A DNA stretch of 64,000 nt, from positions 124,001 through 188,000 of the IMG/VR virus record IMGVR_UViG_3300036766_000194. One strand, 5' to 3'. Shown one piece after another: positions 1 through 64,000 of the stretch. How positions within the stretch are numbered: position 1 is the stretch's first letter; every line of letters starts with the position of its first letter. Made by a program: the position numbers and the translations under genes. The notes under the pieces are model-generated. The model saw only the letters and a list, made by a program, of their open reading frames with translations, was not told the origin of the DNA and ran no database searches.

Positions 1-168
1 GTAAGGATGATTTCCAGATTGTTACTTCTGACAAAACCCAAACCGATTTCCAACAACATAAGGCAGATCCTTTAGACCTGAGCAAAGGAACTAAAAAGAA
101 ATAAAGAAAACTACCCGAAAATAGAATTACAGGGTAGAATAAAAGAGCAGGAAAGAAGGAGAACATAG

Positions 169-555
169 ATGCCCGTATTAAAGTGCCCTGTATGTGAAAT
201 AGAGATGGACACCTTCGTCTTGAACGAGAGGGGGCGGTGTTCGTCTTGTGGAGCCACTACCGAGGACTATGTTAAGTTCATACATCTTTTAAAGAGTAAC
301 ATGAAGAAAGTTATTCCTAAAGAAGTGAACGTATTTGTAGATTTGGTGGCCGGGGAATTTGTTTCTTTGATAAAAGATAGGATTAATCCGATTCCTCGTG
401 GAGATAGGCGCAAAGATGTTCGTAAAAAGGACCGCCGTAATCGTTCTAGAACTCCTGGGAAGTTCAAGGCTGCTGTAGATGCTGTCTACATAACCGATAG
501 GAAATTAAAGGAGAAGAAAGATGGCAAAACAAATCAAACAAATCATAACAGTTGA
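169..555 (+). CDS. Zn-ribbon protein, hypothetical
   Basis: CPVC...CSSC at the N-terminus; AGGAGA SD upstream. Confidence 0.6.
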   Translation: MPVLKCPVCEIEMDTFVLNERGRCSSCGATTEDYVKFIHLLKSNMKKVIPKEVNVFVDLVAGEFVSLIKDRINPIPRGDRRKDVRKKDRRNRSRTPGKFKAAVDAVYITDRKLKEKKDGKTNQTNHNS

Positions 556-697
556 GTTGCTTTTGGACCCTGGACAAGAACCCTACTATTTCAACGAAGC
601 CAAAGTGGGGGGCATCAACTATATTGCCCTAGAAGAATTCTTCAAAGGCGTGGGATTCGTGGTGTTATCTTACGGGAGCAAAATCGAAACGAAGTGA
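521..697 (+). CDS. small hypothetical protein (58 aa, MAKQIKQIITVELL...)
   Basis: AGGAG upstream; its stop overlaps the GTG start of the next gene (GTGA); below the ORF-track cutoff. Confidence 0.6.
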   Translation: MAKQIKQIITVELLLDPGQEPYYFNEAKVGGINYIALEEFFKGVGFVVLSYGSKIETK

Positions 698-1374
698 AGA
701 CTCTTATTCATATTCTCGGACCTGGTGCATCAGGTAAGTCTACGCTATCCCGAGCTATTCTTCAATATGGAAATCCTGTTCCTTATGTAGCAGAAGCATC
801 CGATGTTGTTCCTTGTACAAACAAAGGAGTGATTGGGACTGAGAAGATTTCCTACGTCTGGTCTAGTAATGGAATAGCACTTGCCGGGAATTCTAAGAGT
901 GGTACGGACAGTATCAATGCCATTGATGCTCTTCCTAACGTCTTAGAACTTTGCTGGGCTAAAGTCCCCGCTGTTATTGTTGATCCAGTACGTTGCAGTA
1001 AGAAATTTGTAGATTGGATGAAAACCTATCCAGAGCCGCTTACCGCATTATTTGTGTACTTGGACCTTTCCCTGGAAGAAAATGTTCGTCGGTTGATAAA
1101 TCGTCGTTTTGAAAACAACATGAGGAGAAGTAAGGGACTCGCTATTCCTGAAACTTCTCTCCCTGAGAAAACCTATAGCAATATGTTGGCTTTTCGAGAA
1201 CGTGCTCAAGGAGTCTTCACACACGCCGGCAATACCTATAACCGCTTCCCTAAACTGTGTTTAGCACTCCCTGAGAGACTGTCTACAGGGGAAGGGGCTG
1301 CGGCGGTGCATAGTGCCCTAAAATATTTAGAAGGGCTTAAAGAGGCTAAGAATGACCTAATCGTGAACACATGA
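694..1374 (+). CDS. P-loop nucleotide kinase
   Basis: Walker A GPGASGKST at the N-terminus, NMP-kinase-like lid (RRLINRR), GTD motif. Confidence 0.75.
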   Translation: MKTLIHILGPGASGKSTLSRAILQYGNPVPYVAEASDVVPCTNKGVIGTEKISYVWSSNGIALAGNSKSGTDSINAIDALPNVLELCWAKVPAVIVDPVRCSKKFVDWMKTYPEPLTALFVYLDLSLEENVRRLINRRFENNMRRSKGLAIPETSLPEKTYSNMLAFRERAQGVFTHAGNTYNRFPKLCLALPERLSTGEGAAAVHSALKYLEGLKEAKNDLIVNT

Positions 1375-1402
1375 GACGGTACGCACAACCAGAATCGCTA
1401 AT

Positions 1403-1431
1403 TAACCTTTTTCAGAAAACTACAGTATTAT
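1403..1431 (+). promoter_or_regulatory. promoter of tRNA array 1 (TAACCT-N17-TATTAT); predicted +1 at the leader ATG
   Basis: matches a motif recurring about 10 times in the window; ATG lies 6 nt after the -10 box. Confidence 0.7.
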
Positions 1432-1437
1432 ATTAAC

Positions 1438-1521
1438 ATGAGACACATACTCTTATCATCGTATCTATCATCCAGTAGTTTGCTTACTGGATCCGAGCCG
1501 ATGAGAGGGTCTGTGGAATAA
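1438..1521 (+). CDS. attenuator leader peptide of tRNA array 1 (MRHILLSSYLSSSSLLTGSEPMRGSVE)
   Basis: codons 4-16 are all Ile(ATA)/Leu/Ser/Tyr codons read by the downstream tRNAs; overlaps the antiterminator strand. Confidence 0.8.
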   Translation: MRHILLSSYLSSSSLLTGSEPMRGSVE

Positions 1522-1545
1522 AGACAGACACTTAGAAGTAGAATC

Positions 1546-1584
1546 GGCCTCGGACCAAAGTACACGGTCCGAGGCTTTTGTTTT
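1546..1584 (+). terminator. intrinsic terminator (attenuator) before tRNA array 1
   Basis: 10-bp perfect stem GCCTCGGACC/GGTCCGAGGC followed by TTTTGTTTT; its 5' arm can instead pair with 1489-1502. Confidence 0.85.
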
Positions 1585-1597
1585 AGAAGTAAAGTTT

Positions 1598-1686
1598 GGA
1601 GCGGACGCCCTGTTGGAATGGGCACCTGTCTGTAAAACAGGAGTCCCCTGCGGATATTGTGGGTTCGAATCCCTCTCGCTCCACCA
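1598..1686 (+). tRNA. tRNA-Tyr(GTA)
   Basis: cloverleaf, CCTGT-CT GTA AA-ACAGG, long variable arm, CCA end. Confidence 0.92.
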
Positions 1687-1698
1687 AGTTTTATCTTT

Positions 1699-1784
1699 GC
1701 GCGAGTGGTGGAATGGCAGACACGCTGTCCTCAGAAGGCAGTCCTCGAAAGAGGGTGGAGGTTCAAATCCTCTCTTGCGCACCA
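1699..1784 (+). tRNA. tRNA-Leu(CAG)
   Basis: cloverleaf, long variable arm, A73, CCA. Confidence 0.93.
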
Positions 1785-1786
1785 AT

Positions 1787-1873
1787 GCCGAAGTGGCGGA
1801 ACTAGGCAGACGCGGCTGGCTCAAACCCAGTTGGTTAACAGCCATGGGGGTTCAAATCCCTCCTTCGGTACCA
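1787..1873 (+). tRNA. tRNA-Leu(CAA)
   Basis: cloverleaf, long variable arm, CCA. Confidence 0.93.
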
Positions 1874-1942
1874 AGTTTTTGGAGTTTACTGTGGTTTAGT
1901 TTAGAAAGGAGTAAACTAGGATAAACTCAGTAACTAGTTTGT

Positions 1943-2029
1943 GCGGGTATGGCGGAACTGGCAGACGCGTTGGACTTAAAATCCAATGGCCGCAAGGCCG
2001 TGGGGGATCGTGGCCCTCTACCCGTACCA
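1943..2029 (+). tRNA. tRNA-Leu(TAA)
   Basis: cloverleaf, atypical T-loop ATCGTGG, CCA. Confidence 0.88.
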
Positions 2030-2042
2030 AAGTTTTGATTTT

Positions 2043-2126
2043 CGGCGAGTGGCGTAATGGCAGCCGCGCTAGACTTAGAATCTAGTCCTTAAATGGGTGT
2101 GGGTTCGAATCCCTCCTCGCCGACCA
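2043..2126 (+). tRNA. tRNA-Leu(TAG)
   Basis: CTAGA-CT TAG AA-TCTAG, CCA. Confidence 0.92.
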
Positions 2127-2132
2127 AAATTT

Positions 2133-2218
2133 GCACCTGTGCCGGAACTGGCATACGGGCACGGCTGAGAACCGTGGAGCGAAAGCTCTTGTGAGTTCGA
2201 CTCTCACCAGGTGCACCA
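2133..2218 (+). tRNA. tRNA-Leu(GAG)
   Basis: CACGG-CT GAG AA-CCGTG, CCA. Confidence 0.93.
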
Positions 2219-2223
2219 ATATT

Positions 2224-2275
2224 CGCTAAGGATGGCGGAACTAGGCAGACGCATCCTTTAGGAACCCCAGTAGCG
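2224..2275 (+). pseudogene. tRNA-Leu D-arm remnant or tRNA-like hairpin
   Basis: 2233-2252 is identical to the D-arm region of Leu(CAA) at 1794-1813; no anticodon loop or T-arm. Confidence 0.5.
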
Positions 2276-2337
2276 AGTCCGGTTTTGATATGTGATATTA
2301 TATAGAGGAAGGGGTTTCTATATAAGATAACCTATAT

Positions 2338-2427
2338 GGGAAGTTGGCAGAGTGGCCTATTGTGCTGGTTTGCTAAACCAGAATGCTCGAAAGGGCATCA
2401 GAGGTTCGAATCCTCTACTTCCCGCCA
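2338..2427 (+). tRNA. tRNA-Ser(GCT)
   Basis: cloverleaf, long variable arm, G73, CCA. Confidence 0.93.
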
Positions 2428-2431
2428 ATTT

Positions 2432-2521
2432 GGACGGTTGACAGAGTGGCCTATTGTGCACGCCTGGAAAGCGTGATTACCCGAAAGGGTAACGAGTGTT
2501 CGAATCACTCACCGTCCGCCA
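2432..2521 (+). tRNA. tRNA-Ser(GGA)
   Basis: cloverleaf, long variable arm, G73, CCA. Confidence 0.93.
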
Positions 2522-2525
2522 GATT

Positions 2526-2675
2526 ATGAATCTAAAATGCAAGTGTGGTGAGGACAAATGGGAAGTTGTACAGAAAGCTGATGGTAAGAAGACTCTTACC
2601 TGCTTGTCTTGTGGTGCTGAGATTTTAATTTTCTTACTACTTCATCCTGAAAATAAGGATGTGAAGTGGGAGTAA
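2526..2675 (+). CDS. small Zn-ribbon protein (49 aa) inside tRNA array 1
   Basis: MNLKCKCGEDKW...TCLSCG; fills the tRNA spacer almost exactly. Confidence 0.55.
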   Translation: MNLKCKCGEDKWEVVQKADGKKTLTCLSCGAEILIFLLLHPENKDVKWE

Positions 2676-2682
2676 AGAGTTT

Positions 2683-2769
2683 GGAAGATGTGAGCGATGG
2701 CCGCTCGCTCGTCTCGAAAACGAGTCAAGCCGAAAGGCATAGGGTGTTCGATTCACCCATCTTCCGCCA
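2683..2769 (+). tRNA. tRNA-Ser(CGA)
   Basis: CTCGT-CT CGA AA-ACGAG, long variable arm, CCA; atypical D-arm. Confidence 0.88.
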
Positions 2770-2772
2770 AAT

Positions 2773-2855
2773 GGAAAGATCTGCCGACGGCAAAGGCAAT
2801 CTGTCTTGAAAACAGACGCACCGAAAGGTGCACGGTTCGACTCCGTATCTTTCCT
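2773..2855 (+). tRNA. tRNA-Ser(TGA), no encoded CCA
   Basis: TCTGT-CT TGA AA-ACAGA, long variable arm, acceptor stem GGAAAGA/TCTTTCC. Confidence 0.82.
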
Positions 2856-2873
2856 CATTAGTGAACTTTCTAT

Positions 2874-3194
2874 ATGGGTATAAAGTTCACAGTGTACAAA
2901 ACAACGAATCTTAAGAATGCCAAATTCTACCTTGGCTCTCATAAGACCGTTAATCCGAACGATAGCTATCTGGGTTCGGGTACACTTATCCTACGGGCGA
3001 TAGCCAAGTATGGAGAAGAGAACTTCAAAAAAGAAGTTCTCTTCGTATACGATAACGCTGAGAAAGCATTTAAGAAAGAATTTGAATTGGTAGAGGCTGA
3101 GAAGCAGGATAAACTCTGCTATAATTTAAGGCAGGGCGGCAGCGGTGGATTTGGGTCTTTGGTCGAAAGGACAATTTATTCTTATCTTGCGTGA
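2874..3194 (+). mobile_element. GIY-YIG (Seg-like) homing endonuclease, truncated
   Basis: VYKTTN..N.KFYLGSH, YLGSG and YNL..GG motifs; ends right after the catalytic domain; sits in a tRNA array. Confidence 0.8.
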
Positions 3195-3233
3195 AGATGG
3201 AAAACCTGATTTACAACTCGCTGAGTAGATTTC

Positions 3234-3322
3234 GCTGATGACCGTTGGTACGGGGAACCGCCTTATAAGCGGTCGCTCTAGATTAGAGCTTCTTTAGGGT
3301 TCGATTCCCTACGTCAGCACCA
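3234..3322 (+). tRNA. tRNA-Ile(TAT) with long variable arm
   Basis: acceptor GCTGATG/CGTCAGC-A-CCA, ACCGC-CT TAT AA-GCGGT, variable arm GCTCTA-gat-TAGAGC, T-loop TTCGATT. Confidence 0.85.
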
Positions 3323-3326
3323 ATTC

Positions 3327-3358
3327 AAGAGGCTACTCAGTTTCGCAGCCTCTTTTCT
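3327..3358 (+). terminator. terminator ending tRNA array 1
   Basis: AAGAGGCT...AGCCTCTT followed by a T-rich tract. Confidence 0.6.
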
Positions 3359-3398
3359 CAGCCTCTTTTCGCTTTTTCAACCTCTTATAGAGGGATAA

Positions 3399-5483
3399 AT
3401 GAAAGTATTCGTATTGATGGAAAATAGTAACCCTGTAGGGGTTACAAAATCCAAAACAAAGGCTGAGAAGTGGCTCTTCTCTCCCGACAACGACTACCTT
3501 ACGTTTGAAATGGAAGACGTCCTCAAGTCAGAAGAGAAAGCTCCCGCTGCTCCTGTTGAAGAAAAAGATAAGACTCCTCAAGAACATCTCCTCCGTAATG
3601 TGGATAAATTAGAAACTCAAATAGAACAAGCCGATAAGAAACTTAAAGAAAATATAGAGCAGTTGAAGAAGTTTAAGCGTAAGTCTAGCGTCCCTAAAGA
3701 AGCAGCTGTAAACTACAAAGAAATGTTTAAAAAATTTCTTGAAGCTGTTCCTAAATTTGAAGGGGCTGTAAATCAAGAAATTTCCTGGGCTAAGGAACAT
3801 TTAGAAAAGAAAGATCGTATCGTTTGGTATCTCCGTTGGATTCGTCTCGGTATGATACAAGATGCGGAAAACACCGAACAATTGCCCAAAGGAACCTTAC
3901 ATAAAGAGCTAGATGCTCTAAAAATTAAAAGTGGGAAGCAATACACCCCAGCGGACATCATTCGTGATGACTGGCGTTTTAAACGGGATCTTCAACACTA
4001 CATGAGCGTGGCCGATCAAGAAATGCAGTCTAAGCAATTTGGATATGAAACTCCTTTCGAACTCATGACTGAATTAAAGACCATTGACGATAAATTTAAG
4101 GAAAAGGTGCAGGAAGACGCTCGTCTATTAGAACCCCAAGAAGATGACAAAGTATTAATCAAGTTTCCTGATGGTTGGGCCTGGTGGGCATTGAACCGTG
4201 GAGTTTGCTCTGAGGAAGCTGAAGCAATGGGACATTGCGGTAATCAAGGAATGGTCACAGGAAATCAAATCATAAGTTTACGTGAGCCTAAAAGCAAAGG
4301 TGGTAAGAATTATTGGGTACCTCACCTGACTTTTATTCTTGACAAGGATACCGGGATGTTGGGAGAGATGAAGGGGCGGGGTAACGAGAAGCCAGCTGCT
4401 CGTTATCATCCATACATCATAGAATTGTTGGAAGGTGATCGTATCAAAGGAATTCGCGGTGGCGGGTATCAACCTTCCCACAATTTTGCTATGAATGACC
4501 TGTCGGAAGAAGATCGCACCAAGTTGGAAGAAGATAAGCCAGAACTTATGACTTTGCGTCGTTATATGGCGAAGAATAAAAACAAAATTGATGACTATGT
4601 TATTGAGAAGACTCAGGTTCTTCTAGGGCTAAATTCCGAAACATATGATGAACATAACAAGGGATGGACTATTGAAACTTGGAAAAGTGTAGAAAATTTT
4701 GTAGAAGAAAGGGGTAACAGGCAAGCTCGATGGCTTATGAAGTATGAAACTGGGAGAGAGACTCTAGATGTAGATTATGTAAATGAAAATGACGCCTTAG
4801 ATTTCATTGATCGTCTTCCCGATGCTGTGGTGAAGAATATTGGTTTATCATTAGAACAGAACCGTGCCGATGAATTAAAAAAATTCAGAGAAAACTATCG
4901 CCCGTCTGCGCCACATCCCCGGCGTCGGCAGTATACCTGGGAACCAGACAATAGTGGAGATATAAAAGACTTCATAAAATATCTAGAAGAAGAAGGAAAA
5001 AATTCAGAGGTAATGGATAACTTACGTACCGCTTATCGTTATGGGGTAGAAAGCGGAACCCTAAGTCGTATGTCTGAGGTTCTAACCAGAGCCGTGGAAG
5101 AAGCCACAGACAGTTTCGAACGTATTAAGATAGTGTATGAAGGAAACAATGTTTACTATGGCAAAATCTTCGCAGTTCTCAAATTGGTTGACGCTGTTGA
5201 CATAGCTATGGAATGTGAAGACGAGGGAAGCTGTACTTCTGATCCTACCGAAACTCTTGAGACCCTAAAAGTAGAGGCAAGTGAACAAGACGATTACTAC
5301 GATTTTGATGAAAAATATGCCATAAAGCACCTAATAGAAGTGTACGGCGAAGCTCCCGAAGTACCCGAAAAGACTAAAAAGCCAGTAGAGAATAAGAGTA
5401 GGAAGAAAAAGAAGAAACTCAAGTCTAGCTTTCTTTTAGAGGGAGATCAAATTGTCCGCCACACTACCAATACTGACACATAG
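3399..5483 (+). CDS. large phage protein with a PcfJ-like domain
   Basis: EAEAMGHCG...ISLR...PHLT...EMKGRGNEKP pattern; GAGGG SD. Confidence 0.55.
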   Translation: MKVFVLMENSNPVGVTKSKTKAEKWLFSPDNDYLTFEMEDVLKSEEKAPAAPVEEKDKTPQEHLLRNVDKLETQIEQADKKLKENIEQLKKFKRKSSVPKEAAVNYKEMFKKFLEAVPKFEGAVNQEISWAKEHLEKKDRIVWYLRWIRLGMIQDAENTEQLPKGTLHKELDALKIKSGKQYTPADIIRDDWRFKRDLQHYMSVADQEMQSKQFGYETPFELMTELKTIDDKFKEKVQEDARLLEPQEDDKVLIKFPDGWAWWALNRGVCSEEAEAMGHCGNQGMVTGNQIISLREPKSKGGKNYWVPHLTFILDKDTGMLGEMKGRGNEKPAARYHPYIIELLEGDRIKGIRGGGYQPSHNFAMNDLSEEDRTKLEEDKPELMTLRRYMAKNKNKIDDYVIEKTQVLLGLNSETYDEHNKGWTIETWKSVENFVEERGNRQARWLMKYETGRETLDVDYVNENDALDFIDRLPDAVVKNIGLSLEQNRADELKKFRENYRPSAPHPRRRQYTWEPDNSGDIKDFIKYLEEEGKNSEVMDNLRTAYRYGVESGTLSRMSEVLTRAVEEATDSFERIKIVYEGNNVYYGKIFAVLKLVDAVDIAMECEDEGSCTSDPTETLETLKVEASEQDDYYDFDEKYAIKHLIEVYGEAPEVPEKTKKPVENKSRKKKKKLKSSFLLEGDQIVRHTTNTDT

Positions 5484-5682
5484 AATTCCTCACATTGATC
5501 CAAGAATTTTTATCGGTATGTCGTATGGTGATGCTAAGACCCAAATTGAAGGATACGGTTATGTCTGTAAAGTTGTAAAATCTCCCACCAAGCCCCCTTG
5601 GCGTCAAATGAAAGATTACGACCCTCTCACCATCAATGTGTTCGTTATAGACAATAGGGTATCATCTGTCTATAGGGGATAA
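5452..5682 (+). CDS. small hypothetical protein
   Basis: IGMSY..AK...DY.P..INV.V....V....RG resembles small phage inhibitor-I78-like proteins. Confidence 0.45.
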   Translation: MSATLPILTHRIPHIDPRIFIGMSYGDAKTQIEGYGYVCKVVKSPTKPPWRQMKDYDPLTINVFVIDNRVSSVYRG

Positions 5683-5843
5683 TTACAAACCGAAGGGATA
5701 ATCCTCTGCGGTGATGGACAGATGCCATTGCTCAACCGGGTGACGAAGTTAGCTTAGAACACCACTACTTTTAGATGTCGTACTAATGACGTGGACGAGT
5801 GTAGTAGGGAAGAATAGATGATCGTTTTAGCCAACTGAACGTG

Positions 5844-6623
5844 CTAGATAGGCGCAAAATGTCCAGTAGCTAGACCGCTCACAAACCCGGTTACGAATCC
5901 AAATTTAAGCCAGCCCCATCTAGACTTACGGTCCTTTTGCTTCTGTAGTTCAATCTGCTTCACGGTGTTGGCTTCACTGTCGGCCAATGCCTTGATCTGT
6001 TCTTTTACAGTTTCTTTCAACGTCCCTATTTGTTCTGCCTGAGCCATAACCACCGCTTGTAAACCCGCAATCTGAATATCCTTGTTCTTTAATTCTGTAT
6101 CTTTGGCTGTAATAATTTGTTTGGAAACAGGAACCGTTTCAAGGTCGTTCAATATCTGGTGAGAAGCAGCATTACTTAGGGAAAGCATATCTCCATTAGC
6201 TGTGGCATTACCAACAGGAAGATTTTCTAGCACGGATAGTCGCGTTGCCATACCAATAGCATCTAACTTATCGTTCGCTGTTTTACGAATTATGAGACCT
6301 GCTTGTAGTGTAGAGATTGTATTGGCGAGTTTTTCGTTCTGGGCCGTGAGCGTAACCACCATATTCTGATACTGTTGAACGGCTTGTTGTGCAGCGGCAT
6401 CCTTCTGTACTTGACTTGCCTGTAGTTGGGCGACTACTTCTTTTTGCGAGGCGAGGGCTTGCGCACTCGCGTCCGCTTTTCTTTGCGCGACACCTTCTTG
6501 CCAGTTAATAAAACGAGAGTACCCAAAATACCCTGTAGCGAGAACGGCAAGTACAATTATGAGTCGTTCGTGATGTTTAATAAAATCTGATATTCCTGCA
6601 AATTCTTTTAAATTAAATGTCAT
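5844..6623 (-). CDS. membrane-anchored coiled-coil protein (possibly spanin-like)
   Basis: N-terminal TM segment, Q/A-rich coiled coil, C-terminal hydrophobic segment. Confidence 0.55.
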   Translation of the reverse strand: MTFNLKEFAGISDFIKHHERLIIVLAVLATGYFGYSRFINWQEGVAQRKADASAQALASQKEVVAQLQASQVQKDAAAQQAVQQYQNMVVTLTAQNEKLANTISTLQAGLIIRKTANDKLDAIGMATRLSVLENLPVGNATANGDMLSLSNAASHQILNDLETVPVSKQIITAKDTELKNKDIQIAGLQAVVMAQAEQIGTLKETVKEQIKALADSEANTVKQIELQKQKDRKSRWGWLKFGFVTGFVSGLATGHFAPI

Positions 6624-7045
6624 CTTGTCCTTTTCATGAAACGATAGAGTTTCCCAATTTCTTCTAGTGTAGAATCACTCTTTAGGATGTTAGCTCGATA
6701 GCTTATAATTTGAATATTCCTCGGAAGACATTTTCGGGAATCTCAGGGATATCTTCTATTTTCAAAGTGAACGAAATCTTATGTTCTTTAGCTCTAGATT
6801 TCGCTGAATGCCACATTATGTAACGGTATGTTCCTGTGATACCATGAGTGAGAAGATTTTTACGGGCTACTTCTCGCTGTGGACACCCACAACTTTTGGT
6901 GTAGTCCGTGTTTAAAGAAAATCCCTTAATAATTTTCTCCTTTCCACAGATACACAAACAAAGCCATCGAGTGTCGTGTTGACGGGTACTTTCCGCTTGT
7001 TTGATGACAAGTAGCCTTACCGAATTTTTGACCGACGAGTTTTGA
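6620..7045 (-). pseudogene. frameshifted HNH-type homing endonuclease
   Basis: GQKFG / RLLVI..WLCLCICG..KSCGC..SAKSRA / NIQIISYRANILKSD are separated by frameshifts; the central SLDRID segment is missing. Confidence 0.75.
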
Positions 7046-7922
7046 TTTTCTTCCTTGCACGTTTTTTCTTTCCTGGTGCTGCCGTTGCAGTAACTACCCG
7101 TTTTTCTGATTCTTGTAAATTCGAGATTAAAGGTTCCGATGCTCCTTTAGTAGACCCGATAGCCTCTTTCCATCCTAAAGACCAATTATACGCAGCACCT
7201 GCATGCTCTTCTCCCAATCCATTAGGTATATAAGGATTGTCTTTTTCTTCCACTCCATTAAGAGCTGCATCTACACCTTCACGATGGAAAACTTCAGACA
7301 AAACATAACCATTCAGCAAGTCATCCAAATCCAAAGTAGCTAATTCGTATTTTGAATCGGGAATTACAGCAAACTTTCCCTTGCCTAAATCGTAGTATTG
7401 TTGGGAGCGAATCTTCTGTAAAGTTTTGTCGTCTAACATAGACATCAATCCCGCACCGCGACTAATGACTTCATCCCCACTGACAACGGCACGAGCAAGT
7501 TTCAACTGAGCAACAACTTCGTGAATGCCACAGTTATACCCATTTAATAAATCACAATGACAACTAATGTCCACAATTTTATCTAGCAGAAGTTGTTCGT
7601 CTAATCCACGTTGGTGTTTTGGGTCTGGTATTACAACTGCCATGGCAAACGCGGCGTTAATCTCTTCCTGAGTAGCATAAGGATTAGACAAAATCTGTTG
7701 AGCTTCTACGGGCATAGCAACCGATGAATGCCTTTCTAACCCCACTTTTAAGCCTTCGGCATACCCACTTTCAAATCCTAGTATTTTACCCGTAGCAACT
7801 CCTATTGCCTTTCCTTCTTCCCTTCCTTGTACCCGACCAGCTTCCCTGCCTTTGGAGAAGGATTCACTAAAAATATCGTCCACAACAACTGGGAAGAGAT
7901 ACTCTATGAGTTGTCTTAGCAT
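7017..7922 (-). CDS. hypothetical protein with FliH-like GxxxG repeats
   Basis: KGREAGRVQGREEG... repeats; basic tail. Confidence 0.55.
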   Translation of the reverse strand: MLRQLIEYLFPVVVDDIFSESFSKGREAGRVQGREEGKAIGVATGKILGFESGYAEGLKVGLERHSSVAMPVEAQQILSNPYATQEEINAAFAMAVVIPDPKHQRGLDEQLLLDKIVDISCHCDLLNGYNCGIHEVVAQLKLARAVVSGDEVISRGAGLMSMLDDKTLQKIRSQQYYDLGKGKFAVIPDSKYELATLDLDDLLNGYVLSEVFHREGVDAALNGVEEKDNPYIPNGLGEEHAGAAYNWSLGWKEAIGSTKGASEPLISNLQESEKRVVTATAAPGKKKRARKKIKTRRSKIR

Positions 7923-7923
7923 G

Positions 7924-8319
7924 TTAATCCTTTAAGAAACCTTCCATCAATTTAGCATATTTTTCATTGTCTTTTGCTATGCGTTGAGTTTCTGCAAGTT
8001 CCAATAACCGGGGGAGATGGCTGGGGAAATTTTCCATCTTAAATTGTAGGATAGGATCGTATTTTGGGTTGGTTGTATCCACTACATCCAGGCGATCTGG
8101 GTGAAGGATCAAGTCTACAGCTTTGAAATCCAGGGGACTGAAACTCAAGGGGTTTACTTGTATGCGCTTAGGAAAAGCACAGATGTATGAAGAATTCTCA
8201 TCCGTATTCTCCGTTACCCACCAACTAAGCTCTCCTCTATCAGACTGTTGTATTAGATTGTTTAGGAACTTTTGGTCTAGTTCTTTTCGTTCCATTTCCT
8301 TGCGCTGAGGGTTTGACAT
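7924..8319 (-). CDS. hypothetical protein
   Basis: operon-like packing. Confidence 0.55.
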   Translation of the reverse strand: MSNPQRKEMERKELDQKFLNNLIQQSDRGELSWWVTENTDENSSYICAFPKRIQVNPLSFSPLDFKAVDLILHPDRLDVVDTTNPKYDPILQFKMENFPSHLPRLLELAETQRIAKDNEKYAKLMEGFLKD

Positions 8320-9439
8320 TTTTAGTTTTGTCCTGATTTATAATACTGGCTTTTTCTTGTTCCGTCTTTTTGCGTAGTCTAGCTTCACGACTACGACCAT
8401 CTTTAGCTGGCTCTAGAGTGAATACTGGAATGTCCAATGTTGGGTCCAGTTTAGCAATAGCCTTGGCGCTGAATTTATACTGTCTTCCGTAGGTATGAAT
8501 GACTTCGCGATAATTGGTGAGTTTAGGATTGATCTTTTTGAAGTAATTCCGCATCAAATTATCTTTGATGATACAATAGACGATAAATAGATTCTTAGGA
8601 GTTTTAATGTCTTTGCGCTTTATGGCATCGATAACCGTTTTAGCGATTTGTAATGGGCTGTTTACGCCATCATTTACCAAACGTTTTACCAAAGCCGTTA
8701 CGGTGCGCTGACGACTATAACGACGAGGTTCGTCAGAGTTACTAGCTTGTTGAATCTCGGGGAGAGATTTAGATAAAGATTCTTCCTCGGTTATCTTTAG
8801 ATCATCTGATATTAAAAATCTACCTTGAGGATCATCGTTAACAAGGTTAGAAACAACTGGTCCATGGTAGAACACTCTTTGATCTTCAGGAATGTGGTTA
8901 AGATTGAGAAGATTTCTAACTGGAGTTTCTACCAGAATGCTCTTTGTCTTTAGATTTATACGAACACAAGCAACACCATTCTGCATTACTTCTATTTTCC
9001 CGCAATAGTCCCGTGTTTCCCCATCTATAACTCTTACAAAGTCTCCAGCCCTAAGATTCTTAGCACGTTCATAAAAAATCTTCTGTATGTCCCTGATTAC
9101 CTCTTGAACATAGGAATCTTGTGCCATAATGGCTTTGCTGGGATGGTTGGTTTCTCCCTCTGTCACTAGTGCCACCACCCCCGTGATAGACTTGAGTCTG
9201 AGTAAGGGATGGATAGCATTGGTACGAATGAATATATAGATGCCAGTTTTAAGTTCAAAAACATCTAAGTCTCTTACACAAACCGGGATGAATACTTCTA
9301 CAGGTTCTGAACGAAAGATACTAGGAATAGCTTTTCCTATACGGCGTAGAGTCTGTTCGATCGTCTTCTCATTGCTTAACTCCATCATATACCAAGATTT
9401 ATTCTTGAGCTTCTCTATTGCGCCATATTGAAAAAGCAT
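8240..9439 (-). CDS. NusG-family protein (NGN + KOW) with a C-terminal extension of about 200 aa
   Basis: WY..., EVFIP, GIYIFI and ITGVVALV (NGN); LRAGDFVRVIDG...G.I (KOW). Confidence 0.8.
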   Translation of the reverse strand: MLFQYGAIEKLKNKSWYMMELSNEKTIEQTLRRIGKAIPSIFRSEPVEVFIPVCVRDLDVFELKTGIYIFIRTNAIHPLLRLKSITGVVALVTEGETNHPSKAIMAQDSYVQEVIRDIQKIFYERAKNLRAGDFVRVIDGETRDYCGKIEVMQNGVACVRINLKTKSILVETPVRNLLNLNHIPEDQRVFYHGPVVSNLVNDDPQGRFLISDDLKITEEESLSKSLPEIQQASNSDEPRRYSRQRTVTALVKRLVNDGVNSPLQIAKTVIDAIKRKDIKTPKNLFIVYCIIKDNLMRNYFKKINPKLTNYREVIHTYGRQYKFSAKAIAKLDPTLDIPVFTLEPAKDGRSREARLRKKTEQEKASIINQDKTKNVKPSAQGNGTKRTRPKVPKQSNTTV

Positions 9440-9539
9440 GTAGTACCTCTCTTCTGATTCAATACTACGTTCAGAGAATTTCGGAATATTAATAAATTAT
9501 TCAATAGCCTATCAGAAAATTCAGAGGTAGAATACTAAT

Positions 9540-9704
9540 ATGGGATTACGGGAAGAGCTTCTACAGGATTTAAAACGGTGCGAAGAACGGGCTATTGAAA
9601 TCCGTAAGCTCCTCGGCCTAGAAAAATCTACATGTTCTGAGGCAAAATTGAAACAGTTGGAAAATGCTCGCATAAAAAAGAAATTGAAGAAAGAAAACTC
9701 ATGA
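9540..9704 (+). CDS. small leaderless hypothetical protein (54 aa)
   Basis: ATG 6 nt after TAGCCT-N17-TAGAAT. Confidence 0.5.
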   Translation: MGLREELLQDLKRCEERAIEIRKLLGLEKSTCSEAKLKQLENARIKKKLKKENS

Positions 9705-9771
9705 TGGACTCTGCTCTTTTTGTAGTATTTAAAACAGTCTGGTTGGAAAAGAAGAACAAGAAGAAGGAGCA

Positions 9772-9948
9772 ATGAAAAACACAATAATCCGTAATCAACT
9801 TCTACAAGCCATGGGAATTTCTTCGTCTATCAGTCAGATTGATGTAACTGACGTTAGTCTTGAACATCTCATTGCCATAAAACAAACCGCTCAGCAATTG
9901 CACCAATTGTTGAAGGAAATCACTCTTTCTATCCCCAAGGAACAGTAG
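9772..9948 (+). CDS. small hypothetical protein (58 aa)
   Basis: AAGGAG SD; MKNTIIRNQLLQAM... Confidence 0.45.
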   Translation: MKNTIIRNQLLQAMGISSSISQIDVTDVSLEHLIAIKQTAQQLHQLLKEITLSIPKEQ

Positions 9949-10197
9949 GATAGATAGAGGCAAAGGAAGCTGCCTGTGATCTCATGTATCTTCATGGATG
10001 GGAAACCCTTGTATTGAAAAATGTTGGTTGGTCGAATGTGTGGATGCGCATCCCTTTCGTGTTTTTGTGATGAAGGATTACACTGCCACATTGGATCCGT
10101 GTGAAGCGCAGCGATTCGATACGAAAGAAGAAGCAGAGACTTTCATTAACACCAGGTGAAAATGCAGGCAGTGGAGTTCACATTCTGGTAAACCTTC

Positions 10198-11352
10198 TTA
10201 TTCTACTTTAAATCCACCCATACGGGCAGCTTCCTTAGCTGTTAAGGCAGATCCTTCTAAGCCGCTCTTAATAGGGGCAGGTGCTGATGAGGTTATTTTA
10301 TACCCGCTCTTCGCCGCTCCTGCTGCTCCAGGTAGTTTAGGATCTCTTATACAAAACATCTCATACAGGAACAAGGGAAGCACATCGGAGGATAGAGTTT
10401 GACTCTGACTCCACTTCATAAAAAATTCTGTCATAGTGGGAACGTTGCCAAACTGAGTCAGAACATCACTCAGTTCATCGGTAAATACGCTCCGAGCATA
10501 ATAGCCAAACATAGCCTCAATGATCTTAGCAGGTTCATAGACGCGGGCTAGTCCATCTATAGCGAATATGGCTTCTTTCTGCTTCTTTTGTAGGACTAAC
10601 GTAAATAAGTCTACTACTCCATCTTCTAGGGTTGTCTCAAGTTGAGATTTCACCAGTTCAACCGTTACATTTCCTAGGGCTGCAATTATATCTAACATCT
10701 TTACCGCATCACGCACTTTGCCCTTAGAGGCACGTGCTATAGCCCTGAGTGCTTCTAGCTCATACGTTACACCATTCTCTACCGATACTGCCGAGAGCAG
10801 CCCGAGAATAGTCTCATCAGCCACTTTAGCAAACCGTATGCGACAACTGCGACTCTTTATCGTGCCTGGGATCTTTTCAGGAGAATTGGTTATGAATATG
10901 AAAATGGCGTCAGTATCAGCAGCTTCTAAGGGTTTTAGATAGACGTCAAAGGCTTCCCGACTAAGACGATGAGCTTCGTCAATCATAGTCACTCGTCTTT
11001 TTCCTAAAATAGGAAGGGATATTCCTACTTCAAGGATATTTCTTGCTTGTTCTACCCCAGAATTTGATGCGGCGTCAACTTCACGGAAATCAGGATGTTG
11101 GTCAATACCATTGGTATCTATTAGATTACAGCTTTCACACTTTCCACAACCAAGAGGATCACTTCCTGTACACATAAGAGCACGGCTGTGGATATATGCG
11201 GTGGTGGTTTTACCGACACCCCGAATACCTTCAAATATGAACCCTCGTAATAGGAACTTATTGAATTTGAGTAACGCCTGTAGAACTTTTATGGCGCGGG
11301 GTTGCCCTACTACTCCATTCCAGTCTTGAGGTCGTTTAGTTATCAGGCTCAT
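10198..11352 (-). CDS. dnaX: DNA polymerase III gamma/tau-like clamp loader
   Basis: RP..W..VVGQ, GIRGVGKTT, C..GCGKCESC, EVDAAS, IDEAH, TIKSRS. Confidence 0.9.
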   Translation of the reverse strand: MSLITKRPQDWNGVVGQPRAIKVLQALLKFNKFLLRGFIFEGIRGVGKTTTAYIHSRALMCTGSDPLGCGKCESCNLIDTNGIDQHPDFREVDAASNSGVEQARNILEVGISLPILGKRRVTMIDEAHRLSREAFDVYLKPLEAADTDAIFIFITNSPEKIPGTIKSRSCRIRFAKVADETILGLLSAVSVENGVTYELEALRAIARASKGKVRDAVKMLDIIAALGNVTVELVKSQLETTLEDGVVDLFTLVLQKKQKEAIFAIDGLARVYEPAKIIEAMFGYYARSVFTDELSDVLTQFGNVPTMTEFFMKWSQSQTLSSDVLPLFLYEMFCIRDPKLPGAAGAAKSGYKITSSAPAPIKSGLEGSALTAKEAARMGGFKVE

Positions 11353-11444
11353 GGTAGATAATATTATTTAATTTTTAATCTTCCTATCCCAGGCTCTGCT
11401 ATAGCACGAGTCGCACACCCAAATCTTACTGCCCTTATAGGTTT

Positions 11445-11633
11445 CTACTTTATGGTGTGCTGGCTTTCCACAAGAAATTTCTGACTATGGCCGCTTTTAC
11501 AATAGTCACAGACCCAAAATGGATCTCCACTGGTAGCTGTAGCTTTTTCAAACGCAAGTTCACCGCAGGGCACCGGATGAGCGTGTACCCCACATTCACA
11601 TTTATGCTTTGGTTCTTTAAAATTCTTTGACAT
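11445..11633 (-). CDS. small Cys/His protein
   Basis: CECG..H...C...CDYC. Confidence 0.4.
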   Translation of the reverse strand: MSKNFKEPKHKCECGVHAHPVPCGELAFEKATATSGDPFWVCDYCKSGHSQKFLVESQHTIK

Positions 11634-11914
11634 TGGTGTTCATCTTAATCAATTCTACAGCAACCAGAAGAGGCACAGGTTCTCTATACATTAAACGCAT
11701 CTGTTCTGCGCGTTCATCGTTAGTAGAATGTTGTCGAAAAGGAAGAGGCATACAACGGAACCAAACCGCTACAACATTACCTTCTTTATCTAACTCTATA
11801 TCAAGATGAGTAGTACCATGAATCGTTTTATTATGCCCGTAGACAGAGATTTCTTCTTTTTGTTTTCTCTTATCTAGCCACATCATCAAATAACTCACCA
11901 ATTGGCGAATCTTC
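11617..11914 (-). CDS. hypothetical protein
   Basis: GGAGGG SD before MKIRQLV; AVWFRC motif. Confidence 0.5.
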
Positions 11915-12034
11915 ATTCTTCCCTCCCTCCCTGTGGGTGCGGCGGCCAAGACGGACTCCGTAAGCACCGTTTCGTTTTGTTTATTCCATCCGATGCTGTG
12001 AGTGATGACCGCACTTCCAGTGCATCATCTTGAT

Positions 12035-12259
12035 TTACTTTCGCACTTCCAGCCCGTCGATTTGAACCCAAGTTTCCGGGACATGAATGGACCGGGCTAG
12101 AAACGTGCCGCGTGCAGCCTTTACTTCGACGGCGCGAAACCAATTATCAACGTTCACGGAGTCTTTCCTGTGAGCCATGACAGGGGCAGTGCCGCCCAGC
12201 AACGCTTTCCTGGCCTCTTTGTATTCGCTGATTTCTATGGTCATTTGCGTGACCTCCAT
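12035..12259 (-). CDS. hypothetical protein
   Basis: GGAGGT SD before the internal MTIEISE start. Confidence 0.5.
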   Translation of the reverse strand: MEVTQMTIEISEYKEARKALLGGTAPVMAHRKDSVNVDNWFRAVEVKAARGTFLARSIHVPETWVQIDGLEVRK

Positions 12260-12592
12260 ATAATATAAGTCCCCTTAAAATCCTTCACGTTTAATATCTT
12301 CAAAAATTTCTTCGTCGTCTTTGGAACGCATGAAACTCACAAGTACGATAGTAAGCAAAGTCCAAATGGTAAAAAATAGTCCCATGTCTCTATACTACCG
12401 TCCCCGCCGAATTAAGGTTAATACAGCGTGCCAATAATTCTTAACAGCCAAGACCAAACCTACTGCTACTGACATGAGCAAAGGCCAATTAGCGGGGGAG
12501 AATATCCCGTGAACAGGGCAGAAAAAGAATTCATAAATAGCGTTCATTTGTTTTCATCTTCTATGAACTTTGGAAACTTCACCAAAAATGCT

Positions 12593-12853
12593 TCATTGAA
12601 TTGCCCAAATGAGAAAACCCGCAGCAATCAGGGAGACTGCCAGACCGAAACTTACCCCATACAGAAAGGACCGAGCATCCATCTTTTCGGCTTCTTCTTT
12701 TATCATTGCCACGACTATGTCAGCCTCATCAAGGTGAATGCGCAGGTCATTTACGGTATCAAGAAGATGTCCCTCCAATATGTTATACACGCTGGGATGA
12801 CGCTTCCTCAAATCGTTGTGTTCTGCAATTCTCTCGCTATTCATTACGGCCAT
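12593..12853 (-). CDS. small protein with a C-terminal TM helix
   Basis: GGAG SD; hydrophobic C-terminus. Confidence 0.5.
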   Translation of the reverse strand: MAVMNSERIAEHNDLRKRHPSVYNILEGHLLDTVNDLRIHLDEADIVVAMIKEEAEKMDARSFLYGVSFGLAVSLIAAGFLIWAIQ

Positions 12854-12854
12854 G

Positions 12855-13484
12855 TTATTCTCCCCTGGCAAAATCTTTGGTCTTGAGTTTCACAATCAGG
12901 CGTGCGCCGTTTTTGTCAAACAAGGTTTCCAGAGGACGACCTACCAAACCCTCAGCATCCTTGTCAGGATCCACTGAACAACGGGATTTGAACCCCTTAC
13001 GCACGAATTCGGTGGCTTCTTCCAAGGTCATTTCCCCAAAGTCGGGAACAACCCTAAGTCCGAGTTTACTTGCCACGTCGGCGACATTCTCATAAGAAAG
13101 CCACCATTTGTTGTCAACGAGGACGTCAAAGACGATAAATTTTTTAGTGGGAGAAAGCCCTCCGCCATTCTGGATTCCTGCGCCATATCCTTCACCGTAT
13201 ATTACAACATCAGTTTCGGGAAAGAGATCGTTCAACAGAACAGAACTGATATTTTCGTGAAGCCAGTTGGTCAAATCAGCGGGAAGTTGTGCGTTGTCTG
13301 TCTTACCACCAAAGGACCGACTGTTTGACTTCCAGATGCAGCGAATGTTCATTCCGTCCACTTTTTCCGACCAGCGCCAGGATTTCAAGAGGGAGTAGAC
13401 ACGATTCTTAAATACTCCTGGCTTGACCTTGAAAGTGTCGGCATCACGTTCGTACAGCGTTTCAATTTTATGATATTCATTCAT
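12855..13484 (-). CDS. ATP-dependent RNA ligase (Rnl2-like)
   Basis: motif I EKVDGMN, III YGEGYG, IIIa FIVFDV, IV EGLV, V KLK. Confidence 0.88.
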   Translation of the reverse strand: MNEYHKIETLYERDADTFKVKPGVFKNRVYSLLKSWRWSEKVDGMNIRCIWKSNSRSFGGKTDNAQLPADLTNWLHENISSVLLNDLFPETDVVIYGEGYGAGIQNGGGLSPTKKFIVFDVLVDNKWWLSYENVADVASKLGLRVVPDFGEMTLEEATEFVRKGFKSRCSVDPDKDAEGLVGRPLETLFDKNGARLIVKLKTKDFARGE

Positions 13485-13526
13485 GTAGGTTCCCCGCCGA
13501 ATTAAGGTTATTCATTCATGTAGGTT
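13474..13526. repeat. 18-bp direct repeat flanking a 17-bp promoter fragment
   Basis: TATTCATTCATGTAGGTT at 13474-13491 and 13509-13526; 13491-13510 is identical to 12401-12420. Confidence 0.85.
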
Positions 13527-13796
13527 TTGTTTGCACCTTGAAAGGCTGATACTCCTGTTTGTAATCCTACGGAATTTTCTTGTTTCCAATTTCTAATAGG
13601 AGCTTCCCTATTGAGGATAAACTGATCGTCGTCAACAGGTTCATGACGAGGAGTGGTAAGGCTGGGTGCCTTGATATAAAGAACTTCCTCTTGTGCGTAG
13701 AATGACACTACCTCCACCTCCGAATGATTTCATACACATCCAGATAGTCCTTAGATTCCTGCTCAGAGCCATGAGAAGACTCTGATTGGTAGTTAC

Positions 13797-14057
13797 TCAC
13801 CGGACCCTCCGGTAGATTTCGACGCAGGCGAAACACGAATGTTTCAGGTGACCTTCGGTAATCTCAACTCCCAGATCCCAAGCAACCTTACGACCGCAAA
13901 GGGCCAGGGTATCGGCACCGCCGCCCAACATCTTACCCTTGTAGGTAAGAGGACGAATGTGCCAGCGAGCCGTCCTTCCGGATGTCACCGTCTCACAAAA
14001 ACTGTGAGGAGGTACTTCGTACATCTTTTCAAATTCGGGAGTGTTTTCGAGACTCAT
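13797..14057 (-). CDS. hypothetical Zn-binding protein
   Basis: WH...LCG...C..C; downstream of a promoter motif. Confidence 0.55.
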   Translation of the reverse strand: MSLENTPEFEKMYEVPPHSFCETVTSGRTARWHIRPLTYKGKMLGGGADTLALCGRKVAWDLGVEITEGHLKHSCFACVEIYRRVR

Positions 14058-14215
14058 ATAGGTTCTTCCAATTATATTCTACCGGAACGAATAGAAAAAG
14101 GTTAACCTTTCTTATGTTTCTCTCGATTGATACCAGTACATATCAGCGTATAATCCTCGCCTACAAGAGTGACAACGTTCTCCTGTCTTTCAAAAACGTT
14201 AATTTACGAAATTTC

Positions 14216-14458
14216 TTAACCATTGTCATCACGCTCCAGCCGCATGTAGTGCCCGGCATAACCATCCTCTAATTTCACTTCTCCAACGATAAGACAAGTC
14301 TTTACGGAACCCTTCACCTTAGCAATGTGTCCGTCTTCGCCTACACGGTCACCAAACACAAAGTCTAGTTGTTCGCTTTCTACTTGGTCAGGAATAAGGA
14401 TGAGAAATCTCCGCTCATTAGATTTCCCTCGATCAAAAACTCTGGTTTCTACTTTCAT
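14216..14458 (-). CDS. hypothetical protein
   Basis: GAGGT SD. Confidence 0.5.
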   Translation of the reverse strand: MKVETRVFDRGKSNERRFLILIPDQVESEQLDFVFGDRVGEDGHIAKVKGSVKTCLIVGEVKLEDGYAGHYMRLERDDNG

Positions 14459-14490
14459 TTTCTATACCTCTACAGATGTAATACGGGAGT

Positions 14491-14525
14491 AAAAAGAAAA
14501 ACCGGGCGATTTTTAGTCGCCCGGT
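14491..14525 (-). terminator. intrinsic terminator after the OmpA-domain gene
   Basis: ACCGGGCGA/TCGCCCGGT stem followed by TTTTCTTTTT on the minus strand. Confidence 0.8.
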
Positions 14526-14543
14526 GTTCTCACGCCTTGAAGG

Positions 14544-15791
14544 TTAGTTAGTAAGTGCAACGCCCTGCCAAACGAAGTGGACACGACGGTTAAGTTGATA
14601 ACAGGATTCGCTCTCTGTCGGAGTAGGACAGAAGATGTTCGTCTTGCCCTTGGTGTCAGCGGCAAGGATGCGATGCGCATCAATTCCAGCTGCCAAAATA
14701 GCCTTATGGACAGTGTTGACTCGGTTCCTGCCGAGTTTCAGGTTATGATCGCTAGACCCGCGAACATCACAGGCGCTAACGATGGTGAAAGTAACTGCCG
14801 GATGAGCAACGAGGAACGCAATGTTCTGCTCCAAAACATACTGTTGCTTACTGTCAACGTTTGCCTTGTCATAAGCAAAAAACACGTCCTGCATTCTCTC
14901 ATTGAAAATAACTTCACCCGTCTTCACAGGAAGAGGAGTGACCGGAGTTACAGGGGTTGGTGTCACCGTGACGATGGGTTGTTGAAGAAGCACCGTGACA
15001 GGTTCAATCTTAACCTGTATGGGCACCCGAGGAACTACTGCAGCCACCGGAGCAGGAGCAGGTTCCGTCATACAATCTGCCATCGTGATGCCAGCCTTCT
15101 TTGCATTGGGTTCCTGAACAAGCAGCTTACAAGCTGCCAGCTTGGAACCAAGCAAAGCAAAAGAGCGAGCCGTTTCACGAATGTCGCAACCCTTGTCAAT
15201 CTTACCCCCGCCCATAGAGAATCCGAATCCTGCAGCTTGACCCGCGCCGCCGTATCCCTTAATACAAGGGGCAGAAGGCAAAGCATCGGGAGCAATAGCC
15301 GAAGCGGTTTGACGAACCTGCTTGTAGGTCGTGTTCACCGTGGTCGAATTGCCCGAGGAGTTATTGGACTGTTCCTGACCCTGGCTGGAATTACCCGAGT
15401 TGCTCACGCCTGCCGTGGCAGACGCAGAGCCACCCTGGCCGCCAGTGGCGGTATTGGTGTTAGTATTGGACGAGTTGCCGGAATTCTTGATGGTAGCGTT
15501 TCCGCCCTCGCCAATTCCGATGCCAACTCCCGTTGAGGTTGAAGTTGAGGAAGAAGTCGAAGAACTGGAGCCGCCGTTTCCGACGCCGCCGTTTCCGACG
15601 CCGCCATTTCCACCATTTCCACCATTTCCACCATTTCCACCATTTCCACCGTTGTTGCTGTTGGGACAGTTGGGATTGCCATTGCCGTGATCCTGGTTAT
15701 TGCCACAGTCGTCAGCAAATGCTGTGCCGACAGTGAAAGCAAGAGCAAGAATCAGCATAGAGATACGAAAGATACTACGATTGATATTCAA
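14544..15791 (-). CDS. exported Gly/Asn/Ser-rich protein with a C-terminal OmpA/Pal peptidoglycan-binding domain
   Basis: signal peptide (AFA-DD), GGN repeats, VFFAYDK...CDVRGS...N..LG..R...NRRV. Confidence 0.85.
   Translation of the reverse strand: MNINRSIFRISMLILALAFTVGTAFADDCGNNQDHGNGNPNCPNSNNGGNGGNGGNGGNGGNGGVGNGGVGNGGSSSSTSSSTSTSTGVGIGIGEGGNATIKNSGNSSNTNTNTATGGQGGSASATAGVSNSGNSSQGQEQSNNSSGNSTTVNTTYKQVRQTASAIAPDALPSAPCIKGYGGAGQAAGFGFSMGGGKIDKGCDIRETARSFALLGSKLAACKLLVQEPNAKKAGITMADCMTEPAPAPVAAVVPRVPIQVKIEPVTVLLQQPIVTVTPTPVTPVTPLPVKTGEVIFNERMQDVFFAYDKANVDSKQQYVLEQNIAFLVAHPAVTFTIVSACDVRGSSDHNLKLGRNRVNTVHKAILAAGIDAHRILAADTKGKTNIFCPTPTESESCYQLNRRVHFVWQGVALTN
15570..15652 (-). repeat. coding tandem repeats (GGN 9-mers, GGVGN 15-mers)
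   Basis: (CCATTTCCA)n and (CCGCCGTTTCCGACG)n. Confidence 0.85.
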
Positions 15792-15897
15792 ATGTGTTCT
15801 CCTTAGATGTAAGCCCCTTAGATAAGGGTTCTCCTTTTATAGTCTACTGCTGATTCTATAAAAGGGGTAAATTTTATTACATTAGGTAAATAATACC

Positions 15898-16125
15898 TCA
15901 ATCAATCAATCCGGCCAACCGAGCGTCGCTAACCAAGTTGCCCAAATTTGCGTATTCGCGAGGTTGGTTGGGAATGACATTGCGCCGGACTAACTGATAG
16001 TACAGCTGCCGAAGCGTAAGTTGGAATCCTTGTTCGGTGTAGTCATCAATGATTTGATTACATACGGATATCAATTGCCGCTTCGTGGCGCTGAAATTGA
16101 TATTCTGATATTGTATGACAGGCAT
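15898..16125 (-). pseudogene. N-terminal fragment of a TopoVI-A/Toprim-like protein
   Basis: LTLRQLYYQLV...Y..L...V..AR..G.ID then TGA where W usually follows; no Toprim part. Confidence 0.6.
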
Positions 16126-16358
16126 TATAACTCAATTCCTTCTGGAATAGTTCCCCACTTAACAAAATAATAGGCTGCCAGTAATCGTTGTAGTCTTTTA
16201 ATGCGCATTCTTTTCACGCGAGGAGGCAGCTTACTTTTACAAACTATCTCTAATTTAGCTGCTAGGACAAGTCCCTCGGTGCGAGGAAGAAATTTGCCGT
16301 TAATGTAATAGACGTTAATCCGTTCTTCCATTTTTATCCCTTCGTCATAAGACGTCAT
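16125..16358 (-). CDS. hypothetical protein
   Basis: GGAG SD; coupled to the next gene. Confidence 0.45.
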   Translation of the reverse strand: MTSYDEGIKMEERINVYYINGKFLPRTEGLVLAAKLEIVCKSKLPPRVKRMRIKRLQRLLAAYYFVKWGTIPEGIEL

Positions 16359-17107
16359 CTTGTCTCCACTAACTCCACGAATGCGAAGAAAGGAGTTTTA
16401 GAAATTTTCTTGGCAATTTTCGTTTTCATGGAAGTTTGTGTAACTCCATGTTCAATATAGTCATGGATGATTTCTTCATCAGACAGACGTCGAACTAAAC
16501 GGAAGAAGGTTCGTTGCCGGATATCCTTTAGAAAGTTTACTGCGTAAATTAGCAGCTAGGTAGCGATTACCTGACACACGTTGTTGAATAGTTTTCATAA
16601 AGGTACTCTACCGGGGAGCAGTAGTAAAGAGTTAATTTACCAAGACAATGAACCTTTCATAATTACGGCAATTCAATCTCCCCGGTTCCCCGGCTTAGTA
16701 ATGAGAATGAACTCACTGTCACATTGCTGGTTGGCTTGGGATAGGGTTATCATTATTTGGCCTTTTCAAAAGCGATAGACGCACCCAAAAGGAAAGCATT
16801 TTCTATGATGAGATAATCCATAGGAGTGGGGTTAACGATGTTGTCTTCCACAAACACTCGAGACCGGGACTTTAGTTCGGACATCATTTCTTCCGTGATG
16901 TCAATGTAAGATTTCATGCCGGATTTACCTGATTCAGCAGTTTGCTGATCCTGTCTACAAAATTCATAAAGACAGCAAGCTGAAAATTAGGATCATCCAG
17001 AGCAGCCACGACAGCTTTTTCAACCATAGGATTGTGACGGAGAGTAATATGCTCCTTAGAATCACAATACAGACAAGGTCCATAAAGAAGTTCACTTTTT
17101 CCAATCA

Positions 17108-17698
17108 TTAGTTTATCTCCGATACGTTGTCCAAGTCCTGTTCTGATTTAATGGTATTTAGAGGAAGTTCCTGTTGAACGGCAGGCTTGGGAAGTTTGAC
17201 TTTGGATTGGTCAATCACCGGGGTAATGGGAGACTCCACCAGGGGGAGTTCCATACGCTCTGAGCACTCAGGACCAAACCCCGAAGCGATAGACTCCGGC
17301 ACCGTCAGTTTACGACCGCAACGACCGCAGCGACCCTCGTGCCAGACTTCCAAAAGTTCGGGAATGATTCCCTTTTGAAAAGATTCCAATGCCCACATAA
17401 AAGTCTTTACCGGGACGCTGCTGATTCCCATTTTGGAAGCGCGGGTGGTGAACTTACCATCACGAATCATGCCAATATAAACGTAGTCGGCAGTGTTGTC
17501 AGCGCCAGCGAGAACCTTTACGAAGTGAACAGGACCAGCAGAAGGCCAAGCCACCCCACCGGGTGGGTTTGTTTTCCCCTCACGAATCTTGAAAGTATAT
17601 CGGTTTCCTGTTTTGGCGGAACGGAAGGTTATTGTGGAATTACCAGCGAACATGAACTTGAGGATTTGCTTGGTGTCGGTAAGCTGTCCTGGCATCAT
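17108..17698 (-). CDS. DUF6011-like Zn-finger protein
   Basis: EGRCGRCGRKLTVPESIASGFGPEC. Confidence 0.75.
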   Translation of the reverse strand: MMPGQLTDTKQILKFMFAGNSTITFRSAKTGNRYTFKIREGKTNPPGGVAWPSAGPVHFVKVLAGADNTADYVYIGMIRDGKFTTRASKMGISSVPVKTFMWALESFQKGIIPELLEVWHEGRCGRCGRKLTVPESIASGFGPECSERMELPLVESPITPVIDQSKVKLPKPAVQQELPLNTIKSEQDLDNVSEIN

Positions 17699-17840
17699 AT
17701 AACGTTCCTCCAGTCTACCGAACAGAATGAAAAAGGTTAATGATCCGGGTACAGACTTTCCGAGTACTCATACACTTCTCCAGATATAAGCGGCATTAAC
17801 AGCTAGAACGACGTATGTTTTCACTTCCATGGGGTATCTT

Positions 17841-18194
17841 TTACTTGCTTCCCAAAGCATCTTCATCAGTGTCCTTTTGAGACGTGTTGGATTCGTGATA
17901 CGCGGGTCCAATGTCCAGTTTGTGGCCACCGCGACCCTCTTCCCATTGCTGGATAACGTTCGCAACGACTTGAATGTCCGTCAACCCACCATGGTTGATG
18001 AGTAGCTTGTCAACTTCTAGGAGTTGATGGACCAAATCGGGGTGAATCCAATCGGGACTGAAAACAGAACCAGTTTCACGGTCGTTGAGCATTCGAGTTG
18101 CCAATAAGTGGTAAACCGGATACTGATAAAAAGGCCTCTTGAGTAGAGTCTCTTTAACGGGAGAGATTTCAATCGCAAGTTTACGTTTTTCCAT
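17841..18194 (-). CDS. hypothetical protein (leaderless)
   Basis: ATG 6 nt after TAACTC-N17-TAGAAT. Confidence 0.55.
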   Translation of the reverse strand: MEKRKLAIEISPVKETLLKRPFYQYPVYHLLATRMLNDRETGSVFSPDWIHPDLVHQLLEVDKLLINHGGLTDIQVVANVIQQWEEGRGGHKLDIGPAYHESNTSQKDTDEDALGSK

Positions 18195-18226
18195 GTGAAT
18201 ATTCTACCTTGTCTTTTTAGGATGAG

Positions 18227-18661
18227 TTATTCCAAACCAGAATTGCGTAGTATTCCTTGTATTACTGTCTCTCTGAGAAAATTATCCCAACGGGATATAG
18301 GTTGACGATAGCCCAACATAACGGCCCCAACATAGGATTTCATGGAAATCCTATTCCAAATATCTTCCCAAGTAGGACGGTGTATAGTTTTACCTATCAT
18401 CCTGAGTTTGGGCTCCGCCGAATTAAGGTCTCTTTGAGTATCTAGTTCCTCTGCATATTCTTCTATGGCTAGGTCAGCTAGACGACAAATACCTGGTAGA
18501 TCGGCCTTGTGAGGGATACGAAGGGCTATAATAGAATCAATAGAAACCTCTGCTAACAATGCTTGCTCCTGGGGACTGATACGCGGGGCATCATCCGTAG
18601 CAGGAAGCCCACAAGTAATACATAGTCCATTCTCATCTGCTAAGATATGTTCGCAGATCAT
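18227..18661 (-). CDS. hypothetical protein with N-terminal Zn ligands
   Basis: CEH...CITC; GAGGGG SD. Confidence 0.55.
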   Translation of the reverse strand: MICEHILADENGLCITCGLPATDDAPRISPQEQALLAEVSIDSIIALRIPHKADLPGICRLADLAIEEYAEELDTQRDLNSAEPKLRMIGKTIHRPTWEDIWNRISMKSYVGAVMLGYRQPISRWDNFLRETVIQGILRNSGLE

Positions 18662-18899
18662 TTAACCCCTCTAATTAGAGTTGAAAATTACAGGGTTTAT
18701 GGTAAGGTCATCCATATACGTCGTAACTCGTTTCATTCTTCTTTTTTAGCATCTTCACGAACTCTTTTAATCAGAAGAGCTAAAGATTGAATTTCATACT
18801 CATCATCGGGACAATCGGGACTAAAGTCCCTCCACCAATCTCTAGCTGTGTTCCATTCATAATCAGAAACAGCATTTCTCATATGTTCGGGAAGTTTCA

Positions 18900-20240
18900 T
18901 CACGCTGGACCAAATTTAGGATTACATTCTAAACAATCGCATCCCTCAGAATGACTATCACTGAACCCTATTGGGAGGAGGTCTTTATTATAAATATCAT
19001 AGGTACCTTCAAATTGCTTACTCTCCAGGGGTTTTTGAATAGCAGCAATTTTCCTAACAAAGTCTCTAAATATTTCCTCTGTAACAACAAAGCCAGGAGC
19101 CTCAAATATATGAGCCAGAAGATCCGCCACCCCTGGATCCTTATCTTCTTCAGCCGCTTGATACAACATGAACAAGTCCTTCTTTAGGGGATTACTAAGA
19201 ATCTCATTCACTAACACGGCATGAGGATCCATAGTTACTTCAGCTTCGGGTTCAGTGTAGCGCGTAATAGGTTGGCGAGTGCCATTCTTCAAAGCGGTCA
19301 CTACTTCCTGAGAACGTTCTACAGAATTCCTCAATTGTTCTGCTTCACGCTCCTCGTAAGGACGTTTATTAGCCGACGCAATATATCCCACAACCGAAGT
19401 GAATATGGCTATCTTATTGTCTGGGTAATTTCCTTGATAGACCATTTGTAGAACAGCATCGCGTTCAAACTCGGTGAGAGTCCAATTCTCTTCTTCAGCC
19501 CACTTAGTAATTTCCATCTTCTCAAGTATTCTTGCTGCTGTAACGCGGAGCAAGGTGCGAAAGGTTAGAGCCTTTTCCAATAAGTCTACTTCTTGCCAGA
19601 CTATGGGATTATGCTCAGTGACCTCCACCGTAGTTATATCCTCTACTACAACTCCCGTATCAATATGAATCCACTCTTGTATATTGGCTACTTCGGCATA
19701 GTCTACAATCAATCCTAGCAGGTCACACTTTATACACGCAAAGATAGACTTAGCTAGTTTATTGGGGAGACCTGCTTCCTTAGAGAAATAATTAGGACAT
19801 TCCTGTTTAATAAATTGCCAGATGGTTACGTCGGGTTGGGTAAAGAACATCTTAGGATCATAACCCTCTTTGCGTACGACTTCAGCAAAGTGGCGACCGT
19901 TTTCAAGGATCTCAGCATATTGTTCAAGGTCTCCTGTAGAAGAACTGAACACTCCACTAGTCGTAACAAACTGCTTACCATAGCGGGCATCTCCCCCAAA
20001 TAGTGCTTTACGGTCATACACAAAGCAACATTCAATTTCACGAAAGCGAGGATCGTGAACCATCTCCCAAGTAGGACCCAGCGTCTTTACAACTCCAATG
20101 TGTTCGTCAAATAGATACCCGGTAATGATTTGACAATACTCATATTCTTCCTGAGTAACCTCCTGATCATCAGCCTGGATACGATATTCAAACTTGGCAT
20201 CATCTACTAACCCAAACAATCCTCGTAACTTACGATCCAT
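18900..20240 (-). CDS. hypothetical protein (446 aa)
   Basis: long ORF, GAGG SD, C-terminal HSEGCDCLEC. Confidence 0.7.
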   Translation of the reverse strand: MDRKLRGLFGLVDDAKFEYRIQADDQEVTQEEYEYCQIITGYLFDEHIGVVKTLGPTWEMVHDPRFREIECCFVYDRKALFGGDARYGKQFVTTSGVFSSSTGDLEQYAEILENGRHFAEVVRKEGYDPKMFFTQPDVTIWQFIKQECPNYFSKEAGLPNKLAKSIFACIKCDLLGLIVDYAEVANIQEWIHIDTGVVVEDITTVEVTEHNPIVWQEVDLLEKALTFRTLLRVTAARILEKMEITKWAEEENWTLTEFERDAVLQMVYQGNYPDNKIAIFTSVVGYIASANKRPYEEREAEQLRNSVERSQEVVTALKNGTRQPITRYTEPEAEVTMDPHAVLVNEILSNPLKKDLFMLYQAAEEDKDPGVADLLAHIFEAPGFVVTEEIFRDFVRKIAAIQKPLESKQFEGTYDIYNKDLLPIGFSDSHSEGCDCLECNPKFGPA

Positions 20241-20755
20241 CGCTTTTGTCCTCTAGACTTTTAATACTGAATTCTTAACATGGGAAGGCAATTTGTCCCA
20301 ACATTCTAAACAAGCCGCCTTAACTGGTGGACCGGAGGATAATGTATGAACAAAAATGTGTTCAATTCTACTCGGACGGTCCGTAAGAAGTACATTTTAA
20401 ACAGTTAAGGGGGTGATCCTAATATCTAGCACGATTTACCTCGGGTTGGACGGAGACCCGAGGATTTCGTGTGTTCAAATGAATAATTTCTTATTAAAGA
20501 TTATGTATAATCTGAAGATTGCCCTGCGCAATAGTCATGGTCCCAACAGAGATGTTCTACGCTTATGCGTGTCCAATCTCCATCTTCTTTTCGTTTCCAC
20601 TTAGTATTCATCCTAGTAGGTGTTTTTCCACAAAATTTATCACAATATCTAAACAGATATTCACAAGGACGGGAAGATTTGTATTCAGATTTGAGGACTA
20701 GGTTTTCTCTATCACACAAATTACAAGTTTCTGTCATGATAGTATTATTACTCAC

Positions 20756-20965
20756 ATGAGACCCTTTGAATGTAAAGACTGTAAAGAATCCTTCCCCACA
20801 GCAGAGTTCTTTGTGTATCACATTGACACCTGTAAACCGAAAAAGAACATAGATCTCACTCTAAAAGAACTGATAGAAATAAAGAATTACCTAGAGGCGT
20901 TCTCAATTCCGGGAGAAAGAAAGTTACATAAGTTGATTAAAAGACTCAACGAGGTGTTGTCATGA
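20756..20965 (+). CDS. C2H2-like Zn-finger protein
   Basis: FECKDCKESF.....F..H...C. Confidence 0.5.
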   Translation: MRPFECKDCKESFPTAEFFVYHIDTCKPKKNIDLTLKELIEIKNYLEAFSIPGERKLHKLIKRLNEVLS

Positions 20966-21099
20966 TCGGTTGGCTACTTTTCTCGGTGGTCGTAAAGAAT
21001 ACTACTACGACATTGCCGATTGGGTAAGTGACATGGAAGACTCTAAAATTCCTGAGTACATCCGTAGATGGATAGAACGTAATAATCCCGAACCAGACT

Positions 21100-21321
21100 A
21101 TGAAGAGGAAAATGAGCAAATTTCTACATAGTGGATTTGAAATGCGTGAGGGACCGTCCAGTGACGATTATCGTTACGCGGCCCTTATCCCCGAGTCAGA
21201 ACGTTGTTCTACTTGTAAGGGGTTGAGGATCGTTAGAATACAACATTCCTGGACCGGGGAAGATTGGCAGGAATGTTACGTTTGCCGAGGGACGGGGAGA
21301 AAATCATATTCTTTATTGTAG
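21100..21321 (+). CDS. small DnaJ-type Zn-finger protein
   Basis: CSTCKG...CYVCRGTG. Confidence 0.55.
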   Translation: MKRKMSKFLHSGFEMREGPSSDDYRYAALIPESERCSTCKGLRIVRIQHSWTGEDWQECYVCRGTGRKSYSLL

Positions 21322-21566
21322 GAGTAATTTTATTGTTGTGTTTCGGTATGTTTATGTCTTCTAGAGAAGACACCGTTCAGTCTAGAACGAATTCTTCACG
21401 TTTTGCTATCGTTTTCGAAGAACATCTGAACAGTCACATGATAGAAGTTTGGGAAGATAAAGAAACTCATCAAGAAATCGTTTGCGTCTATAATAAAATG
21501 GCTTCGCCTTCATGTTTCTTATCGGGAAGGTCATTTCCCCTTACAGAGACGCCAACCCAGCGTTAA
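21264..21566 (+). CDS. small membrane-anchored protein
   Basis: N-terminal TM segment. Confidence 0.5.
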   Translation: MAGMLRLPRDGEKIIFFIVGVILLLCFGMFMSSREDTVQSRTNSSRFAIVFEEHLNSHMIEVWEDKETHQEIVCVYNKMASPSCFLSGRSFPLTETPTQR

Positions 21567-21649
21567 TCCACATCCCGCCGCAAATCCGTAAGCAAACATA
21601 GAAATAAGTTGAAACAGAAGAAATTGCATAGATAATCCCCAATCTAAAT

Positions 21650-22273
21650 TCAAGACTTTACCCTTGGTTCTACTTCTTCGTGCTTCGGCTTATAGTGTCC
21701 GGTCGCCCATAAAGACATAATCTTTATAACATCTTCATCTTCATACCCCTGTACTTCTTTACACACGTCAAAAGTACTTTCGGAAAACGAAGGAAGTTTG
21801 TCTACATCTCCACGCTCCATTAAAACAATGCTACTCATCACAGTTGTGCCGTTGGAATCTTCCGTAAAGAACCCTACAACACGAGAACGAGAAGGATCAA
21901 CAAATATACTAACCTTAAAGGAAGAATCCTTATCAGGAATCCAGTGAAATTCTAATAGACGAATAGTGTCGTCATCGGGATAGATGTTTATGCTGGTTAG
22001 GTTGAACACAATAGGTTGCTTTAAGGACTGGGTAATTCCCGTCTTATTGTCATAATAAGATATCAATACAAAAGAGGGGTCAGAGTCGGCTAATTTTATG
22101 TGATAAGGAGTAAATTTTCCCTTCCCGCAAAATGAAGCATTGTATTCTCCAACCACTGGTTTAAGACTAGATTTCCATTCTTTTTGAGGGATTTCAATGT
22201 ATTCGGATTTTAATTGTTCACTTGTGATTGAAGGAAATAAGAAAATTGCTAGTATGATTGCTATAATCTTCAT
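21650..22273 (-). CDS. secreted hypothetical protein
   Basis: signal peptide MKIIAIILAIFLF; GGGAG SD. Confidence 0.6.
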   Translation of the reverse strand: MKIIAIILAIFLFPSITSEQLKSEYIEIPQKEWKSSLKPVVGEYNASFCGKGKFTPYHIKLADSDPSFVLISYYDNKTGITQSLKQPIVFNLTSINIYPDDDTIRLLEFHWIPDKDSSFKVSIFVDPSRSRVVGFFTEDSNGTTVMSSIVLMERGDVDKLPSFSESTFDVCKEVQGYEDEDVIKIMSLWATGHYKPKHEEVEPRVKS

Positions 22274-22346
22274 GAAGACTCCCGAACTACTCTTATGTTT
22301 TGTGGGTTTAAGTTTTTATTTATCTTGATTAGCGGGAATGAAGAAG

Positions 22347-22422
22347 TGGTAGGACCACAAGGATTCGAACCCTGGTATCGGAGGTAGAAGCTCCGCGCTC
22401 TGTCCGATTGAGCTATGGTCCC
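22347..22422 (-). tRNA. tRNA-Arg(TCT)
   Basis: CGGAG-CT TCT AC-CTCCG, CCA. Confidence 0.93.
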
Positions 22423-22426
22423 ACTT

Positions 22427-22502
22427 TGGAGGCCGGAGCGGGGTACGATCCCGCACACTTGGTTTAGGAAACCAGCGCACTGTCCATTTGTGCTATCCAG
22501 CC
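22427..22502 (-). tRNA. tRNA-Arg(CCT)
   Basis: anticodon loop TT CCT AA; T-loop ATCGTAC; CCA. Confidence 0.88.
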
Positions 22503-22507
22503 AAACT

Positions 22508-22582
22508 TGGTAGTCCCCACAGGACTCGAACCTGCAAAACGATGTTCGTAGCATCGTGTGATATCCATTTCACCAAGGGACC
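22508..22582 (-). tRNA. tRNA-Arg(ACG)
   Basis: CGATG-CT ACG AA-CATCG, CCA. Confidence 0.93.
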
Positions 22583-22585
22583 ACA

Positions 22586-22661
22586 TGGTATTCCCGGAGA
22601 GATTCGAACTCTCGTATCATCCTTCGGAGGAATGCGCCTGAGTCCACTAGGCTACGGGAAT
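22586..22661 (-). tRNA. tRNA-Arg(CCG)
   Basis: CATTC-CT CCG AA-GGATG, CCA. Confidence 0.93.
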
Positions 22662-22737
22662 AAACTCTATTAAACGCCGGATAGACTACAAAATTCTTCC
22701 GAAATCGTCTATCCGGTCACTATGACCGGGTATCTGG

Positions 22738-22812
22738 TGGATCCCAGAACTGGATTCGAACCAGTATGAATTCGTTCAGAGCGAATTAGGCTACCTATTG
22801 CCTCATCTGGGA
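22738..22812 (-). tRNA. tRNA-Gln(CTG)
   Basis: ATTCG-CT CTG AA-CGAAT, T1-A72, CCA. Confidence 0.9.
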
Positions 22813-22844
22813 ATTGAAACTCATGTCGTACAAGATGAAAAGCG

Positions 22845-22966
22845 GTAATGATAAGGTTCACCGCCGTCATCATTACGGAGAGCTTCTGTGACCTTTGGCA
22901 ATGCGCATTCACACTGGTCATGCTCTTCCTGCGGACACCCGCCGTTTAAACGAACCATATCATTAC
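22845..22966 (-). ncRNA. candidate structured RNA in a tRNA spacer
   Basis: 14/15-bp closing helix plus three nested helices. Confidence 0.5.
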
Positions 22967-22979
22967 TCCTTTCTAAAAT

Positions 22980-23054
22980 TGGCTCTCCGAGTAGGACTTG
23001 AACCTACAACCTTTCGGTTAACAGCCGACTGCTCCGCCATTGAGCTACCGGAGA
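22980..23054 (-). tRNA. tRNA-Asn(GTT)
   Basis: canonical Asn body, CCA. Confidence 0.93.
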
Positions 23055-23060
23055 ATTGAT

Positions 23061-23090
23061 AGGAGATGATAGTCGCGACTATCATCTCCT
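23061..23090. repeat. perfect 30-bp palindrome
   Basis: AGGAGATGATAGTCG-CGACTATCATCTCCT. Confidence 0.9.
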
Positions 23091-23097
23091 TCTTAAC

Positions 23098-23174
23098 TAG
23101 TCGGCCAATTCTTGAATTTTGGCATTTCCAGCTCTGCCAATGGCGGCTGGCGTCTTTCCGTTAAACGACGACTA
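23098..23174 (-). ncRNA. candidate tRNA-like four-way-junction RNA
   Basis: TAGTCG/CGACTA closes three hairpins; the first loop has GG, the last contains TTCAAG. Confidence 0.45.
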
Positions 23175-23176
23175 AA

Positions 23177-23252
23177 TGGCTGGGGCGGGAGGACTCGAAC
23201 CTCCAAGTACCTGAGTAACAGTCAGGCGCTGTACCGATTGAGCCACACCCCA
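23177..23252 (-). tRNA. tRNA-Asn(GTT), second divergent copy
   Basis: CCTGA-CT GTT AC-TCAGG, T1-A72, G73, CCA. Confidence 0.9.
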
Positions 23253-23270
23253 ATTGAACTTCTACAACTC

Positions 23271-23346
23271 TGGTGGAGCAGATGGGATTTGAACCCACAT
23301 CCTTCGCATTGCAAGTGCGCTGCGCCGCCAATTGCGCCACTGCCCC
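23271..23346 (-). tRNA. tRNA-Ala(TGC)
   Basis: G3:U70, anticodon TGC, CCA. Confidence 0.94.
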
Positions 23347-23355
23347 AAAGTTAAG

Positions 23356-23429
23356 TGGTAGGGCTAGGGAGAATCGAACTCCCGTCTACTGATTAAGAGT
23401 CAGCAGCTTTACCATTAAGCTATAGCCCT
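23356..23429 (-). tRNA. tRNA-Lys(CTT)
   Basis: GCTGA-CT CTT AA-TCAGT, CCA. Confidence 0.93.
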
Positions 23430-23439
23430 AAAATTGCCC

Positions 23440-23572
23440 ATATTTTTATCCCACGTCGGCTTTACGTTACCTTACGATAACGAGCGTGTGATGCCTTAGA
23501 CTTACGTCCGTAACAGGCGGCATCCACCCGGCTTATTTGCGTGAACGGAGGCAAGCTACCCCCGTCACGCTT
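23440..23572 (-). ncRNA. candidate structured RNA with GNRA-capped hairpins
   Basis: three stems, two GTAA tetraloops on the minus strand. Confidence 0.5.
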
Positions 23573-23579
23573 CATAAAA

Positions 23580-23655
23580 TGGTATCCCCGGCAGGATTTG
23601 AACCTGCGTATCTGGTTTCGTAGACCAGTACCTGAGTCCACTAGGCTACGGGGAC
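23580..23655 (-). tRNA. tRNA-Arg(ACG), second copy
   Basis: CTGGT-CT ACG AA-ACCAG, CCA. Confidence 0.93.
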
Positions 23656-23666
23656 AAAGTAACTTC

Positions 23667-23742
23667 TGGTGGGTCCGGAGGGTTATGATCCCCCATAACG
23701 CTGTTTAAAAGACAGCTGCTTTGCCAGTTAAGCTACGAACCC
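23667..23742 (-). tRNA. tRNA-Lys(TTT)
   Basis: GCTGT-CT TTT AA-ACAGC; T-loop ATCATAA; CCA. Confidence 0.9.
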
Positions 23743-23752
23743 ATTTAAAACT

Positions 23753-23829
23753 TGGGGTGTAGGACGGGTCTCGAACCCGCTTTAACCGGATTCACAGTCC
23801 GGCGCGTCACCTGTTTCGCCTCCTACACC
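23753..23829 (-). tRNA. tRNA-His(GTG)
   Basis: encoded G-1:C73, CCGGA-CT GTG AA-TCCGG, CCA. Confidence 0.92.
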
Positions 23830-23831
23830 AT

Positions 23832-23993
23832 CGTTTAGTGCTTCCTTGTAAAAGGCAGTTTCAGTCCATTTCTTTTTCAAATGGGCATGAACAGCCATAT
23901 CAGTTACTCCTAGTTTCCTAGCACACGGTCCACCATTGTTGTTTTCTCATGAACCCTTCAATGCCCTTTGTAAGAGATACTGAAAGTCACGAA
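23832..23993 (-). ncRNA. candidate rod-shaped RNA between tRNA-Trp and tRNA-His
   Basis: nested long-range helices TTTCAGT/ACTGAAA and CAAAGGGCAT/ATGCCCATTTG. Confidence 0.45.
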
Positions 23994-23995
23994 TG

Positions 23996-24067
23996 CAGGA
24001 TGGGAGGGACTCGAACCCCCGTAAACGGTTTTGGAGACCGTTGTCCTGGCCGCTGAACGACCATCCT
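23996..24067 (-). tRNA. tRNA-Trp(CCA), no encoded CCA end
   Basis: ACGGT-CT CCA AA-ACCGT, A1-U72, G73. Confidence 0.9.
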
Positions 24068-24073
24068 ATTAGT

Positions 24074-24246
24074 CTTACCGCCTGAGCGGTAAGCTGGGTT
24101 CTATTGATTTATGAGATTAAGTGAGTCGGTGGGAACTACGTTGACCCTCAACCTCGAAATTGCGAACCTCAGCTTACCGCCAGAAACACGAGCCTTACGC
24201 TCTATGCCACTGTCGCTTCGCTTCGCTCCGATTTCGTTTCGTTGAG
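24074..24246 (-). promoter_or_regulatory. attenuator-like alternative helices before tRNA array 2
   Basis: 1:2 (24231-24246 with 24147-24160), 2:3 (24164-24180 with 24086-24101), 3:4 (24086-24093 with 24074-24081). Confidence 0.7.
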
Positions 24247-24251
24247 TTCAT
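24195..24251 (-). CDS. leader peptide of tRNA array 2 (MNSTKRNRSEAKRQWHRA)
   Basis: 13 of 17 codons after the ATG are read by tRNAs of the downstream array; follows the promoter motif. Confidence 0.78.
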   Translation of the reverse strand: MNSTKRNRSEAKRQWHRA

Positions 24252-24269
24252 TTTATTGCTCTCGTATAT

Positions 24270-24298
24270 AGAATACGGGATATCTTTCAAAAAGGTTA
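24270..24298 (-). promoter_or_regulatory. promoter of tRNA array 2 (TAACCT-N17-TATTCT)
   Basis: same motif and spacing as the array-1 promoter. Confidence 0.7.
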
Positions 24299-24648
24299 AT
24301 TAGCGATTTTCTTCTTAACAATGCCTTCTTTAACCCATTTCTTGTGACATTCGTTGATAACTTTAATTATCAGTTTTTCCATCTTCTTATTCTTCGTCAT
24401 GATACATCCAAGGCAGTGTCGCGATCAGTCGGTCTCGTTCGCTCCTCTGGCGCAGGCGCTTCGGTCCCGGTTGGCTCTTCTGGGACCGACTCAAACTGTA
24501 TGTGAACGTCCTCCTCAAAAGCATGCCCATTCTGCCAACCCAACTGCCCAGAGAATTTTTGTTGAATTCTCTATTTTACGATGGCGCATCCAATAGAGAA
24601 GACCTATCGTAGCCACCACCCCAAGAACAACGATTATAAAGGTAAGCA

Positions 24649-25161
24649 TTAGTTAATAATCACCCATACTCTAATACGCCATCCAGGATGATAAGGATTA
24701 TACACCCATAGAACCCCATCATCGTCCTGAACTATGTAATAGTCCTCGTAGTAACCCCAAAGCCATTGCTCCGAATAAGCAAACCAGTATCCACCATAAC
24801 GAAAATGGTTACAACCGTTGTAGTAATAGGGACGTCCTACACGGAACTTGTGATTGTATCCAAAGTGGTACGCATAGTATCTCTGGTCAAAACGTTTTCC
24901 ATCCCAATGACGTCTGTTGTAAGAATTCCATTCTCTTTCGTGACGGTCGGTACGATGCCACTCACGACGATCCTCTTTATTCCAGTGACGATTATCTTGC
25001 CGATTCTCCACACGAGGAGATTCTTGTCTTGGACGAACCTGTTCTTGCCGTTGGCGTCCCTCGCTACGGTGAGATTCTACTCGTCCGTGTCCTTGAGAAA
25101 AGGCCGGGACTACCACTAAAAAGGAAAGAATAAAACCAAAAATGAGATTCTTATTCATCAT
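24649..25161 (-). CDS. secreted Arg/His/Tyr/Trp-rich protein
   Basis: signal peptide, low-complexity R/H region, Y/W-rich C-terminal domain. Confidence 0.65.
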   Translation of the reverse strand: MMNKNLIFGFILSFLVVVPAFSQGHGRVESHRSEGRQRQEQVRPRQESPRVENRQDNRHWNKEDRREWHRTDRHEREWNSYNRRHWDGKRFDQRYYAYHFGYNHKFRVGRPYYYNGCNHFRYGGYWFAYSEQWLWGYYEDYYIVQDDDGVLWVYNPYHPGWRIRVWVIIN

Positions 25162-25187
25162 TGTTTGCTCCCTTCTAAAAGAGGTGA

Positions 25188-26186
25188 CTAGTCCTTTTTG
25201 GTGGTATCGGAAAAGTTGACCGTGAATCCCAGGTCTCCGGATTTCTTAATCTTAGGAAAGTTTTTACGGTTGTCCTGTAGACGACAAAGAGTCTCGTCAA
25301 GATCCATACCTAGACAATGGGTGGCCACAATAAGTTCCCGTAGATGTGCCAGACCAAGACCCTGAGTCTTTTTGACCAACTCCTGCAGACTTTTCTCAGG
25401 CATGGTGTTCTTAACAATATTCTTCATGTAGGCGTAGCGAGCTTCCGCAACGGGAGGATTCAAACCAATAACCAAGTCAAAACGTCCTGGGCGCTTTACA
25501 AAGCGATCTTCCAAAACTTCTGGCTTATTGGTGGTTGCTAGATGTACTACGTGGTTGATTTGTTCTTCACCATCCAACAGAGATAGTATTTGACGAGGAC
25601 GGGAACCACTAGATTCCGTGTACTCTTCAATGTCCTCGATGATGGTGAGAATCTTACGTTCAGGTTCAACTTGACGAATATATTGCAAAGCAATAGAAGA
25701 ATTACTCACATTAGAAACATAGAGAACAACCCCGCCTTGCTCATGGATAATCTGATTACAAAGTAGACGGATGATAGAAGTCTTACCACAGCCAGCTGGA
25801 CCGTAAAGAAGGATCCCACGCTTGTGCAGGAATCCACACTTTTTGAATATATCTTCGCTCACCCAAAACTTAGCAATTTGTTTTAGTATGTAATCAATGG
25901 GCATGCCAGGAAGCACCAGAAGGTCGTCAGCAGGAAAGTCTACCTGAGATAGGTACAAACCCTCTCCATCCGTATCGGCCTCATAGATACCAGCAGGAAG
26001 ACGTTCAACAGTGCTTCCTACGGGACGAAATTTCCCCCCACGAACATACCAACGACTATAGGGAATATCTTCCGGTTCAGGCATGGAAGGTTCTGCTAGT
26101 TCTACTTCGTTTTCATCATCATTACGTGGCATTGATGATTCTCCCTGATAGGATGTTTTACTAGGCGGAGGCCACTTTTTTGCCAC
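25188..26186 (-). CDS. AAA+ ATPase
   Basis: GILLYGPAGCGKT, IIEDIE, ATTN.PE.L...F..RPGRFD. Confidence 0.9.
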   Translation of the reverse strand: MAKKWPPPSKTSYQGESSMPRNDDENEVELAEPSMPEPEDIPYSRWYVRGGKFRPVGSTVERLPAGIYEADTDGEGLYLSQVDFPADDLLVLPGMPIDYILKQIAKFWVSEDIFKKCGFLHKRGILLYGPAGCGKTSIIRLLCNQIIHEQGGVVLYVSNVSNSSIALQYIRQVEPERKILTIIEDIEEYTESSGSRPRQILSLLDGEEQINHVVHLATTNKPEVLEDRFVKRPGRFDLVIGLNPPVAEARYAYMKNIVKNTMPEKSLQELVKKTQGLGLAHLRELIVATHCLGMDLDETLCRLQDNRKNFPKIKKSGDLGFTVNFSDTTKKD

Positions 26187-26502
26187 TTTTACCCCAGTAC
26201 ATTACGTGTGGATGTTCCACAGTAGGTAATACCTGAGAATGCCCAATATAGATTAAATGATGATACCCACAAATAGGACAATTCCCATGAGTATTTTGTT
26301 CTACCATATTTCCACAAGATTGACATTCTCTGTTTGCTAAAGAAGGGAGTGGAGGATTTAAAGGAAGGGGTTGTCCCATTAATTCCCAGCGTTTACGAAG
26401 AGAATTATAGAGATGACGGAAAAATTCTTTAGGAGTTATTTCTTCGGCCCACTGCTGCTCCCATGCTAGAAGACAACGATCCACAGGCTTTAGTTCAAGC
26501 AT
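26161..26502 (-). CDS. Zn-ribbon hypothetical protein
   Basis: CQSCG...CPICG. Confidence 0.55.
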   Translation of the reverse strand: MLELKPVDRCLLAWEQQWAEEITPKEFFRHLYNSLRKRWELMGQPLPLNPPLPSLANRECQSCGNMVEQNTHGNCPICGYHHLIYIGHSQVLPTVEHPHVMYWGKSGKKVASA

Positions 26503-26685
26503 ACTGTATAGTACTCACTTGAGAGATATTTCTTTGTCTAAAGCAATGAATTGGGTACACTCACGGTTGTTTTGGCTTTAGAATGCCATGCTCACAAAAA
26601 GTTATCTCAACCTTATCTACAGGTATGAAATGGCGTACCGTCTTGTGCTCGTATTTGGGATGTCCGCAAATACAGAATTCAATCA

Positions 26686-26988
26686 TTAAATTTCTCCACT
26701 AATCAAAGCAGCGCGTCGGGAAGCTGTCCCCTTCTTATAGGTGGGCTTGGCTTCTCCCACAGTCACGTTACCCAGCTTGACCACGTTGATTTCGGCCAGA
26801 TTGCGCTCAACCCCTGTGCGGTTCGTTCGATAGCTGTAGTTCAGTGACGTGCTGAAATCTTCCCGAGAATTAATTTTGGGAGGAAATAAAAAAGAAAGAA
26901 TACGATCCAAGAAACTCTCACTGGTGTGTGCCAGGATTGCATGACTACGAACATCGCTGCGTCCCAGAGTAAGACAAAAAGTTGCCAT
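26686..26988 (-). CDS. hypothetical protein
   Basis: promoter motif plus GGAGG SD. Confidence 0.5.
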   Translation of the reverse strand: MATFCLTLGRSDVRSHAILAHTSESFLDRILSFLFPPKINSREDFSTSLNYSYRTNRTGVERNLAEINVVKLGNVTVGEAKPTYKKGTASRRAALISGEI

Positions 26989-27038
26989 GGTGTTCCTCCA
27001 GTTATATTCTACCGAGTAGGACGAAAAAAGGTTAATCG

Positions 27039-27351
27039 TTAGAACACTCCTGGAAAACTTACCGAGGAGAAATCCACATTCTCAAGATCACCTTCGATAG
27101 TTTCCAAGTTGTCAATCGCTTCCTGTAATTCATCAGCTTTGCTGGAGGACTGAAGATTTTCGGGCAAGTTGTCGTATCAATTCTGCAACTCGTCCTTGAG
27201 TTCGCTCACCCGGACGATCAGAGCGGCTAGAAGCCACATTGAGCTTTGTTACCGAGAGATCCATTTCCTTGCCAAAGACTTTCTTAGCGGCTTTCTCAAT
27301 GGTCTTGATGTTACTGCCCGTGACAGTCACCGTGATTTTGTAACTTGCTAT
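27039..27351 (-). pseudogene. decayed phage gene (ELQN*YDNLPENLQSSSKADELQEAIDNL)
   Basis: GGAGG SD followed by ATA instead of ATG, a frameshift near 27210 and an in-frame TGA. Confidence 0.65.
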
Positions 27352-27368
27352 GACGTTCCTCCTATAAA

Positions 27369-28346
27369 TTAACGAGCTAAAACTTCTTTGGTCATCTTAA
27401 TAATGAGGCTGTTGATTAGGTCGTAGTCCGGAGTCTTAGGAACAGCGAATTCTGTAAGGCTGTTGACTTTAGTGATCATTTCATCGGCGTAGGTTGTAAT
27501 TTGTTCATAAGACCAAGAACCTTGGCGGATAGCAAGTAACTCAGCAGCATCGGGGCGACGAACATGGCACTTGCCCTCAGTCAGGATTTCATACCCGGTC
27601 CTTAACAGCCGCACCAGATGAGCACCGTGTTTGGTGTCGTAACCAAACTTCACTTCCATCTCACGACGGTGGGGGTTACGTTCAGCCATCCAAGTGACAT
27701 ACTGATCCCGTTGCTTCTTTGCCATATCGTAAAGATGCTTTTGATACTGTTCACTGGGGCATACAATGCCTAATCCCTTTAGTTGCTCAAGATATTGGTC
27801 CTGCTGGACCATGCTTTGAAAAATAACAAATGGTTCCAACCGCTTGACCATGTTCTCACCAAAGCGCCAAGCCACCCAATCCCGACTGATCTTACCTTGA
27901 CGGACTAGGGGTTCAAGAACCTTTATCGCTTCAAATTCTTGAGCGATCCATTTTTGATGAGAACGGATTCTGTGAAGCTGTGCCTGGGCATACCCCACAT
28001 AGGTGCTAGCACACTTCTGAGAAAGAAAGCTGTCGCGATTGTAGCGTAGATGCCACATGATAGGATCTGCCAATATGACATCGCTATGGTTAACGAAGAG
28101 TAATTCCATAACGTTTGGATTGTTAGCAATAGCGAGGTTGGCAAACTTTCGCAGAGAATACAGAGTGGTGTCGCGTTCTTTAGACTGTTCAATCTGTTGA
28201 TCAAAAGCCTTTAAACCGAAGAAGTATTCTTCGGCGGGAACAAAGATTCCAGCGAAATCTTCATCAGACGTGGGAGTATTCATCCCGTAGGCGTGCGATC
28301 CTACACGGGTCTTGTAGATAACAGTATGTTCATTCCGTCCGTTCAT
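27369..28346 (-). CDS. Pol-beta-family nucleotidyltransferase (RlaP/YcgL-like, RNA repair)
   Basis: VGSHAYG..TPTSDED..GIF, NPN..E.L, GYD.K...H.VRL, LLAIR.G. Confidence 0.85.
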   Translation of the reverse strand: MNGRNEHTVIYKTRVGSHAYGMNTPTSDEDFAGIFVPAEEYFFGLKAFDQQIEQSKERDTTLYSLRKFANLAIANNPNVMELLFVNHSDVILADPIMWHLRYNRDSFLSQKCASTYVGYAQAQLHRIRSHQKWIAQEFEAIKVLEPLVRQGKISRDWVAWRFGENMVKRLEPFVIFQSMVQQDQYLEQLKGLGIVCPSEQYQKHLYDMAKKQRDQYVTWMAERNPHRREMEVKFGYDTKHGAHLVRLLRTGYEILTEGKCHVRRPDAAELLAIRQGSWSYEQITTYADEMITKVNSLTEFAVPKTPDYDLINSLIIKMTKEVLAR

Positions 28347-28351
28347 TACAA

Positions 28352-29245
28352 CTATTCTACTGGAATAGAAGGAGAAAAGCTATATTCAAAATAGGATTTA
28401 AGGGAAGCATCTTTCCACGACATTCTATGAGGACTTCTGCTGGTAGGAGCAAACTCTTCCTTAACGGCGTCTATATACATGGAAAAGGTAAAATCGTCCC
28501 CCATGTAAAACTTGTCCCAACCTTTTTGAGTAAAGAATCTCTTAATTTTCAATTGTTCAATAGCGAGGTTATCAAAGGATAGAACACATTTTCCAAAATA
28601 CTTGGCAATGTACATCTTCCATCGGTTAATTTCTTTTTCAATACCCTCATTGTAGAACGCCAACCCCCGTCCGTAATGCTTATAACCTAGGACGAGAATT
28701 TTAGCCTTTGAATCATATGCCAGTAGGTCGTTTATGACCTCAACTTTGTCTTTACCAGCGATAACATGGTAGACGATATTTTCTGTAAGGGATTTAACCC
28801 GACCAAGACAAGAAAGACTCTTAGAATTTAAAACCGAGATTCCCAAACCTTTGATGTATCCTTTTGAAATCAGGGACACCAGGTCGGTTTCGTATCTCTT
28901 AACATGACCTTGATTGACTGTCAGGTTTGCGATAAACCCCAGTTCTGTTAGACGTTTCAGAAATTCAGCCAGAGAAGGATGGGATAGAGGATTTCCTCCT
29001 CCTATAGCGAGTTCCGTCCCAACAGAAAGACCCTTTAACGTATCCAGTAAATGTCCCAAATCCGCATGAGTTCCCGCCGTAGTGGACATCTCATGACAGT
29101 AAGCGCACCCAAGATCACAATAGTTTGTGATCTTGATGTCTATGGACTCCGGAAATACAGGCATGGGAGTACCTTCATACTCCCGTGTCTTAGTTCCATC
29201 GTCCAGGATGGTGACTATTGTATTTCCGTTTTGGTATCTGATCAT
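28352..29245 (-). CDS. radical SAM protein
   Basis: CDLGCAYC (CxxxCxxC), GGGNP. Confidence 0.9.
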   Translation of the reverse strand: MIRYQNGNTIVTILDDGTKTREYEGTPMPVFPESIDIKITNYCDLGCAYCHEMSTTAGTHADLGHLLDTLKGLSVGTELAIGGGNPLSHPSLAEFLKRLTELGFIANLTVNQGHVKRYETDLVSLISKGYIKGLGISVLNSKSLSCLGRVKSLTENIVYHVIAGKDKVEVINDLLAYDSKAKILVLGYKHYGRGLAFYNEGIEKEINRWKMYIAKYFGKCVLSFDNLAIEQLKIKRFFTQKGWDKFYMGDDFTFSMYIDAVKEEFAPTSRSPHRMSWKDASLKSYFEYSFSPSIPVE

Positions 29246-29328
29246 GTTACCCTATTTCAGAAATTATGAAAGAAATATCTTTTCTTTCTAAGACTTTTTC
29301 CCAGATACTTAACATCCCTACCAGGTGC

Positions 29329-29832
29329 CTACTGACTCTTCGGCTTGTAAAGATGAATGACATCGGGATCGACATCGTAAAAGTTTGCGGGCGCATCACC
29401 ATTGTCATTTCCCGTAAACAAAAAAGATTCCTTATTGAAAATAAAATTTCGGAGACTTTCATCTGAAGAAAAGACCTCTTGTGACGTGCCTGCGCTCTGG
29501 TGGTCAACATAGCTACCATGATTCTGACTCTGGTCTGTAGAAATCCGGCTAATGACGCCTTTCACACCTGTCTGTTCTTTGATAACCCTTTCCAACATCT
29601 CCAGATTATCGGGGTTCGTTTGCTGATCAACCGCGCAGTAATTGGCCTTTGTCAAGGCATCGTTGAAGCGGTTCCACTCCCATCCAAATTCTCCCCCAAG
29701 CAGAACAATGTAACCGTCTGAGTCAGGAACTAGGGAAGTATCCAGAACTTCCGTAGAGTCCAGTTCTTTGACGCTGATACTGTGCGTGCTGGAACTGTTT
29801 GTTTCAAAAATGTTTGGTCTTACTTTTTTCAT
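29329..29832 (-). CDS. conserved phage protein (FETNSSSTHS motif)
   Basis: R..FETNSSSTHS and YVDHQS motifs; lies next to the radical SAM gene. Confidence 0.7.
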   Translation of the reverse strand: MKKVRPNIFETNSSSTHSISVKELDSTEVLDTSLVPDSDGYIVLLGGEFGWEWNRFNDALTKANYCAVDQQTNPDNLEMLERVIKEQTGVKGVISRISTDQSQNHGSYVDHQSAGTSQEVFSSDESLRNFIFNKESFLFTGNDNGDAPANFYDVDPDVIHLYKPKSQ

Positions 29833-29833
29833 T

Positions 29834-30094
29834 TTAATTCTCCTTGTACCTTTTAATCCCAGTCATTGTTGACGATTCGTTCACAAAATTCAGCCACTGA
29901 CGATTTTGATACTCAGCGTTATAGTGACCCAAGTGAATCTTTTTGCAATTCTCACAGAGATAAGGCCGCAGCTCAGGCTTGATAACCTTTTTCATCTTCA
30001 TGTCTTCCATTGCCCAAAGAGCTTCTTCCTTGGAATCAAATTTCTTCTTGCTCAGGCATCCGCGTCGAAGACGAAATCTCTCTACGGTTCTCAT
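29834..30094 (-). CDS. small Zn-binding protein (leaderless)
   Basis: C..KKKF.S..EA...Y.C..C...HL; ATG 6 nt after the promoter motif. Confidence 0.65.
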   Translation of the reverse strand: MRTVERFRLRRGCLSKKKFDSKEEALWAMEDMKMKKVIKPELRPYLCENCKKIHLGHYNAEYQNRQWLNFVNESSTMTGIKRYKEN

Positions 30095-30126
30095 TTAGTT
30101 ACTCTACTGTTACTTTCTGAAAAAGG

Positions 30127-31464
30127 CTAGGGAAAGTTTATCTCAGTTTTCATCCTAGCTACGTCCGGTATACTGTGTACCACTTCTTCCTGAATTTCAT
30201 TTCCAGCCTCTATTAGCCCATAACTTCCATTAGTTCTATCCAATTCCAAAACGGTTGCTATGTTGTCAACGAGCGTATGGATACCCTCGTTCATAAGTCG
30301 TAACCATTGACTATAAAAGTAGGAGATAGCTTGCTCCTGCTTAGTCTTACGAATCTCCTTCATTATAGTACGTTTAAAATTGGGAATATCAAACCCCCGA
30401 ATCAAAGCCGCACCAGCATCCCATAGGGTACAATTAGGATTTATGTCAAAGGTGAAGAGATCAAACCTGTAGATCTTAGTTCCCTTTTTGGTGTCATGAG
30501 TGATAATTTCCTGAAAAGTTACACGAGCGGTGTTAATGACCATCTTGTCGTTCGCGTGTTCAAGATTCACCAGATCCGAAGGGTTAGCAACCGTAATAGG
30601 AGAACCCCCTGGATATAGAGTGGCTGTGGCTGTAGGAGAAAAAGCCATCTGAAGCCCTGTGCCCGGATCTTGAACAGAAAAATATTTCTCTACAATCTTA
30701 GCCACCGAAGGATCCTCTATGATAGCAAGTTCCCCTCCGGTGAAGGTGCGAATTTCCTCCGCACGTTTACCAATCTCCTCAACATACAAGGCACCAGAGG
30801 TTTTGTTATTGAGAAATTTCGTAACCCAATCGGCGTCGCCAAACTGCCACATGAGAGGGTAGGTTTCTACTCCCAGGTTCTTAATGAGATTAAGAACTGC
30901 TAAGATATTATCTTGATTAGAATTTTGGATATAGACGCGACCTGTGTGAAAATCCAGCAGCACTGGGAATTGGGTGCGGAGTTGCTCAGCCCATCCCTGA
31001 GCCATGGAATCAACGGTTTTCTTATCGTCTTTCCCGGTATACTTATAAGGACGGGACATCTTTGTGTAGGAAAGGTGTTCCCTAATGGAGTTCAAATCGC
31101 TGACATCTTCCTGAGTATTTAGGACAAACCAGAAACCATACCAGGGCATGTCAGGATTGATGCGATAGGAAACTTCACTATCGCCATAATAATCACGGTA
31201 ATCTTCAGTTACAACATTCTCATTCTTTAGAGAAGTATAGAGTTCTTCGTAGTGAGGAGTTATTCCTAGCTCCCGACCTTCATCTTTTCGCGGGTCGTTG
31301 AAAGGATTTATACCCACAGTATCCACGTTACCAAACTTGGCGCGGGTGTAGGCGACAAGTTGAGAAGAATCAAACAAGGCCGGAGTCTTTATTATACTGA
31401 CCCTAAAAGCATCCAGCGATTCAGGATTTAGTCCTACAATAGCCCATTGCGCTTTACCAAACAT
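30127..31464 (-). CDS. hypothetical protein (445 aa)
   Basis: long ORF, AGGAG SD. Confidence 0.7.
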   Translation of the reverse strand: MFGKAQWAIVGLNPESLDAFRVSIIKTPALFDSSQLVAYTRAKFGNVDTVGINPFNDPRKDEGRELGITPHYEELYTSLKNENVVTEDYRDYYGDSEVSYRINPDMPWYGFWFVLNTQEDVSDLNSIREHLSYTKMSRPYKYTGKDDKKTVDSMAQGWAEQLRTQFPVLLDFHTGRVYIQNSNQDNILAVLNLIKNLGVETYPLMWQFGDADWVTKFLNNKTSGALYVEEIGKRAEEIRTFTGGELAIIEDPSVAKIVEKYFSVQDPGTGLQMAFSPTATATLYPGGSPITVANPSDLVNLEHANDKMVINTARVTFQEIITHDTKKGTKIYRFDLFTFDINPNCTLWDAGAALIRGFDIPNFKRTIMKEIRKTKQEQAISYFYSQWLRLMNEGIHTLVDNIATVLELDRTNGSYGLIEAGNEIQEEVVHSIPDVARMKTEINFP

Positions 31465-31678
31465 TGTTTCTCCTAGTCTACGTCTACAAGATACTCAATA
31501 TACATACCAAACCCTACACTGGTGTGAGTTGATTTTGAGAAAAATTCCTGTTTGATAAGAATACCACCCAATTTACTGATTTCAGAGTTATCAGCTAACC
31601 ATTTATTTACTTTCTTTTCCAAGTCTTCTGCTTCCCATTCAAAAAATACTTTTATTCGTCGTTGCCTCATGTTGTCTC

Positions 31679-32140
31679 CTAACTTAGTTGCGTTTCCAGA
31701 GTTCTCCTGCCGCTCTGAGCAAGCAATTTGTTCCAGCCAGACGCCTTTGCGCTCCATAGACAGTCAGCATCAAGGTTGTAAACGTATTCTTTATTAGGAC
31801 CGTGAAATTCGTACTGCTTTCGGCCGCCCCCGCTGTCCCATGCCCACGCAGCATTAATTTGTTCCCCGGTGAACGCCTTGCGAACTTCCCGCATCGTGGT
31901 CTTGAGAAGTTCACGACAGAAAGCGTGTTCACTTTCCGTTCCGTTGCGGCGTGGCGGAACTAGTAAGTAATCCTTACTTGTCGCTTCCGCAGTGAGGAGG
32001 GGGCACTTTTCCGAGTGGTTCAGCACGGTTTCGATGGCCAGGACTTCCCTTGTGCTCAGTGAGGCGTGGAAGGTGTCCTTGTTGTCGCTGTTCCTCTTGA
32101 GCATCTCGCGGATGGCGGCGATTGCGTCGGTAATAAACAT
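31679..32140 (-). CDS. hypothetical protein
   Basis: AGGAG SD before MFITDAI. Confidence 0.55.
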   Translation of the reverse strand: MFITDAIAAIREMLKRNSDNKDTFHASLSTREVLAIETVLNHSEKCPLLTAEATSKDYLLVPPRRNGTESEHAFCRELLKTTMREVRKAFTGEQINAAWAWDSGGGRKQYEFHGPNKEYVYNLDADCLWSAKASGWNKLLAQSGRRTLETQLS

Positions 32141-32154
32141 TGATTGTTCTCCTT

Positions 32155-32505
32155 TTAATTGCATGTGGTTCCTTTCTCCTTGCGTGGCCTGTCGTTGAGA
32201 TAGGATACCAATGCAGCGACGCGCTCCGAGGATACGTCACGCCCGAAACGCCAGATGTGCACCGTCGCGGGATAACTATCCCCACAAAGGCTCGTTGCAG
32301 TGACGCGGAAACCATACCGTCCAATGTTGGTCGCTGATGCGTGATATGGTATCGTCTTTGCCAGGTCTCGCAATTGGCGGATGACAGACCGTATCTCATG
32401 GACATCCCCGGCCGTTTGGCGGATGACCAATGATCTGCCAATCTCCACAACCGCCGTACTGTATCCCCGCGTATTGTCTCCAATGCTGATTTTTGCGATT
32501 TTCAT
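32155..32505 (-). CDS. hypothetical protein (GC-rich islet)
   Basis: GAGGAG SD. Confidence 0.5.
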   Translation of the reverse strand: MKIAKISIGDNTRGYSTAVVEIGRSLVIRQTAGDVHEIRSVIRQLRDLAKTIPYHASATNIGRYGFRVTATSLCGDSYPATVHIWRFGRDVSSERVAALVSYLNDRPRKEKGTTCN

Positions 32506-32657
32506 TTCGTTCTCCTCATTATTTGTTGAATAGATATATGCGGTGGTCTTGATTCGTCCGCACGCTCACCGACCGCGTACTCGGCACCGATACGGCTTTT
32601 TGTAGGTGACTAGCATTTTAGTGGTCCTCCACTGCGCGGAGATGCGCACAGCGGAGG

Positions 32658-32861
32658 TCAAAGCGATACGGGCGCGATCTGGCCGGGGCGCGCCTTGCGC
32701 CAATGCCCGTCTTTTCGCGTATTGTAGAGATTTCCGGCGGCATCCCGCGCCCAGGAAACGCGATGGCGGCCAGCAAGGCCGTGGCCGTCCGTGTGCGGTT
32801 TAATCGTTCCGCCGATTTTTGCCACGATTTCGATTTCCGTTCCGTTCAATTTGATTTTCAT
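32658..32861 (-). CDS. hypothetical protein (GC-rich islet)
   Basis: GGGGG SD. Confidence 0.45.
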   Translation of the reverse strand: MKIKLNGTEIEIVAKIGGTIKPHTDGHGLAGRHRVSWARDAAGNLYNTRKDGHWRKARPGQIAPVSL

Positions 32862-32951
32862 TTTACCCCCCGCGTTTTCATTTTGTTCTCCCTGCCGTCG
32901 GTGCCGACCCTTACAGGTCTGGCAAAAGAACCGCCCGCATAGGCGCGCATT

Positions 32952-33116
32952 TTAATGGGCCTCCTCGCGCTCGACGAGGCGGCGGTAAGCGGCGTCGGTG
33001 ACCGCCATGACCTCCCAGACATCCATTTTGATGATTTTGGAGATTTGCGCCACGGATTTGCCCTCTTCCATATACAGCCTCAGGATTTGCTCTTTTTGTT
33101 CCTTGGTCATTTTCAT
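32952..33116 (-). CDS. small HTH protein (54 aa, MKMTKEQKEQILRLYMEEGKSVAQISKII...)
   Basis: HTH pattern; promoter motif plus AGGAG SD; not in the ORF track. Confidence 0.65.
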   Translation of the reverse strand: MKMTKEQKEQILRLYMEEGKSVAQISKIIKMDVWEVMAVTDAAYRRLVEREEAH

Positions 33117-33226
33117 TTTGTTCTCCTGTTAATTACTCTACCGTCACCGCCAGAAAAAGGCTAATTTTATCTCAGTTTTCATCCTATACGCACTGATCTT
33201 ATCTAACTCTTCCCATTTTCCTCCTG

Positions 33227-33976
33227 TCATCGTACCCCCGGTACTTCCATTTGTATTAACATGTTGTATAAATTACGAGCAGAACGTAAACTCTTTAGAG
33301 CACCGGAAGGATCTTCTCCGCCTCCGGTTTGTTCAAATATCGAGACATCAAACCCTTTTAAATCTTCTTGAAGATACTTCATACTTTCATCCCCTTGCCC
33401 ACTTTTCTCGTGATCAAAAAGCAGGTTAATCCGTTTGACTCCCAACATTCGTAACCATATGATGTGTTTCTTACCAATACGTTTGGTCAAAGGAGAAAGA
33501 ATAGGAAGGGAAGGAACTAGTAGTCTACAAGCGAGAAGATCAAATCCTCCTTCTACCAAAGTAACGGAACGAGTTTCTAGAATGTTTACCAATGTAGAAA
33601 TGTCATTTCCTATCCAAGTGGGACCTATAAATTGATCCCTATCCCCGAGCGTGTAATACTTAGTTTTGTTATTGTGTAGAACACTACCCGGTAATGGTTT
33701 TGTTTGTGCTCTACGGTACGACCCATCAACATCAATAAGAGGGAATACGAAACAAGGACCAGGCTGGAAAACTTTAGGGATATAGAAAAATCTTAATTTT
33801 TCTAGCTCTCTATCAAAATTAGCTTCTATCATAGGACGAGAAGGTTCCCATCCTCGTTCCTTATAAATCTTTTGTTTTGTCAAAGCGAATTTAGTGGGTT
33901 TACCCAATTCGACTAGACGAGAGTATATTACATCCGTCTGACTCAAAAGTTCCGGAACGTTGTGAAAATCGCTCAT
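33227..33976 (-). CDS. primase TOPRIM domain (stand-alone)
   Basis: FPLID..G, KYY, LVEGGFDLLA, LLFDHE..G..., EDP; no Zn finger. Confidence 0.75.
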   Translation of the reverse strand: MSDFHNVPELLSQTDVIYSRLVELGKPTKFALTKQKIYKERGWEPSRPMIEANFDRELEKLRFFYIPKVFQPGPCFVFPLIDVDGSYRRAQTKPLPGSVLHNNKTKYYTLGDRDQFIGPTWIGNDISTLVNILETRSVTLVEGGFDLLACRLLVPSLPILSPLTKRIGKKHIIWLRMLGVKRINLLFDHEKSGQGDESMKYLQEDLKGFDVSIFEQTGGGEDPSGALKSLRSARNLYNMLIQMEVPGVR

Positions 33977-34248
33977 TGACAGTTTGTTTGTGGTTCTAAA
34001 AGTAGCTTTTCCTGATTAAGAATAGTCTCATTTTTCTGGACTAACTCTTGTTGTAAAACAACTTCATTTTTGTAAAAACTGATGATCATTCTTTTTTGTT
34101 TTAATACGACTTCACCTTGAAATATCAAAAGAATGGTCAACAAAGTCATTACAATAGCCAAAGCACCAATAACAAAACGTTCCGGTTTCATATTATCCCC
34201 ATCTTCATCTTTTAGAATAGCCCAAACGATTTTAATAAAGTCTATCAT
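33973..34248 (-). CDS. small membrane protein
   Basis: single TM segment plus coiled coil. Confidence 0.5.
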   Translation of the reverse strand: MIDFIKIVWAILKDEDGDNMKPERFVIGALAIVMTLLTILLIFQGEVVLKQKRMIISFYKNEVVLQQELVQKNETILNQEKLLLEPQTNCQ

Positions 34249-34263
34249 ATCTTTGTCTTTCGT

Positions 34264-34671
34264 TCATTTAGGGATAACACGTTTTTCTAACTTCTCCATT
34301 GCTGAATGATCAATAATTTCCTCGTTCGTATCTACTACTCCCAATACCCATAGTAATACGCCAATTGCGGGATATTTCCGGAAAAGTATATGCTTATCGA
34401 AAAGTTCATCACGAAATTGTTGGTAGAGTTCTTCTTTGGTATAAATAGAAACAAATTCTTCATCGCGGATGCATAATTCTGGATTATAAGAATGACATTT
34501 TTTACACCCAGTCACTTCATTTCCATGTTGAGTAGCAAATTGACAATTAAAAGGACAAGGACGAGAGTTCTTTTTTAAGAACTTTCTACGCGCTCTATGT
34601 ATGACTTCACGACAACGAGCTATGATGTCCTGTTTAGAGCGAAGTTCTATATGTTGAGATGATATATCCAC
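34264..34671 (-). CDS. Cys-rich hypothetical protein
   Basis: CPFNC...CKKC...C. Confidence 0.55.
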   Translation of the reverse strand: MDISSQHIELRSKQDIIARCREVIHRARRKFLKKNSRPCPFNCQFATQHGNEVTGCKKCHSYNPELCIRDEEFVSIYTKEELYQQFRDELFDKHILFRKYPAIGVLLWVLGVVDTNEEIIDHSAMEKLEKRVIPK

Positions 34672-34721
34672 ATTACTTATTACTTCCTAATTCGAGGTTT
34701 GTCTTCATTTCGTTTTATGGC

Positions 34722-34952
34722 TTACGCTTGAACAATGAGATCTTCAGGAGAAGAAGCGTAGGTGGAAAGAACCGAAATCTGGAAATTCTGGCTGTACTTA
34801 CGAATTGCGTAAGAAAGGGCAGTTGTCCCTCTATGTTTCAAAGCATAGTTAACATGCTGTTTCCAACGATGCTCCGCATGAGTTCCCTGCCATTTACCAA
34901 TATAGACTTTGTTGTTAATCTTATTGCGAATCAGATATACTAACATTTTCAA
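34722..34952 (-). pseudogene. GIY-YIG endonuclease N-terminal fragment
   Basis: LVYLIRNKINNKVYIG...RWKQH...AIRKY; stops before the catalytic E and YN motifs. Confidence 0.75.
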
Positions 34953-35571
34953 CCCGTTCTAAACGAGGAAGTTGATCTTCCCCAGTCGTAACTACATATA
35001 CATTATTGGCTGCTGTTGCTAAGATTGGTTGATGCGTTATCGCTAGTATAGTCCAAGAGTGTTTAGAGCAAAGGGTTTGTAGCATTTCACTGACAGCTGG
35101 TAGGTATTCAGCACTGACATTGTTGAAGGACTCATCAACCGCCAGAAACTTGTAGAGCTTAAATCTCTTGAGCATGATAACACGTAAGAGGAACGCAACC
35201 ACATTCACTATGCCGCCCCCAAACGTATCCATAAGAGGTCCGGTGATGTTACCTTTTCTTCCTAACAAACGGTAGCTGTTACCGCGAACTCCTTCTTTTT
35301 TCTCTATTACAAAGCTGAGTTCCGGCCAGATAAGCTGTAGTCCACCACTAACGATGCTTTCTATTTTCCCAATTCCGTTGGCACTGATGATAGTAATGGC
35401 GCGGTCAATTACTCCTACAGCTTTTACCAGTTGCTTCTTTTCTTCCTCAAGAAGGGAAATCTTAGTCTTCAAACGCACAATATGGACGGCTTCATATTTC
35501 ACTTGTTCTTGGGTGAGGGATACAGCATTACGGAAGGATTGTATTCTAGGTTCAATCATGATTTTATACAT
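34921..35571 (-). CDS. SbcC/Rad50-like ABC-ATPase C-terminal half
   Basis: coiled coil, signature FGGG, Walker B LAVDES, ITHQ; no Walker A. Confidence 0.8.
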   Translation of the reverse strand: MYKIMIEPRIQSFRNAVSLTQEQVKYEAVHIVRLKTKISLLEEEKKQLVKAVGVIDRAITIISANGIGKIESIVSGGLQLIWPELSFVIEKKEGVRGNSYRLLGRKGNITGPLMDTFGGGIVNVVAFLLRVIMLKRFKLYKFLAVDESFNNVSAEYLPAVSEMLQTLCSKHSWTILAITHQPILATAANNVYVVTTGEDQLPRLERVENVSISDSQ

Positions 35572-35746
35572 TCTCCTGCCTCCATTTCGCTGTAGACAGT
35601 TCTGCGGTCCAGAAGAACATTTTCCCAGATAGCCAAGACGCTCCAATTCGATGGTCCCCCATAGCCGGGGTAATAATGCATTTTAATAACTATTTTAGGT
35701 TTCATTTCGGTTCTTTTGCTACTCCGAGGCGTCTAGACTCTCGTGG

Positions 35747-35986
35747 CTATAACCCAAAAAAGCTCACAACTCCGAGCCACGAAAAAGCCGCAGCCAATAT
35801 CATTGGAAACGCGGTGAAAACAACTTCCGCGATGAAAACAAATTTCTGCCAATAAGTGGTGGGATTGAGAAAGTGATAGGCAGCAAGGTCAATACCAGGG
35901 AAAATAGCCAAGAACATCAAGATGGCTAGAGTCATCCCGATAATATACTTCCTTTTGTACTGAGCAGTTTCTATTACGTTGAGCAT
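35747..35986 (-). CDS. small two-TM membrane protein
   Basis: AGGAGG SD; hydrophobic. Confidence 0.55.
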   Translation of the reverse strand: MLNVIETAQYKRKYIIGMTLAILMFLAIFPGIDLAAYHFLNPTTYWQKFVFIAEVVFTAFPMILAAAFSWLGVVSFFGL

Positions 35987-36028
35987 AACATCCTCCTCCT
36001 TTATTACACCAGAGATGTAGGATTAATA

Positions 36029-36424
36029 CTAACTTTTGTTCCAATCGCCTTGGAACAGACCAAAATATAGATTGTAGTTCCCTGCGAACTCCGCCCAATA
36101 CCGTTTTATAGGATCAAATCCCGTAGATAAAAGAGTCGCTGTCTTCTCCGCCACCGGGGTGAACTCTATAGGAAGGTTGTGTAGAATAAAATCTTGGGGA
36201 GGACGGTAGCTTATGGGAACGTTTATAAACTCTCCCCAAGTCATAGGTATATTTGACCACGACTGTAGGAGTTGGGTAAAGTACAAATTTTCAGGCAACC
36301 AGGTTTGAGAATACAGTAATGTGTCTCCCCAGAGAACAGTAGTCTGAACTCTCTTCTCTACAGCATTGACTGCTAAAACGGGAAGATAATGATCAGGGAG
36401 TTTGATGCTTAGAATTCTACCCAT
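36029..36424 (-). CDS. hypothetical protein
   Basis: AGGAG SD. Confidence 0.6.
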   Translation of the reverse strand: MGRILSIKLPDHYLPVLAVNAVEKRVQTTVLWGDTLLYSQTWLPENLYFTQLLQSWSNIPMTWGEFINVPISYRPPQDFILHNLPIEFTPVAEKTATLLSTGFDPIKRYWAEFAGNYNLYFGLFQGDWNKS

Positions 36425-36432
36425 AAGGTCTC

Positions 36433-37419
36433 CTAGAATGTTTTGAAGGAAACCGCCCAGTTTCCTCTTTCAAGACGCATTGTAGGATGATTACCCACAT
36501 TTACACTATACAAGGTAATTTCATCTTCTTTAGTCTGTTCCAAAGCATCTACAATTAGCTTGGCTGTTTTGGTATAGATAGTGAATTTTGTATCTCCGGC
36601 TCCTCCTACTCCAAACTTAGAAGTTAAACCGTGATTATCCTTAACTCTTACTTCCTGACCTGTCAATTCTATATTTCCACTGACAATGCTTGCTGCCGCG
36701 TTTAGAGCATAACAGAGACGATCGGCGGGATAGGAAACTAATTTGGTCCCCGCCACATTGTAGAGTTTAAACAAAATGTCGCTGACATTGTGGGTTCCAA
36801 CAAATGTCAAAAGACTATCTGTGGAAGCTCCCCAATACCCTTTCTCAGTCAGATAGATTTCTTCTACAGAGGGAGATAGAAATTTTAGAAAGGTATCACG
36901 AGGCTGTAACTGAATCTTTTTCAATTCCTCTGGTCCTTGCCAAATGATAATTCCATACACGGTGGGAAGTAGAATTATTCCATTAGTAAGAGAAGGAAAG
37001 GCTACTACAGGGAAAGGTTTCGCATTAAACCCAGAAAATAAAGAAGGATCTAACTTCATTTTAACATCACCAATGGTGTGAGTTTTTAACCCGGCTTGTT
37101 CATGTTTTACGGTATGGACACGAAGTTCATTGTTCCAAGTGTTATTAATAGAAGAGATCTTCAATACACCATTGGGATCCAAATCTACATCTACCTGTTC
37201 TTCAGGAAGAACCCGTAATCTCTCCTGAAGTTGTAATAAACTAACACAAGTTCCCCTTACGCTTAAAGATAATTTTTTAGATTGAATGAATCCAAACGGA
37301 GAGGAACGATAAAAAGTTAGAGGCTCATCCACATAAATCGCAATATAGGGAGATCCATTATCAAATGCGGTCAGAGAACGAAGTGTCTTTAAGAGTTCGT
37401 TTTTGTCTACCAAGGGCAT
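36433..37419 (-). CDS. possible divergent sliding clamp (beta-clamp-like)
   Basis: 328 aa, V.K.EL...L..L start, three-repeat alpha/beta spacing; dnaX is in the window. Confidence 0.4.
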   Translation of the reverse strand: MPLVDKNELLKTLRSLTAFDNGSPYIAIYVDEPLTFYRSSPFGFIQSKKLSLSVRGTCVSLLQLQERLRVLPEEQVDVDLDPNGVLKISSINNTWNNELRVHTVKHEQAGLKTHTIGDVKMKLDPSLFSGFNAKPFPVVAFPSLTNGIILLPTVYGIIIWQGPEELKKIQLQPRDTFLKFLSPSVEEIYLTEKGYWGASTDSLLTFVGTHNVSDILFKLYNVAGTKLVSYPADRLCYALNAAASIVSGNIELTGQEVRVKDNHGLTSKFGVGGAGDTKFTIYTKTAKLIVDALEQTKEDEITLYSVNVGNHPTMRLERGNWAVSFKTF

Positions 37420-37431
37420 ACAATTTTAATA

Positions 37432-40400
37432 CTAGCTCACCGTAATTTGTGAGACAACATATATCGTAACACCTAGAGAATCGGTTATCTGGATGATAGG
37501 TGTTAACACCCCCACAGTGGGAGAATTGATACTCAAAACACCCGCCGATGACAAAGTCACTCCTGTAGGAGCCGTTCCAAGTATTGAGAATGTAAAGGGG
37601 GCATTTCCACCTATTATAGATCCGTTGGTGACTAGATTAAATGTCGAAAGCATCGCATGAACGGATGACACCCCAACAGAAGCCTGTAACGGGAATTTGA
37701 CTGAAATGACTTCAGAAGGAGCCGTATCTCCTACATTTGCTTTTAACATAGCTACCACACGAAAGTTAAACTGCGTACTCATAGTTCCCGAGTTCAACAT
37801 TTGAGGATTCAACGTAACGTTGTAAGATGTGATATCCGGACTATTTAAGGTTGTCAAGGTGGTATAAGACCCCGGAGGAGAACCTAGTATCTGCTGCTGT
37901 ACCCTATACCCAACGACGTTTTCCTTATTTTGTTGAGTCCATGTAAGCTGAGCGGATCCTACAATACGAGAAGGGATTTCTGATCCCCTGATACTCCATG
38001 ATCCCGACCCTGCTTGTGTAAAAGAAGGAGTGTACTGTCCTACGAATTCGCTAACAATATCTCCCAGACTAAAAAATCCTGCGTTAGCTAGAATAGAACT
38101 CAATCCTATCCCGAACGAATTAGCAATGAGAACGCCTGCGGTTTGAGTACTGATAATTTCCAAACTGTTTGGTGTGCTGGTGGAATAATTACCAGAGAAA
38201 CTACCTCCAGAGCCAGTTGATGAGAAAGAGTTCTTTAGAGGATCTGCATTTGCTATTTCGTACAAAAACACAGTTCCGCTTGTATAACTTGTCCCCGAGT
38301 ATGAAATTTTCAAAGATCCTGCTACTAGGTTAGTGGTGTAGTTAAAGATCCCAAATGCGTTGGAATATACAGCCCTGTTATTATCAGTAAGGCCCGGAGT
38401 AAAGTTAGGATTTGAATTAACAAACAAGAGCAAACTATTGGCTTTTACTAGGTTTGGTAGAGATATACTATCACTTGAAATTCCTTGAAAATTAGCCTGA
38501 GCAGATTGTAGGATAATCGGGGCGACATAGTCCGTTACCGCATAGGGGATAGTTAACACTGGAGAAGGAGTTGAAGTTATCGGTATCAGTGTCTGGATAT
38601 TAGAATCTGGAGATGTTCCATCGGCTGACACAGAATACATTTTAAACCTATAATTCTTAGTTACATCCAGTATTCCCGTCGTGTAGCTTAAAGCTACTCC
38701 TGATGTTATCGTAGCAAGAGTGTTATAAGGTCCCAAGTCAATAGAGACACTGATGACATAAGATTGAACCAGATCTGGACGCTCCTGAGTCCAACTCAGT
38801 GTTGCTACATAGTTGTTATCAGTAACAACAGGGTTTAGAACAGGAGCAGTCTGGAGTCCGACATACCCTGAGAAAGGTTCAAAAAGTATTTCCCCGCTTG
38901 TAACAATTTGGTTGCGTAGTTTTGTTTTGTCCCAAGTTCCTATGATCAATCCATGAGCCATGTCTATTAGAGTTTCATAAGTAGCCCCGTCGCTTCCTAG
39001 GGTTCCTATTAGCAGTTTACCTGTGTGTAGGCTCTCAAGGTTGGTTTGACGTACAAACTGAACATTGTCCGCGCCATAGATAAGTCCGGATTCTTTAGAA
39101 ATCTCCAATTTACCCTGGACTTCTAATGTGTCATTTTTAACTTGTAACAAGACGAGTCCATTAGGCCCACTCAGTATGAGGATGCGCTTATTAGCAATCG
39201 TCGCGGTGATGAATATACGATTGACTGTAAAGGACGTTAGATCAGGTAAATTCAAAGTAGCATCGGGGTTATCCGTGCTGATCAAGGGAGCAGTGCTGTA
39301 ACGATATAACTTTTGATTATTCAGCAAGACAAAGGTCTGATCTTGTTCTGTGTGTACTGCGTCTAAGATAGGCACGATGTTCGTGGAAGGAGGAAGTAAA
39401 CGACGCAAGATAGCTGTATTTATTTCAGGATTATACTGGTTTACGAGAACAGAACTTGGACTTATGGATATAAAACGATCATGTCCCTGTAGGGTTACAC
39501 TTCTACGAATAGAAGTCATGTTCGTATACAGACTAGATTTAATGGGAGAAGACCACATTTGGGTGGTATTTCGATAAGCAATATTTGTAGGAGTGAGATT
39601 ATTAGAGGTAGAAATGAAGTTGCTTCTAGCTAAAACGTGATCGTCAAACGTAATAAAAGTGTAGGCTACAACATCGACAGAAACTGTAGAAGAAACCGGA
39701 GTGTTAATTCCATCATTTACGGTTAAGCTAAAAGTTAGGGTTTCTCCATTAATATTGGCTCCCGATGTACTAAAAGTCAAGGTAGAAGAACTACCTCCCG
39801 TAGATACAATAGTCCCCGAGGTTTGGACAAAAGAATAGGTAGGAAATGTGTGAGAATCCACCGTTACTGTAGGGGTCAACGTTACAGTTGAATTTCTCGC
39901 CGCACTAACAGGATTGCTAGGCCAAGTGATAATCGGAATAGGTACAGCGGGAACTGTAATGACAGCTGTTGCTATTGCCATTCCTGTTGGGGGGAAATGA
40001 ATAGGGTTATTGTTGAAATCTATGTCCACAGCTCCTGCTGTAAGAGTGATAGAGAATCCCGCAGGTCCTACAGAATTAGACACAACTAAAGTAGCAGAAG
40101 AATTAGTGCTAAGAGGAGGATAATTAGGTATAAGAGAAACTCCTGTTAGTGAAGAAATACTCCATTCATACTGTAAAGGGTCTGCATTAGCATCACTACT
40201 CCCACTGGCATCAAAGGTGTAGGGAATGCCACGATAGGCTGTCAGAGTCAAGGGGGTGACAATAGCTATAGGAGTGACATTATAGCCAGAAAGAAACTGA
40301 ACTTTGTAGGAAGAATTTTCCCCAAAAATTAGCCAACCTGATGTACTAGGAACAACATCTCTAGTTCCCCTTAGGAAAGACAACCGAGGAGGATTACGAA

Positions 40401-41640
40401 AATCTTGACGAACGGTCAATTGAAAGTCTGTCACATTAAGGTCCGCTACTATAACAATAGAATCTGTCACTCCGGATAGCGTCATATCACGGATGAGATA
40501 GGTAAGAGTCACACTTGAAACGGGAGGGGACCCTCCTGTCATTACTGTCAGTGTTGGTTCTACAATACTCTGGGTGATTGTACCTAGAAAATCATTAAAT
40601 GTCCATGATCCCGCTAAAATACTTGCTAGATAACCTACCAGACTATTACCTATTAATCCTGAGCGGCTTTGGGTGTAATAGGCAAACGCAAGATAGCGCG
40701 AATTTCCATTGGCAATTACAGAAAATTTGGTAGAAGATTGACGACAGATTATGTTGCGTAAAGTAGTGGGAGAACCCCAGACCCCTGTTGTCTTTTTAAT
40801 GACGTTAACCTGCACTGTCATGTCAGTGAATTGAAAACTTTTAGGATGTTCGGTAAAGTATAACTCTAGATTGTCGCCATTCGTAGATACTAGAGATAAA
40901 GCTCCAAAAGTATCTCCTACACGGCTAGCAGAAGATAAGATTATGACAGAGTACACCACAACGCCCGAAGGAGTTATTTCATAACCTTTTAGAGCGTCTG
41001 CTGAGTCCGGAGTGATAATATCTAAGACAGCATAAGTATTCCCATTAACAAGAGGAACTATATCATAGTCTCCCTGAATTTCTTCTCCAGTTGTTAGGGC
41101 AAAAGGTCCTTGTAAAGCTGCCGCTACAAATGTCCACGTAACGCTACCCTCAGTCGTTGTACCAGAAGTAGACCAAGTAGGTTCTGTAATTCCCGAGGTT
41201 CCTGGCGTTGTTACAATTTGAATACTTCCGTTAAAATCGGTGACCTTGGCATTTAAAGCATAGGAATGATTTGCTATCCAACGAGGAGAACTATCTAGAG
41301 TAAATTTTACAACATCAAAAGTGCCACTTTTAACAGGAGGAGAACCTGCGTAACCTGTTCTAGTTCCAATGATATGAATGTAGCCATTGCTGTCCTGACA
41401 AACTGCTGGGTCAAAAGGAGTAGAATTTTTATTAGGAAAGGAGTAAGAACCTCCCTGAGTAAACGTGATGCCGTAATCATCGCTATAAAACCAAGAAAAA
41501 TCTGGTCCCGGAGGGGAACTAGAAACAGCTGAAGTACTTACCAGCCAAAGGATACCCTTGATAATGGTACAGTCAGAATTTCCTGTTAGCTGCGGATAGT
41601 TCCATGTACCTGGAAATGACCCCTGAATAGGACCAGACAT
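37432..41640 (-). CDS. large virion/tail protein with PKD/Ig and FN3-like domains
   Basis: FDASGSSD...L.YEW (PKD), LSW...Y...Y.F (FN3), S/T-rich. Confidence 0.75.
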   Translation of the reverse strand: MSGPIQGSFPGTWNYPQLTGNSDCTIIKGILWLVSTSAVSSSPPGPDFSWFYSDDYGITFTQGGSYSFPNKNSTPFDPAVCQDSNGYIHIIGTRTGYAGSPPVKSGTFDVVKFTLDSSPRWIANHSYALNAKVTDFNGSIQIVTTPGTSGITEPTWSTSGTTTEGSVTWTFVAAALQGPFALTTGEEIQGDYDIVPLVNGNTYAVLDIITPDSADALKGYEITPSGVVVYSVIILSSASRVGDTFGALSLVSTNGDNLELYFTEHPKSFQFTDMTVQVNVIKKTTGVWGSPTTLRNIICRQSSTKFSVIANGNSRYLAFAYYTQSRSGLIGNSLVGYLASILAGSWTFNDFLGTITQSIVEPTLTVMTGGSPPVSSVTLTYLIRDMTLSGVTDSIVIVADLNVTDFQLTVRQDFRNPPRLSFLRGTRDVVPSTSGWLIFGENSSYKVQFLSGYNVTPIAIVTPLTLTAYRGIPYTFDASGSSDANADPLQYEWSISSLTGVSLIPNYPPLSTNSSATLVVSNSVGPAGFSITLTAGAVDIDFNNNPIHFPPTGMAIATAVITVPAVPIPIITWPSNPVSAARNSTVTLTPTVTVDSHTFPTYSFVQTSGTIVSTGGSSSTLTFSTSGANINGETLTFSLTVNDGINTPVSSTVSVDVVAYTFITFDDHVLARSNFISTSNNLTPTNIAYRNTTQMWSSPIKSSLYTNMTSIRRSVTLQGHDRFISISPSSVLVNQYNPEINTAILRRLLPPSTNIVPILDAVHTEQDQTFVLLNNQKLYRYSTAPLISTDNPDATLNLPDLTSFTVNRIFITATIANKRILILSGPNGLVLLQVKNDTLEVQGKLEISKESGLIYGADNVQFVRQTNLESLHTGKLLIGTLGSDGATYETLIDMAHGLIIGTWDKTKLRNQIVTSGEILFEPFSGYVGLQTAPVLNPVVTDNNYVATLSWTQERPDLVQSYVISVSIDLGPYNTLATITSGVALSYTTGILDVTKNYRFKMYSVSADGTSPDSNIQTLIPITSTPSPVLTIPYAVTDYVAPIILQSAQANFQGISSDSISLPNLVKANSLLLFVNSNPNFTPGLTDNNRAVYSNAFGIFNYTTNLVAGSLKISYSGTSYTSGTVFLYEIANADPLKNSFSSTGSGGSFSGNYSTSTPNSLEIISTQTAGVLIANSFGIGLSSILANAGFFSLGDIVSEFVGQYTPSFTQAGSGSWSIRGSEIPSRIVGSAQLTWTQQNKENVVGYRVQQQILGSPPGSYTTLTTLNSPDITSYNVTLNPQMLNSGTMSTQFNFRVVAMLKANVGDTAPSEVISVKFPLQASVGVSSVHAMLSTFNLVTNGSIIGGNAPFTFSILGTAPTGVTLSSAGVLSINSPTVGVLTPIIQITDSLGVTIYVVSQITVS

Positions 41641-42125
41641 TAGACCCCCTTCTTCCTTTCTAGCACATGAAGATTAGATAAATTCTGTTGTTTCTTCAAA
41701 CAACCGCAGTTCTTTGTGTGCCCAATTCTAATACTGCTTCCTGCTGTCACAAATTCTCTCCCGCAATGACAACGACAAAGCCAAAAAGCATTGCCATCTT
41801 TATCGTTCTTAACTCTAGTTAATGCGGTTATACCGTTGATGACTACGTTCTTCATATCTTTGAATGGCGACCCTGGCCAAGATCCAATTTCTCTGTAGAT
41901 CCGATTTCGTTCATAAATACTTTTGATAGTTGCTTCAAGAGTTGGTTTGTGACCCTTAATTCGTAAACTTTTGCTAGTCTTCCTTTTGGAAATTTCAGAG
42001 TGCGGCCCGGTAAACCCTTCACCACCGCGACAAATATTGTAGCCGATATCGGGATGTTGGGCGCAAAGTGCCTTTATCAAAATCTTTTCTTGTTCGCAAA
42101 TTTCTTGATTGAGTAGTTTGAAAAC
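41640..42125 (-). pseudogene. homing endonuclease fragment (GIY-YIG C-terminal half plus Cys DNA-binding domain)
   Basis: EQEKILI...GYNICRGGEG, WLCRCHCG...KNCGC; lacks the GIY-YIG N-terminus. Confidence 0.7.
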
Positions 42126-42132
42126 GCGGGGA

Positions 42133-44562
42133 CTAGACACCTTCGCCCGATCCCTCTGGTCCTTCGTCTTCCTTATCAACTTCGTCCAGTTGAAGACCCT
42201 TAGCCACACGCTTGAGAATATCTGTGCGCATAATAAGTTCAGGACCCAAGTTACCATAGATATTATCAAGAAGATTATTCATCTTACTATCGTTGACAGA
42301 CCAAAGATCATCTTCCAATTGACGTTTAACAGTTTCTGGGTCAATGTTTAAGAACTCCAAAATGGTGCTGACTGGGAGTGAACCTTTGCTGTAAAGATTG
42401 AACAACATGTCATACAGATCGCCAGAGTCACGCAGCGCCATACGGGAGAAGGAAACCTTGGGGTATATCCAACGAGGGCGACCGTACTTGTCCATCTCGT
42501 AAAAACCCTTCTTCATAGCGATAGGCTTGAAGATTTGTTCTTCTAATATGTTACTGACGATGTCACGGAATTGGAGATAGCTTGTATTCATGATTTCAAG
42601 TTGAATACGATTACCGGAGTAGAGACCTTCTCCTATTAGAATTTCAGGAGAGAATCCCAACCCTATGGCTATGTCAGAATTTGTGTGTTGCCACTCTCCG
42701 TCAAGAGCAAGGAGACGGCCTTCACTACCGATTTCATTCCACTGACATTCATAATTCACAACAACTGTATAGTCGGGATCCGCTACTGCCTCGTCAATAT
42801 GAGCACGGAGAGCCATAACTTCAGATGCGGGAATGTCCGGAGCCACAATGAGACGCTTAGGTGTCATATTGCGAGAAGCAATAGTAGACTGTACTTGGCG
42901 CAGCTTTTCACGATAAATAATAGTACGAAGACAACGCTGCAGTATAGAACGTCCATGTAATTCATAGTTGGACTTCTTACGCGCCATATGAATAACGTAA
43001 GAACCTTCAAAAGGATTCTGGTTAAGCATAATCTTACCCTCTTGGGCAAGAGTATCCTTAACATTAGAAGGGACATCAGGGTCTTCCATGTAAACTTGTT
43101 TCTGTTGGTCAGGTGGCTTGAAATAAATTGAAGGTCCATCACTTATCAAACCTTCATTAGCAATTTCTACTTGCTCAGGAGGTAGAACCTGTATACGATC
43201 AAAACCACTGTATTTAAAGTTGGTGATGTGACTGAACAATTCTAGTTGTTTATGTTTCTTCTCACGAATTTCTTGAAGCTCTTCTAGAAGTTCTTTCTTT
43301 TTTTTGAGCAGTTTTAACAAGTGCTTCATTTCAAGAAGTTCTCTCTGAGCCTTAGCACTAGCCCCCATTGCTAGAGCTTCTTGAATACTCTGCTCCGTTC
43401 CATCAGCCGAAGGAGGCATACCACCTCCACCTCCACCACCAGAAGAAGGTGCGGGACCACCCATATCAACATCGCCCATTCCGCCCGGTTCAGCACCTGC
43501 TATATCTTCAAGTCCTTCCGCACCCATGGGTGCGCCTTCATCGGTTACGTCTGCTGTGCCTTCTTCAGGCGCAGCACCAGGATCTCCACCCACAGCTGGA
43601 TCAGCAGCAGGTTCTGGTGGAGCAGCAGTAATTGAGATTAGTTTAGCGATCTTTTTAGAAAGTCGCTTTTCATTCATCGCAATTTTACGCCCGGTAACTA
43701 CAGGGTCTTCATCAATATCAAAAGATATTCCTACCTTTTTAAATTCAGGCATTAACAATGACGCCTTCTTCATTAAAGCACTTTGTTTGATAGGATTCAA
43801 CCAGTCAAGAAGTTTTGCGCTACCATCGCTAAGGGGAGAACCTTCATTTTCTTTTAAAGGTTCCATACCTTGAGGATCTTCATTCTTGTCTAAGATCTGT
43901 TGAGCCATCTTACAGGGCTTAACATTTTCCGCTTCTTCGACAAAGAGAAAAGTCTCACCGATCATCCAATATTCACGCACGGCAGCAATAAGGATTTGAA
44001 ACATCTTCGTATCATTGACCACACCTTGGAAAAAGTCAAATATGAAGTCAGCAAATTCTTCGTCAGAACACTTAGGCTTCTCTAAAACCATCTTACTGAG
44101 AGGAATTTCTGTGTGTAAGTCGATGGCACGACCCACGATAGGATCGCGGTCGTAAGCAAGGCGAAAAAACCGAAGCTCTTCAGCACGGGAAGCAGGAAGC
44201 TCTAACGCATCTACAGGAAATTCGTAGGAATAGTAACCAATGTTGTTAGAGTCTGCTATGTTAGCGTTACCTAATCCCCCATCGTTAAACAGCCCTGCAA
44301 CTTTATCCATACCACCACGAGCAGCTTCTTTAATCTGGCGTAGTTTATTACGGAATTCCGCATCTTCAGAGATATTATTGCCTTCCATCTGGGTGTATCG
44401 TCCTGCAGAAGCAAACTCACGAGTTACCGGAGCCTTTGGGCTACGAGTCTTGGCTGGAGACTTTTGAACTGTTACAGAACCATTACGGACACGGGTTGGG
44501 GTAGACTTCTTAGCTGCGGTCTTAGACGTATCGGGTGGTTTTGGAAGCTGTTCGTCGGCCAT
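42133..44562 (-). CDS. portal protein
   Basis: DPIVGRAIDLHTE.P, GRSILQR, P.V.F.... patterns; in the terminase operon; long acidic/Gly insertion. Confidence 0.75.
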   Translation of the reverse strand: MADEQLPKPPDTSKTAAKKSTPTRVRNGSVTVQKSPAKTRSPKAPVTREFASAGRYTQMEGNNISEDAEFRNKLRQIKEAARGGMDKVAGLFNDGGLGNANIADSNNIGYYSYEFPVDALELPASRAEELRFFRLAYDRDPIVGRAIDLHTEIPLSKMVLEKPKCSDEEFADFIFDFFQGVVNDTKMFQILIAAVREYWMIGETFLFVEEAENVKPCKMAQQILDKNEDPQGMEPLKENEGSPLSDGSAKLLDWLNPIKQSALMKKASLLMPEFKKVGISFDIDEDPVVTGRKIAMNEKRLSKKIAKLISITAAPPEPAADPAVGGDPGAAPEEGTADVTDEGAPMGAEGLEDIAGAEPGGMGDVDMGGPAPSSGGGGGGGMPPSADGTEQSIQEALAMGASAKAQRELLEMKHLLKLLKKKKELLEELQEIREKKHKQLELFSHITNFKYSGFDRIQVLPPEQVEIANEGLISDGPSIYFKPPDQQKQVYMEDPDVPSNVKDTLAQEGKIMLNQNPFEGSYVIHMARKKSNYELHGRSILQRCLRTIIYREKLRQVQSTIASRNMTPKRLIVAPDIPASEVMALRAHIDEAVADPDYTVVVNYECQWNEIGSEGRLLALDGEWQHTNSDIAIGLGFSPEILIGEGLYSGNRIQLEIMNTSYLQFRDIVSNILEEQIFKPIAMKKGFYEMDKYGRPRWIYPKVSFSRMALRDSGDLYDMLFNLYSKGSLPVSTILEFLNIDPETVKRQLEDDLWSVNDSKMNNLLDNIYGNLGPELIMRTDILKRVAKGLQLDEVDKEDEGPEGSGEGV

Positions 44563-44589
44563 TACAATCCTGTCCTCTTAAAGGGTTTG

Positions 44590-45210
44590 CTAGTTTATTG
44601 GCTTAAATCCATCGGGGATCTTGTCTTTTTTAACCACTCTACTCGTAGGCTTCTCTTTATCCTTGATTTCTTTTTGTGCCGAGGCCAGGATCTCTTCTTT
44701 GGTCATCTCTACAGGAAGGGTACTAATCTCCTTCTTCCTCTGATTCTTTAGACGAACAACACGATGATTTTGAAACGTTTCCATAATCTGGCTTTCCATC
44801 TCTACAGCTAGACGTATATTTTGTTCCTTAATTAACTCCAATTTAGCAGAAGTTTTCTGTAAAATATCTAGAGTACTTACAAATTCATTTTGTTCTGCTT
44901 TTAATTGTGAGCGAAGTTCAGTTTCTTGGTTGTCTAGTTCTTGTAGCAATTTATGTCTCTTCTTATTTTCTGGATTCTCTCGTTCTTGCTTTATCTCTTC
45001 CAGACGACGCTTTATTTCTCTACCTACATAATCTTCCATCTTAGAAAAGTAATTCATAGCTAGATGAACTAATTCAGAAGACTTAGCCGAATACGCCATT
45101 TTATTGTAAGTAGAGCTAGAGTCTCTTCGTAACAATTGACGCTGTTGAGTAATCTCAATATCTGAACTAACCGGGTGTCGAAGAAATCTGAAAGAATTAT
45201 TGTTACCCAT
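44590..45210 (-). CDS. coiled-coil hypothetical protein
   Basis: E/K/Q-rich heptads. Confidence 0.55.
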   Translation of the reverse strand: MGNNNSFRFLRHPVSSDIEITQQRQLLRRDSSSTYNKMAYSAKSSELVHLAMNYFSKMEDYVGREIKRRLEEIKQERENPENKKRHKLLQELDNQETELRSQLKAEQNEFVSTLDILQKTSAKLELIKEQNIRLAVEMESQIMETFQNHRVVRLKNQRKKEISTLPVEMTKEEILASAQKEIKDKEKPTSRVVKKDKIPDGFKPIN

Positions 45211-48200
45211 GCATAGCCTCTATCAATGAAATCTTAGATTTTAAAAATTCATTGGGAATCTCGGTCACTACTGTTTTTTCCAAAGTCATAATCTTGTCTT
45301 TATAACGAACTTTTATAATGTTCGTTCCTTTCCCAAACCCTACTGCAGCTGTAAGTTTAACTACTATGTCGGGTGTGAGATCAATAAGTTCGGGCAATCC
45401 TGTATCTATTTTTGGAATAGGAAGGATGGGGGTAGAAACACTAATCTTTTTTGGTCTCCTAATAGGATTATCCAATAAAACATCTTCCACAGGAGTAACA
45501 GTTGAAGGAGGGGCAAACAATTCTCCCTGGATAATTTCTTCCTTACCAAGACGCATAATGTTCGGATACACTGCTCTGGATGGTGGTATAGGTCCTAGAT
45601 ATCCGCTAGGAGGCATTATTCCACGATCTTTGGGTGATAACCCATTTCGAGTTTCGTAATCCTCTAATGTCCCTAATTTGTCGTCATCAGGAACATTATC
45701 AATAGTCCAGAACTCGTGTAGTTGTAGAACAGCTACTAGAGAATTTACAAGACTCTTATGGTCTTTTGCGTCAAACACCTCTTTTATTGACAAGAAGGCA
45801 CGTTCGTGTAAGGATTCTTTTAACCAATTTTTAGCCTTTTCTCTCCGCTCTTCCACCCCAGACTCTATGGCTTTGATAAGAGATTTTACAGTGTCTTGAG
45901 TAAACTCCGAGGGAATATAACGTTCCATACCTTCAATAGCCGTCCACGCAGCAGGCTTATGACCATCATCACCCGTAACGTGATGCTCTACGTCCCAATT
46001 TCTACCATACTCCACATCGCACTCAATAGGCACTACCCAGTTCATTCTTTCATGAAGTTTGCGTAACTTCATAAGACGAGAAATCCTAGGTAGAACAAAG
46101 GGGACATACTCATTCTTAACCGCAAAGTCAATTTCGTCATGAACCGAACAATGAACTCTAAGAATACTTTGTACTTCAGGTTCTTGGTCGCATGCCCATA
46201 TACGAATACGGTTTAAGGAGAGGCGCATGTAGTCTCCTGCCAGTCCTTGTAGAGGAACGTTCACCGCTACGCGGCCAATTTTACCCTGAAAACGATTATA
46301 ATCCTGTACATTACGAACACCCGTATCTACGTTTCTCCACACGCGGTTATTATGTTCCTTTAGACGTTCGTATTCAGCCTTATCCTCAGGAGATTCTGAA
46401 TTCTTTAGAGCTTCTTCCTTCTTACAAGACTTCCGCCATTCCCAATAATTCTCTAATTCAATCTTTAAAGGTTCGTGTATGTGAAGAACTTCCATAGCGG
46501 ACTTAAAATTGATGATACGTCCGGTAGAAGTCTTACAAATCATCTTATCCTTGGCTATAGCCTGCTTCATGGTGCACCACTCAGCAAAAACGGGTACTCC
46601 TGCCCAGTATTTCTCAACCATTAATTTCGCTTCTTCCCAAGTGATGTCAGGATTCTGCTTCTTCATATTCTCATAGATGGTGTATTCGGTACCCCCGTAC
46701 AGAAGAGCAAAGTTAATGATCTTAGCCAGTGAACGTAGAGCTTTTTTGATAGCCTTGGGAGTGTTGGGATCATTAAATTCAGGGAATACTTTAGATGCGG
46801 TCAAGGAATGGAAATCCCCAGCCCCTTCAAGGAATTCTTTAATGAATTCAGGCTCACCACTTACATTAGCGGCAGCACGCATTTCAATATTGCTATAGTC
46901 AATGGTGAAGAACGTCCAGCCTGGTTCGGTGCTAAACAGCGCACGGATGTTGACTACTTCAGCCGCGTCTGCCCTACCATTCTTCCAAATGGTGTTAAAC
47001 TTCCTATCGCAAGTCTTACAAGAAGGAACTAAACATATGGCATAGCCCTGATAGAACCCAATATGATTCTTAATGATATTAGGTGCAACCTTACGAATTT
47101 TACGTTTTCCCGTTACGACCTTTTCTTCTCTGGAGTTGAAGATGGATCCTTCATCTGTTTCGTAGGTACGGGTGACTGTCTCAGTAATGTCTTCTTCGAT
47201 TTCTTTAAAACACGACGGGTGTAGATCGGCTTCTGCATGTTCTTCAATCTCCTCTTCTGGAATTGAATCTGGTTCTAGAACGTTGCCTTTTACCCACCAG
47301 TTGCCCTCAACACGGACAATACCTTGCGGGTTGAGACCAAAACCCCCATCAACTATAAAGTCCCCACCTGCTCCGGATAATCGTCCCCCGGCTACAGTGG
47401 TTTGTTTTAAGAAAATACGAGCAGAATTATCACGCTTATCGTAAGTTAGGTTTTCAGGATGTAATGCGACATATTCCTTATACTTTCCGTAGAGATTCAG
47501 AAATTCATTATCTGGATACAACTTTTGTAAGTCAGACAGAGCCTCAGCGTCTACACTATTCCCTCCTCCCGCTGTCTTCTTAGTTACCTTCAACCCCAGG
47601 GTGTTGAATAGTAGTTTGCCAACTTGAGCTGGAGATCCAGGATTAAAAATAGTATCTTCAATGGGATTATTATCCTCATCCTTTTCTACTTTCCATCCGT
47701 TCTTAACAGAAATATCACGAAGCTGATTTTCAATCTTTTTTATGATAGTCTCATGCCAGTTAACAGTACGATTACGCTTTTGTATGTCTATTAAGAACCG
47801 TTGACGCTCAATCCACGACAAAGAGTCTACAAGTTCTTGATCAATACGATGAACAAATTTTTGTTGAGCAGCCCGTTCCCTCAAATGTTTCCACAATAGC
47901 CATGTACAGATAGCATCCGATGCCGCATACCAGAGAGTTACCTCAAGAGGAAGCCAGGTGAAGGGAACATATTGTACACGTTGAGTATGTTTATTGATCT
48001 TACGTTCTTCAGAAGTACACTTACAATCTCCACTCTGTAACGTTGGGCACCAATCAGCTTTGATCTTAATAAGTTCATCAAGATCAATCATTTCCATACC
48101 CAAGAGTTTTTTACTTAAAGCCTTCAAACCACCTGTATCTCCGCTGTATTGCCCTCGCTTTTTATCAGCGACGTCGGCCTTGGGATCAACAATGTAATGG

Positions 48201-48802
48201 AGGACTTGAACATCTTCAAAATAAGGATAACCGCGTAGCTTCGCGCCAATACAAAGACGCATTATCTCACGGTCAAACTTAGCATTATAAAAAACCAAGT
48301 GACAAACATCAAACAGGGGTTGGAGAGCTTCCAGTACGTCCGCACGACTAACATTTTGAGAAGGATTTCCTTCTTTATCGGCATGCTCATGGGCGATAGG
48401 AATATAGACTCCTTCAATACCATTAGACGATAAACAGATACCAGCAATATCAATCATCACTTCGTAAAGGGGTTGACCGTCAACACCCATCTTGTAAAAA
48501 CTACGGGTATCAAGTCCTAGGGTTTCTGTGTCTAACGCCACCACGGGCATAAGCATTCCGTTTATGGTAAAATGCCGTGTGGTATCGGATATAACTTCTT
48601 GAACCCAATCAAGAAGAGTTTCTTTCGTATTGATGATACGGAAGGCTTTCTCTGCCATCCAAGGCTTTTTTAATTTTTGTATCTCTAGAGTTTTTAAATG
48701 AAAACGAAATACACTTCGGATGTCTTTAGGAGCCTTAATTTTAACAGGTTTTTTGACAACCAGGTCTTCTGGGTTTACATTCTCACGTTTTATCTTAGCC
48801 AT
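45203..48802 (-). CDS. family A DNA polymerase with 3'-5' exonuclease
   Basis: DTET, YNAKFD, YAASD; motif A DYSNIEMR, motif B RSLAKIINFALLYG, motif C VHDEI. Confidence 0.95.
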   Translation of the reverse strand: MAKIKRENVNPEDLVVKKPVKIKAPKDIRSVFRFHLKTLEIQKLKKPWMAEKAFRIINTKETLLDWVQEVISDTTRHFTINGMLMPVVALDTETLGLDTRSFYKMGVDGQPLYEVMIDIAGICLSSNGIEGVYIPIAHEHADKEGNPSQNVSRADVLEALQPLFDVCHLVFYNAKFDREIMRLCIGAKLRGYPYFEDVQVLHYIVDPKADVADKKRGQYSGDTGGLKALSKKLLGMEMIDLDELIKIKADWCPTLQSGDCKCTSEERKINKHTQRVQYVPFTWLPLEVTLWYAASDAICTWLLWKHLRERAAQQKFVHRIDQELVDSLSWIERQRFLIDIQKRNRTVNWHETIIKKIENQLRDISVKNGWKVEKDEDNNPIEDTIFNPGSPAQVGKLLFNTLGLKVTKKTAGGGNSVDAEALSDLQKLYPDNEFLNLYGKYKEYVALHPENLTYDKRDNSARIFLKQTTVAGGRLSGAGGDFIVDGGFGLNPQGIVRVEGNWWVKGNVLEPDSIPEEEIEEHAEADLHPSCFKEIEEDITETVTRTYETDEGSIFNSREEKVVTGKRKIRKVAPNIIKNHIGFYQGYAICLVPSCKTCDRKFNTIWKNGRADAAEVVNIRALFSTEPGWTFFTIDYSNIEMRAAANVSGEPEFIKEFLEGAGDFHSLTASKVFPEFNDPNTPKAIKKALRSLAKIINFALLYGGTEYTIYENMKKQNPDITWEEAKLMVEKYWAGVPVFAEWCTMKQAIAKDKMICKTSTGRIINFKSAMEVLHIHEPLKIELENYWEWRKSCKKEEALKNSESPEDKAEYERLKEHNNRVWRNVDTGVRNVQDYNRFQGKIGRVAVNVPLQGLAGDYMRLSLNRIRIWACDQEPEVQSILRVHCSVHDEIDFAVKNEYVPFVLPRISRLMKLRKLHERMNWVVPIECDVEYGRNWDVEHHVTGDDGHKPAAWTAIEGMERYIPSEFTQDTVKSLIKAIESGVEERREKAKNWLKESLHERAFLSIKEVFDAKDHKSLVNSLVAVLQLHEFWTIDNVPDDDKLGTLEDYETRNGLSPKDRGIMPPSGYLGPIPPSRAVYPNIMRLGKEEIIQGELFAPPSTVTPVEDVLLDNPIRRPKKISVSTPILPIPKIDTGLPELIDLTPDIVVKLTAAVGFGKGTNIIKVRYKDKIMTLEKTVVTEIPNEFLKSKISLIEAMHG

Positions 48803-49406
48803 GGAATCCCTTGCGTATGGCGAGCTTACTAACCACTTCTTTCCCTAATACTGACGCAAGAGGGATCGCAGCTTTGTCGTGTTCGGACTCAAAATATAAA
48901 CGAAGATATTCCATAGCAAGTTCGGGGTCTTTTGTTGTAATAATATCCTGAGTGGCTTTTTGTAAGAAGGGTTCACGAAGATCTTCAAAGGAAAGAGAAA
49001 CAGTGTCATCTTCTTTTTCAGATAAGACGTCTTCTATAGGTGGGAGTTCAAATTTATGTTCCAGCCAAATGAGAGCCTTGACGCGTGAAAAATTGAAGAG
49101 TTTGGAAGTAAAACGGACGGCGTCGTAATATTGTTGACGCGGTGGACAACCGAAACACCAGCAATCATTTGTACGGCGATAAACATAGAAAGACGGACGG
49201 CTATCCCGACCGTGAAAAGGACAACTGATAGCTTGAGTGTTCTTTTTGGTAAGTTCAAAAACGACATCCTCTATACGAATATCATTACGCACACGTTCCC
49301 AACGAATAGGATTTACCCCCGCTGCTTCTCCACTGTAATAGAGCTTGGCATAAGCGGAACGGGAGAACTCTATATCCTCCGGGTCGGGATAGAGCATGTC
49401 ATCCAT
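48795..49406 (-). CDS. primase CHC2 zinc-binding domain protein (stand-alone)
   Basis: CPFHGRDSRPSF...CFGC...D. Confidence 0.85.
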   Translation of the reverse strand: MDDMLYPDPEDIEFSRSAYAKLYYSGEAAGVNPIRWERVRNDIRIEDVVFELTKKNTQAISCPFHGRDSRPSFYVYRRTNDCWCFGCPPRQQYYDAVRFTSKLFNFSRVKALIWLEHKFELPPIEDVLSEKEDDTVSLSFEDLREPFLQKATQDIITTKDPELAMEYLRLYFESEHDKAAIPLASVLGKEVVSKLAIRKGFHG

Positions 49407-49423
49407 TCTGACCTCTCTTTCTT

Positions 49424-50734
49424 CTAGAAATACTCATTTTGAGACGTGTTTCCGGTGAATGACTTCTCTACCTTTTCCCTCGTCTTATAGGGTTTACGTT
49501 GCTTCTGTATAGGTCCGCCATCTATGAAAGACTCTCTCAACTGAATAAGACGTTTCTTATTACGGGTAAAAGTGGCTTCATCCACACCCAGCATTTCTTT
49601 AGCTTCCCGGATGGTTCCGGTTTCACTGATAGCGTTCAGAGTACTGATGAGTTCTGGTTGATTCTCCCACACATAGTCATAGAAACGCTTTACCAGTAGA
49701 TGTTTTTCCATGTTTGTGCACTGGTCTTCACTCTTCTTTTCCAATACTCGGGAGTGGGAATGAATGTACTCATCATCAGCAATATACACATCCTCGTCTG
49801 AAGAGTTACCCATACCAAAGATAACATTGTCCTTACGATAAACAGGGTTCTTATTCTGTTTACCAATAATGGTGACAGAACGATTGTATAAACAAATGTT
49901 AAGATAATTACGAAATCTCCGTTCACTAGCCCCATACTGACGATAGGGATCAAAACACTGAATTACATCCGTACAACCATCTGGATGATGACTACTAGGC
50001 TTACGTGCCTTAGAATTTTCTGGAAGATAGTGTAGGTATAGAAGAAGTTCCTGTTCCCAGTCACGAACAGCTTCGTTGTCTTCAGGCAATTTCAGCCACT
50101 TGGATGTCCAACGACGAATATACCGGGGTTCTTTTGCATAAAATTCAGCAAAATTCTTAGGAACAAGGTATCCGTCATCATAGGAAAAATAGCGACCTTT
50201 AGTGGTGACGTTGAACCTATCTCCAGTGTAAGGATTGACTTCAATATATCTGGTTATGGTTTCGTCAAAGGAATAAACCCCATCTACAACTTCTCCTGTC
50301 AAAGCTCCTACAATGGGAAAATCCCAATCCAAGGGTCTACCTTCTAGGGTTACAACACCCGGACGCCAAAGATATACCGTTGCTCCCTTATAAACCAAGT
50401 GAGCATGACGGCTGTTCTTTCTGGAAACAATTTCTTCCTTTATAAGGACAACATACTTGGGTACATTACGACCTGCCCAGTCTTTTTGGTTATTGACGAC
50501 GGGGATGCGATTTCCAGCGTTCCAAGAGTTTCTAGAAATCTTCTTTCCCGGATATACGTCTTGTTCCAGGACATATTCTTCCTCCTTATCAGTAGGAATA
50601 TAAGCCAACACAACTTGTCCTACTTCCTCTACTTGTCCTCCAAGAGAGATACGCAAGTTATGTTTGTTGGGCTTGAGTTTATAAACTTCTTTTGATCCAG
50701 GAAAGATAACGCAACCAGCACTCGGTGAAAGCAT
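49424..50734 (-). CDS. sigma-factor-like protein with an N-terminal extension
   Basis: DWEQELLL...FDP...F..YL....N (region 2-like); C-terminal HTH TIREAKEMLGVDEATF..NKKR (region 4-like). Confidence 0.55.
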   Translation of the reverse strand: MLSPSAGCVIFPGSKEVYKLKPNKHNLRISLGGQVEEVGQVVLAYIPTDKEEEYVLEQDVYPGKKISRNSWNAGNRIPVVNNQKDWAGRNVPKYVVLIKEEIVSRKNSRHAHLVYKGATVYLWRPGVVTLEGRPLDWDFPIVGALTGEVVDGVYSFDETITRYIEVNPYTGDRFNVTTKGRYFSYDDGYLVPKNFAEFYAKEPRYIRRWTSKWLKLPEDNEAVRDWEQELLLYLHYLPENSKARKPSSHHPDGCTDVIQCFDPYRQYGASERRFRNYLNICLYNRSVTIIGKQNKNPVYRKDNVIFGMGNSSDEDVYIADDEYIHSHSRVLEKKSEDQCTNMEKHLLVKRFYDYVWENQPELISTLNAISETGTIREAKEMLGVDEATFTRNKKRLIQLRESFIDGGPIQKQRKPYKTREKVEKSFTGNTSQNEYF

Positions 50735-50888
50735 ACGCCCCCATAAACCATCATAGTGACTGCTGCTGTATACGCCTAATACGGCATAACAACAAAATGC
50801 TTTAATTGTGACAGGAATAAGGAACTAAAGTACCTGTCAAGTCAAAACAGTACTCTACGCCTATTTTTTGAAGAAAGCTAGTAAAATT

Positions 50889-51314
50889 TTAAGAAGTAAT
50901 ATTTTTGTTTAGATCTACTACAGCTTTGAGGTAACCATTGGTTTCAGCAATCTCAGTTCTCAACTGACAGAGAAGTTCTCCTAGGAGTTCTCTCTGATCC
51001 GTTTTAATACTTCCTAGGAGTTCTCTCTGATCCGTTTTAATACTTCCTAGGAGTTCTCTTTGATCATCCCGCATAGTTTCTAAAATGGTAGTGTGTTTTA
51101 CTACTTCAGCTTGAATGGTTTGTAGGTGATTTTCTGCTTGGATATGAATGATGTTTTCTATGGTATCCAGCTTTCCTATCGCACCATCCCAGTCCCGTTT
51201 AAAGCTCTTAATCACATACCCTCCTGCTCCCACAAGGATGGCTAGGAGTGCACTTGCTACATAATAGATACTTTGTTGAGGTATCCAAGAAAGGTCGCTG
51301 CTCATGCTCATCAA
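50889..51314 (-). CDS. TM plus coiled-coil protein (holin-like position)
   Basis: single N-terminal TM segment; repeat DQRELLGSIKT. Confidence 0.55.
   Translation of the reverse strand: MMSMSSDLSWIPQQSIYYVASALLAILVGAGGYVIKSFKRDWDGAIGKLDTIENIIHIQAENHLQTIQAEVVKHTTILETMRDDQRELLGSIKTDQRELLGSIKTDQRELLGELLCQLRTEIAETNGYLKAVVDLNKNITS
50979..51065. repeat. 33-bp tandem repeat, about 2.6 copies
   Basis: TCCTAGGAGTTCTCTCTGATCCGTTTTAATACT. Confidence 0.9.
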
Positions 51315-51425
51315 TTAGCCCCATATGAATTAAGTTTCTAGTACATCATTATAAAAACTTCACCTATTAAGTACACCAGATAAATTCTTTATTTCAACTA
51401 TGTCAAAATACCAGAAACTAATCTA

Positions 51426-54422
51426 TTAGCGACCCCGACGATGGAAAGGATTCCGTGTCACCGAAACTCCCGGAAGTACTACATTCTGTTGTATCTTACG
51501 CTGACGTTCAAGTAATTTAATACCCCGCATTGGTATTCCAGAGACATCCGTTATCATACCCGGTGGATGAGCTTGACGTTCTTGCATAGCAAAACTTAAT
51601 CCTGTGGGGTCCATCACCAAACGACCTTCTCCCTGGAGATACTCACTCACCTGCCAAGCCACAAGTGCTACGGCGTCACACATATCGTCATGAGAACCCT
51701 TTTCTTCAGGAGCTTTTACACGAAGCATATACTTACTAGCCACAGTTGCTTCTACTTGTTTAATTTCACTCAAGAATTTAGGGACATTCGGAAATCTTGT
51801 TCGTCCATTATCAATGTATCCTTTAAGAGAAAAGTACATTGTAGAATTTATAGCTGGAGTTAAATGCACAAGCTCCATACCTTCTATCCCGTTAATCTGT
51901 AGCAACTGAACCAACATAGTTCCACCGTGTTGGTCCGTTACTCCTTTAAAGCAGGGCATTATATTGTGCATGGCTTTAAGCCAGGAAACAATGTCTAAGA
52001 GAGGAAGTTCGGTATAGTTGACATACTTGTCCCCTCCTAAGCCTATGTCTTCTACACCTGGTCCCTCAAATTTCTCTCCTACCATCATCCTATCCACATA
52101 GTCATACACTAATTCTATGCCAACATTGTTTCTAAATTCAAGATGACCTATGGCAAGAGCAGTACCATCATGTAGCATACCCAAGTCCAGTCCCCAGAAA
52201 TACTGACGTCCTAGCATTTGGATAGGATCAAACTGAATGGTATTCATACGCTCTTCATCTACGCATACATTAAGTTGTGCACTCTTAACATAAGTTTCAG
52301 AAGAATCTAGGAACTCTCCTCCATATTCCGCCCGCCAAGTGATAGAAGATGTAGCATATTTCTGATGAAGAAATGGAGAGTCAGCATCGGGCCACATTTC
52401 AGCTGTAGAGCAACGTAGTGTAAAGATGCCCGATGAAATTCCTCTCTCCAAAGCGAGCTTGTGTAGCTCATACATCTTACCTACACGTTGCCAGGGAGAA
52501 GAGATAGACAAGATAAGAGACTCTCTACGTCCCTTACCAGCATCGGCCTTAAAACGGGCCGTAGCCGGGGTTGCCGACTCATATATTTCGTCAGAACTTG
52601 AACCCTTAGCCGCTCGAAAATGAGCAAATTCATCCAAAGCCAAGAATAGTGAAGAAGGTCCGCGAAGTGCGTTAGTCGTACAGGGATAGGAAGCTACTCT
52701 AATTGTAGGAGTAATATCACGTTTCTGGCGGTCTGCTTCGCTTACAAAAGCCATTTCGCTATTTGAATTGACTCGGATGTAGGGAGAAAAGAATGGTGAA
52801 TGATTTACACGTTCACGGAGTTTATCATAGAGACGGTTGCTACCTTCATCGTCTTGAGCCATGAATGTGAAGTCAATAGGTGAACCCGGCATTAAACCAT
52901 AATGTTCTTGAGGAGAACGAATATTGAGTAGACGATAGAGAGCATATCCTCCAATGGCCGATACCAATTCCGAATTGTGGGTGACGTTGAAGTTCTTCCC
53001 AAACAAAAACAGACCGTCAGGAGTGTCTACCGCGATACAGCGGACTAGCGTCTCGCCAGCGTACTCCACCTCTGTAATCGTACGATAATTCTGCAAATCA
53101 CGCACTTTTTTTGGCACACTCGCCAATTTTCGTTTAAGACGAAAAACAGGTAAAGTAGCCGTCCATAAAACAGAGTAGTAGGCACCACAGTCTTTACCAT
53201 ATAAAGTAGCTCGGCCCTCTTTCCAGTAGGGTTTTAACCCAAGCGAAGCGGCTAGGTGGTACGCGCCCTCAGACAAGTTACGATTGGTGTTAGCAAATTC
53301 ACACTGCCCGTCTTCTGCACAGTATCCATCTGTATCCATCAACCCCTGTAGCAAGGCTAACCGCTGTTCAGTGGAAGCATATAGGTAGTCCTCAGGAATG
53401 TGCTTGTTTTTCCAAAGTTTCATTTTTCGCAACGGGAGGCCGAATATGCTCCAGGAAAAGTTCTTAGCGTGCTTTCCCTGCTTCCATTTGAAACCTGCTG
53501 CGGTGAAATGCTTTAGAATTTCTGGGGCATCATCGGGGTGGCTGTAGATGTAGCCATCACACTTGCTACCATCCCCTAGCCACACCCCCAAGCAATAAGG
53601 ATCCAGGGGTAACTGCTTTTCTTCAAACTCAACGGGAGCGGTGATTCGGATGGTGTGATTGCGATCTTTGCCATGCATCAATGTAGATTTAATTTCTTCC
53701 GTGGTCCTAACCGTCCCTGTAATACCGGAACGGTCTATGAAATTCGCCCGGCCCCGCTTCGCTCCCTTTCCACGTTGAGTTTTAGTGATAGGCATGCGGA
53801 GATTACGACGATCTAACATTGTAAAGGTCTTCCAAAGATGTTCAGGATGTGCTAAGGTGTAAGTTCCATCGTCAAAACTAACCCTATAAACCTTTGACCA
53901 AAACGGAGCAAAGGCTTCCTTTACCTTGATAGCTTTACCATTAGGAGAAAGTATTGTGTCACCCATTTCTAAATCACCCATCCGTTTGAAGCCAGAGGGC
54001 GTAGGGACTACTTCTTCAACACTGAGAGCTTTTCCACCACGGCGGCCTGCAAATAACGCCGCCTCATTAAACCCATATTCGGGGATATCCTGCCAATCGG
54101 CTATGTTACAACGACCCTCTTCGTAAAAGTAGTTTAATAACTGTGCTTCATCGTCAAATTCATATAGAATTTGATCACGAAACTTGTTCCAAACCACTGC
54201 TTTTGGGTGCCCAGGCATTTCCGGGCGATAGTCAAAAGGTATGCCAAAGAAACAGCGAATACATAAACGCTGTAAAGGTGACATTACAAGATTAAATCCC
54301 TGGGGAGACTCCACAAAGTCTAGGGCATTTAATATGCTAACTGTCTCGCCAATAGATTGATCGACAAGTTTACCTAATAGAGAAGCCTGAGATTTATGGC
54401 TAAATTTTTGGCTTTGTGACAT
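51426..54422 (-). CDS. terL: terminase large subunit containing an intein
   Basis: Walker A GRRGGK/S, Walker B ALDEFAH, nuclease GLDLG...D and HDDMCDA. Confidence 0.93.
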   Translation of the reverse strand: MSQSQKFSHKSQASLLGKLVDQSIGETVSILNALDFVESPQGFNLVMSPLQRLCIRCFFGIPFDYRPEMPGHPKAVVWNKFRDQILYEFDDEAQLLNYFYEEGRCNIADWQDIPEYGFNEAALFAGRRGGKALSVEEVVPTPSGFKRMGDLEMGDTILSPNGKAIKVKEAFAPFWSKVYRVSFDDGTYTLAHPEHLWKTFTMLDRRNLRMPITKTQRGKGAKRGRANFIDRSGITGTVRTTEEIKSTLMHGKDRNHTIRITAPVEFEEKQLPLDPYCLGVWLGDGSKCDGYIYSHPDDAPEILKHFTAAGFKWKQGKHAKNFSWSIFGLPLRKMKLWKNKHIPEDYLYASTEQRLALLQGLMDTDGYCAEDGQCEFANTNRNLSEGAYHLAASLGLKPYWKEGRATLYGKDCGAYYSVLWTATLPVFRLKRKLASVPKKVRDLQNYRTITEVEYAGETLVRCIAVDTPDGLFLFGKNFNVTHNSELVSAIGGYALYRLLNIRSPQEHYGLMPGSPIDFTFMAQDDEGSNRLYDKLRERVNHSPFFSPYIRVNSNSEMAFVSEADRQKRDITPTIRVASYPCTTNALRGPSSLFLALDEFAHFRAAKGSSSDEIYESATPATARFKADAGKGRRESLILSISSPWQRVGKMYELHKLALERGISSGIFTLRCSTAEMWPDADSPFLHQKYATSSITWRAEYGGEFLDSSETYVKSAQLNVCVDEERMNTIQFDPIQMLGRQYFWGLDLGMLHDGTALAIGHLEFRNNVGIELVYDYVDRMMVGEKFEGPGVEDIGLGGDKYVNYTELPLLDIVSWLKAMHNIMPCFKGVTDQHGGTMLVQLLQINGIEGMELVHLTPAINSTMYFSLKGYIDNGRTRFPNVPKFLSEIKQVEATVASKYMLRVKAPEEKGSHDDMCDAVALVAWQVSEYLQGEGRLVMDPTGLSFAMQERQAHPPGMITDVSGIPMRGIKLLERQRKIQQNVVLPGVSVTRNPFHRRGR
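52974..54029 (-). mobile_element. class-3 intein (352 aa) with LAGLIDADG endonuclease
   Basis: starts ALS, block B HPEHLW, LGVWLGDG and LQGLMDTDG, block F VRCIAV, ends VTHN/S. Confidence 0.92.
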
Positions 54423-54461
54423 GATCCCTCATATAGGGGGAGGAAAGTGAGGGAATTAGCG

Positions 54462-54734
54462 TTAATCTACCACTTCAAAGTCGTTATTCTCACGCTTGCG
54501 ACCAAAAGGATCCAAATATCCAGCCAAGTACATGATAACCTTCTGGTCGGACTTCAACGTTACCAACCAAACACCCTGAACTGATGGATCTGGTCGTGCC
54601 ATAGCATCCCTTACATCAAGGGTAGATTCATGCTTTAGCATTCTAATCGCGCCATCAGCAGAGTCAGGATATTTGCGGCTCAGTCTTGGTCCAAAATGAG
54701 CTACCTTAACACTGATTTCTTTTAGACCTGGCAT
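54462..54734 (-). CDS. hypothetical protein
   Basis: operon-like packing. Confidence 0.5.
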   Translation of the reverse strand: MPGLKEISVKVAHFGPRLSRKYPDSADGAIRMLKHESTLDVRDAMARPDPSVQGVWLVTLKSDQKVIMYLAGYLDPFGRKRENNDFEVVD

Positions 54735-56623
54735 GAAGGGATGATCTTGTATCTCGGAAGAATGCGGGGACGACGTTTACCCGCCGCGCCAACAGGAATA
54801 CCTGGCATATTCACAGTTGTAAAGGTTTGATCAATAGATTTTTGTTTCTTTAAATTATCTGGATCAGTTCGCTTCTTCAATTTCACTAATCTATCTTTTG
54901 GTGTGGGTCTTACACTGTGAGGATCTCGAACAGCGTCAAAGAAATCCACCGCTCCATCGGGGAAAGGATCATTACCTATAGAACCAGCTGTTAAGAATTT
55001 AGATTGAAAATGTTTCTTGTGTTTTTTCTTGTCCACACCCCAAATTCCCTTCACTAAATCAGCAAACATAACGTCCTGATGAACGCCCATCATTTTAGAA
55101 ACATTCTTCGCCCAATTAGGGTCTCCATTGCTGTAGATTAATCCCGCATCTCGCAAGCTAATGCCAGGCTCAAAATTTGGATTAATACCTTCAGAAATTC
55201 GATGAAGTTGTTTTCTTAGAGCTTCTTCACCTTCCTCATCGGTTTCAAATTTCTTAATTTTTCCTGTGTTGAAGTCCACAATGTTACCAGGATTATGTAA
55301 CTCTGGTTTAGCACCTTCAGCACGGGCAATAGCAGCCACAAGTCTATCTAGTGATTCATTCGTAGGCACGGCGTCTTGTTTCTTAACAATAAGCGCGGAA
55401 GTAGGTTTTGGTGGGGGAGTAGGTGCGCTAGAGGGTGCCCCTAATCCTAACATGAGGGCAGCAGGAAGCAAGGCTTTATTTAGTGGGCCTGCTTCTTTGT
55501 CAAAAGAAGCCAAAATAACTTTGTCAAGAGAATCGGGAGCAAATATCTCTTTTATACGAGCAGATATTTCTTTTGAAGACAATTTGGTGGTGTTAGATTT
55601 ATTAAGAATATCCCAAAGCTGTTCATACCAATTCTTATTGATTTTGCCAGATAAAAATTCTCTTGGAAGTCTATTATTCTCAGTCAAGATTTCTACGTCT
55701 GTTCTGTCTTGATTTCTTTTAGAAGATCCAACAGATTGAGACGCCACATAAGATCCTAATTTCAAATCAATAAGAGTTTCTAAATCACAGAATTTTGGAC
55801 TAATCACCACTTCCGTAGGAATAGGAGTAGGAACGCGAGATGAATTCATTTTCTCTCCCGCTTGTATCAGATCTACATCTTTACCAATGTCAGGTAAGAT
55901 AACAGTCAGAGGAGCTTTACCACGTATAAAACCTTCTTTTAAAAGAATTTCTTCTGCTTTTTTAGGATTAGGAACAACTAGGTCCACATCGTTAGTATAG
56001 CGTGGATATCCTAATTCCTGAACAGCAGCCCCCCCAATCACTAAAGTTGGTATGCCATTCTTTCCTAAGATTTCTACTGCTTTGTTTAAAGTTATAGAAA
56101 TTTCAGAACCTATGATGAGCATCGCCTCTTTGTGATTAAAATCGGTGGCGGTGACTTCTTTAAATCGTGCCAAAACATACTTCTTTTCTGAAGCATTTAA
56201 TTCTGACCACTTTTTCTTATCTAAGGGGAGTTTTCGATCTCCAGAAATTCTCAATAACCCGCGTCTCCCCCAAGAAACTCGTTTATCCCATTCGTAAGAA
56301 AACTGAGCAGCTTGATGACGTCTCAGAGCTTCATTTACTTTTTCATTACTGTTTTCATTAGGTACAGACTCACTTATGCTCCATGCTTCAGCGACCTTTT
56401 GACAAGCCACACAATAGTTAGCATGCTTAGGAGAAGGGATCTTATTCGCTAGTTCTAGCGCGTCTAAGTGATTCCAACCATGATCTAATAAATGGCGATA
56501 CATCTTATGACGAGCAAGAGGATGTTTAATTTCTTGAGGACAATCGGGACAAACAACTCCGCCTACTTGGTAATCACTTGAAGTTTTCTCTTGTGATTTT
56601 CTAAGTTCAAATAAGCGCGACAT
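54722..56623 (-). CDS. multi-module protein with a nucleotidyltransferase domain and a lysozyme-like NPGN domain
   Basis: IGGAAV...G.PR.T.DVD (MNT/AbiEii-like); AIARAEG...HNPGNI. Confidence 0.7.
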   Translation of the reverse strand: MSRLFELRKSQEKTSSDYQVGGVVCPDCPQEIKHPLARHKMYRHLLDHGWNHLDALELANKIPSPKHANYCVACQKVAEAWSISESVPNENSNEKVNEALRRHQAAQFSYEWDKRVSWGRRGLLRISGDRKLPLDKKKWSELNASEKKYVLARFKEVTATDFNHKEAMLIIGSEISITLNKAVEILGKNGIPTLVIGGAAVQELGYPRYTNDVDLVVPNPKKAEEILLKEGFIRGKAPLTVILPDIGKDVDLIQAGEKMNSSRVPTPIPTEVVISPKFCDLETLIDLKLGSYVASQSVGSSKRNQDRTDVEILTENNRLPREFLSGKINKNWYEQLWDILNKSNTTKLSSKEISARIKEIFAPDSLDKVILASFDKEAGPLNKALLPAALMLGLGAPSSAPTPPPKPTSALIVKKQDAVPTNESLDRLVAAIARAEGAKPELHNPGNIVDFNTGKIKKFETDEEGEEALRKQLHRISEGINPNFEPGISLRDAGLIYSNGDPNWAKNVSKMMGVHQDVMFADLVKGIWGVDKKKHKKHFQSKFLTAGSIGNDPFPDGAVDFFDAVRDPHSVRPTPKDRLVKLKKRTDPDNLKKQKSIDQTFTTVNMPGIPVGAAGKRRPRILPRYKIIPSCQV

Positions 56624-56775
56624 TAAACTTCCTTTTTAAGCCTTTTGAATTGCTTCTTCAAAAACTTTACTAAGTCCCACCCTAAAGCATCTGCTGCTTT
56701 ATGTAAAACAGAAGCTAGTGTCATTCCACCAAAAATAAGCAAATAGTGTAAGAGTTTGTCGTCAAAATCCATACC

Positions 56776-59700
56776 TTATCTCTTTGTACCCGTCACGAAT
56801 TTATACTTCATTACCATCGTATCGGTGTCAATAGACTCCGCTCTCACATACACTTCATAGGTATATCCGCCATTACCCTTAGACCAAACAGCCGCCTGAG
56901 CCACGGCATCATTGACGCAGTCTCTAATCTCATCGTCATTCATTCTCTCAATGAGAGTTTTTATTCTACTAGAATTCATAGTTGAGAATGAAGACAGACC
57001 AGAAGGATTCTCCATATATTGGAGTTGAACTTCTCCAACACCAGGAACCTTGTCTAAAGCAACTCCCTGATTTGTAACCTTAAATGCACTAACGAATGTT
57101 ACCGCAATCTCACCTACCACAGCCTTGAGGAAGTCAGAGAGCAAAGTCTTATCGTCTAATCCAGCACGCTTTGCGCGACTAGAATTAATTAGATACTTGC
57201 CAGGTACAGAGGTTGTATTCTGATAGAATTCATCCGTGAACATAGGACCACGAATGTCATTTTCCTTACGGAGAGGAGCGCCATCAAGAACCTGAGGTTT
57301 TCCCTCTCTGCCGATACCCATCCCTGCTGCAGGAGAAGTACTTACGAAAGCTGTTATCTGATTAAGAGCTTCGTCGGGTATGTTAATTCCTGGTATTTCT
57401 ACTTCTTCTGTTTCTAGCTCTCCTCCGCTAATGGAAGGTTCCTGCATAGGAGCATTGCTATCGTTAGGATAATCAACGACGTTATGTTGAAGTTCTGGAT
57501 AAAATTCCTTTAGGACTTGACCAGGGAAGAAGAAATTAAATCCTGCTTCTTTACTTGTCTGATCTTCACCAACTGCGTGTTCCTGATTCGCTCCAACAGC
57601 TTCTTCAATTACCGGGAAGCACTCCTCTTCGTTCTTTTTGACTCCGATATTTTGAGGGATTATAGGCATAGAAGGCTTAATATTCTGACCCATGTTTGGA
57701 GTTGTCAGTTTGTTGATAGCATCAGGAGTAACAGTTGCTTTCTTCAACTTCTTAATACTGAGAGTTCTTCCTAGAGAACCATCGTATAGATCTCCACCAA
57801 TAGTTATACCTCTATACGTCATCCACCAATTACCTTCATCCTGACTAAACCCTAGTGTTAGTCCTTTTGGATGGGTAAAGACTTGAGCGTCATCGTTTTC
57901 ATAGAGTTCGTCGGGAATAGAATCTTCATCGCCGTATTTTTTAGCCAATTCTGCCCTATGGTCTGAACCATGATGATCAAAGATAAAACCACGAGCCTTT
58001 AACTCATCTCCTAAAAAACTTTGGTGAGCGGAGGCATTAATGTTGATAACGATTTTCCCACCATCGGACTTACCTACTTCTACGGTCTGTCCTGGAACAG
58101 CCTTGCCCATATCGTGATGAGCTACAGAGTCAGCTTTGACTTCATTGGCAATTTCCTGAGCCTTCTCGGAAAAACTCTTTCCGATCTCTTGTTCAGCTAC
58201 AGTATCCATAGCATCTTTTATAGCAGTGGCGTTTTGAGGTTCTGTTACAGCTTTGGGCCCACCTAACATGGTAGGTGGGACAATAGGACTTCCAGCTACG
58301 TTCTTAGGTCCACCACTAAGGTCGTTGAATTCACTCATTTGCTGATGAAGAGTATTAGCTGTTTTGCTGGCTTTTTTACTACTATTCCATCCGCATGAAC
58401 ATGAATAAGAACTTTCAGGAGATTCCTTACTTGCTATCTTTCCACACTGAGGACACTTCATAGACCATTGAGATGATGCCTTTTTGTGGGAATGTTCCCT
58501 ATGAGAGTCTAGGGCTGCTGCGCTATCAAATACTCCCCCATTTTCCCCCTCTTTTTCATAAAATTCACCCCATCTAGCTTCCCAGGTCAAACCATAACGA
58601 CGAAGAGTTTCGGTGGCTTGCTGTTTATTGGGACCTCCAGAAACTCCAACAACAGCGTCGGGCATGCTCATCGTCTTTATAGCGATTTGAAGTTGGTGCC
58701 ACTCTGGAGTTCCTTTTGCGGGCAGCGAATGACCAATATTGGTTACTCCTTTAAGTCCCGCTTCCTTCTTTTCCCCAGAGGCTTCTTCCTTTGGGGATTC
58801 AGCTTTTGGGGCTTTTGGTGCACTCTTCTCCGGAGGAGTTGTATTGTCACCTTTGTCAATTTTTATTTCTTTTGGTTTTTCATCAAAATTGAAAGGTTTT
58901 GCGGACTCTTCCTGCTTAGGTGTAGAATCAGGAAGAGCTTTCTTTAAGCCATCAGGATCTTTTGTTCCTTCAGATTGTGGTTGTTTACCGTCACCGGGCA
59001 ACTCAATTTGAGGAGCGGGTCCAAAATCTGAAGTGAGGGATGACCAAATGGAGTCTTCAGTTAGAGGAACATCTGCAACTTTACCACGAAGTTTTTCTAA
59101 CTTGGATTCACGCTTAGAAATCTTCTCATTTTGTCTACGACTTGCTGCGTGATAGGCGTCGGTACGATCTTCTCCTATCGCGCTAGCAACTTTTTCTGCT
59201 TCTTCATCTTCCTTATGCTTCTGCCAGCATTCATGGCATAGCTTATTATCATCTATGCTGCGTTCCTTACCACAGTCCTGACACTTACCCATCTTACGAC
59301 CAGTTTTCTTTGATGATGCTTCTTTTTCTACTTCTTCATCTTCTCTATTGAATTCATCGCGGCATTCATCAGAGCAAAAGTTATAACCCTTTTCTATTTG
59401 CATTCCACAATTCTTACATTCACCCCAACCAGCAGTTTTAGAAACCTCAGCATCGGTTTTAGGGACTACATCAACCGATTCAGTGGGTTGCTTTATATCT
59501 GGGTCATCAGGAGAAACTACTTTAGACTTTGCTCCTGAAAAATCAGCTCCTACGCCATCAGCAGTTTTTGTACTTGCAATCCATTCAGGGTCCATTCTTC
59601 CAGAAGGCTTTTCTCCTTCTACCGGAGACTCAATTCCTTCAAGCTGTTCTACTAGATTTTCCTGTCCATAAGCCGAGGGAGCTTTGGGCTTCTTCTGTGC

Positions 59701-60606
59701 GGGTAGAACTGTTCTATAATGGTTGGGATCCTTGATTCCAGGATGCTTATACTGAGTGGCAGGGGTGATAGGAGCAGCTGTCTTTCCTAAAGCAGAAGTC
59801 AGGGCATCATTAAGAGAAGCCATAACATCAATTTCATCATGACTAAGAAGATCTTCCAAAGCAGCTACGTTAGTGCGAGCTAGAAGAATAATCTGCTTCT
59901 TATGAGATGCTCTCTTTTGAGCGGATTGACCGCCGTTCTTACCGTCAGCATCACCAGCGGTAAAATCGGGGTACTCTTTTTCATTTCCTTCTGCAAGGAA
60001 AGGAAAATTGAGCTTTGTACTAATGTCGGTTACATCTAATTTTGTGGTATCCATGTCAGTCAGGATAGCATCAAAAGCTGAGGATAAACGAGGGTCGAAG
60101 TAGCAAGCAAACACTTGATGAGCTAGCATCTCGGCTAGTTTGCCTTCGTCCTTAATCATATGGAAGGTTACAAATTCACGAGGATTAGTCCAAGCAGGAA
60201 GAAATATGATTAAGGATGCGAACTTATCTTCATCATTCTTAAAGAGTTCTTCCTTTACGCGGGTCCAGTCTTTCTTAGAGAATTCATCAAATTCATTTTC
60301 CCCAATTTTGTGCATCTGCATGTCTGCGATATCTTCGGGATTGAGCATCTTAACGACTTTACCATATAGTAGGGCGATAGGAAATTCTTCAGGGGAATCG
60401 GTAATCTTGGAAGGGACGACCATTAAACGACCTATAACGATATGTTGACGGAAACCTTCGCTGAATACTTCGAATGATTGTATCTTCCCAGTACTCCGCG
60501 CTTTAGAATCACCTTCTTTAACAGCCGCCACCATTTTTGCTAGGAGGTCATCGTTCACAGAGAACGAACGAAAAGATTTACCGCTTAAAACTCCCGAGTT
60601 TGCCAT
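56776..60606 (-). CDS. large head-associated modular protein (1276 aa)
   Basis: many K-x-A motifs separating small modules and Zn fingers. Confidence 0.65.
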   Translation of the reverse strand: MANSGVLSGKSFRSFSVNDDLLAKMVAAVKEGDSKARSTGKIQSFEVFSEGFRQHIVIGRLMVVPSKITDSPEEFPIALLYGKVVKMLNPEDIADMQMHKIGENEFDEFSKKDWTRVKEELFKNDEDKFASLIIFLPAWTNPREFVTFHMIKDEGKLAEMLAHQVFACYFDPRLSSAFDAILTDMDTTKLDVTDISTKLNFPFLAEGNEKEYPDFTAGDADGKNGGQSAQKRASHKKQIILLARTNVAALEDLLSHDEIDVMASLNDALTSALGKTAAPITPATQYKHPGIKDPNHYRTVLPAQKKPKAPSAYGQENLVEQLEGIESPVEGEKPSGRMDPEWIASTKTADGVGADFSGAKSKVVSPDDPDIKQPTESVDVVPKTDAEVSKTAGWGECKNCGMQIEKGYNFCSDECRDEFNREDEEVEKEASSKKTGRKMGKCQDCGKERSIDDNKLCHECWQKHKEDEEAEKVASAIGEDRTDAYHAASRRQNEKISKRESKLEKLRGKVADVPLTEDSIWSSLTSDFGPAPQIELPGDGKQPQSEGTKDPDGLKKALPDSTPKQEESAKPFNFDEKPKEIKIDKGDNTTPPEKSAPKAPKAESPKEEASGEKKEAGLKGVTNIGHSLPAKGTPEWHQLQIAIKTMSMPDAVVGVSGGPNKQQATETLRRYGLTWEARWGEFYEKEGENGGVFDSAAALDSHREHSHKKASSQWSMKCPQCGKIASKESPESSYSCSCGWNSSKKASKTANTLHQQMSEFNDLSGGPKNVAGSPIVPPTMLGGPKAVTEPQNATAIKDAMDTVAEQEIGKSFSEKAQEIANEVKADSVAHHDMGKAVPGQTVEVGKSDGGKIVININASAHQSFLGDELKARGFIFDHHGSDHRAELAKKYGDEDSIPDELYENDDAQVFTHPKGLTLGFSQDEGNWWMTYRGITIGGDLYDGSLGRTLSIKKLKKATVTPDAINKLTTPNMGQNIKPSMPIIPQNIGVKKNEEECFPVIEEAVGANQEHAVGEDQTSKEAGFNFFFPGQVLKEFYPELQHNVVDYPNDSNAPMQEPSISGGELETEEVEIPGINIPDEALNQITAFVSTSPAAGMGIGREGKPQVLDGAPLRKENDIRGPMFTDEFYQNTTSVPGKYLINSSRAKRAGLDDKTLLSDFLKAVVGEIAVTFVSAFKVTNQGVALDKVPGVGEVQLQYMENPSGLSSFSTMNSSRIKTLIERMNDDEIRDCVNDAVAQAAVWSKGNGGYTYEVYVRAESIDTDTMVMKYKFVTGTKR

Positions 60607-61100
60607 TACTTATTTCCTCCCAATTCGATCTTAGCCGTGTCACGTCTAAGATCGGTTTCTTTCATTCTCATAATATCAGCAAAATGTTTCATGATGTTGT
60701 TTTGTAAACTATCTCCAGCGCCAGCTTCTTTCACCGCTTTTTTAAACGCATTCACTATTTCGGTGAAAACAAATTTGAATTTTTCTCCATCAAAATTCAA
60801 AATATCTCTCTTTGACAATATATCTGTCTCAGAGATGCTTTTAGCCAGTTCGCGCAGACCCTTTATCTGGTCGTTATAACCCTTCATCTTAAACTGAAGA
60901 GAAGGATCATTTTCACATTCGCTCATTTCTTGAGCGATGCTAACGATCTCCAAAGAAATAAGACGGGACAATTCATGCACCGGGTAGCTAGCATCGTTCA
61001 TCTTCTCTTTTAATTCGGGAAGATTTGTAGAGCGACGCAACATCCTACCACGATCCTGAGTTACCGAACCGTCATCCTTAAAACTAATGATCTGCTCCAT
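60606..61100 (-). CDS. helical hypothetical protein
   Basis: coupled stop/start; GAGGT SD. Confidence 0.6.
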   Translation of the reverse strand: MEQIISFKDDGSVTQDRGRMLRRSTNLPELKEKMNDASYPVHELSRLISLEIVSIAQEMSECENDPSLQFKMKGYNDQIKGLRELAKSISETDILSKRDILNFDGEKFKFVFTEIVNAFKKAVKEAGAGDSLQNNIMKHFADIMRMKETDLRRDTAKIELGGNK

Positions 61101-62728
61101 TAAACCTCTATGCTAAAAATAGGATTGACTTCAACATTTTCCAGCGTGCAGCCGTCTGTATTGATATCAACCGTTTTCTTTTCCTTCAAATCAAACTCAG
61201 CTAAGATAGAATGACCATCTATAGGTGCGTTGGCAGCTATTTTGTGTCTAATTCCCGCTGCTTTAGCTATGTTCTTTTCAACCCTTGCGCCCTTGAATCC
61301 CAATTTATCACGAAGGAATTCTACATCGCCAGCGGGGAGAATAATCTCTCCACCTTTCTTCTTACCACTTAACCAAGCACTCATTGCCTTAGCAGCTACA
61401 TGCTCTCCTACCTTAGTGGTGGCAAACTTATAGATATAAGAAAGAGCCTGACCTGCTACGCGGAGACGTTCAATATCACCAGAATCAAAATCATTAGCCG
61501 TTGCATAAGCAACTTGAGAAGCTGTCTTACTGGACTTATTCTCGGCGTTACGAATGATAGGGATGCTAGATGAATATTTACGTTCTTGTTTTTTCTTCAT
61601 AACATCTTGTAAAGACACAGTTTTGGAACAGTTTATGCATACTGGTTCATTTGAACCCCCAGCTGTGCGCTGTCCTGCCTGAACAGGTAGTCCCCGACCA
61701 TACTTCTTTTGAAGCAAGACTAGGAGAGACTTCAGCCCTGTTCCCGCTGTTTTAACACTTCCACCCATACCAACCTGTTGCCACGAATTCGTCTTGGCAG
61801 AGATCTTAATAGAAGTTCCATCGCTCTCATGAGAAAAAGCAAGAATGTTAGCTGCTACTATCTTTGTTGGGGTAAACTTGTAGGAAGACATCATTTTGAT
61901 ACCAGGCTGTGAAATGGAACCCTGACCACAAGCGGGACAAGTGCCATCATGTGGGCGTCCTAGATCATGTGTATGTTTAGGCTTGCCACTTATTCCCAAT
62001 GGAGTTGACCCAGGGAGCGCCGGAATCTGGGGTGTTTGTACAGAAGTCTTAACTCCTGCTGGATGCTCAGGGTCTAACCCACAAATGCAGACTTCTGTGG
62101 CGCTGCGTTCGTTATTAGCAACACATTCATCGGAGTGCTTGTCTCCAGAAGCAACATTTGGAGTCTCCCGCTCATACGTCGGAGAACTCTTATCCATATA
62201 AGTGTTAGGTTCCAAATAATTGATCCCTAGATTCGGCGCGGTGCGATTAAGATAATCTGTAGCCATACCTTTATTGAAGAGTTCTATCTCTCCGAGTTTC
62301 TTGAGAGCAGCTACTTTAGCAGCAGCCGTTAGTCCCGATCCTAGGATCTTATCAATACGCCCGGTAACTTCGGCATCGGTGAGTTTCTTCTTCATCCCGT
62401 CTGAATTATCCTTCATAGACTCTATGTCATGAAGTGCTTCTCCTAGGATGCTATCCTCATTCATAGCGTTTTTGCTACGTCCTGACCAATCGTCAGGTAC
62501 AGAACTAACGAGCTTTTTCTTTCCACCTTTACCCCCAGCGGGGAGCATACTGTGATGAGAAGCCGACTCAGCTATTTCTTCCAGTATATCACCGTCAATA
62601 TGGTCATGAGTGCGCTTCAGTTGCGTCTCTCCGGACTTAACCGCATCCTTGAGACCAAGATCTTTCCAATCCGGCTCCCGGTCCGAAAGAAACGCATCAA
62701 TTATAGAACTGTACTCTTTTTTAGCCAT
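61100..62728 (-). CDS. head-region hypothetical protein (542 aa)
   Basis: K-x-A motifs, small Cys/His modules. Confidence 0.6.
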   Translation of the reverse strand: MAKKEYSSIIDAFLSDREPDWKDLGLKDAVKSGETQLKRTHDHIDGDILEEIAESASHHSMLPAGGKGGKKKLVSSVPDDWSGRSKNAMNEDSILGEALHDIESMKDNSDGMKKKLTDAEVTGRIDKILGSGLTAAAKVAALKKLGEIELFNKGMATDYLNRTAPNLGINYLEPNTYMDKSSPTYERETPNVASGDKHSDECVANNERSATEVCICGLDPEHPAGVKTSVQTPQIPALPGSTPLGISGKPKHTHDLGRPHDGTCPACGQGSISQPGIKMMSSYKFTPTKIVAANILAFSHESDGTSIKISAKTNSWQQVGMGGSVKTAGTGLKSLLVLLQKKYGRGLPVQAGQRTAGGSNEPVCINCSKTVSLQDVMKKKQERKYSSSIPIIRNAENKSSKTASQVAYATANDFDSGDIERLRVAGQALSYIYKFATTKVGEHVAAKAMSAWLSGKKKGGEIILPAGDVEFLRDKLGFKGARVEKNIAKAAGIRHKIAANAPIDGHSILAEFDLKEKKTVDINTDGCTLENVEVNPIFSIEV

Positions 62729-62733
62729 GTTGG

Positions 62734-63045
62734 TTACTCCAAACTTCCTAGAATTTCATCAAGAAAGCCCATAGGTGCCTGAGCCGGGGCAGCAGCAATA
62801 CGCTCATGGTTATCAACTTCTTCAGCAGTCAGGCGAACGATGCTATTTCCTTTTACCTTCCAAAAATCCTTGGTAGAAGGACATTCGTATACATTACCTG
62901 CTACTCGCTGTAATCCCATACTTGCTATCTTAACTTTGACCCCTGGTGCTATTGTAGTTGCCAAAGCAAAATGATTATTAGAAGGTATTTCTTCTCTTAC
63001 CTGAGTTCCGACTCCATGAGATTCAACGTGAATTAGTTTAGACAT
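62734..63045 (-). CDS. hypothetical protein
   Basis: GAGGG SD before MSKLIH. Confidence 0.6.
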   Translation of the reverse strand: MSKLIHVESHGVGTQVREEIPSNNHFALATTIAPGVKVKIASMGLQRVAGNVYECPSTKDFWKVKGNSIVRLTAEEVDNHERIAAAPAQAPMGFLDEILGSLE

Positions 63046-63127
63046 AGATTCCCTCACTTCATTTAGGGTCTTGAATTCAGTATCTTGAGGAGTAATCGTT
63101 TAACGACCCCTATTTAGAGAGGAATAG

Positions 63128-63745
63128 TTGACAATGATACCCAATATTCAAATAATTTTCGACAACACTGCCGCAACAGACGGGGCTTGGTTCTATGTAG
63201 GGAAGTATTCAAAATGGAGTCTTTACATAAAAAACGGAGTTGACGCAGCAGTTGTCACCTCGGTTGAGGCTTCTTCTGACCCCACAATTCAATCTAATAA
63301 CGTACAATCTCCTGCTTATCAACCCACTGCTCTAGCCTGGAAGCCTTTCACAGTATATGCTTTGAACGCTTTGGTTGTAGACTACCTTGGAAACGTACAA
63401 AAGGCCACTGTAGCGGGGACAAGTGGATCTAAACCTCCCACCTGGAACACAACCGGAACAACAGCAGATAACACCGTAACTTGGACTTATCAAGCTGCTC
63501 AGGGAAATTCAAACTATAACTCAGCACCAACATCTTCTGCAACCCCAGCAGGAGTTGTTATTTGCCCCACTGCAACTACAGCAGCAGTATTAACCACCAC
63601 AGGGTCGGGAACTGTTTTAGTTACAGGTGCCAACACCCTTTATGTACCTAGTGATGATCTTTATGTAGGATATATTCGCGTTCGTAAGGCTTCCAGCGGA
63701 TCACTAGAAACTATTGCTTATCTTTCTGGCGAAATAGATAGCTAG
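63128..63745 (+). CDS. virion protein with a W..Y..GTSG..P.W..G..D..VTW module
   Basis: module shared with 37432-41640. Confidence 0.65.
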   Translation: MTMIPNIQIIFDNTAATDGAWFYVGKYSKWSLYIKNGVDAAVVTSVEASSDPTIQSNNVQSPAYQPTALAWKPFTVYALNALVVDYLGNVQKATVAGTSGSKPPTWNTTGTTADNTVTWTYQAAQGNSNYNSAPTSSATPAGVVICPTATTAAVLTTTGSGTVLVTGANTLYVPSDDLYVGYIRVRKASSGSLETIAYLSGEIDS

Positions 63746-63844
63746 TATAAGAGTTTGAGCAGGGCAGACAAAGCCTTGCTGCTGGAGGGAAGTCAGCTTT
63801 TCTAAGAAAACAACTTTAGATCTTTACTTATAGGGAGTTACACC

Positions 63845-64000
63845 ATGAAGATTAGCCGTGAAGAATTCAAAAAACAGATTCGTGCTCGCCGATTAGCCAA
63901 GGAAGCAATTAGCAAATATGCTCGTCTCCAAACTGTCGCCGAGAAGTACCCGCGTCATTTTAGTGCCGCAATTGTAGAGTTGGCGAACTCTTTCCACGAA
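63845..64000 (+). CDS. 5' part of a hypothetical protein (runs off the window)
   Basis: GGGAG SD; open to the end: MKISREEFKKQIRARRLAKEA... Confidence 0.6.
   Translation, partial: MKISREEFKKQIRARRLAKEAISKYARLQTVAEKYPRHFSAAIVELANSFHE

Follow-up and report, generated by a model that had tools for sequence, protein, structure and literature searches.

A ribosome-mediated (leader-peptide) transcription attenuator is the probable identity of the element at positions 1393-1585, which lies directly upstream of a phage array of class-II tRNA genes and would gate its transcription. The element comprises a short ORF built from codons read by the downstream tRNAs, followed by an intrinsic terminator whose 5' arm can alternatively pair with the 3' part of the ORF. 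The array is therefore likely to be transcribed only when those codons are decoded slowly. Leaders of the same design were found in front of other tRNA arrays, including in unrelated phages, and no description of such control of tRNA arrays was found in the searchable literature, although most subscription journals were not covered and an older description cannot be excluded.

The DNA analysed (the window) was a stretch of 64,000 nucleotides, corresponding to bases 124,001-188,000 of the 299,875-bp IMG/VR contig IMGVR_UViG_3300036766_000194, which belongs to a jumbo phage. Its clamp loader was most similar to that of the cultured Tunturiibacter phage Tunturi_5 (42.8% identity, far ahead of other phages), and the host is therefore probably an acidobacterium. 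ARAGORN identified 24 tRNA genes in two arrays, the first containing only class-II-shaped tRNAs. The features of the two loci were as follows.

1393-1412 (+), conserved 20-nt promoter-associated motif of array 1 (AATCGCTAATTAACCTTTTT)
1402-1431 (+), sigma-70-like promoter: -35 TTAACC at 1402-1407, an 18-nt spacer and -10 TATTAT at 1426-1431
1438-1521 (+), leader ORF of 27 codons (MRHILLSSYLSSSSLLTGSEPMRGSVE)
1447-1485 (+), control codons 4-16
1444-1461 (+), segment 1, which pairs with 1499-1515 to form the anti-antiterminator helix 1:2
1489-1515 (+), segment 2, of which 1489-1502 pairs with segment 3 (antiterminator) and 1499-1515 pairs with segment 1
1543-1556 (+), segment 3, the 5' arm of the terminator, shared by the antiterminator
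1566-1585 (+), segment 4 (1566-1576) and the U-tract TTTTGTTTT
1598-3322 (+), tRNA array 1: Tyr-GTA, Leu-CAG/CAA/TAA/TAG/GAG, Ser-GCT/GGA/CGA/TGA and a class-II-shaped tRNA with anticodon TAT
24270-24308 (-), array-2 promoter: the same 20-mer (24308-24289), -35 TTAACC at 24299-24294 and -10 TATTCT at 24275-24270
24195-24251 (-), array-2 leader ORF of 18 codons (MNSTKRNRSEAKRQWHRA), with a short 5'UTR carrying a GAGAG Shine-Dalgarno-like element
24074-24181 (-), array-2 alternative helices: A (24181-24170) and C (24081-24074), which are the same sequence, both complementing B (24096-24086)
22347-24067 (-), tRNA array 2: Trp, His, Lys x2, Arg x5, Ala, Asn x2, Gln

The control codons of leader 1 were initially recognized in a sequence-only reading, and that description was confirmed. 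All 13 consecutive codons are read by array-1 tRNAs and together they cover 10 of the 11 anticodons, with only CTG (Leu-CAG) missing. To determine whether such a match could arise by chance, about 128,000 13-codon windows in the six frames of the 64 kb were scored. The stretch at 1447-1485 was the only one with 13/13 codons in the array-1 set and the only locus to reach 10 distinct anticodons, whereas the next unrelated loci reached 10/13 codons and 8 or fewer anticodons.

The ATG of leader 1 lies 6 nt after the -10 element, which predicts a leaderless mRNA, the transcription start being inferred. The ORF has no Shine-Dalgarno element, so its translation would depend on leaderless initiation. 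By itself the promoter match is no better than chance in the region. However, it sits within the 20-mer that occurs only twice in the 64 kb (0.02 expected by chance), both times in front of a tRNA array. Exact and degenerate scans for the motif in IMG/VR, JGI metagenomes and GTDB genomes returned only the source contig, a near-identical strain (L008/L013/L014) and chance hits without tRNAs. Identical leaders were present in that strain (L008/L013).

The terminator of array 1 consists of a stem at 1546-1556/1566-1576 with a 9-nt loop and a U-tract running to 1585 (dG -22.7 kcal/mol, z = -4.6). A simple scan had missed it only because its loop limit was 8. The terminator ends 13 nt before tRNA-Tyr, leaving no room for a promoter, and the array can therefore only be expressed by read-through. 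The alternative pairing of 1489-1502 with 1543-1556 comprises 13 pairs with two bulges, the 14-nt 5' arm starting at 1543 rather than 1546. Its dG was -19.6 to -22.2 kcal/mol, compared to -22.9 to -24.6 for helix 3:4, and 0 of 300 shuffled upstream sequences did as well. In the minimum-free-energy fold of the full leader, helix 1:2 was followed by the terminator. Sequences for all four segments of a classical attenuator were therefore present, although 1:2 lost to 2:3 in the window's transcript when truncated before segment 4.

The most likely mechanism is stall-dependent antitermination. A sigma-70-type promoter would start an mRNA at or next to the ATG at 1438. The first 16 codons contain the 13 consecutive Ile (ATA), Leu, Ser and Tyr codons, exactly the amino acids served by the array. 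If decoding of any of these is slow, the ribosome would stall on segment 1, segment 2 would pair with segment 3, and RNA polymerase would run into the tRNA genes. If decoding is fast, the ribosome would run through segment 2 to the stop at 1519 and then either lie between segments 2 and 3 or let helix 1:2 re-form, so that helix 3:4 folds and transcription ends at about 1585. The outcome would be negative feedback, with the array transcribed until the supply of charged tRNA for its own codons is sufficient. In the absence of expression data, translation of the ORF, the polarity of the switch and the signal sensed are inferred. Loss of host tRNA from any cause would also induce the array. The link to anticodon-nuclease defences postulated in the sequence-only reading remains speculative, and demand-driven feedback on tRNA supply is the more economical explanation.

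Ribosome masks were modelled on the transcript truncated before segment 4, both for the window and for L010, a diverged metagenomic relative. With the A site at codons 4-16, helix 2:3 formed in both. With the A site at codons 17-27, segment 2 was masked and the antiterminator was lost in both. The geometry is not exactly that of trp, contrary to the sequence-only reading, since the stop codon lies 3' of segment 2 and a ribosome parked there covers about 1504-1531 without masking 1489-1502. It may separate segments 2 and 3 sterically, or 1:2 may re-form after release. Furthermore, in the window the untranslated truncated transcript formed 2:3 at equilibrium. These two observations would suit a reversed polarity, in which smooth translation promotes read-through and the array is made only when translation already works. 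This was considered very unlikely, because of the mask results, because in L010 the untranslated transcript folded into 1:2 and left the terminator arm free, and because control codons on segment 1 with segment 2 next is the stall-to-read-through layout of known attenuators.

The second array in the window has its own leader behind the same 20-mer. Of the 17 codons after the ATG, 13 are read by array-2 tRNAs, covering 10 of its 11 anticodons, and the ORF was top-ranked in the window for that set, tied with one unrelated locus. The two leaders were cross-specific, with 0/13 codons of leader 1 matching array 2 and 2/17 codons of leader 2 matching array 1. Downstream, helix A:B was the minimum-free-energy structure. 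The B:C hairpin has no U-tract and no canonical terminator was found, leaving the read-out of this leader unresolved.

The comparative test suggested in the sequence-only reading, that leader codons should track array content, was then applied to related phages. In L010/L011, the neighbouring kinase-like protein is 68% identical. The core of the 20-mer (TCGCTAATTAAC), the promoter spacing and -10 element, the 6-nt gap to the ATG, and the frame, start and TAA stop of the ORF were all retained. The 28-codon leader has 15 consecutive in-set codons and now includes CTG, thereby covering 11 of 11 anticodon types. Every difference within the control stretch stayed inside the Leu/Ser/Tyr set, namely five codon substitutions (two Ser codons at codons 12-13 may instead reflect an in-frame shift) and an in-frame 6-nt insertion. 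Compensatory double changes were seen in all three helices: two in 3:4 (1552-1570 GC to AT; 1555-1567 CG to TA), one in 2:3 (1494-1552 CG to TA) and two in 1:2 (1445-1514 and 1456-1504). Positions 1494, 1552 and 1570 therefore change together in all three strands.

A DNA search of window positions 1-6000 against isolated phages found only tRNA-level hits, one of which led to Tunturi_5. Most homologues of the kinase-like protein lie in Tet/JBP DNA-modification islands with no tRNAs, and the contig of one relative (L016) ends inside the promoter motif. Relatives of the 694-aa downstream protein in IMG/VR have no adjacent arrays.

Tunturi_5 (PP885688.1), the nearest isolated relative, has three arrays, each preceded by a short ORF and a canonical intrinsic terminator. 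Leader 1 (positions 11847-11945 of the retrieved Tunturi_5 locus, L029) is visibly homologous to that of the window, with shared LSSY and LSSS blocks. Its array contains a tRNA-Cys among the Leu, Tyr and Ser tRNAs, and its leader has two TGC codons. There is no TAT-anticodon tRNA and no ATA codon, whereas in the window and in L010 ATA opens the control stretch. The codons read by the leader's own array, and the anticodons of that array covered, were 15/26 and 10/11 for window leader 1, 13/17 and 10/11 for window leader 2, and 14/31 and 8/9, 24/36 and 14/15, and 33/48 and 15/15 for Tunturi_5 leaders 1, 2 and 3, respectively. Off-diagonal values were much lower, and Tunturi_5 leader 2 was the unique best locus in 42.7 kb. 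The tracking was imperfect, however, as leader 1 of the window lacks CTG although tRNA-Leu-CAG is present, and Tunturi_5 leader 1 has one CTA and one TCA codon without matching phage tRNAs.

The region upstream of every array in the retrieved phage loci was also scanned. In Ralstonia phage RsoM2USA, a 25-codon ORF (17891-17968 of its locus, L031) covers 10/10 anticodons of a mixed array of Pro, Cys, Glu, Tyr, two Leu, Trp, Ser, His and Val, and is followed by a terminator-like hairpin. Only 5 of 80,036 windows were as good, and all five overlapped the ORF itself. No sequenced relative was found for this leader region. Xanthomonas phage XacN1 gave no signal. Vibrio phage D479 and Pseudomonas phage Bitten have single arrays covering nearly all amino acids, so the test has no power there.

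Four Microbacterium phages, Zooman, A3Wally, Pumpernickel and Cece, share a 13-17-codon ORF whose ATG lies 6-7 nt after a TACCAT or TATCAT -10 element. Its core is Tyr-Glu-Leu-Asp-Phe-His-Leu-Glu-Pro, and it sits in front of a Pro/His/Met/Asp/Glu/Phe/Leu array, with Tyr added in two of the phages. Composition alone was not significant for the Zooman leader (442 of 80,236 windows), and this case rests on conservation instead. Zooman and Pumpernickel differ in the core by four synonymous and no nonsynonymous changes, which provides the only, indirect, support for translation, and A3Wally has a Leu/Phe swap that keeps the composition. Each phage has a terminator whose 5' arm pairs with the end of the ORF, and that pair of segments differs between the two subgroups. 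A TTGACA sits in the terminator loop and again near the first tRNA. Extra promoters may bypass the switch.

In all 11 leaders with a terminator, the stem started 20-31 nt after the stop codon. The best partner of the 5' arm lay at the 3' end of the ORF, in its last codons in most leaders and at and just after the stop codon in RsoM2USA and Cece. The constant gap would also suit a simple coupling sensor that reads the general state of translation, such as ribosome availability, host shut-off, amino-acid starvation or transcription-translation coupling, with codon composition mattering little. In line with this, each tRNA is represented by only one or two codons and the match at the isoacceptor level is barely above expectation. 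When the peptide was kept and synonymous codons were resampled by phage usage, the observed anticodon coverage was reached with P = 0.10 for window leader 1, 0.024 for L010, 0.12 for window leader 2, and 0.34, 0.68 and 0.30 for Tunturi_5. The proposal in the sequence-only reading that each isoacceptor is sensed is thus weakly supported, and the strong signal is which amino acids are present. A general sensor nevertheless appears unlikely, since it would not need the array-specific amino-acid sets of different leaders in one phage, the change of content together with the array, as with Cys in Tunturi_5, or the 10/10 coverage of an odd mixed set in RsoM2USA.

It was also considered whether the terminator is an ordinary timing barrier, overcome at a set stage of infection by a phage antitermination factor or another promoter, with the ORF being either a real small protein or a coincidence. 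The peptides of leader 1 and of L010 have a basic N-terminus followed by a Leu/Ser-rich stretch, like a signal peptide, the conserved 20-mer reaches upstream of the -35 element and could bind a regulator, and array 2 lacks a canonical terminator. However, the leaders of window array 2, Tunturi_5 arrays 2 and 3, RsoM2USA and the Microbacterium phages do not resemble signal peptides, and in one Microbacterium phage the peptide order is shuffled while the composition is kept. This explanation also does not account for the array-specific codon sets, or for the pairing of the 3' end of the ORF with the terminator arm and its covariation, and was considered improbable. The leader as a decayed tRNA gene was rejected, as there was no ARAGORN or Rfam signal and this would not explain the codon content.

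Phage tRNA genes are usually discussed in terms of why they are kept, namely codon-usage mismatch, host tRNA degradation or escape from anticodon nucleases, and how their expression is controlled is essentially unknown. The paper describing Tunturi_5 counts 43 tRNAs and does not contain the words leader, attenuator or terminator. An attenuator-like leader was also looked for before E. coli pheV, but the 100 nt upstream of pheV in MG1655 show no such ORF or terminator. It is somewhat more likely than not that leaders mirroring their arrays are a general device of phages from unrelated lineages (acidobacterial jumbo phages, a Ralstonia jumbo phage and Microbacterium phages), with each array transcribed on demand when decoding of its own codons slows, including when host tRNAs are depleted or cleaved during infection. 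If so, phages measure decoding speed for defined codon sets and feed the result back on tRNA synthesis, a direct autoregulatory loop in which the product is also the sensed molecule and which extends leader-peptide attenuation to RNA genes. Arrays sorted by tRNA type, as in the window and in the three blocks of Tunturi_5, may then reflect regulatory units each with its own sensor, and the leaders would be a compact, sequence-readable record of which tRNAs a phage regards as limiting.

The closest known systems are the multivalent leader-peptide attenuators of enterobacterial amino-acid operons (thr, ilvGMEDA, ilvBN, leu, his, trp, pheA), which have a short translated leader with a run of regulatory codons and mutually exclusive helices 1:2, 2:3 and 3:4, the last being an intrinsic terminator. 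Several amino acids are sensed by one leader in thr and ilv. Here, the genes controlled are tRNA genes rather than biosynthetic enzymes, the leader mirrors a set of up to 15 tRNA species, the stop codon lies 3' of segment 2 and the mRNA is probably leaderless. The leader did not belong to any curated Rfam leader family, the best match being His_leader at 18.3 bits against a cut-off of 49 (E = 0.6), and nothing was found for the array-2 leader. T-box riboswitches also report on the tRNA pool by transcription attenuation, but bind one uncharged tRNA directly through a specifier codon and the T-box motif, without translation. No T-box hit was obtained at E <= 1 in either leader. Leaderless polycysteine short ORFs act as Cys-responsive attenuators in mycobacteria (bioRxiv 10.1101/834739), where the codon content of an ORF at the 5' end of an operon sets the signal. 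Those ORFs sense one amino acid and control protein-coding genes of its metabolism. The Microbacterium phage leaders are actinobacterial examples of the same start mode.

Within array 1, the following features were noted:
3234-3322 (+), the last tRNA of array 1, with anticodon TAT
2874-3194 (+), a SegE-like GIY-YIG endonuclease ORF
2496-2675 (+), a small Cys-rich ORF
about 2226-2290 (+), a fragment that looks like the 5' half of a Leu tRNA

The last tRNA, whose anticodon reads AUA, exhibited a class-II shape with a 6-bp variable-arm stem, discriminator A73 as in the Leu and Tyr tRNAs, and an unusually short D region. It was at most 61/89 identical to any other tRNA of the array. Potentially, it carries either Ile, or Leu through anticodon-blind LeuRS. 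Of note, ATA is the first control codon both in the window and in L010, the diverged metagenomic relative. The endonuclease ORF scored 23.6 bits against a cut-off of 25, and the small Cys-rich ORF had no Pfam hit. In the near-identical strain L008, a duplication of about 60 nt was found between tRNA-Leu-CAA and tRNA-Leu-TAA, together with deletions that destroy tRNA-Ser-CGA (L008:2040-2170 and 2920-2945), although this may be an assembly error. The leader of this strain nevertheless still carries the TCG codon.

Two features were noted upstream of the leader:
694-1374 (+), a gene for a 226-aa P-loop kinase-like protein
1371-1400 (+), the remnant of a gene that is present in relatives

The kinase-like protein has 59% identical homologues (loci L004-L006) that sit next to Tet/JBP and ADDT genes in integrase-bearing islands of bacterial contigs, suggesting a role in DNA hypermodification. 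Between the kinase gene and the promoter motif, relatives carry a gene of 107-120 aa (L010:729-1091 and, in a further relative, L016:1057-1380). The window keeps only the first ten or so codons of this gene (MRRYAQ...) fused to the motif, so the gene was deleted in this lineage.

For array 2, the following features were noted:
24074-24181 (-), the region following the array-2 leader
about 24135-24098, a C-rich, G-poor stretch within this region
15571-15651 (-), a low-complexity repeat
27369-29245 (-), an RlaP-family nucleotidyltransferase next to a radical-SAM-like protein

The array-2 leader is followed by two identical segments of 8-12 nt that compete for one complementary strand, and the downstream hairpin has no U-tract. 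The C-rich, G-poor stretch lies between them and could be a Rho loading site. The low-complexity repeat reads as a long Trp/Lys/Arg run in one frame, and it dominated the raw codon-count scan for array 2. The nucleotidyltransferase (RNA-repair pathway, E = 2e-26) and its radical-SAM-like neighbour lie a few kb from array 2. Similarly, Tunturi_5 encodes a CCA-adding enzyme and an RtcB-type ligase near its arrays.

In the GenBank record of Microbacterium phage A3Wally (MZ150783.1; L036), the tRNA annotation names the tRNAs as if the anticodons were codons. For example, 'tRNA-Trp(tgg)' is a Pro-TGG tRNA, and the whole array is mislabelled. In all four Microbacterium phages, the terminator loop contains TTGACA (L034:17225-17245 in one of these phages and homologous sites in the other three, L036-L038). 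In all four, a further TTGACA or TGACAA lies about 25 nt before the first tRNA. Additional promoters may be nested in or behind the attenuator.

What the first reader, a model, noticed from the sequence alone, without database searches (positions are those of the whole stretch)
1403..50880. Recurring phage promoter TA(A/G)CCT-N17-TA(G/T)xxT, often leaderless
Seen at about 1403(+), 9505(+), 12420(-), 14104(-), 17739(-, 16-nt spacer), 24298(-), 27034(-), 30129(-) and 33163(-). Variants occur near 112(+), 15869(-), 18229(-) and 50880(-). A G precedes the -10 box in each case, and the -35 box is often followed by a T-run. At 1438, 9540, 12385, 18194 and 30094 the ATG is exactly 6 nt after the -10 box. 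The -10 is sigma70-like but the -35 is not TTGACA, implying a phage sigma or activator, or an unusual host sigma.
Basis: partly seen in the sequence, partly recalled or inferred. Interest (0 to 1): 0.6.

Follow-up and report, generated by a model that had tools for sequence, protein, structure and literature searches.

The report
Jumbo-phage early promoter, often leaderless
A two-box promoter motif recurs about 44 times in this 300-kb uncultivated jumbo phage, placed so that its messages would begin exactly at the start codon or at the ribosome-binding site; relatives that infect Acidobacteria have the same layout with their own upstream boxes, so it is a real and unusual phage promoter class, though not an unprecedented kind.

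Summary
TARCCT-N17-TAKNNT occurs 10 times in the window against 0.7 expected. A position matrix finds 44 sites in the whole 299,875-bp phage genome where shuffles give 0.6. The consensus is tTA(A/G)C(C/T)TTTTT, about 12 nt, then (A/G)GTAGAATA. In 15 sites an ATG lies exactly 6 nt after the hexamer (about 0.8 expected). In 11 more, GGAGGAAC starts at that same position.

The sites precede rIIA/rIIB, helicases, ligase, Pnk and RNA ligase, three tRNA arrays, many small ORFs and the sigma-primase-DNA polymerase operon. They do not precede structural genes. This is the phage's pre-replicative promoter class.

Tunturiibacter phage Tunturi_5 and nine metagenomic relatives have the same geometry, each with a different upstream box. 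The ORF at 49424-50734 folds like a sigma70-family factor and is syntenic with Tunturi_5 gp3.

Which factor reads the motif is not settled. The -10 half looks like host rRNA promoters, and some relatives carry canonical extended -10 or near-TTGACA boxes. I therefore favour host primary sigma, possibly assisted (about 0.55), over the phage sigma (about 0.3). No RNA data exist to map transcription starts.

The parts
112..140 (+). Class A promoter variant (TACCCG box, TAGAAT). It lies upstream of ORF 169-555. An identical copy lies at genome position 40402.
   Evidence: score 22.7
1403..1431 (+). Class A promoter (TAACCT...TATTAT). The ATG at 1438 opens only 27 codons. The promoter heads the tRNA array 1598-3322.
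9505..9533 (+). Class A promoter with a leaderless ATG at 9540 (54 aa).
12392..12420 (-). Class A promoter with a leaderless ATG at 12385 (36 aa).
14076..14104 (-). Class A promoter. GGAAGAAC begins at the predicted +1. The gene is 13797-14057.
15841..15869 (-). Class A variant (TACCCC...TAGACT) upstream of the OmpA-domain ORF 14544-15791. A copy of it travels with an inserted cassette in strain variant L002.
16605..16634 (-). Class A site with an 18-nt spacer and a leaderless ATG at 16598 (39 aa).
17712..17739 (-). Class A site with a 16-nt spacer. GGAGGAAC follows the hexamer directly. The gene is 17108-17698.
18201..18229 (-). Class A promoter with a leaderless ATG at 18194 (117 aa).
24270..24298 (-). 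Class A promoter (TAACCT...TATTCT) heading the tRNA array 24067-22347.
27006..27034 (-). Class A promoter. GGAGGAAC begins at the predicted +1. The gene is 26686-26988.
28354..28382 (-). Class A promoter inside the 3' end of the upstream gene. The ATG at 28346 starts the nucleotidyltransferase gene 27369-28346.
30101..30129 (-). Class A promoter with a leaderless ATG at 30094 (86 aa).
33135..33163 (-). Class A promoter with AGGAGAAC two nt after the predicted +1. The gene is 32952-33116.
50852..50880 (-). Class A variant (TAGCTT...TAGAGT) about 111 nt upstream of the sigma-like gene. It heads the sigma-primase-DNA polymerase operon.
50776..50782 (-). GTATTAG, a member of a second, -10-only motif class (class B). 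It lies 48 nt upstream of the sigma ATG.
49424..50734 (-). 436-aa sigma70-family-like protein: an N-terminal beta domain (1-160) plus sigma2-like (about 185-300) and sigma4-like (about 340-408) domains. It is the candidate phage sigma.
1598..3322 (+). Array of 11 tRNA genes downstream of the 1403 promoter.
22347..24067 (-). Array of 13 tRNA genes downstream of the 24298 promoter.

Best explanation
What it is. The motif is the main pre-replicative (early-type) promoter of an uncultivated 300-kb jumbo phage related to Tunturiibacter phage Tunturi_5. These phages carry no RNA polymerase of their own.

Layout. It is a bipartite sigma70-type promoter.

Predicted transcripts (inferred). Transcription should start 7 nt after the hexamer. 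The RNAs would then begin with AUG (leaderless, 15 of 44 sites) or with the Shine-Dalgarno sequence GGAGGAAC (11 of 44). Three sites head tRNA arrays.

Most likely reader (inferred). Host core RNA polymerase with the host primary sigma is the most likely reader. It would use the host-like G-TAnnnT -10 half. The phage-private upstream box would be tolerated by sigma region 4 or read by an accessory factor, giving the phage strong promoters of its own.

Role of the sigma-like protein (inferred). The divergent sigma-like protein encoded at 49424-50734 is itself expressed from such a promoter. It more probably serves a later class of promoters.

Shown versus inferred. Shown here: the motif, its statistics, its position, the conservation of its layout in relatives, and the sigma-like fold. 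Inferred: the transcription start, the timing and the identity of the sigma.

Confidence. That this is a genuine promoter class: about 0.9. The figure given for this explanation as a whole is the second.
For: Statistics.
- 44 sites against 0.6 in shuffles.
- ATG exactly 6 nt after the hexamer in 15 sites, against about 0.8 expected from the ATG frequency.
- GGAG(G/A) exactly at that position in 11 more. No ATG at 4 or 5 nt.

Genes downstream. They are rIIA/rIIB, helicases, ligase, Ku, Pnk, RNA ligase, the CCA-adding enzyme, NAMPT, tRNA arrays and sigma-primase-polymerase. None is structural.

Portability. A strain variant carries an inserted cassette made of a copy of one of these promoters plus a superinfection-immunity gene.

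Relatives. The same geometry, G-TAnnnT plus 5-6 nt plus ATG or GGAGG, is found in Tunturi_5 and in G001-G005 and G072-G074.

Host side.
- 32 rRNA promoters of Acidobacteriota are TTGACA-N17-TAnnnT, about a third of them with G at -13, for example G-TAGTTT and G-TATGTT.
- In relatives G004 and G072 the class is a canonical extended -10, TGGTATA(C/A)T. In G003, G005 and G074 the box is TGGACA, TATACA or TTGtnCA.

Bootstrapping.
- No phage RNA polymerase is annotated in Tunturi_5.
- Canonical TTGACA promoters show no excess in any of these phages, so one of the phage's own classes must be read by unmodified host enzyme.
- The sigma gene lies behind class A in G000, G001 and G005.

Leaderless genes. 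They are common in Acidobacteria: 13% on average in 3 of 3 genomes (PMC3160421).
Against: - The upstream box is not TTGACA. In the best register it matches 4 of 6 positions with an 18-bp spacer, and the critical G is replaced by A in 96% of sites.
- The box carries about 9 bits, and in Tunturi_5 it extends over about 17 conserved bases. That is more than sigma region 4 needs.
- The box differs from phage to phage, although the hosts' primary sigma should be nearly the same.
- The Tunturi_5 two-block motif is at chance level in 201 genomes of the host order: 3 matches against 3 in the control.
- The recognition helix of the phage sigma's sigma4 domain varies along with the box.
- No transcription start has been mapped; no RNA run holds this phage.
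- The host of this particular phage is not known.
Confidence: 0.55

Rival explanations
1. The phage's own sigma-like protein (49424-50734, the gp3 family) replaces the host sigma and reads both boxes. Each phage of the family would then have a private promoter code that co-evolves with its sigma. The first molecules of sigma would come from a host-read promoter (class B or an extended -10 in front of the gene) or would arrive with the virion.
For: - The protein has sigma2- and sigma4-like domains only. This architecture normally needs both a -35 and a -10 box, and class A is the only bipartite class found.
- The -35 box is phage-specific, while host rRNA promoters are strictly TTGACA.
- The variable residues of the sigma4 recognition helix differ wherever the box differs. 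They agree where the box agrees: G001 and G002 (FNRARNR; TA(C/G)CCG), and G004 and G073 (FNRFR; AAT(T/C)CC box about 21-23 nt upstream).
- The gene is conserved next to the terminase gene in 28 of 36 related viral loci.
- In four of seven phages the sigma gene has a promoter that is not class A.
- The motif has high information content, as in alternative-sigma regulons.
Against: - The genes served are early-type and include the sigma gene itself.
- The agreeing pairs are close relatives, so the covariation is not independent evidence.
- Class A in G004 and G072 carries the TGn extended -10. That element is read by region 3.0 of primary sigmas, which a two-domain sigma lacks (established knowledge of sigma70).
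- The conserved part of the protein is sigma2, whereas the -10 hexamer of class A varies between phages.
- No known phage that lacks its own polymerase uses its own sigma for its earliest genes (own knowledge).
Confidence: 0.3
2. Sigma appropriation, as at T4 middle promoters. Host primary sigma reads the -10 half, while a phage-encoded activator bound to the upstream box (centred near -30) replaces the -35 contact. Class A would then be a delayed-early or middle class.
For: - The box spans about -36 to -26 and ends 12-13 bp before the hexamer. That is the geometry of a MotA box (own knowledge of T4).
- The box is longer than a -35 hexamer, about 17 conserved bases in Tunturi_5.
- The family encodes a very conserved 243-aa protein with a sigma4-like HTH domain.
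Against: - No MotA or AsiA homologue was detected.
- The conserved 243-aa factor cannot explain a box that differs in every phage.
- No other class looks early, so nothing would make the activator first.
- The activator itself is hypothetical.
Confidence: 0.1
3. The motif is not a promoter. It would be a repeated element of another kind, such as an operator, a recombination or homing site, or the remnant of a duplicated cassette.
For: - Some copies are parts of duplicated segments: genome positions 40402 and 124112 are identical, and one copy moves with an inserted cassette.
Against: - The spacers are unrelated in sequence between sites.
- Sites lie upstream of, and in the same orientation as, the next gene.
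- Distances to the ATG or Shine-Dalgarno sequence are fixed to the base.
- Relatives keep the layout while changing the sequence.
Confidence: 0.03

Closest known systems
Early promoters of phage T4, read by host sigma70 (own knowledge)
   Same: - Many near-identical strong promoters lie in front of pre-replicative genes, including rIIA/rIIB and tRNA genes.
- The -10 box is sigma70-like.
- Conservation is phage-specific and extends beyond the host consensus into the -35 region and upstream of it.
- The phage has no polymerase of its own.
   Different: - The T4 box (GTTTAC) is one mismatch from TTGACA; here the best register gives 4 of 6.
- T4 messages have ordinary leaders. Here a third of the sites are leaderless and a quarter start at the Shine-Dalgarno sequence.
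Middle promoters of Bacillus phage SPO1 read by the phage sigma gp28, and promoters read by phiEco32 gp36 (own knowledge; PMC12276001, PMC8948821 found)
   Same: - A phage-encoded sigma70-family protein redirects host core enzyme to a private promoter consensus.
- The best Foldseek match of the 436-aa model is the sigma chain of the phiEco32 complex (9m7y_F).
   Different: - Those sigmas serve middle or late genes, and their genes are transcribed from host-type early promoters.
- Here the motif serves early-type genes and the sigma gene itself.
- No Pfam or NCBIfam sigma model matches the protein.
T4 middle promoters (MotA box plus sigma70 -10, with AsiA)
   Same: - A sigma70-like -10 box is combined with a non-canonical box centred near -30 that ends 12-13 bp before it.
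   Different: - No MotA or AsiA homologue is present.
- The box sequence is unrelated.
- The timing is unknown.
Leaderless-gene promoters of Deinococcus, Actinobacteria and Acidobacteria (TAnnnT about 12 nt before the start codon; PMC3160421, PMC4007540)
   Same: - The first T of the hexamer lies 12 nt before the ATG, so the start codon is the predicted first base of the RNA.
   Different: - Here this is a phage-wide, high-information bipartite motif.
- A second, equally precise variant places the Shine-Dalgarno sequence at the 5' end.

Membership tests
sigma70-type bipartite promoter | -10 hexamer of the form TAnnnT | tested here: met
   T 98%, A 96% and final T 98% in the 44 sites.
sigma70-type bipartite promoter | Second conserved element 16-18 bp upstream of the hexamer | tested here: met
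   The spacer is 17 bp in nearly all sites, with single cases of 16 and 18.
sigma70-type bipartite promoter | -35 element resembling TTGACA | tested here: not met
   The box is TA(A/G)C(C/T)T. The best register, tTA(A/G)CC with an 18-bp spacer, matches 4 of 6 positions and has A where G is expected. Host-order rRNA promoters do have TTGACA.
sigma70-type bipartite promoter | Lies upstream of, and in the same orientation as, a gene or RNA gene | tested here: met
   34 of 44 sites are intergenic. Most of the rest lie in the last bases of the preceding gene. All good sites face a start codon or a tRNA array.
sigma70-type bipartite promoter | Transcription starts about 7 nt after the hexamer | not testable with these tools
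   No RNA run holds this phage.
Extended -10 promoter (TGnTAnnnT) | T at -15 and G at -14 | tested here: not met
   In this phage the G is at -13, with A or G at -14 and C at -15. The feature is met in relatives G004 and G072.
Leaderless mRNA arrangement | Start codon at the predicted first transcribed base | tested here: met
   15 of 44 sites have ATG exactly 6 nt after the hexamer and one has it at 7 nt. About 0.8 would be expected by chance.
T4-type middle promoter (MotA/AsiA) | MotA and AsiA proteins encoded by the phage | tested here: not met
   PF09114 and PF09010 give no match in the whole genome at E up to 1.
sigma70 family (protein 49424-50734) | Sigma2 and sigma4 folds in the right order | tested here: met
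   The model has pLDDT 86. Most of the top 30 VIA matches are sigma factors: SigB Z 7.8 over residues 182-406, sigma4 domains Z 6-7.6 over 340-408, and SigI6 sigma2 Z 6.9 over 185-302. These Z values are moderate.
sigma70 family (protein 49424-50734) | Match to curated sigma70 sequence models | tested here: not met
   No Pfam, NCBIfam or PDB sequence hit. PF04542 has no match anywhere in the genome.
sigma70 family (protein 49424-50734) | Binds core RNA polymerase and directs initiation | not testable with these tools
   Needs biochemistry.

The most novel reading that the evidence does not exclude
The divergent sigma-like protein is the reader of this motif. It belongs to a sigma70 subfamily that no curated model detects, is encoded next to the terminase gene throughout a large family of Acidobacteria-associated jumbo phages, and has chromosomal homologues in Acidobacteriota. 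Each phage would then carry a private, co-evolving -35 code, and its earliest genes would be transcribed by host core enzyme carrying a phage sigma. That sigma would be made from a host-read promoter in front of its gene or delivered with the virion. Many of the resulting messages would be leaderless or would start at the Shine-Dalgarno sequence.
Probability: 0.3. Interest if true: 0.75.

Novelty: new variant of a known kind. Interest (0 to 1): 0.55.

Why it matters
- Almost nothing is known about how phages of Acidobacteriota, a dominant soil phylum, control transcription. Here a whole family of 300-kb phages shows a readable programme: one bipartite class and two -10-only classes.
- Start sites can be predicted to the base. 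The messages fall into two unusual types: leaderless, and with the Shine-Dalgarno sequence at the 5' end.
- The family encodes a sigma-like protein family that curated models miss.
- Because Tunturi_5 and its host are in culture, every inference made here can be tested directly.
- The promoters would also be useful parts for genetic tools in Acidobacteriota.

Tried and rejected
- Near-identical phage records: none found.
- The window motif as such in Tunturi_5: no more matches than the control. This led to de novo analysis of that genome instead.
- Matrix scan of the 20-kb flanks of sigma homologues in 37 viral loci: almost empty. It is uninformative, because in the window's own genome that region holds only one or two sites.
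- GTAGTAT and TAGAGGG as second motifs: no clear pattern at first look.
- Canonical TTGACA/TATAAT promoters: no excess in any of the phage genomes tested. Loose matches are fewer than in shuffles, and exact TTGACA-N17-TAnnnT is at chance level.
- A second sigma like Tunturi_5 gp211 (a true ECF-type sigma by Pfam): no homologue in this genome.
- Sigma70 r2, r4 and r4_2 models on the whole genome: only sub-threshold HTH hits.
- RNA evidence: only four DNA runs from sediment metagenomes hold the phage.
- N-terminal domain of the sigma-like protein in the ESM Atlas: no usable hit.
- The 243-aa conserved HTH protein: the model has low confidence (pLDDT 63) and only weak sigma4-like matches (Z about 5), so it stays undecided.
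- The Tunturi_5 two-block motif in 201 genomes of the host order: chance level.
- An automatic consensus for the fragmentary relatives G002, G071 and G075 gave too few sites to use.


Full report
WHERE THE WINDOW LIES. The window is bases 124001-188000 of a single 299,875-bp IMG/VR virus record with direct terminal repeats. The first 40 bases recur 127 bases from the end. G+C is 43%. The record has no near-identical phage in GenBank. Its DNA polymerase is 43.6% identical, over 97% of its length, to that of Tunturiibacter phage Tunturi_5. Tunturi_5 is a 309-kb myovirus of an Acidobacteriota host (PMC11924767). Gene order around the terminase gene is shared between the two phages: terminase, small ORF, sigma-like gene, primase, DNA polymerase, ORF, portal. 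The only runs that hold the phage are DNA runs from sediment metagenomes.

THE OBSERVATION. A two-block matrix built from the sites and iterated on the whole genome finds 44 sites, at a threshold where block shuffles give 0.6. The consensus is a-t-TA(A/G)C(C/T)TTTTT, then about 12 unconserved bases, then c(A/G)GTAGAATA. The -10 block carries about 12 bits and the upstream block about 9 bits. GTAGAATA is the most enriched 8-mer upstream of genes, 26 against 1.8 expected. Two further sites, 28382- and 16634-, were missed. Three matches look like chance: 1320-1348 on the - strand, 63333-63361 on the + strand, and the matrix hit at 42578+ inside a gene.

GEOMETRY. In 15 of the 44 sites an ATG lies exactly 6 nt after the hexamer, and one more has it at 7 nt. 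From the ATG frequency, about 0.8 would be expected. None has an ATG at 4 or 5 nt. In 11 other sites GGAGGAAC, or a one-base variant of it, begins at exactly that position. If transcription starts 7 nt after the hexamer, as at sigma70-type promoters, the RNAs begin either with AUG or with the Shine-Dalgarno sequence. This is an inference; no start has been mapped.

WHAT THE SITES SERVE.
- Downstream genes include rIIA and rIIB, two helicases, a ligase, a Ku-like protein, polynucleotide kinase and RNA ligase.
- They also include the CCA-adding enzyme, a nucleotidyltransferase, an Fe-S oxidoreductase and NAMPT.
- Many ORFs of 36-120 codons are served as well.
- Three tRNA arrays are served, two of them in the window.
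- The sigma-primase-polymerase operon is served too.
- The structural block at window 37-63 kb holds none apart from the site in front of the sigma gene.

This gene set is typical of a pre-replicative class.

PORTABILITY. A strain variant (L002, 99.8% identical) has a 1.2-kb insertion just upstream of the terminase gene. The insertion begins with a 178-bp copy of the 15869 promoter region and encodes a superinfection-immunity domain protein. This is what a portable promoter cassette would look like.

RELATIVES. The motif as such is absent from Tunturi_5. De novo analysis of the whole Tunturi_5 genome shows two strong classes of its own.
- About 35 sites read AAAGTCATCTTTGG, about 13 nt, then TTTGTAGGTTGA. 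In 10 of them ATG lies exactly 6 nt after TAGGTT. These sites sit in front of small unknown genes.
- About 45 sites read AATAATC, about 20 nt, then tgGGTATTAg. These sit in front of replication and nucleotide-metabolism genes, tRNAs and both annotated sigma genes.

Metagenomic relatives, fetched through the sigma homologue, show the first layout again. Each has its own upstream box:

| Genome | Upstream box | -10 region |
|---|---|---|
| G001, G002 | TA(C/G)CCG | ccGTAG(T/A)AT |
| G003 | T(G/A)G(A/C)CA | ccGTATACTA |
| G005 | cTATACA | ggGTATAATa |
| G074 | gTTGtnCA | gGTATACT |
| G004, G073 | A-rich AAT(T/C)CC box, about 21-23 nt upstream | GTATACT (CGTGGTATACTG in G004) |
| G072 | no box | tgGTATAAT |

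In all of them the hexamer is followed, after 5-6 nt, by ATG or GGAGG. The layout is therefore conserved while the sequence is not, which is strong evidence of function.

OTHER MOTIF CLASSES. A second motif, (A/G)GTATTA(T/G/A) without a -35 box, is conserved in sequence in all these genomes. That includes the window's genome, which has about 15 sites, one of them 48 nt before the sigma ATG. A third motif, T(T/A)TAG(A/G)(A/G), is four-fold enriched between genes in Tunturi_5, G003 and G004, and lies in front of structural genes. I read these as later classes, but did not pursue them further.

THE SIGMA-LIKE PROTEIN.
- The 436-aa product of 49424-50734 has no Pfam, NCBIfam or PDB sequence match.
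- It is 32% identical to Tunturi_5 gp3, which is annotated as a sigma factor, and has 86 homologues.
- An AlphaFold model built on 39 of them has pLDDT 86.
- Foldseek's best match is the sigma chain of the phiEco32 open complex (E 0.036; PMC12276001).
- In the alignment against 48,161 chains, most of the top 30 matches are sigma70-family factors. Full-length group 3 and group 4 sigmas span residues 180-408 (Z 6-7.8), sigma4 domains cover 340-408, and sigma2 domains cover 185-300. The Z values are moderate, but the consistency is convincing.
- Residues 1-160 form a beta-rich domain of unknown kind that some relatives lack.
- The gene follows the terminase gene in 28 of 36 related viral loci.
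- Homologues of the sigma part also lie in 24 Acidobacteriota MAGs, on contigs of up to 1.8 Mb. They have no phage genes within 10 kb. In many loci they sit next to a conserved divergent upstream gene, which in the one locus scanned is HU-like and surrounded by ordinary chromosomal genes. This ties the family to that phylum.

WHO READS THE MOTIF? Neither Tunturi_5 (by its annotation) nor this genome (as far as I looked) encodes an RNA polymerase, MotA or AsiA.

Evidence for host primary sigma:
- In 32 genomes of an Acidobacteriota order, the rRNA promoters are TTGACA-N17-TAnnnT. About a third have G at -13, with hexamers such as TAGTTT, TAGCTT and TATGTT. The -10 half of the phage motif is therefore host-like.
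- In G004 and G072 the class carries the canonical TGn extended -10. In G003, G005 and G074 the box is close to TTGACA.
- None of the phage genomes tested has an excess of canonical promoters, so one of the phage's own classes must be read by unmodified host enzyme. Class A is the most sigma70-like of them.
- The genes served are early-type, and in three of seven phages they include the sigma gene itself.
- T4 early promoters are a precedent for phage-specific conservation at promoters read by host sigma (own knowledge).

Evidence for the phage sigma:
- The box is private to each phage and carries much information.
- The box is not used in 201 genomes of the host order.
- The protein is a two-domain sigma, a type that needs both boxes.
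- The variable residues of its sigma4 recognition helix change whenever the box changes, and agree in the two pairs that share a box. Those pairs are close relatives, so this is not independent evidence.
- The far more conserved 243-aa HTH protein of the family would fit the conserved motifs better.

Weighing these, I put host primary sigma, alone or assisted, at about 0.55. The phage sigma gets about 0.3, a MotA-like appropriation about 0.1, and 'not a promoter' a few per cent.

COMPARISON AND NOVELTY. Functionally the closest things known are T4 early promoters, the private promoters of phage sigmas (SPO1 gp28, phiEco32 gp36), and the leaderless-gene promoters of Deinococcus, Actinobacteria and Acidobacteria (PMC3160421). 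Three things are new here:
- The phage family itself: jumbo phages associated with Acidobacteriota, for which the Tunturi paper mentions no promoters.
- The base-exact pairing of one promoter with two message types.
- A sigma-like family that curated models do not detect.

I rate it a new variant of a known kind.

Noticed in passing
genome 189958-190689 (- strand), outside the window (L052:9958-10689): A 243-aa HTH protein is conserved at 55-87% identity across the whole phage family. Its Tunturi_5 counterpart, gp346, is annotated 'exonuclease'. It gives weak matches to sigma70-ECF, sigma4 and antiterminator Q models. It is a candidate reader of the conserved GTATTA or TTAGAG motifs.
   Followed up: partly
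window about 54541-54561; L002:2670-3857: A 99.8%-identical strain variant carries a 1.2-kb insertion just upstream of the terminase gene. The insertion starts with a 178-bp copy of the 15869 promoter region and encodes a superinfection-immunity (Imm) domain protein.
   Followed up: yes
window 112-180 and genome 40402-40470: An identical promoter plus 5' gene segment is present twice in the genome. The sites at genome positions 33222 and 91726 also share their spacer and leader. This suggests that promoter cassettes get duplicated.
   Followed up: no
window about 50945-51045 (- strand), inside ORF 50889-51314: A 33-nt unit containing AGTATTAA is repeated in tandem about 2.3 times, just upstream of the promoters of the sigma gene.
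   Followed up: no
window 51426-54422 (- strand): The terminase large subunit gene (998 aa) contains a LAGLIDADG domain, probably an intein or inserted homing endonuclease. The RNA ligase ORF at genome 95321-97660 also carries a LAGLIDADG segment.
   Followed up: no
L090-L113 (Acidobacteriota MAG contigs): Homologues of the sigma-like domain lie in 24 Acidobacteriota genomes on contigs of up to 1.8 Mb, without phage genes nearby. Many have a conserved divergent upstream gene. In the one locus scanned (L091) that gene is HU-like, and cytochrome oxidase and other chromosomal genes surround it.
   Followed up: partly
window 18900-20240, 14216-14458 and 50776-50782; genome-wide: There is a second motif class, (A/G)GTATTA(A/G/T), with no -35 box and about 15 sites. 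It is conserved in sequence in Tunturi_5 (about 45 sites, in front of replication genes) and in all relatives.
   Followed up: partly
window 3386-3392 and 63113-63119; genome 218470, 235925, 239827, 264088: A third motif, T(T/A)TAGAGG, lies 13-16 nt before start codons of large, probably structural genes. It is four-fold enriched between genes in Tunturi_5, G003 and G004. It may be a late promoter that overlaps the ribosome-binding site.
   Followed up: partly
window 8240-9439 (- strand): This ORF is 41% identical to Tunturi_5 gp25, annotated 'transcription antiterminator'. It has no Pfam support.
   Followed up: no
window 1598-3322 and 22347-24067: There are 24 tRNA genes in two arrays within the window. 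A third promoter of the same tRNA-type subclass, sharing the TCGCTAATTAAC upstream bases, lies at genome 233063.
   Followed up: partly

What the first reader, a model, noticed from the sequence alone, without database searches (positions are those of the whole stretch)
1598..24067. tRNAs sorted into separately regulated modules: long-arm versus short-arm
Seen: array 1 holds only long-variable-arm tRNAs (Tyr, 5 Leu, 4 Ser, long-arm Ile-UAU). Array 2 holds only short-arm tRNAs for Arg, Lys, Asn, His, Gln, Trp and Ala. No Met, Gly, Pro, Thr, Val, Phe, Asp, Glu or Cys tRNA was found in the window. Inference: each array is a rescue module with its own sensor, perhaps matched to different host tRNase specificities. 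For comparison, mammalian SLFN11 prefers long-arm tRNAs, while PrrC and PARIS hit tRNA-Lys. An RNA ligase and an RlaP-like transferase in the window fit a tRNA-conflict theme. Prediction: further arrays elsewhere in the genome carry leaders spelling the missing amino acids.
Basis: partly seen in the sequence, partly recalled or inferred. Interest (0 to 1): 0.8.

Follow-up and report, generated by a model that had tools for sequence, protein, structure and literature searches.

The report
Codon-sensing leaders gate phage tRNA arrays
In this jumbo-phage fragment, each of two tRNA gene clusters follows a tiny reading frame written in the codons those tRNAs read, plus a stop-or-go RNA hairpin, so the phage probably makes each set only when ribosomes run short of it; the long-arm/short-arm split is inherited history, not the rule.

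Summary
Array 1 (1598-3322, +) holds 11 long-arm tRNAs: Tyr, 5 Leu, 4 Ser and an odd long-arm tRNA with anticodon UAU. Array 2 (24067-22347, -) holds 13 short-arm tRNAs. The important feature lies in front of them. Both arrays follow an identical 20-mer and a short ORF. Each ORF touches 10 of the 11 anticodon species of its own array, the best score among about 60,000 codon windows of the window. Array 1 then has a classic terminator and antiterminator. The cultured relative Tunturiibacter phage Tunturi_5 and dozens of soil metagenome contigs share this design in three modules, and leader content follows array content. In 50 non-redundant pairs, 42% of leader codons fit the own array against 13% for other arrays (p=4e-9). 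The best reading is ribosome-mediated attenuation that senses the supply of the tRNAs it controls. Arm length is not the organising rule. Of 22 related Leu/Ser/Tyr modules, 21 also carry short-arm tRNAs, and long-arm tRNAs occur in other modules. Matching to host tRNases is untested. I found no prior description. There are no expression data, and array 2 lacks a U-tract terminator.

The parts
1393..1412 (+). 20-mer AATCGCTAATTAACCTTTTT, shared exactly with the array-2 upstream region. It overlaps a sigma-70-like -35 (TTAACC), then 18 nt, then TATTAT (1402-1431).
   Evidence: Only two copies in the window at up to 3 mismatches, with 0.02 expected. Only these two exact copies in all of IMG/VR. 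Promoter-like hit. Function as a promoter is inferred.
1438..1521 (+). Leader ORF 1, 27 codons plus stop: MRHILLSSYLSSSSLLTGSEPMRGSVE. There is no Shine-Dalgarno sequence, and the ATG lies 7 nt after the -10-like hexamer.
   Evidence: Resembles module-1 leaders of relatives, such as MRILLSSLSSYCL... in L136; the similarity was judged by eye, not by an alignment statistic.
1447..1485 (+). Run of 13 consecutive codons (ATA CTC TTA TCA TCG TAT CTA TCA TCC AGT AGT TTG CTT), all read by array-1 tRNAs. They touch 10 of its 11 anticodons; only Leu-CAG is missed.
   Evidence: Unique maximum of 67,827 stop-free 13-codon windows in six frames. The next best elsewhere is 10/13 cognate and 8 anticodons.
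1489..1502 (+). Antiterminator strand (GGAUCCGAGCCGAU) inside the distal part of leader ORF 1. It pairs with 1543-1556, the 5' half of the terminator.
   Evidence: Constrained folding of the nascent transcript. The pairing forms when a ribosome is held at codons 6-11 and is masked when the ribosome reaches codon 16 or beyond, or the stop codon.
1546..1585 (+). Intrinsic terminator: 11-bp GC-rich stem (1546-1556 / 1566-1576), 9-nt loop, then UUUUGUUUU. It lies 12 nt before tRNA-Tyr.
   Evidence: leader region MFE -55 kcal/mol, z = -5.0 against shuffles. Also.
1598..3322 (+). Array 1: Tyr, Leu x5, Ser x4 and the long-arm tRNA(UAU) at 3234-3322. It is interrupted by a tRNA-Leu 5' fragment (about 2234-2253), a 49-codon Cys-rich ORF (2527-2676) and a GIY-YIG endonuclease remnant (2874-3194).
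3328..3360 (+). Hairpin (AGAGGCU ... AGCCUCU) plus a U-run after the last tRNA. It is the likely end of the array-1 transcription unit and overlaps a 13-nt tandem repeat.
   Evidence: Read from the sequence; tandem repeat. Its role is inferred.
24289..24308 (-). Second copy of the 20-mer, followed by a similar GTATT.TAT box.
24195..24251 (-). Leader ORF 2, 18 codons plus stop: MNSTKRNRSEAKRQWHRA. Thirteen of its 17 codons are read by array-2 tRNAs and touch 10 of 11 anticodons; only Arg-CCT is missed.
   Evidence: Unique maximum of 57,636 17-codon windows for anticodon coverage. The next best elsewhere are 9 and 8.
24074..24181 (-). Three-segment switch. A is GGCGGUAAGCUG (24181-24170). B is CAGCUUACCGC (24096-24086). 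C is GCGGUAAG (24081-24074). B can pair either with A (long range) or with C (a local hairpin 6 nt before tRNA-Trp). No U-run follows C.
   Evidence: The mutually exclusive pairings are shown by the sequence. What they control is not resolved.
22347..24067 (-). Array 2: Trp, His, Lys, Arg, Lys, Ala, Asn, Asn, Gln, Arg x4, all with short variable arms. Two spacers are strongly structured.
12855..13484 (-). RNA ligase family protein (context only).
   Evidence: PF09414, E=7.8e-16.
27369..28346 (-). RlaP-like nucleotidyltransferase (context only).
   Evidence: PF10127, E=1.7e-26.

Best explanation
The window is part of a 300-kb jumbo phage genome from sediment. Its two tRNA arrays are two transcription units that start from the same type of promoter.

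Each begins with a very short leader ORF that works as a test track. Its codons sample almost every tRNA species encoded downstream.

Array 1 has the classic four-segment attenuator. If any sampled aminoacyl-tRNA is scarce, the ribosome stalls in the 13-codon run. The distal leader segment then pairs with the 5' half of the terminator, and RNA polymerase reads on into the tRNA genes. If all are plentiful, the ribosome runs to the stop codon and covers that segment. The terminator then forms and the array stays off.

The result is a negative-feedback supply sensor for tRNA, one per module. It would also switch the array on automatically if host tRNAs are depleted or cut.

The pure long-arm make-up of array 1 is a lineage-specific state of an old, inherited Leu/Ser/Tyr module. 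It is not selection on arm length.

Shown here: the tRNAs, the leader ORFs, the codon match, the hairpins, and conservation and co-variation in relatives. Inferred: translation of the leaders, the promoter, the polarity of the switch, and what array 2's switch controls.
For: 1. In-window statistics. Each leader is the single best stretch of the whole 64-kb window, in six frames, for coverage of its own array's anticodons. Each sits between the shared 20-mer and its array.

2. Cross-specificity. Leader 1 has 15/26 own-array codons against 3/26 for the other array. Leader 2 has 13/17 against 2/17.

3. Structure. Array 1 has a strong terminator 12 nt before the first tRNA (z=-5). Its antiterminator strand lies inside the distal leader and is free only when a ribosome is held in the codon run.

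4. Conservation at depth. Tunturi_5 shares only 48% TerL identity and about 35% CCA-enzyme identity. It has three arrays, each behind a short ORF and a canonical terminator. Its leader-by-array matrix is diagonal: 14/31, 24/36 and 33/48 on the diagonal, 2-11 off it.

5. Blind test. In IMG/VR and metagenome relatives I took the longest ATG ORF ending just 5' of a terminator, without looking at its codons. Fifty non-redundant leader/array pairs gave an own-array cognate fraction of 0.42 against 0.13 for other arrays. Own exceeded other in 47/50 (Wilcoxon p=4e-9).

6. Sampling property. In 46 non-redundant modules, 251 of 264 amino acids that have a tRNA in the module also occur in its leader (95%), against 55% for amino acids without one. 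The odds ratio is 16.

7. Co-variation. Cys codons and a Cys tRNA appear together in Tunturi module A. Asp and Glu codons appear in module-1 leaders of the contigs whose module 1 carries Asp and Glu tRNAs. ATA appears in leader 1 here, where tRNA-UAU is in array 1, and in the module-3 leader of L136, where its long-arm tRNA-UAU sits.

8. Peptide order drifts while composition is kept, as expected for a codon sensor and not for a functional peptide.

9. Antiterminator complementarity follows each terminator's own sequence. Own duplex energy is -12.6 against -10.8 kcal/mol for cross pairs, better in 45/63 (p=0.001).

10. Controls. Arrays of unrelated large phages (XacN1, RsoM2USA, Vibrio D479, and 31 sites near CCA-adding enzymes) show no such leader plus terminator.

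11. Established knowledge (my own, not tested here): leader-peptide attenuators respond to tRNA level as well as to amino acid. The classic case is the Salmonella hisR mutants. The his leader is used as a read-out of codon reading speed (PMC4046918, abstract).
Against: There are no expression data. No RNA run was listed for this DNA, and the DNA runs say nothing about the leader.

Most leaders lack a Shine-Dalgarno sequence (8 of 46 have one). Leader 1's ATG sits only 7 nt after the -10-like hexamer, so translation would have to be leaderless.

Array 2 has alternative pairings but no U-tract. A ribosome at its stop codon would abut segment A without covering it, so the classic logic is not demonstrated there.

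The antiterminator signal is weak or absent in module 3 of relatives. With the full sequence present, the thermodynamic optimum always contains the terminator, so the argument is kinetic.

tRNA-UAU is separated from the rest of array 1 by an endonuclease remnant that holds a promoter-like site. It may have its own start.

The relatives are related to each other, so the p-values overstate independence.
Confidence: 0.72

Rival explanations
1. The arrays are rescue modules sorted by variable-arm length, so that each answers a different host tRNase: one that prefers long-arm tRNAs, and one that targets Lys or Arg-type short-arm tRNAs.
For: The window shows a perfect long/short split. RNA ligase, an RlaP-like protein and, just upstream, a CCA-adding enzyme give a tRNA-maintenance context. 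An attenuator would indeed fire if host tRNAs were cleaved.
Against: Arm length does not follow module in relatives. Twenty-one of 22 Leu/Ser/Tyr modules also hold short-arm tRNAs (Cys, Met, Asp, Glu). Long-arm tRNA-UAU, Lys-UUU and Arg-ACG sit in other modules, and some tRNA-Leu are short-armed. The leaders sample about all isoacceptors rather than a nuclease's target. No nuclease or host is known for this phage.
Confidence: 0.08
2. The switch has the opposite polarity, a feed-forward design. Translation of the leader is needed to open a structure, so an array is expressed only when its tRNAs are already sufficient, or simply when translation is active.
For: In array 2 a weak hairpin spans the last leader codons and the stop codon, and a terminating ribosome would melt it. 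No U-tract terminator follows. The leaders sit at the very 5' end.
Against: In array 1 and in all three Tunturi_5 modules (read from the folds), the stop codon lies 23-32 nt before the terminator stem; the L136-1 stop also lies well upstream of its stem. A terminating ribosome therefore cannot melt the terminator, while it does cover the antiterminator strand. Making more tRNA only when tRNA is already plentiful has no obvious use.
Confidence: 0.1
3. The short ORFs are not sensors. They are small functional peptides or untranslated sequence, and the hairpins are ordinary terminators of upstream genes or processing signals. The arrays are made constitutively.
For: There is no Shine-Dalgarno sequence in most cases. 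There are no expression data. The 5' half of leader 1 is also part of a long hairpin.
Against: This does not explain why each ORF is the window-wide maximum for its own array's codons. It does not explain why composition is kept while peptide order drifts, or why leader content changes with array content across about 50 non-redundant modules. It does not explain the terminator sitting between a promoter-like element and the tRNAs.
Confidence: 0.07
4. The grouping of Leu, Ser and Tyr tRNAs reflects recent tandem duplication and anticodon switching inside the array. On this view the long-arm tRNA-UAU is a recent derivative of a neighbouring tRNA-Leu or tRNA-Tyr.
For: A 20-nt fragment identical to the D-arm region of tRNA-Leu-CAA lies in the array (about 2234-2253), so duplication does happen here.
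Against: tRNA-UAU is at most 50% identical to every class II tRNA compared, from this phage or Tunturi_5, so it is not a recent copy of a neighbour. L136 carries a similar long-arm tRNA-UAU with the same AGAUUAG arm loop, in a different module. The block is therefore old.
Confidence: 0.03

Closest known systems
Leader-peptide transcription attenuators of enterobacterial amino-acid operons (trp, his, leu, thr, ilvGMEDA, pheA) and of pheST
   Same: A short leader ORF carries a run of regulatory codons. An intrinsic terminator lies before the first regulated gene. An antiterminator strand in the distal leader is free only when the ribosome stalls. Multi-amino-acid leaders are known, for example thr (Thr and Ile) and ilv (Leu, Val and Ile).
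   Different: Here the regulated genes are the tRNAs themselves, so the sensed molecule is the product. One leader samples 10 different tRNA species across 4-7 amino acids. The element is phage-encoded. Most leaders lack a Shine-Dalgarno sequence. Array 2 lacks a U-tract.
T-box riboswitches
   Same: tRNA status controls transcription read-through by a choice between terminator and antiterminator.
   Different: A T-box binds one uncharged tRNA directly through a specifier codon and the T-box sequence, without translation, and controls synthetase or amino-acid genes. No T-box or any other Rfam cis-regulatory family matches here.
Large tRNA arrays of phages (T4, T5, KVP40, XacN1, huge phages), read as codon-usage compensation or as replacements for host tRNAs cut by defence nucleases such as PrrC or PARIS
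   Same: A clustered, near-complete set of isoacceptors: all six Leu, six Ser and six Arg codons are covered. tRNA repair and maturation genes lie nearby. The phage's AT-rich codons are served, for example ATA is 27% of its Ile codons.
   Different: In the comparator phages read here, class I and II tRNAs are interspersed and no codon-matched leader plus terminator precedes the arrays. I found no report of attenuator control of such arrays.
Tunturiibacter phage Tunturi_5 (PP885688; PMC11924767)
   Same: It is the nearest cultured relative (TerL 48% identical). It has three leader-plus-terminator tRNA modules, with Leu/Ser/Tyr together in the first.
   Different: Its GC content is 58% against 43% here. 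It has 43 tRNAs for all 20 amino acids, and Cys sits inside the Leu/Ser/Tyr module. Its paper lists the tRNAs and annotates one leader as hypothetical protein gp308, but does not mention leaders or attenuation.

Membership tests
Ribosome-mediated (leader-peptide) transcription attenuator | Short ORF upstream of the regulated genes, enriched in codons for the sensed aminoacyl-tRNAs | tested here: met
   Both leaders are window-wide maxima for own-array codons. The same holds in relatives.
Ribosome-mediated (leader-peptide) transcription attenuator | Intrinsic terminator (GC hairpin plus U-run) between the leader and the first regulated gene | tested here: inconclusive
   Met for array 1 (1546-1585) and for the Tunturi_5, L135 and L136 modules. 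Not met for array 2, where the hairpin has no U-run.
Ribosome-mediated (leader-peptide) transcription attenuator | Antiterminator that excludes the terminator and is controlled by ribosome position | tested here: inconclusive
   Clear by constrained folding for array 1 and for Tunturi modules B and C. Across 63 modules own complementarity beats cross pairs (p=0.001), but not in module 3. Array 2 has exclusive A:B and B:C pairings whose coupling to the ribosome is unclear.
Ribosome-mediated (leader-peptide) transcription attenuator | The leader is translated, and read-through responds to aminoacyl-tRNA supply | not testable with these tools
   No RNA run was listed. Only 8 of 46 leaders have a Shine-Dalgarno-like motif.
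Ribosome-mediated (leader-peptide) transcription attenuator | Regulated genes are amino-acid biosynthesis or synthetase genes (true of all classical members) | tested here: not met
   The regulated genes are tRNA genes. This is the point of novelty.
T-box riboswitch | Stem I with specifier loop and the conserved T-box sequence (Rfam RF00230) | tested here: not met
   No hit even at E up to 1 in either leader region.
Class II (long variable arm) tRNA, for the tRNA with anticodon UAU at 3234-3322 | Cloverleaf with a base-paired variable arm of more than 10 nt | tested here: met
   It is 89 nt. It has a 7-bp acceptor stem, a 5-bp anticodon stem with loop CUUAUAA, a variable arm with a 6-bp stem, a normal T arm and encoded CCA. 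The Rfam tRNA score is 29.4 bits. L136 carries a similar 94-nt tRNA-UAU sharing the AGAUUAG arm loop. The D arm is unusually small.
tRNA-Ile (amino-acid identity of the UAU tRNA) | Charged by IleRS | not testable with these tools
   A73, A37, A38 and C29:G41 fit Ile identity elements known from E. coli (my knowledge), but position 4:69 is G:C. Only the anticodon supports the name.
Anti-defence tRNA module matched to a host tRNase | A known nuclease in the host, and phage tRNAs that resist it or replace its targets | not tested
   The host and its defence systems are unknown. Nothing in the sequence speaks to nuclease specificity.

The most novel reading that the evidence does not exclude
A clade of jumbo phages puts its tRNA genes under multi-codon leader-peptide attenuators. 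The clade includes this sediment phage, the cultured Tunturi_5 and many soil and peat relatives. These would be the first tRNA genes known to be controlled by ribosome-mediated attenuation. The system would be a self-correcting controller in which each module's leader reads the pool of the tRNAs it controls. It would therefore also act as an automatic alarm and remedy when host tRNAs are shut off or cleaved.
Probability: 0.6. Interest if true: 0.9.

Novelty: new variant of a known kind. Interest (0 to 1): 0.85.

Why it matters
Attenuation has been a textbook mechanism for fifty years, yet to my knowledge and in the searched literature it has been tied to amino-acid and synthetase genes, not to tRNA genes. 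If this reading holds, several things follow.

- A virus measures translational demand codon by codon and supplies tRNA on demand. This would explain how jumbo phages carry 25-45 tRNA genes without paying for them all the time.
- Any host defence that cuts or depletes tRNAs would trigger the replacement set. This links tRNA arrays to the arms race without needing a dedicated sensor protein.
- The leaders are compact natural reporters of the availability of many tRNAs at once, which could be useful for synthetic biology.
- The idea can be tested now, because Tunturi_5 and its Acidobacteriota host are in culture.
- Phage annotation should look for such mini-ORFs. One of them is currently deposited as a hypothetical protein.

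Tried and rejected
- **Near relatives of this phage.** Megablast against cultured phages found nothing. Neighbours of the arrays (the 694-aa and AAA proteins) gave only distant relatives, or only the phage itself, and no arrays. Tunturi gp279 alone gave no hits. The scan with the CCA-enzyme alignment gave 80 large-phage loci, which served only as negative controls.
- **A third array in this contig.** None lies in 108-128 kb. Two look-ups failed because the start codons were wrong. The rest of the 300-kb contig was not read.
- **RNA evidence.** No run was listed. Laying the DNA runs on 1300-3450 mostly picked up tRNAs of other organisms. Only one other sample (X2) had a contig of this phage, and it did not cover the leader.
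- **T-box or other known RNA families.** None matched.
- **tRNA-UAU as a recent copy of a neighbouring Leu or Tyr tRNA.** Rejected, since identity is at most 50%.
- **Whole-ORF binomial enrichment as a detector.** Too weak. Control sites reach p of about 1e-3 by chance, so I relied on anticodon coverage, codon runs, terminators and own-versus-other comparisons.
- **A second, internal leader in array 2** (ORF from 23905, MAVHAHLKKKW...). It is suggestive but does not stand out in the window-wide scan, so it is left as a side note.

Full report
**What the window is.** It encodes a portal protein, a large terminase and a DNA polymerase. It has no close match among cultured phages. It belongs to IMG/VR contig 3300036766_000194, which is 299,875 bp, comes from a sediment metagenome, and holds the window at about 124-188 kb. 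The nearest cultured relative is the jumbo myovirus Tunturiibacter phage Tunturi_5, with 48% TerL identity and an Acidobacteriota host (PMC11924767).

**The observation.** ARAGORN and Rfam agree on 24 tRNA genes.
- Array 1 (1598-3322, +) holds Tyr, five Leu, four Ser and a tRNA with anticodon UAU. All are 84-90 nt.
- Array 2 (24067-22347, -) holds Trp, His, two Lys, five Arg, Ala, two Asn and Gln. All are 73-76 nt.
- No other tRNA is in the window or in the array spacers.

The split by arm length is therefore real in this window.

**What precedes the arrays.** An identical 20-mer occurs exactly twice in the window, about 45 nt before a tiny ORF in front of each array (2 found, 0.02 expected). 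These are its only two exact copies in all of IMG/VR. It overlaps a sigma-70-like -35/-10 pair.

Leader 1 (1438-1521) reads MRHILLSSYLSSSSLLTGSEPMRGSVE. Its codons 4-16 are thirteen consecutive codons read by array-1 tRNAs. Nearly every one is a different codon, and together they touch 10 of the array's 11 anticodons, including ATA for the odd tRNA-UAU.

Leader 2 (24251-24195, -) reads MNSTKRNRSEAKRQWHRA. It touches 10 of the 11 anticodon species of array 2.

Among roughly 60,000 stop-free codon windows in all six frames, each leader is the unique maximum for its own array. Each is poor in the other array's codons.

**Structure.** The leader-1 RNA folds far better than shuffles (z = -5.0). It shows a long 1:2 hairpin over the ORF and an 11-bp terminator with a U-run 12 nt before tRNA-Tyr. 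I folded the nascent transcript with a ribosome held at different codons. With the ribosome in the codon run, segment 1489-1502 pairs with 1543-1556, the 5' half of the terminator. With the ribosome at codon 16 or beyond, or at the stop, that segment is covered and only the terminator can form. This is the classic attenuator geometry.

Array 2 differs. Segment B (24096-24086) can pair with A (24181-24170) or with C (24081-24074), so a switch is present. No U-run follows, and a terminating ribosome would only abut A. What array 2's switch controls is unresolved. It could be termination without a U-tract, or 5' processing of tRNA-Trp.

**Relatives.** Tunturi_5 carries three arrays:
- Leu/Cys/Leu/Leu/Tyr/Leu/Ser/Ser/Ser;
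- Asn/Gln/Gly/Thr/Pro/His/Ala/Phe;
- Trp/Asp/Met/Lys/Val/Arg/Glu, followed further downstream by Ile-GAT and Gly-TCC.

Each follows a short ORF and a canonical terminator. The leaders spell their own arrays. The first is rich in L, C, S and Y, and includes two Cys codons that match the Cys tRNA. The second is rich in Q, H, T, F, A, P, G and N. The third, deposited as hypothetical protein gp308, is rich in D, I, R, G, K, V, W, E and M. The 3x3 matrix of cognate codons is sharply diagonal.

Using the phage's RtcB as a handle, I fetched 62 viral and 80 metagenomic loci. Dozens of soil and peat contigs show the same three-module layout with recognisably related leaders.

To avoid circularity I chose each leader only as the longest ATG ORF ending just upstream of a terminator.
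- In 50 non-redundant pairs, 42% of leader codons are cognate to the own array against 13% for the other arrays of the same contig. Own exceeds other in 47/50 (p = 4e-9).
- Of the amino acids that have a tRNA in a module, 95% appear in its leader, against 55% of those without one.
- Peptide order drifts while composition is kept.
- Content changes together. Asp and Glu enter the module-1 leader in the contigs whose module 1 carries Asp and Glu tRNAs.
- The upstream segment complementary to each terminator's 5' half follows that terminator's own sequence, clearly for modules 1 and 2 and not for module 3.

Unrelated large phages read as controls show interspersed class I and II tRNAs and no such leaders.

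**What this means for the finding.** Its prediction of further leaders spelling other amino acids is borne out in relatives. In this phage I found only a lone tRNA-Met and no third array between 108 and 197 kb of the contig.

Arm length is not the organising principle. Among 22 non-redundant modules holding Leu/Ser/Tyr tRNAs, only this window's is purely long-arm. The Leu/Ser/Tyr block is contiguous at the 5' end in 20 of the 22 and is usually followed by Met, Asp and Glu, or interrupted by Cys. Arm length itself is plastic in the clade. L136 has a 94-nt tRNA-UAU with the same arm loop as the one here, but in its Trp/Lys module. Relatives also have long Lys-UUU and Arg-ACG, and 76-79-nt tRNA-Leu. 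The split seen here is best read as an inherited Leu/Ser/Tyr module that happens to lack short-arm passengers.

Matching to host tRNase specificities is neither needed nor tested. A supply sensor would, however, respond to any tRNA loss, including cleavage.

**Demand side.** The phage is 43% GC and uses ATA for 27% of its Ile codons, and CTA plus TTA for 38% of its Leu codons. The two arrays serve 20% and 24% of its codons. All six Leu, Ser and Arg codons are covered, so the arrays look like a near-complete decoding set rather than a patch for a few rare codons.

**Caveats.**
- No transcript or ribosome data exist.
- Most leaders lack a Shine-Dalgarno sequence (8 of 46). Several sit 6-9 nt after a -10-like hexamer, so leaderless translation must be assumed.
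- Array 2 lacks a U-tract.
- The relatives share ancestry, so the p-values overstate independence.
- tRNA-UAU lies behind an endonuclease remnant that holds a promoter-like site.

**Novelty.** Seven full-text searches found no description of leader-peptide control of tRNA genes or arrays. The Tunturi paper does not mention it. The library does not cover most subscription journals, so this is absence in what I could search. The mechanism class is known. Applying it to tRNA genes with multi-tRNA sampling leaders appears new: a new variant of a known kind, and of high interest.

Noticed in passing
window 3234-3322; L136:11529-11622: A tRNA with anticodon UAU carries a long, base-paired variable arm and a very small D arm. 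A similar 94-nt tRNA with the same AGAUUAG arm loop is in a Tunturi-like contig. tRNA-UAU genes of five other large phages are 73-79 nt. Which amino acid it carries is unknown.
   Followed up: partly
L129:6579-6663, L135:14969-15060, L136:11707-11792 and other relatives: In Tunturi-like phages, arm length is not tied to amino acid. Lys-UUU is 85-92 nt, ten Arg-ACG genes are 82 nt or longer, and Gly-UCC and Thr-UGU reach 84 nt, all with extended variable regions. Some tRNA-Leu are only 76-79 nt with a 5-nt variable region.
   Followed up: partly
window 2874-3194 (+): A 106-codon remnant of a GIY-YIG homing endonuclease (phrog_314, E=1.5e-32, matching only the middle of the family) sits inside array 1, between Ser-UGA and tRNA-UAU.
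   Followed up: partly
window about 2234-2253: A 20-nt stretch identical to the D-arm region of tRNA-Leu-CAA (1787-1873) lies in a spacer. It is a dead 5' fragment of a tRNA gene.
   Followed up: no
window 23430-23579 and 23055-23176 (-): Two spacers inside array 2 fold far better than shuffles (z = -3.4 and -5.2). The second ends in a perfect 15-bp hairpin just before tRNA-Asn. They may be processing signals, internal stops or small RNAs.
   Followed up: partly
window 23905-23790 (-): An ORF with a strong Shine-Dalgarno sequence starts right after tRNA-Trp and begins MAVHAHLKKKW, using Ala, His, Lys and Trp codons. It runs into tRNA-His. It could be a second, internal sensor or a chance ORF, and it does not stand out statistically.
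   Followed up: partly
window 2527-2676 (+) and 22958-22821 (-): Small Cys-rich ORFs (CxC...CxxC type, 49 and about 45 codons) lie in spacers of both arrays. The first was called as a gene in the JGI annotation.
   Followed up: no
L130:7228-8373, 9878-9953, 10001-10507 (contig 115-119 kb, upstream of the window): A CCA-adding enzyme, a lone tRNA-Met(CAT) with its own promoter-like site, and next to it an HD_4 (SpoT-like) hydrolase domain protein. Together they form a small group of translation and stringent-response genes near the arrays.
   Followed up: partly
window 2773-2856: tRNA-Ser-UGA has no encoded CCA end, unlike the other ten tRNAs of array 1. This fits the phage's own CCA-adding enzyme.
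   Followed up: no
window 15570-15650 (-), inside ORF 14544-15791: Two adjoining perfect or near-perfect tandem repeats (9-nt unit x5.2, 15-nt unit x2.8) lie inside an OmpA-domain protein gene.
   Followed up: no
leaders in the window and in L128, L129, L135, L136, L277-L352: Only 8 of 46 leaders have a Shine-Dalgarno-like motif. Many start 6-9 nt after a -10-like hexamer (for example TATTAT here, TAAAGT in module 2 of relatives). This suggests the leader mRNAs begin at or next to the AUG.
   Followed up: partly
run X2 contig over window 2697-2720: A strain in another sediment sample carries deletions of 7, 2 and 6 nt inside tRNA-Ser-CGA, so this tRNA gene varies between strains.
   Followed up: no
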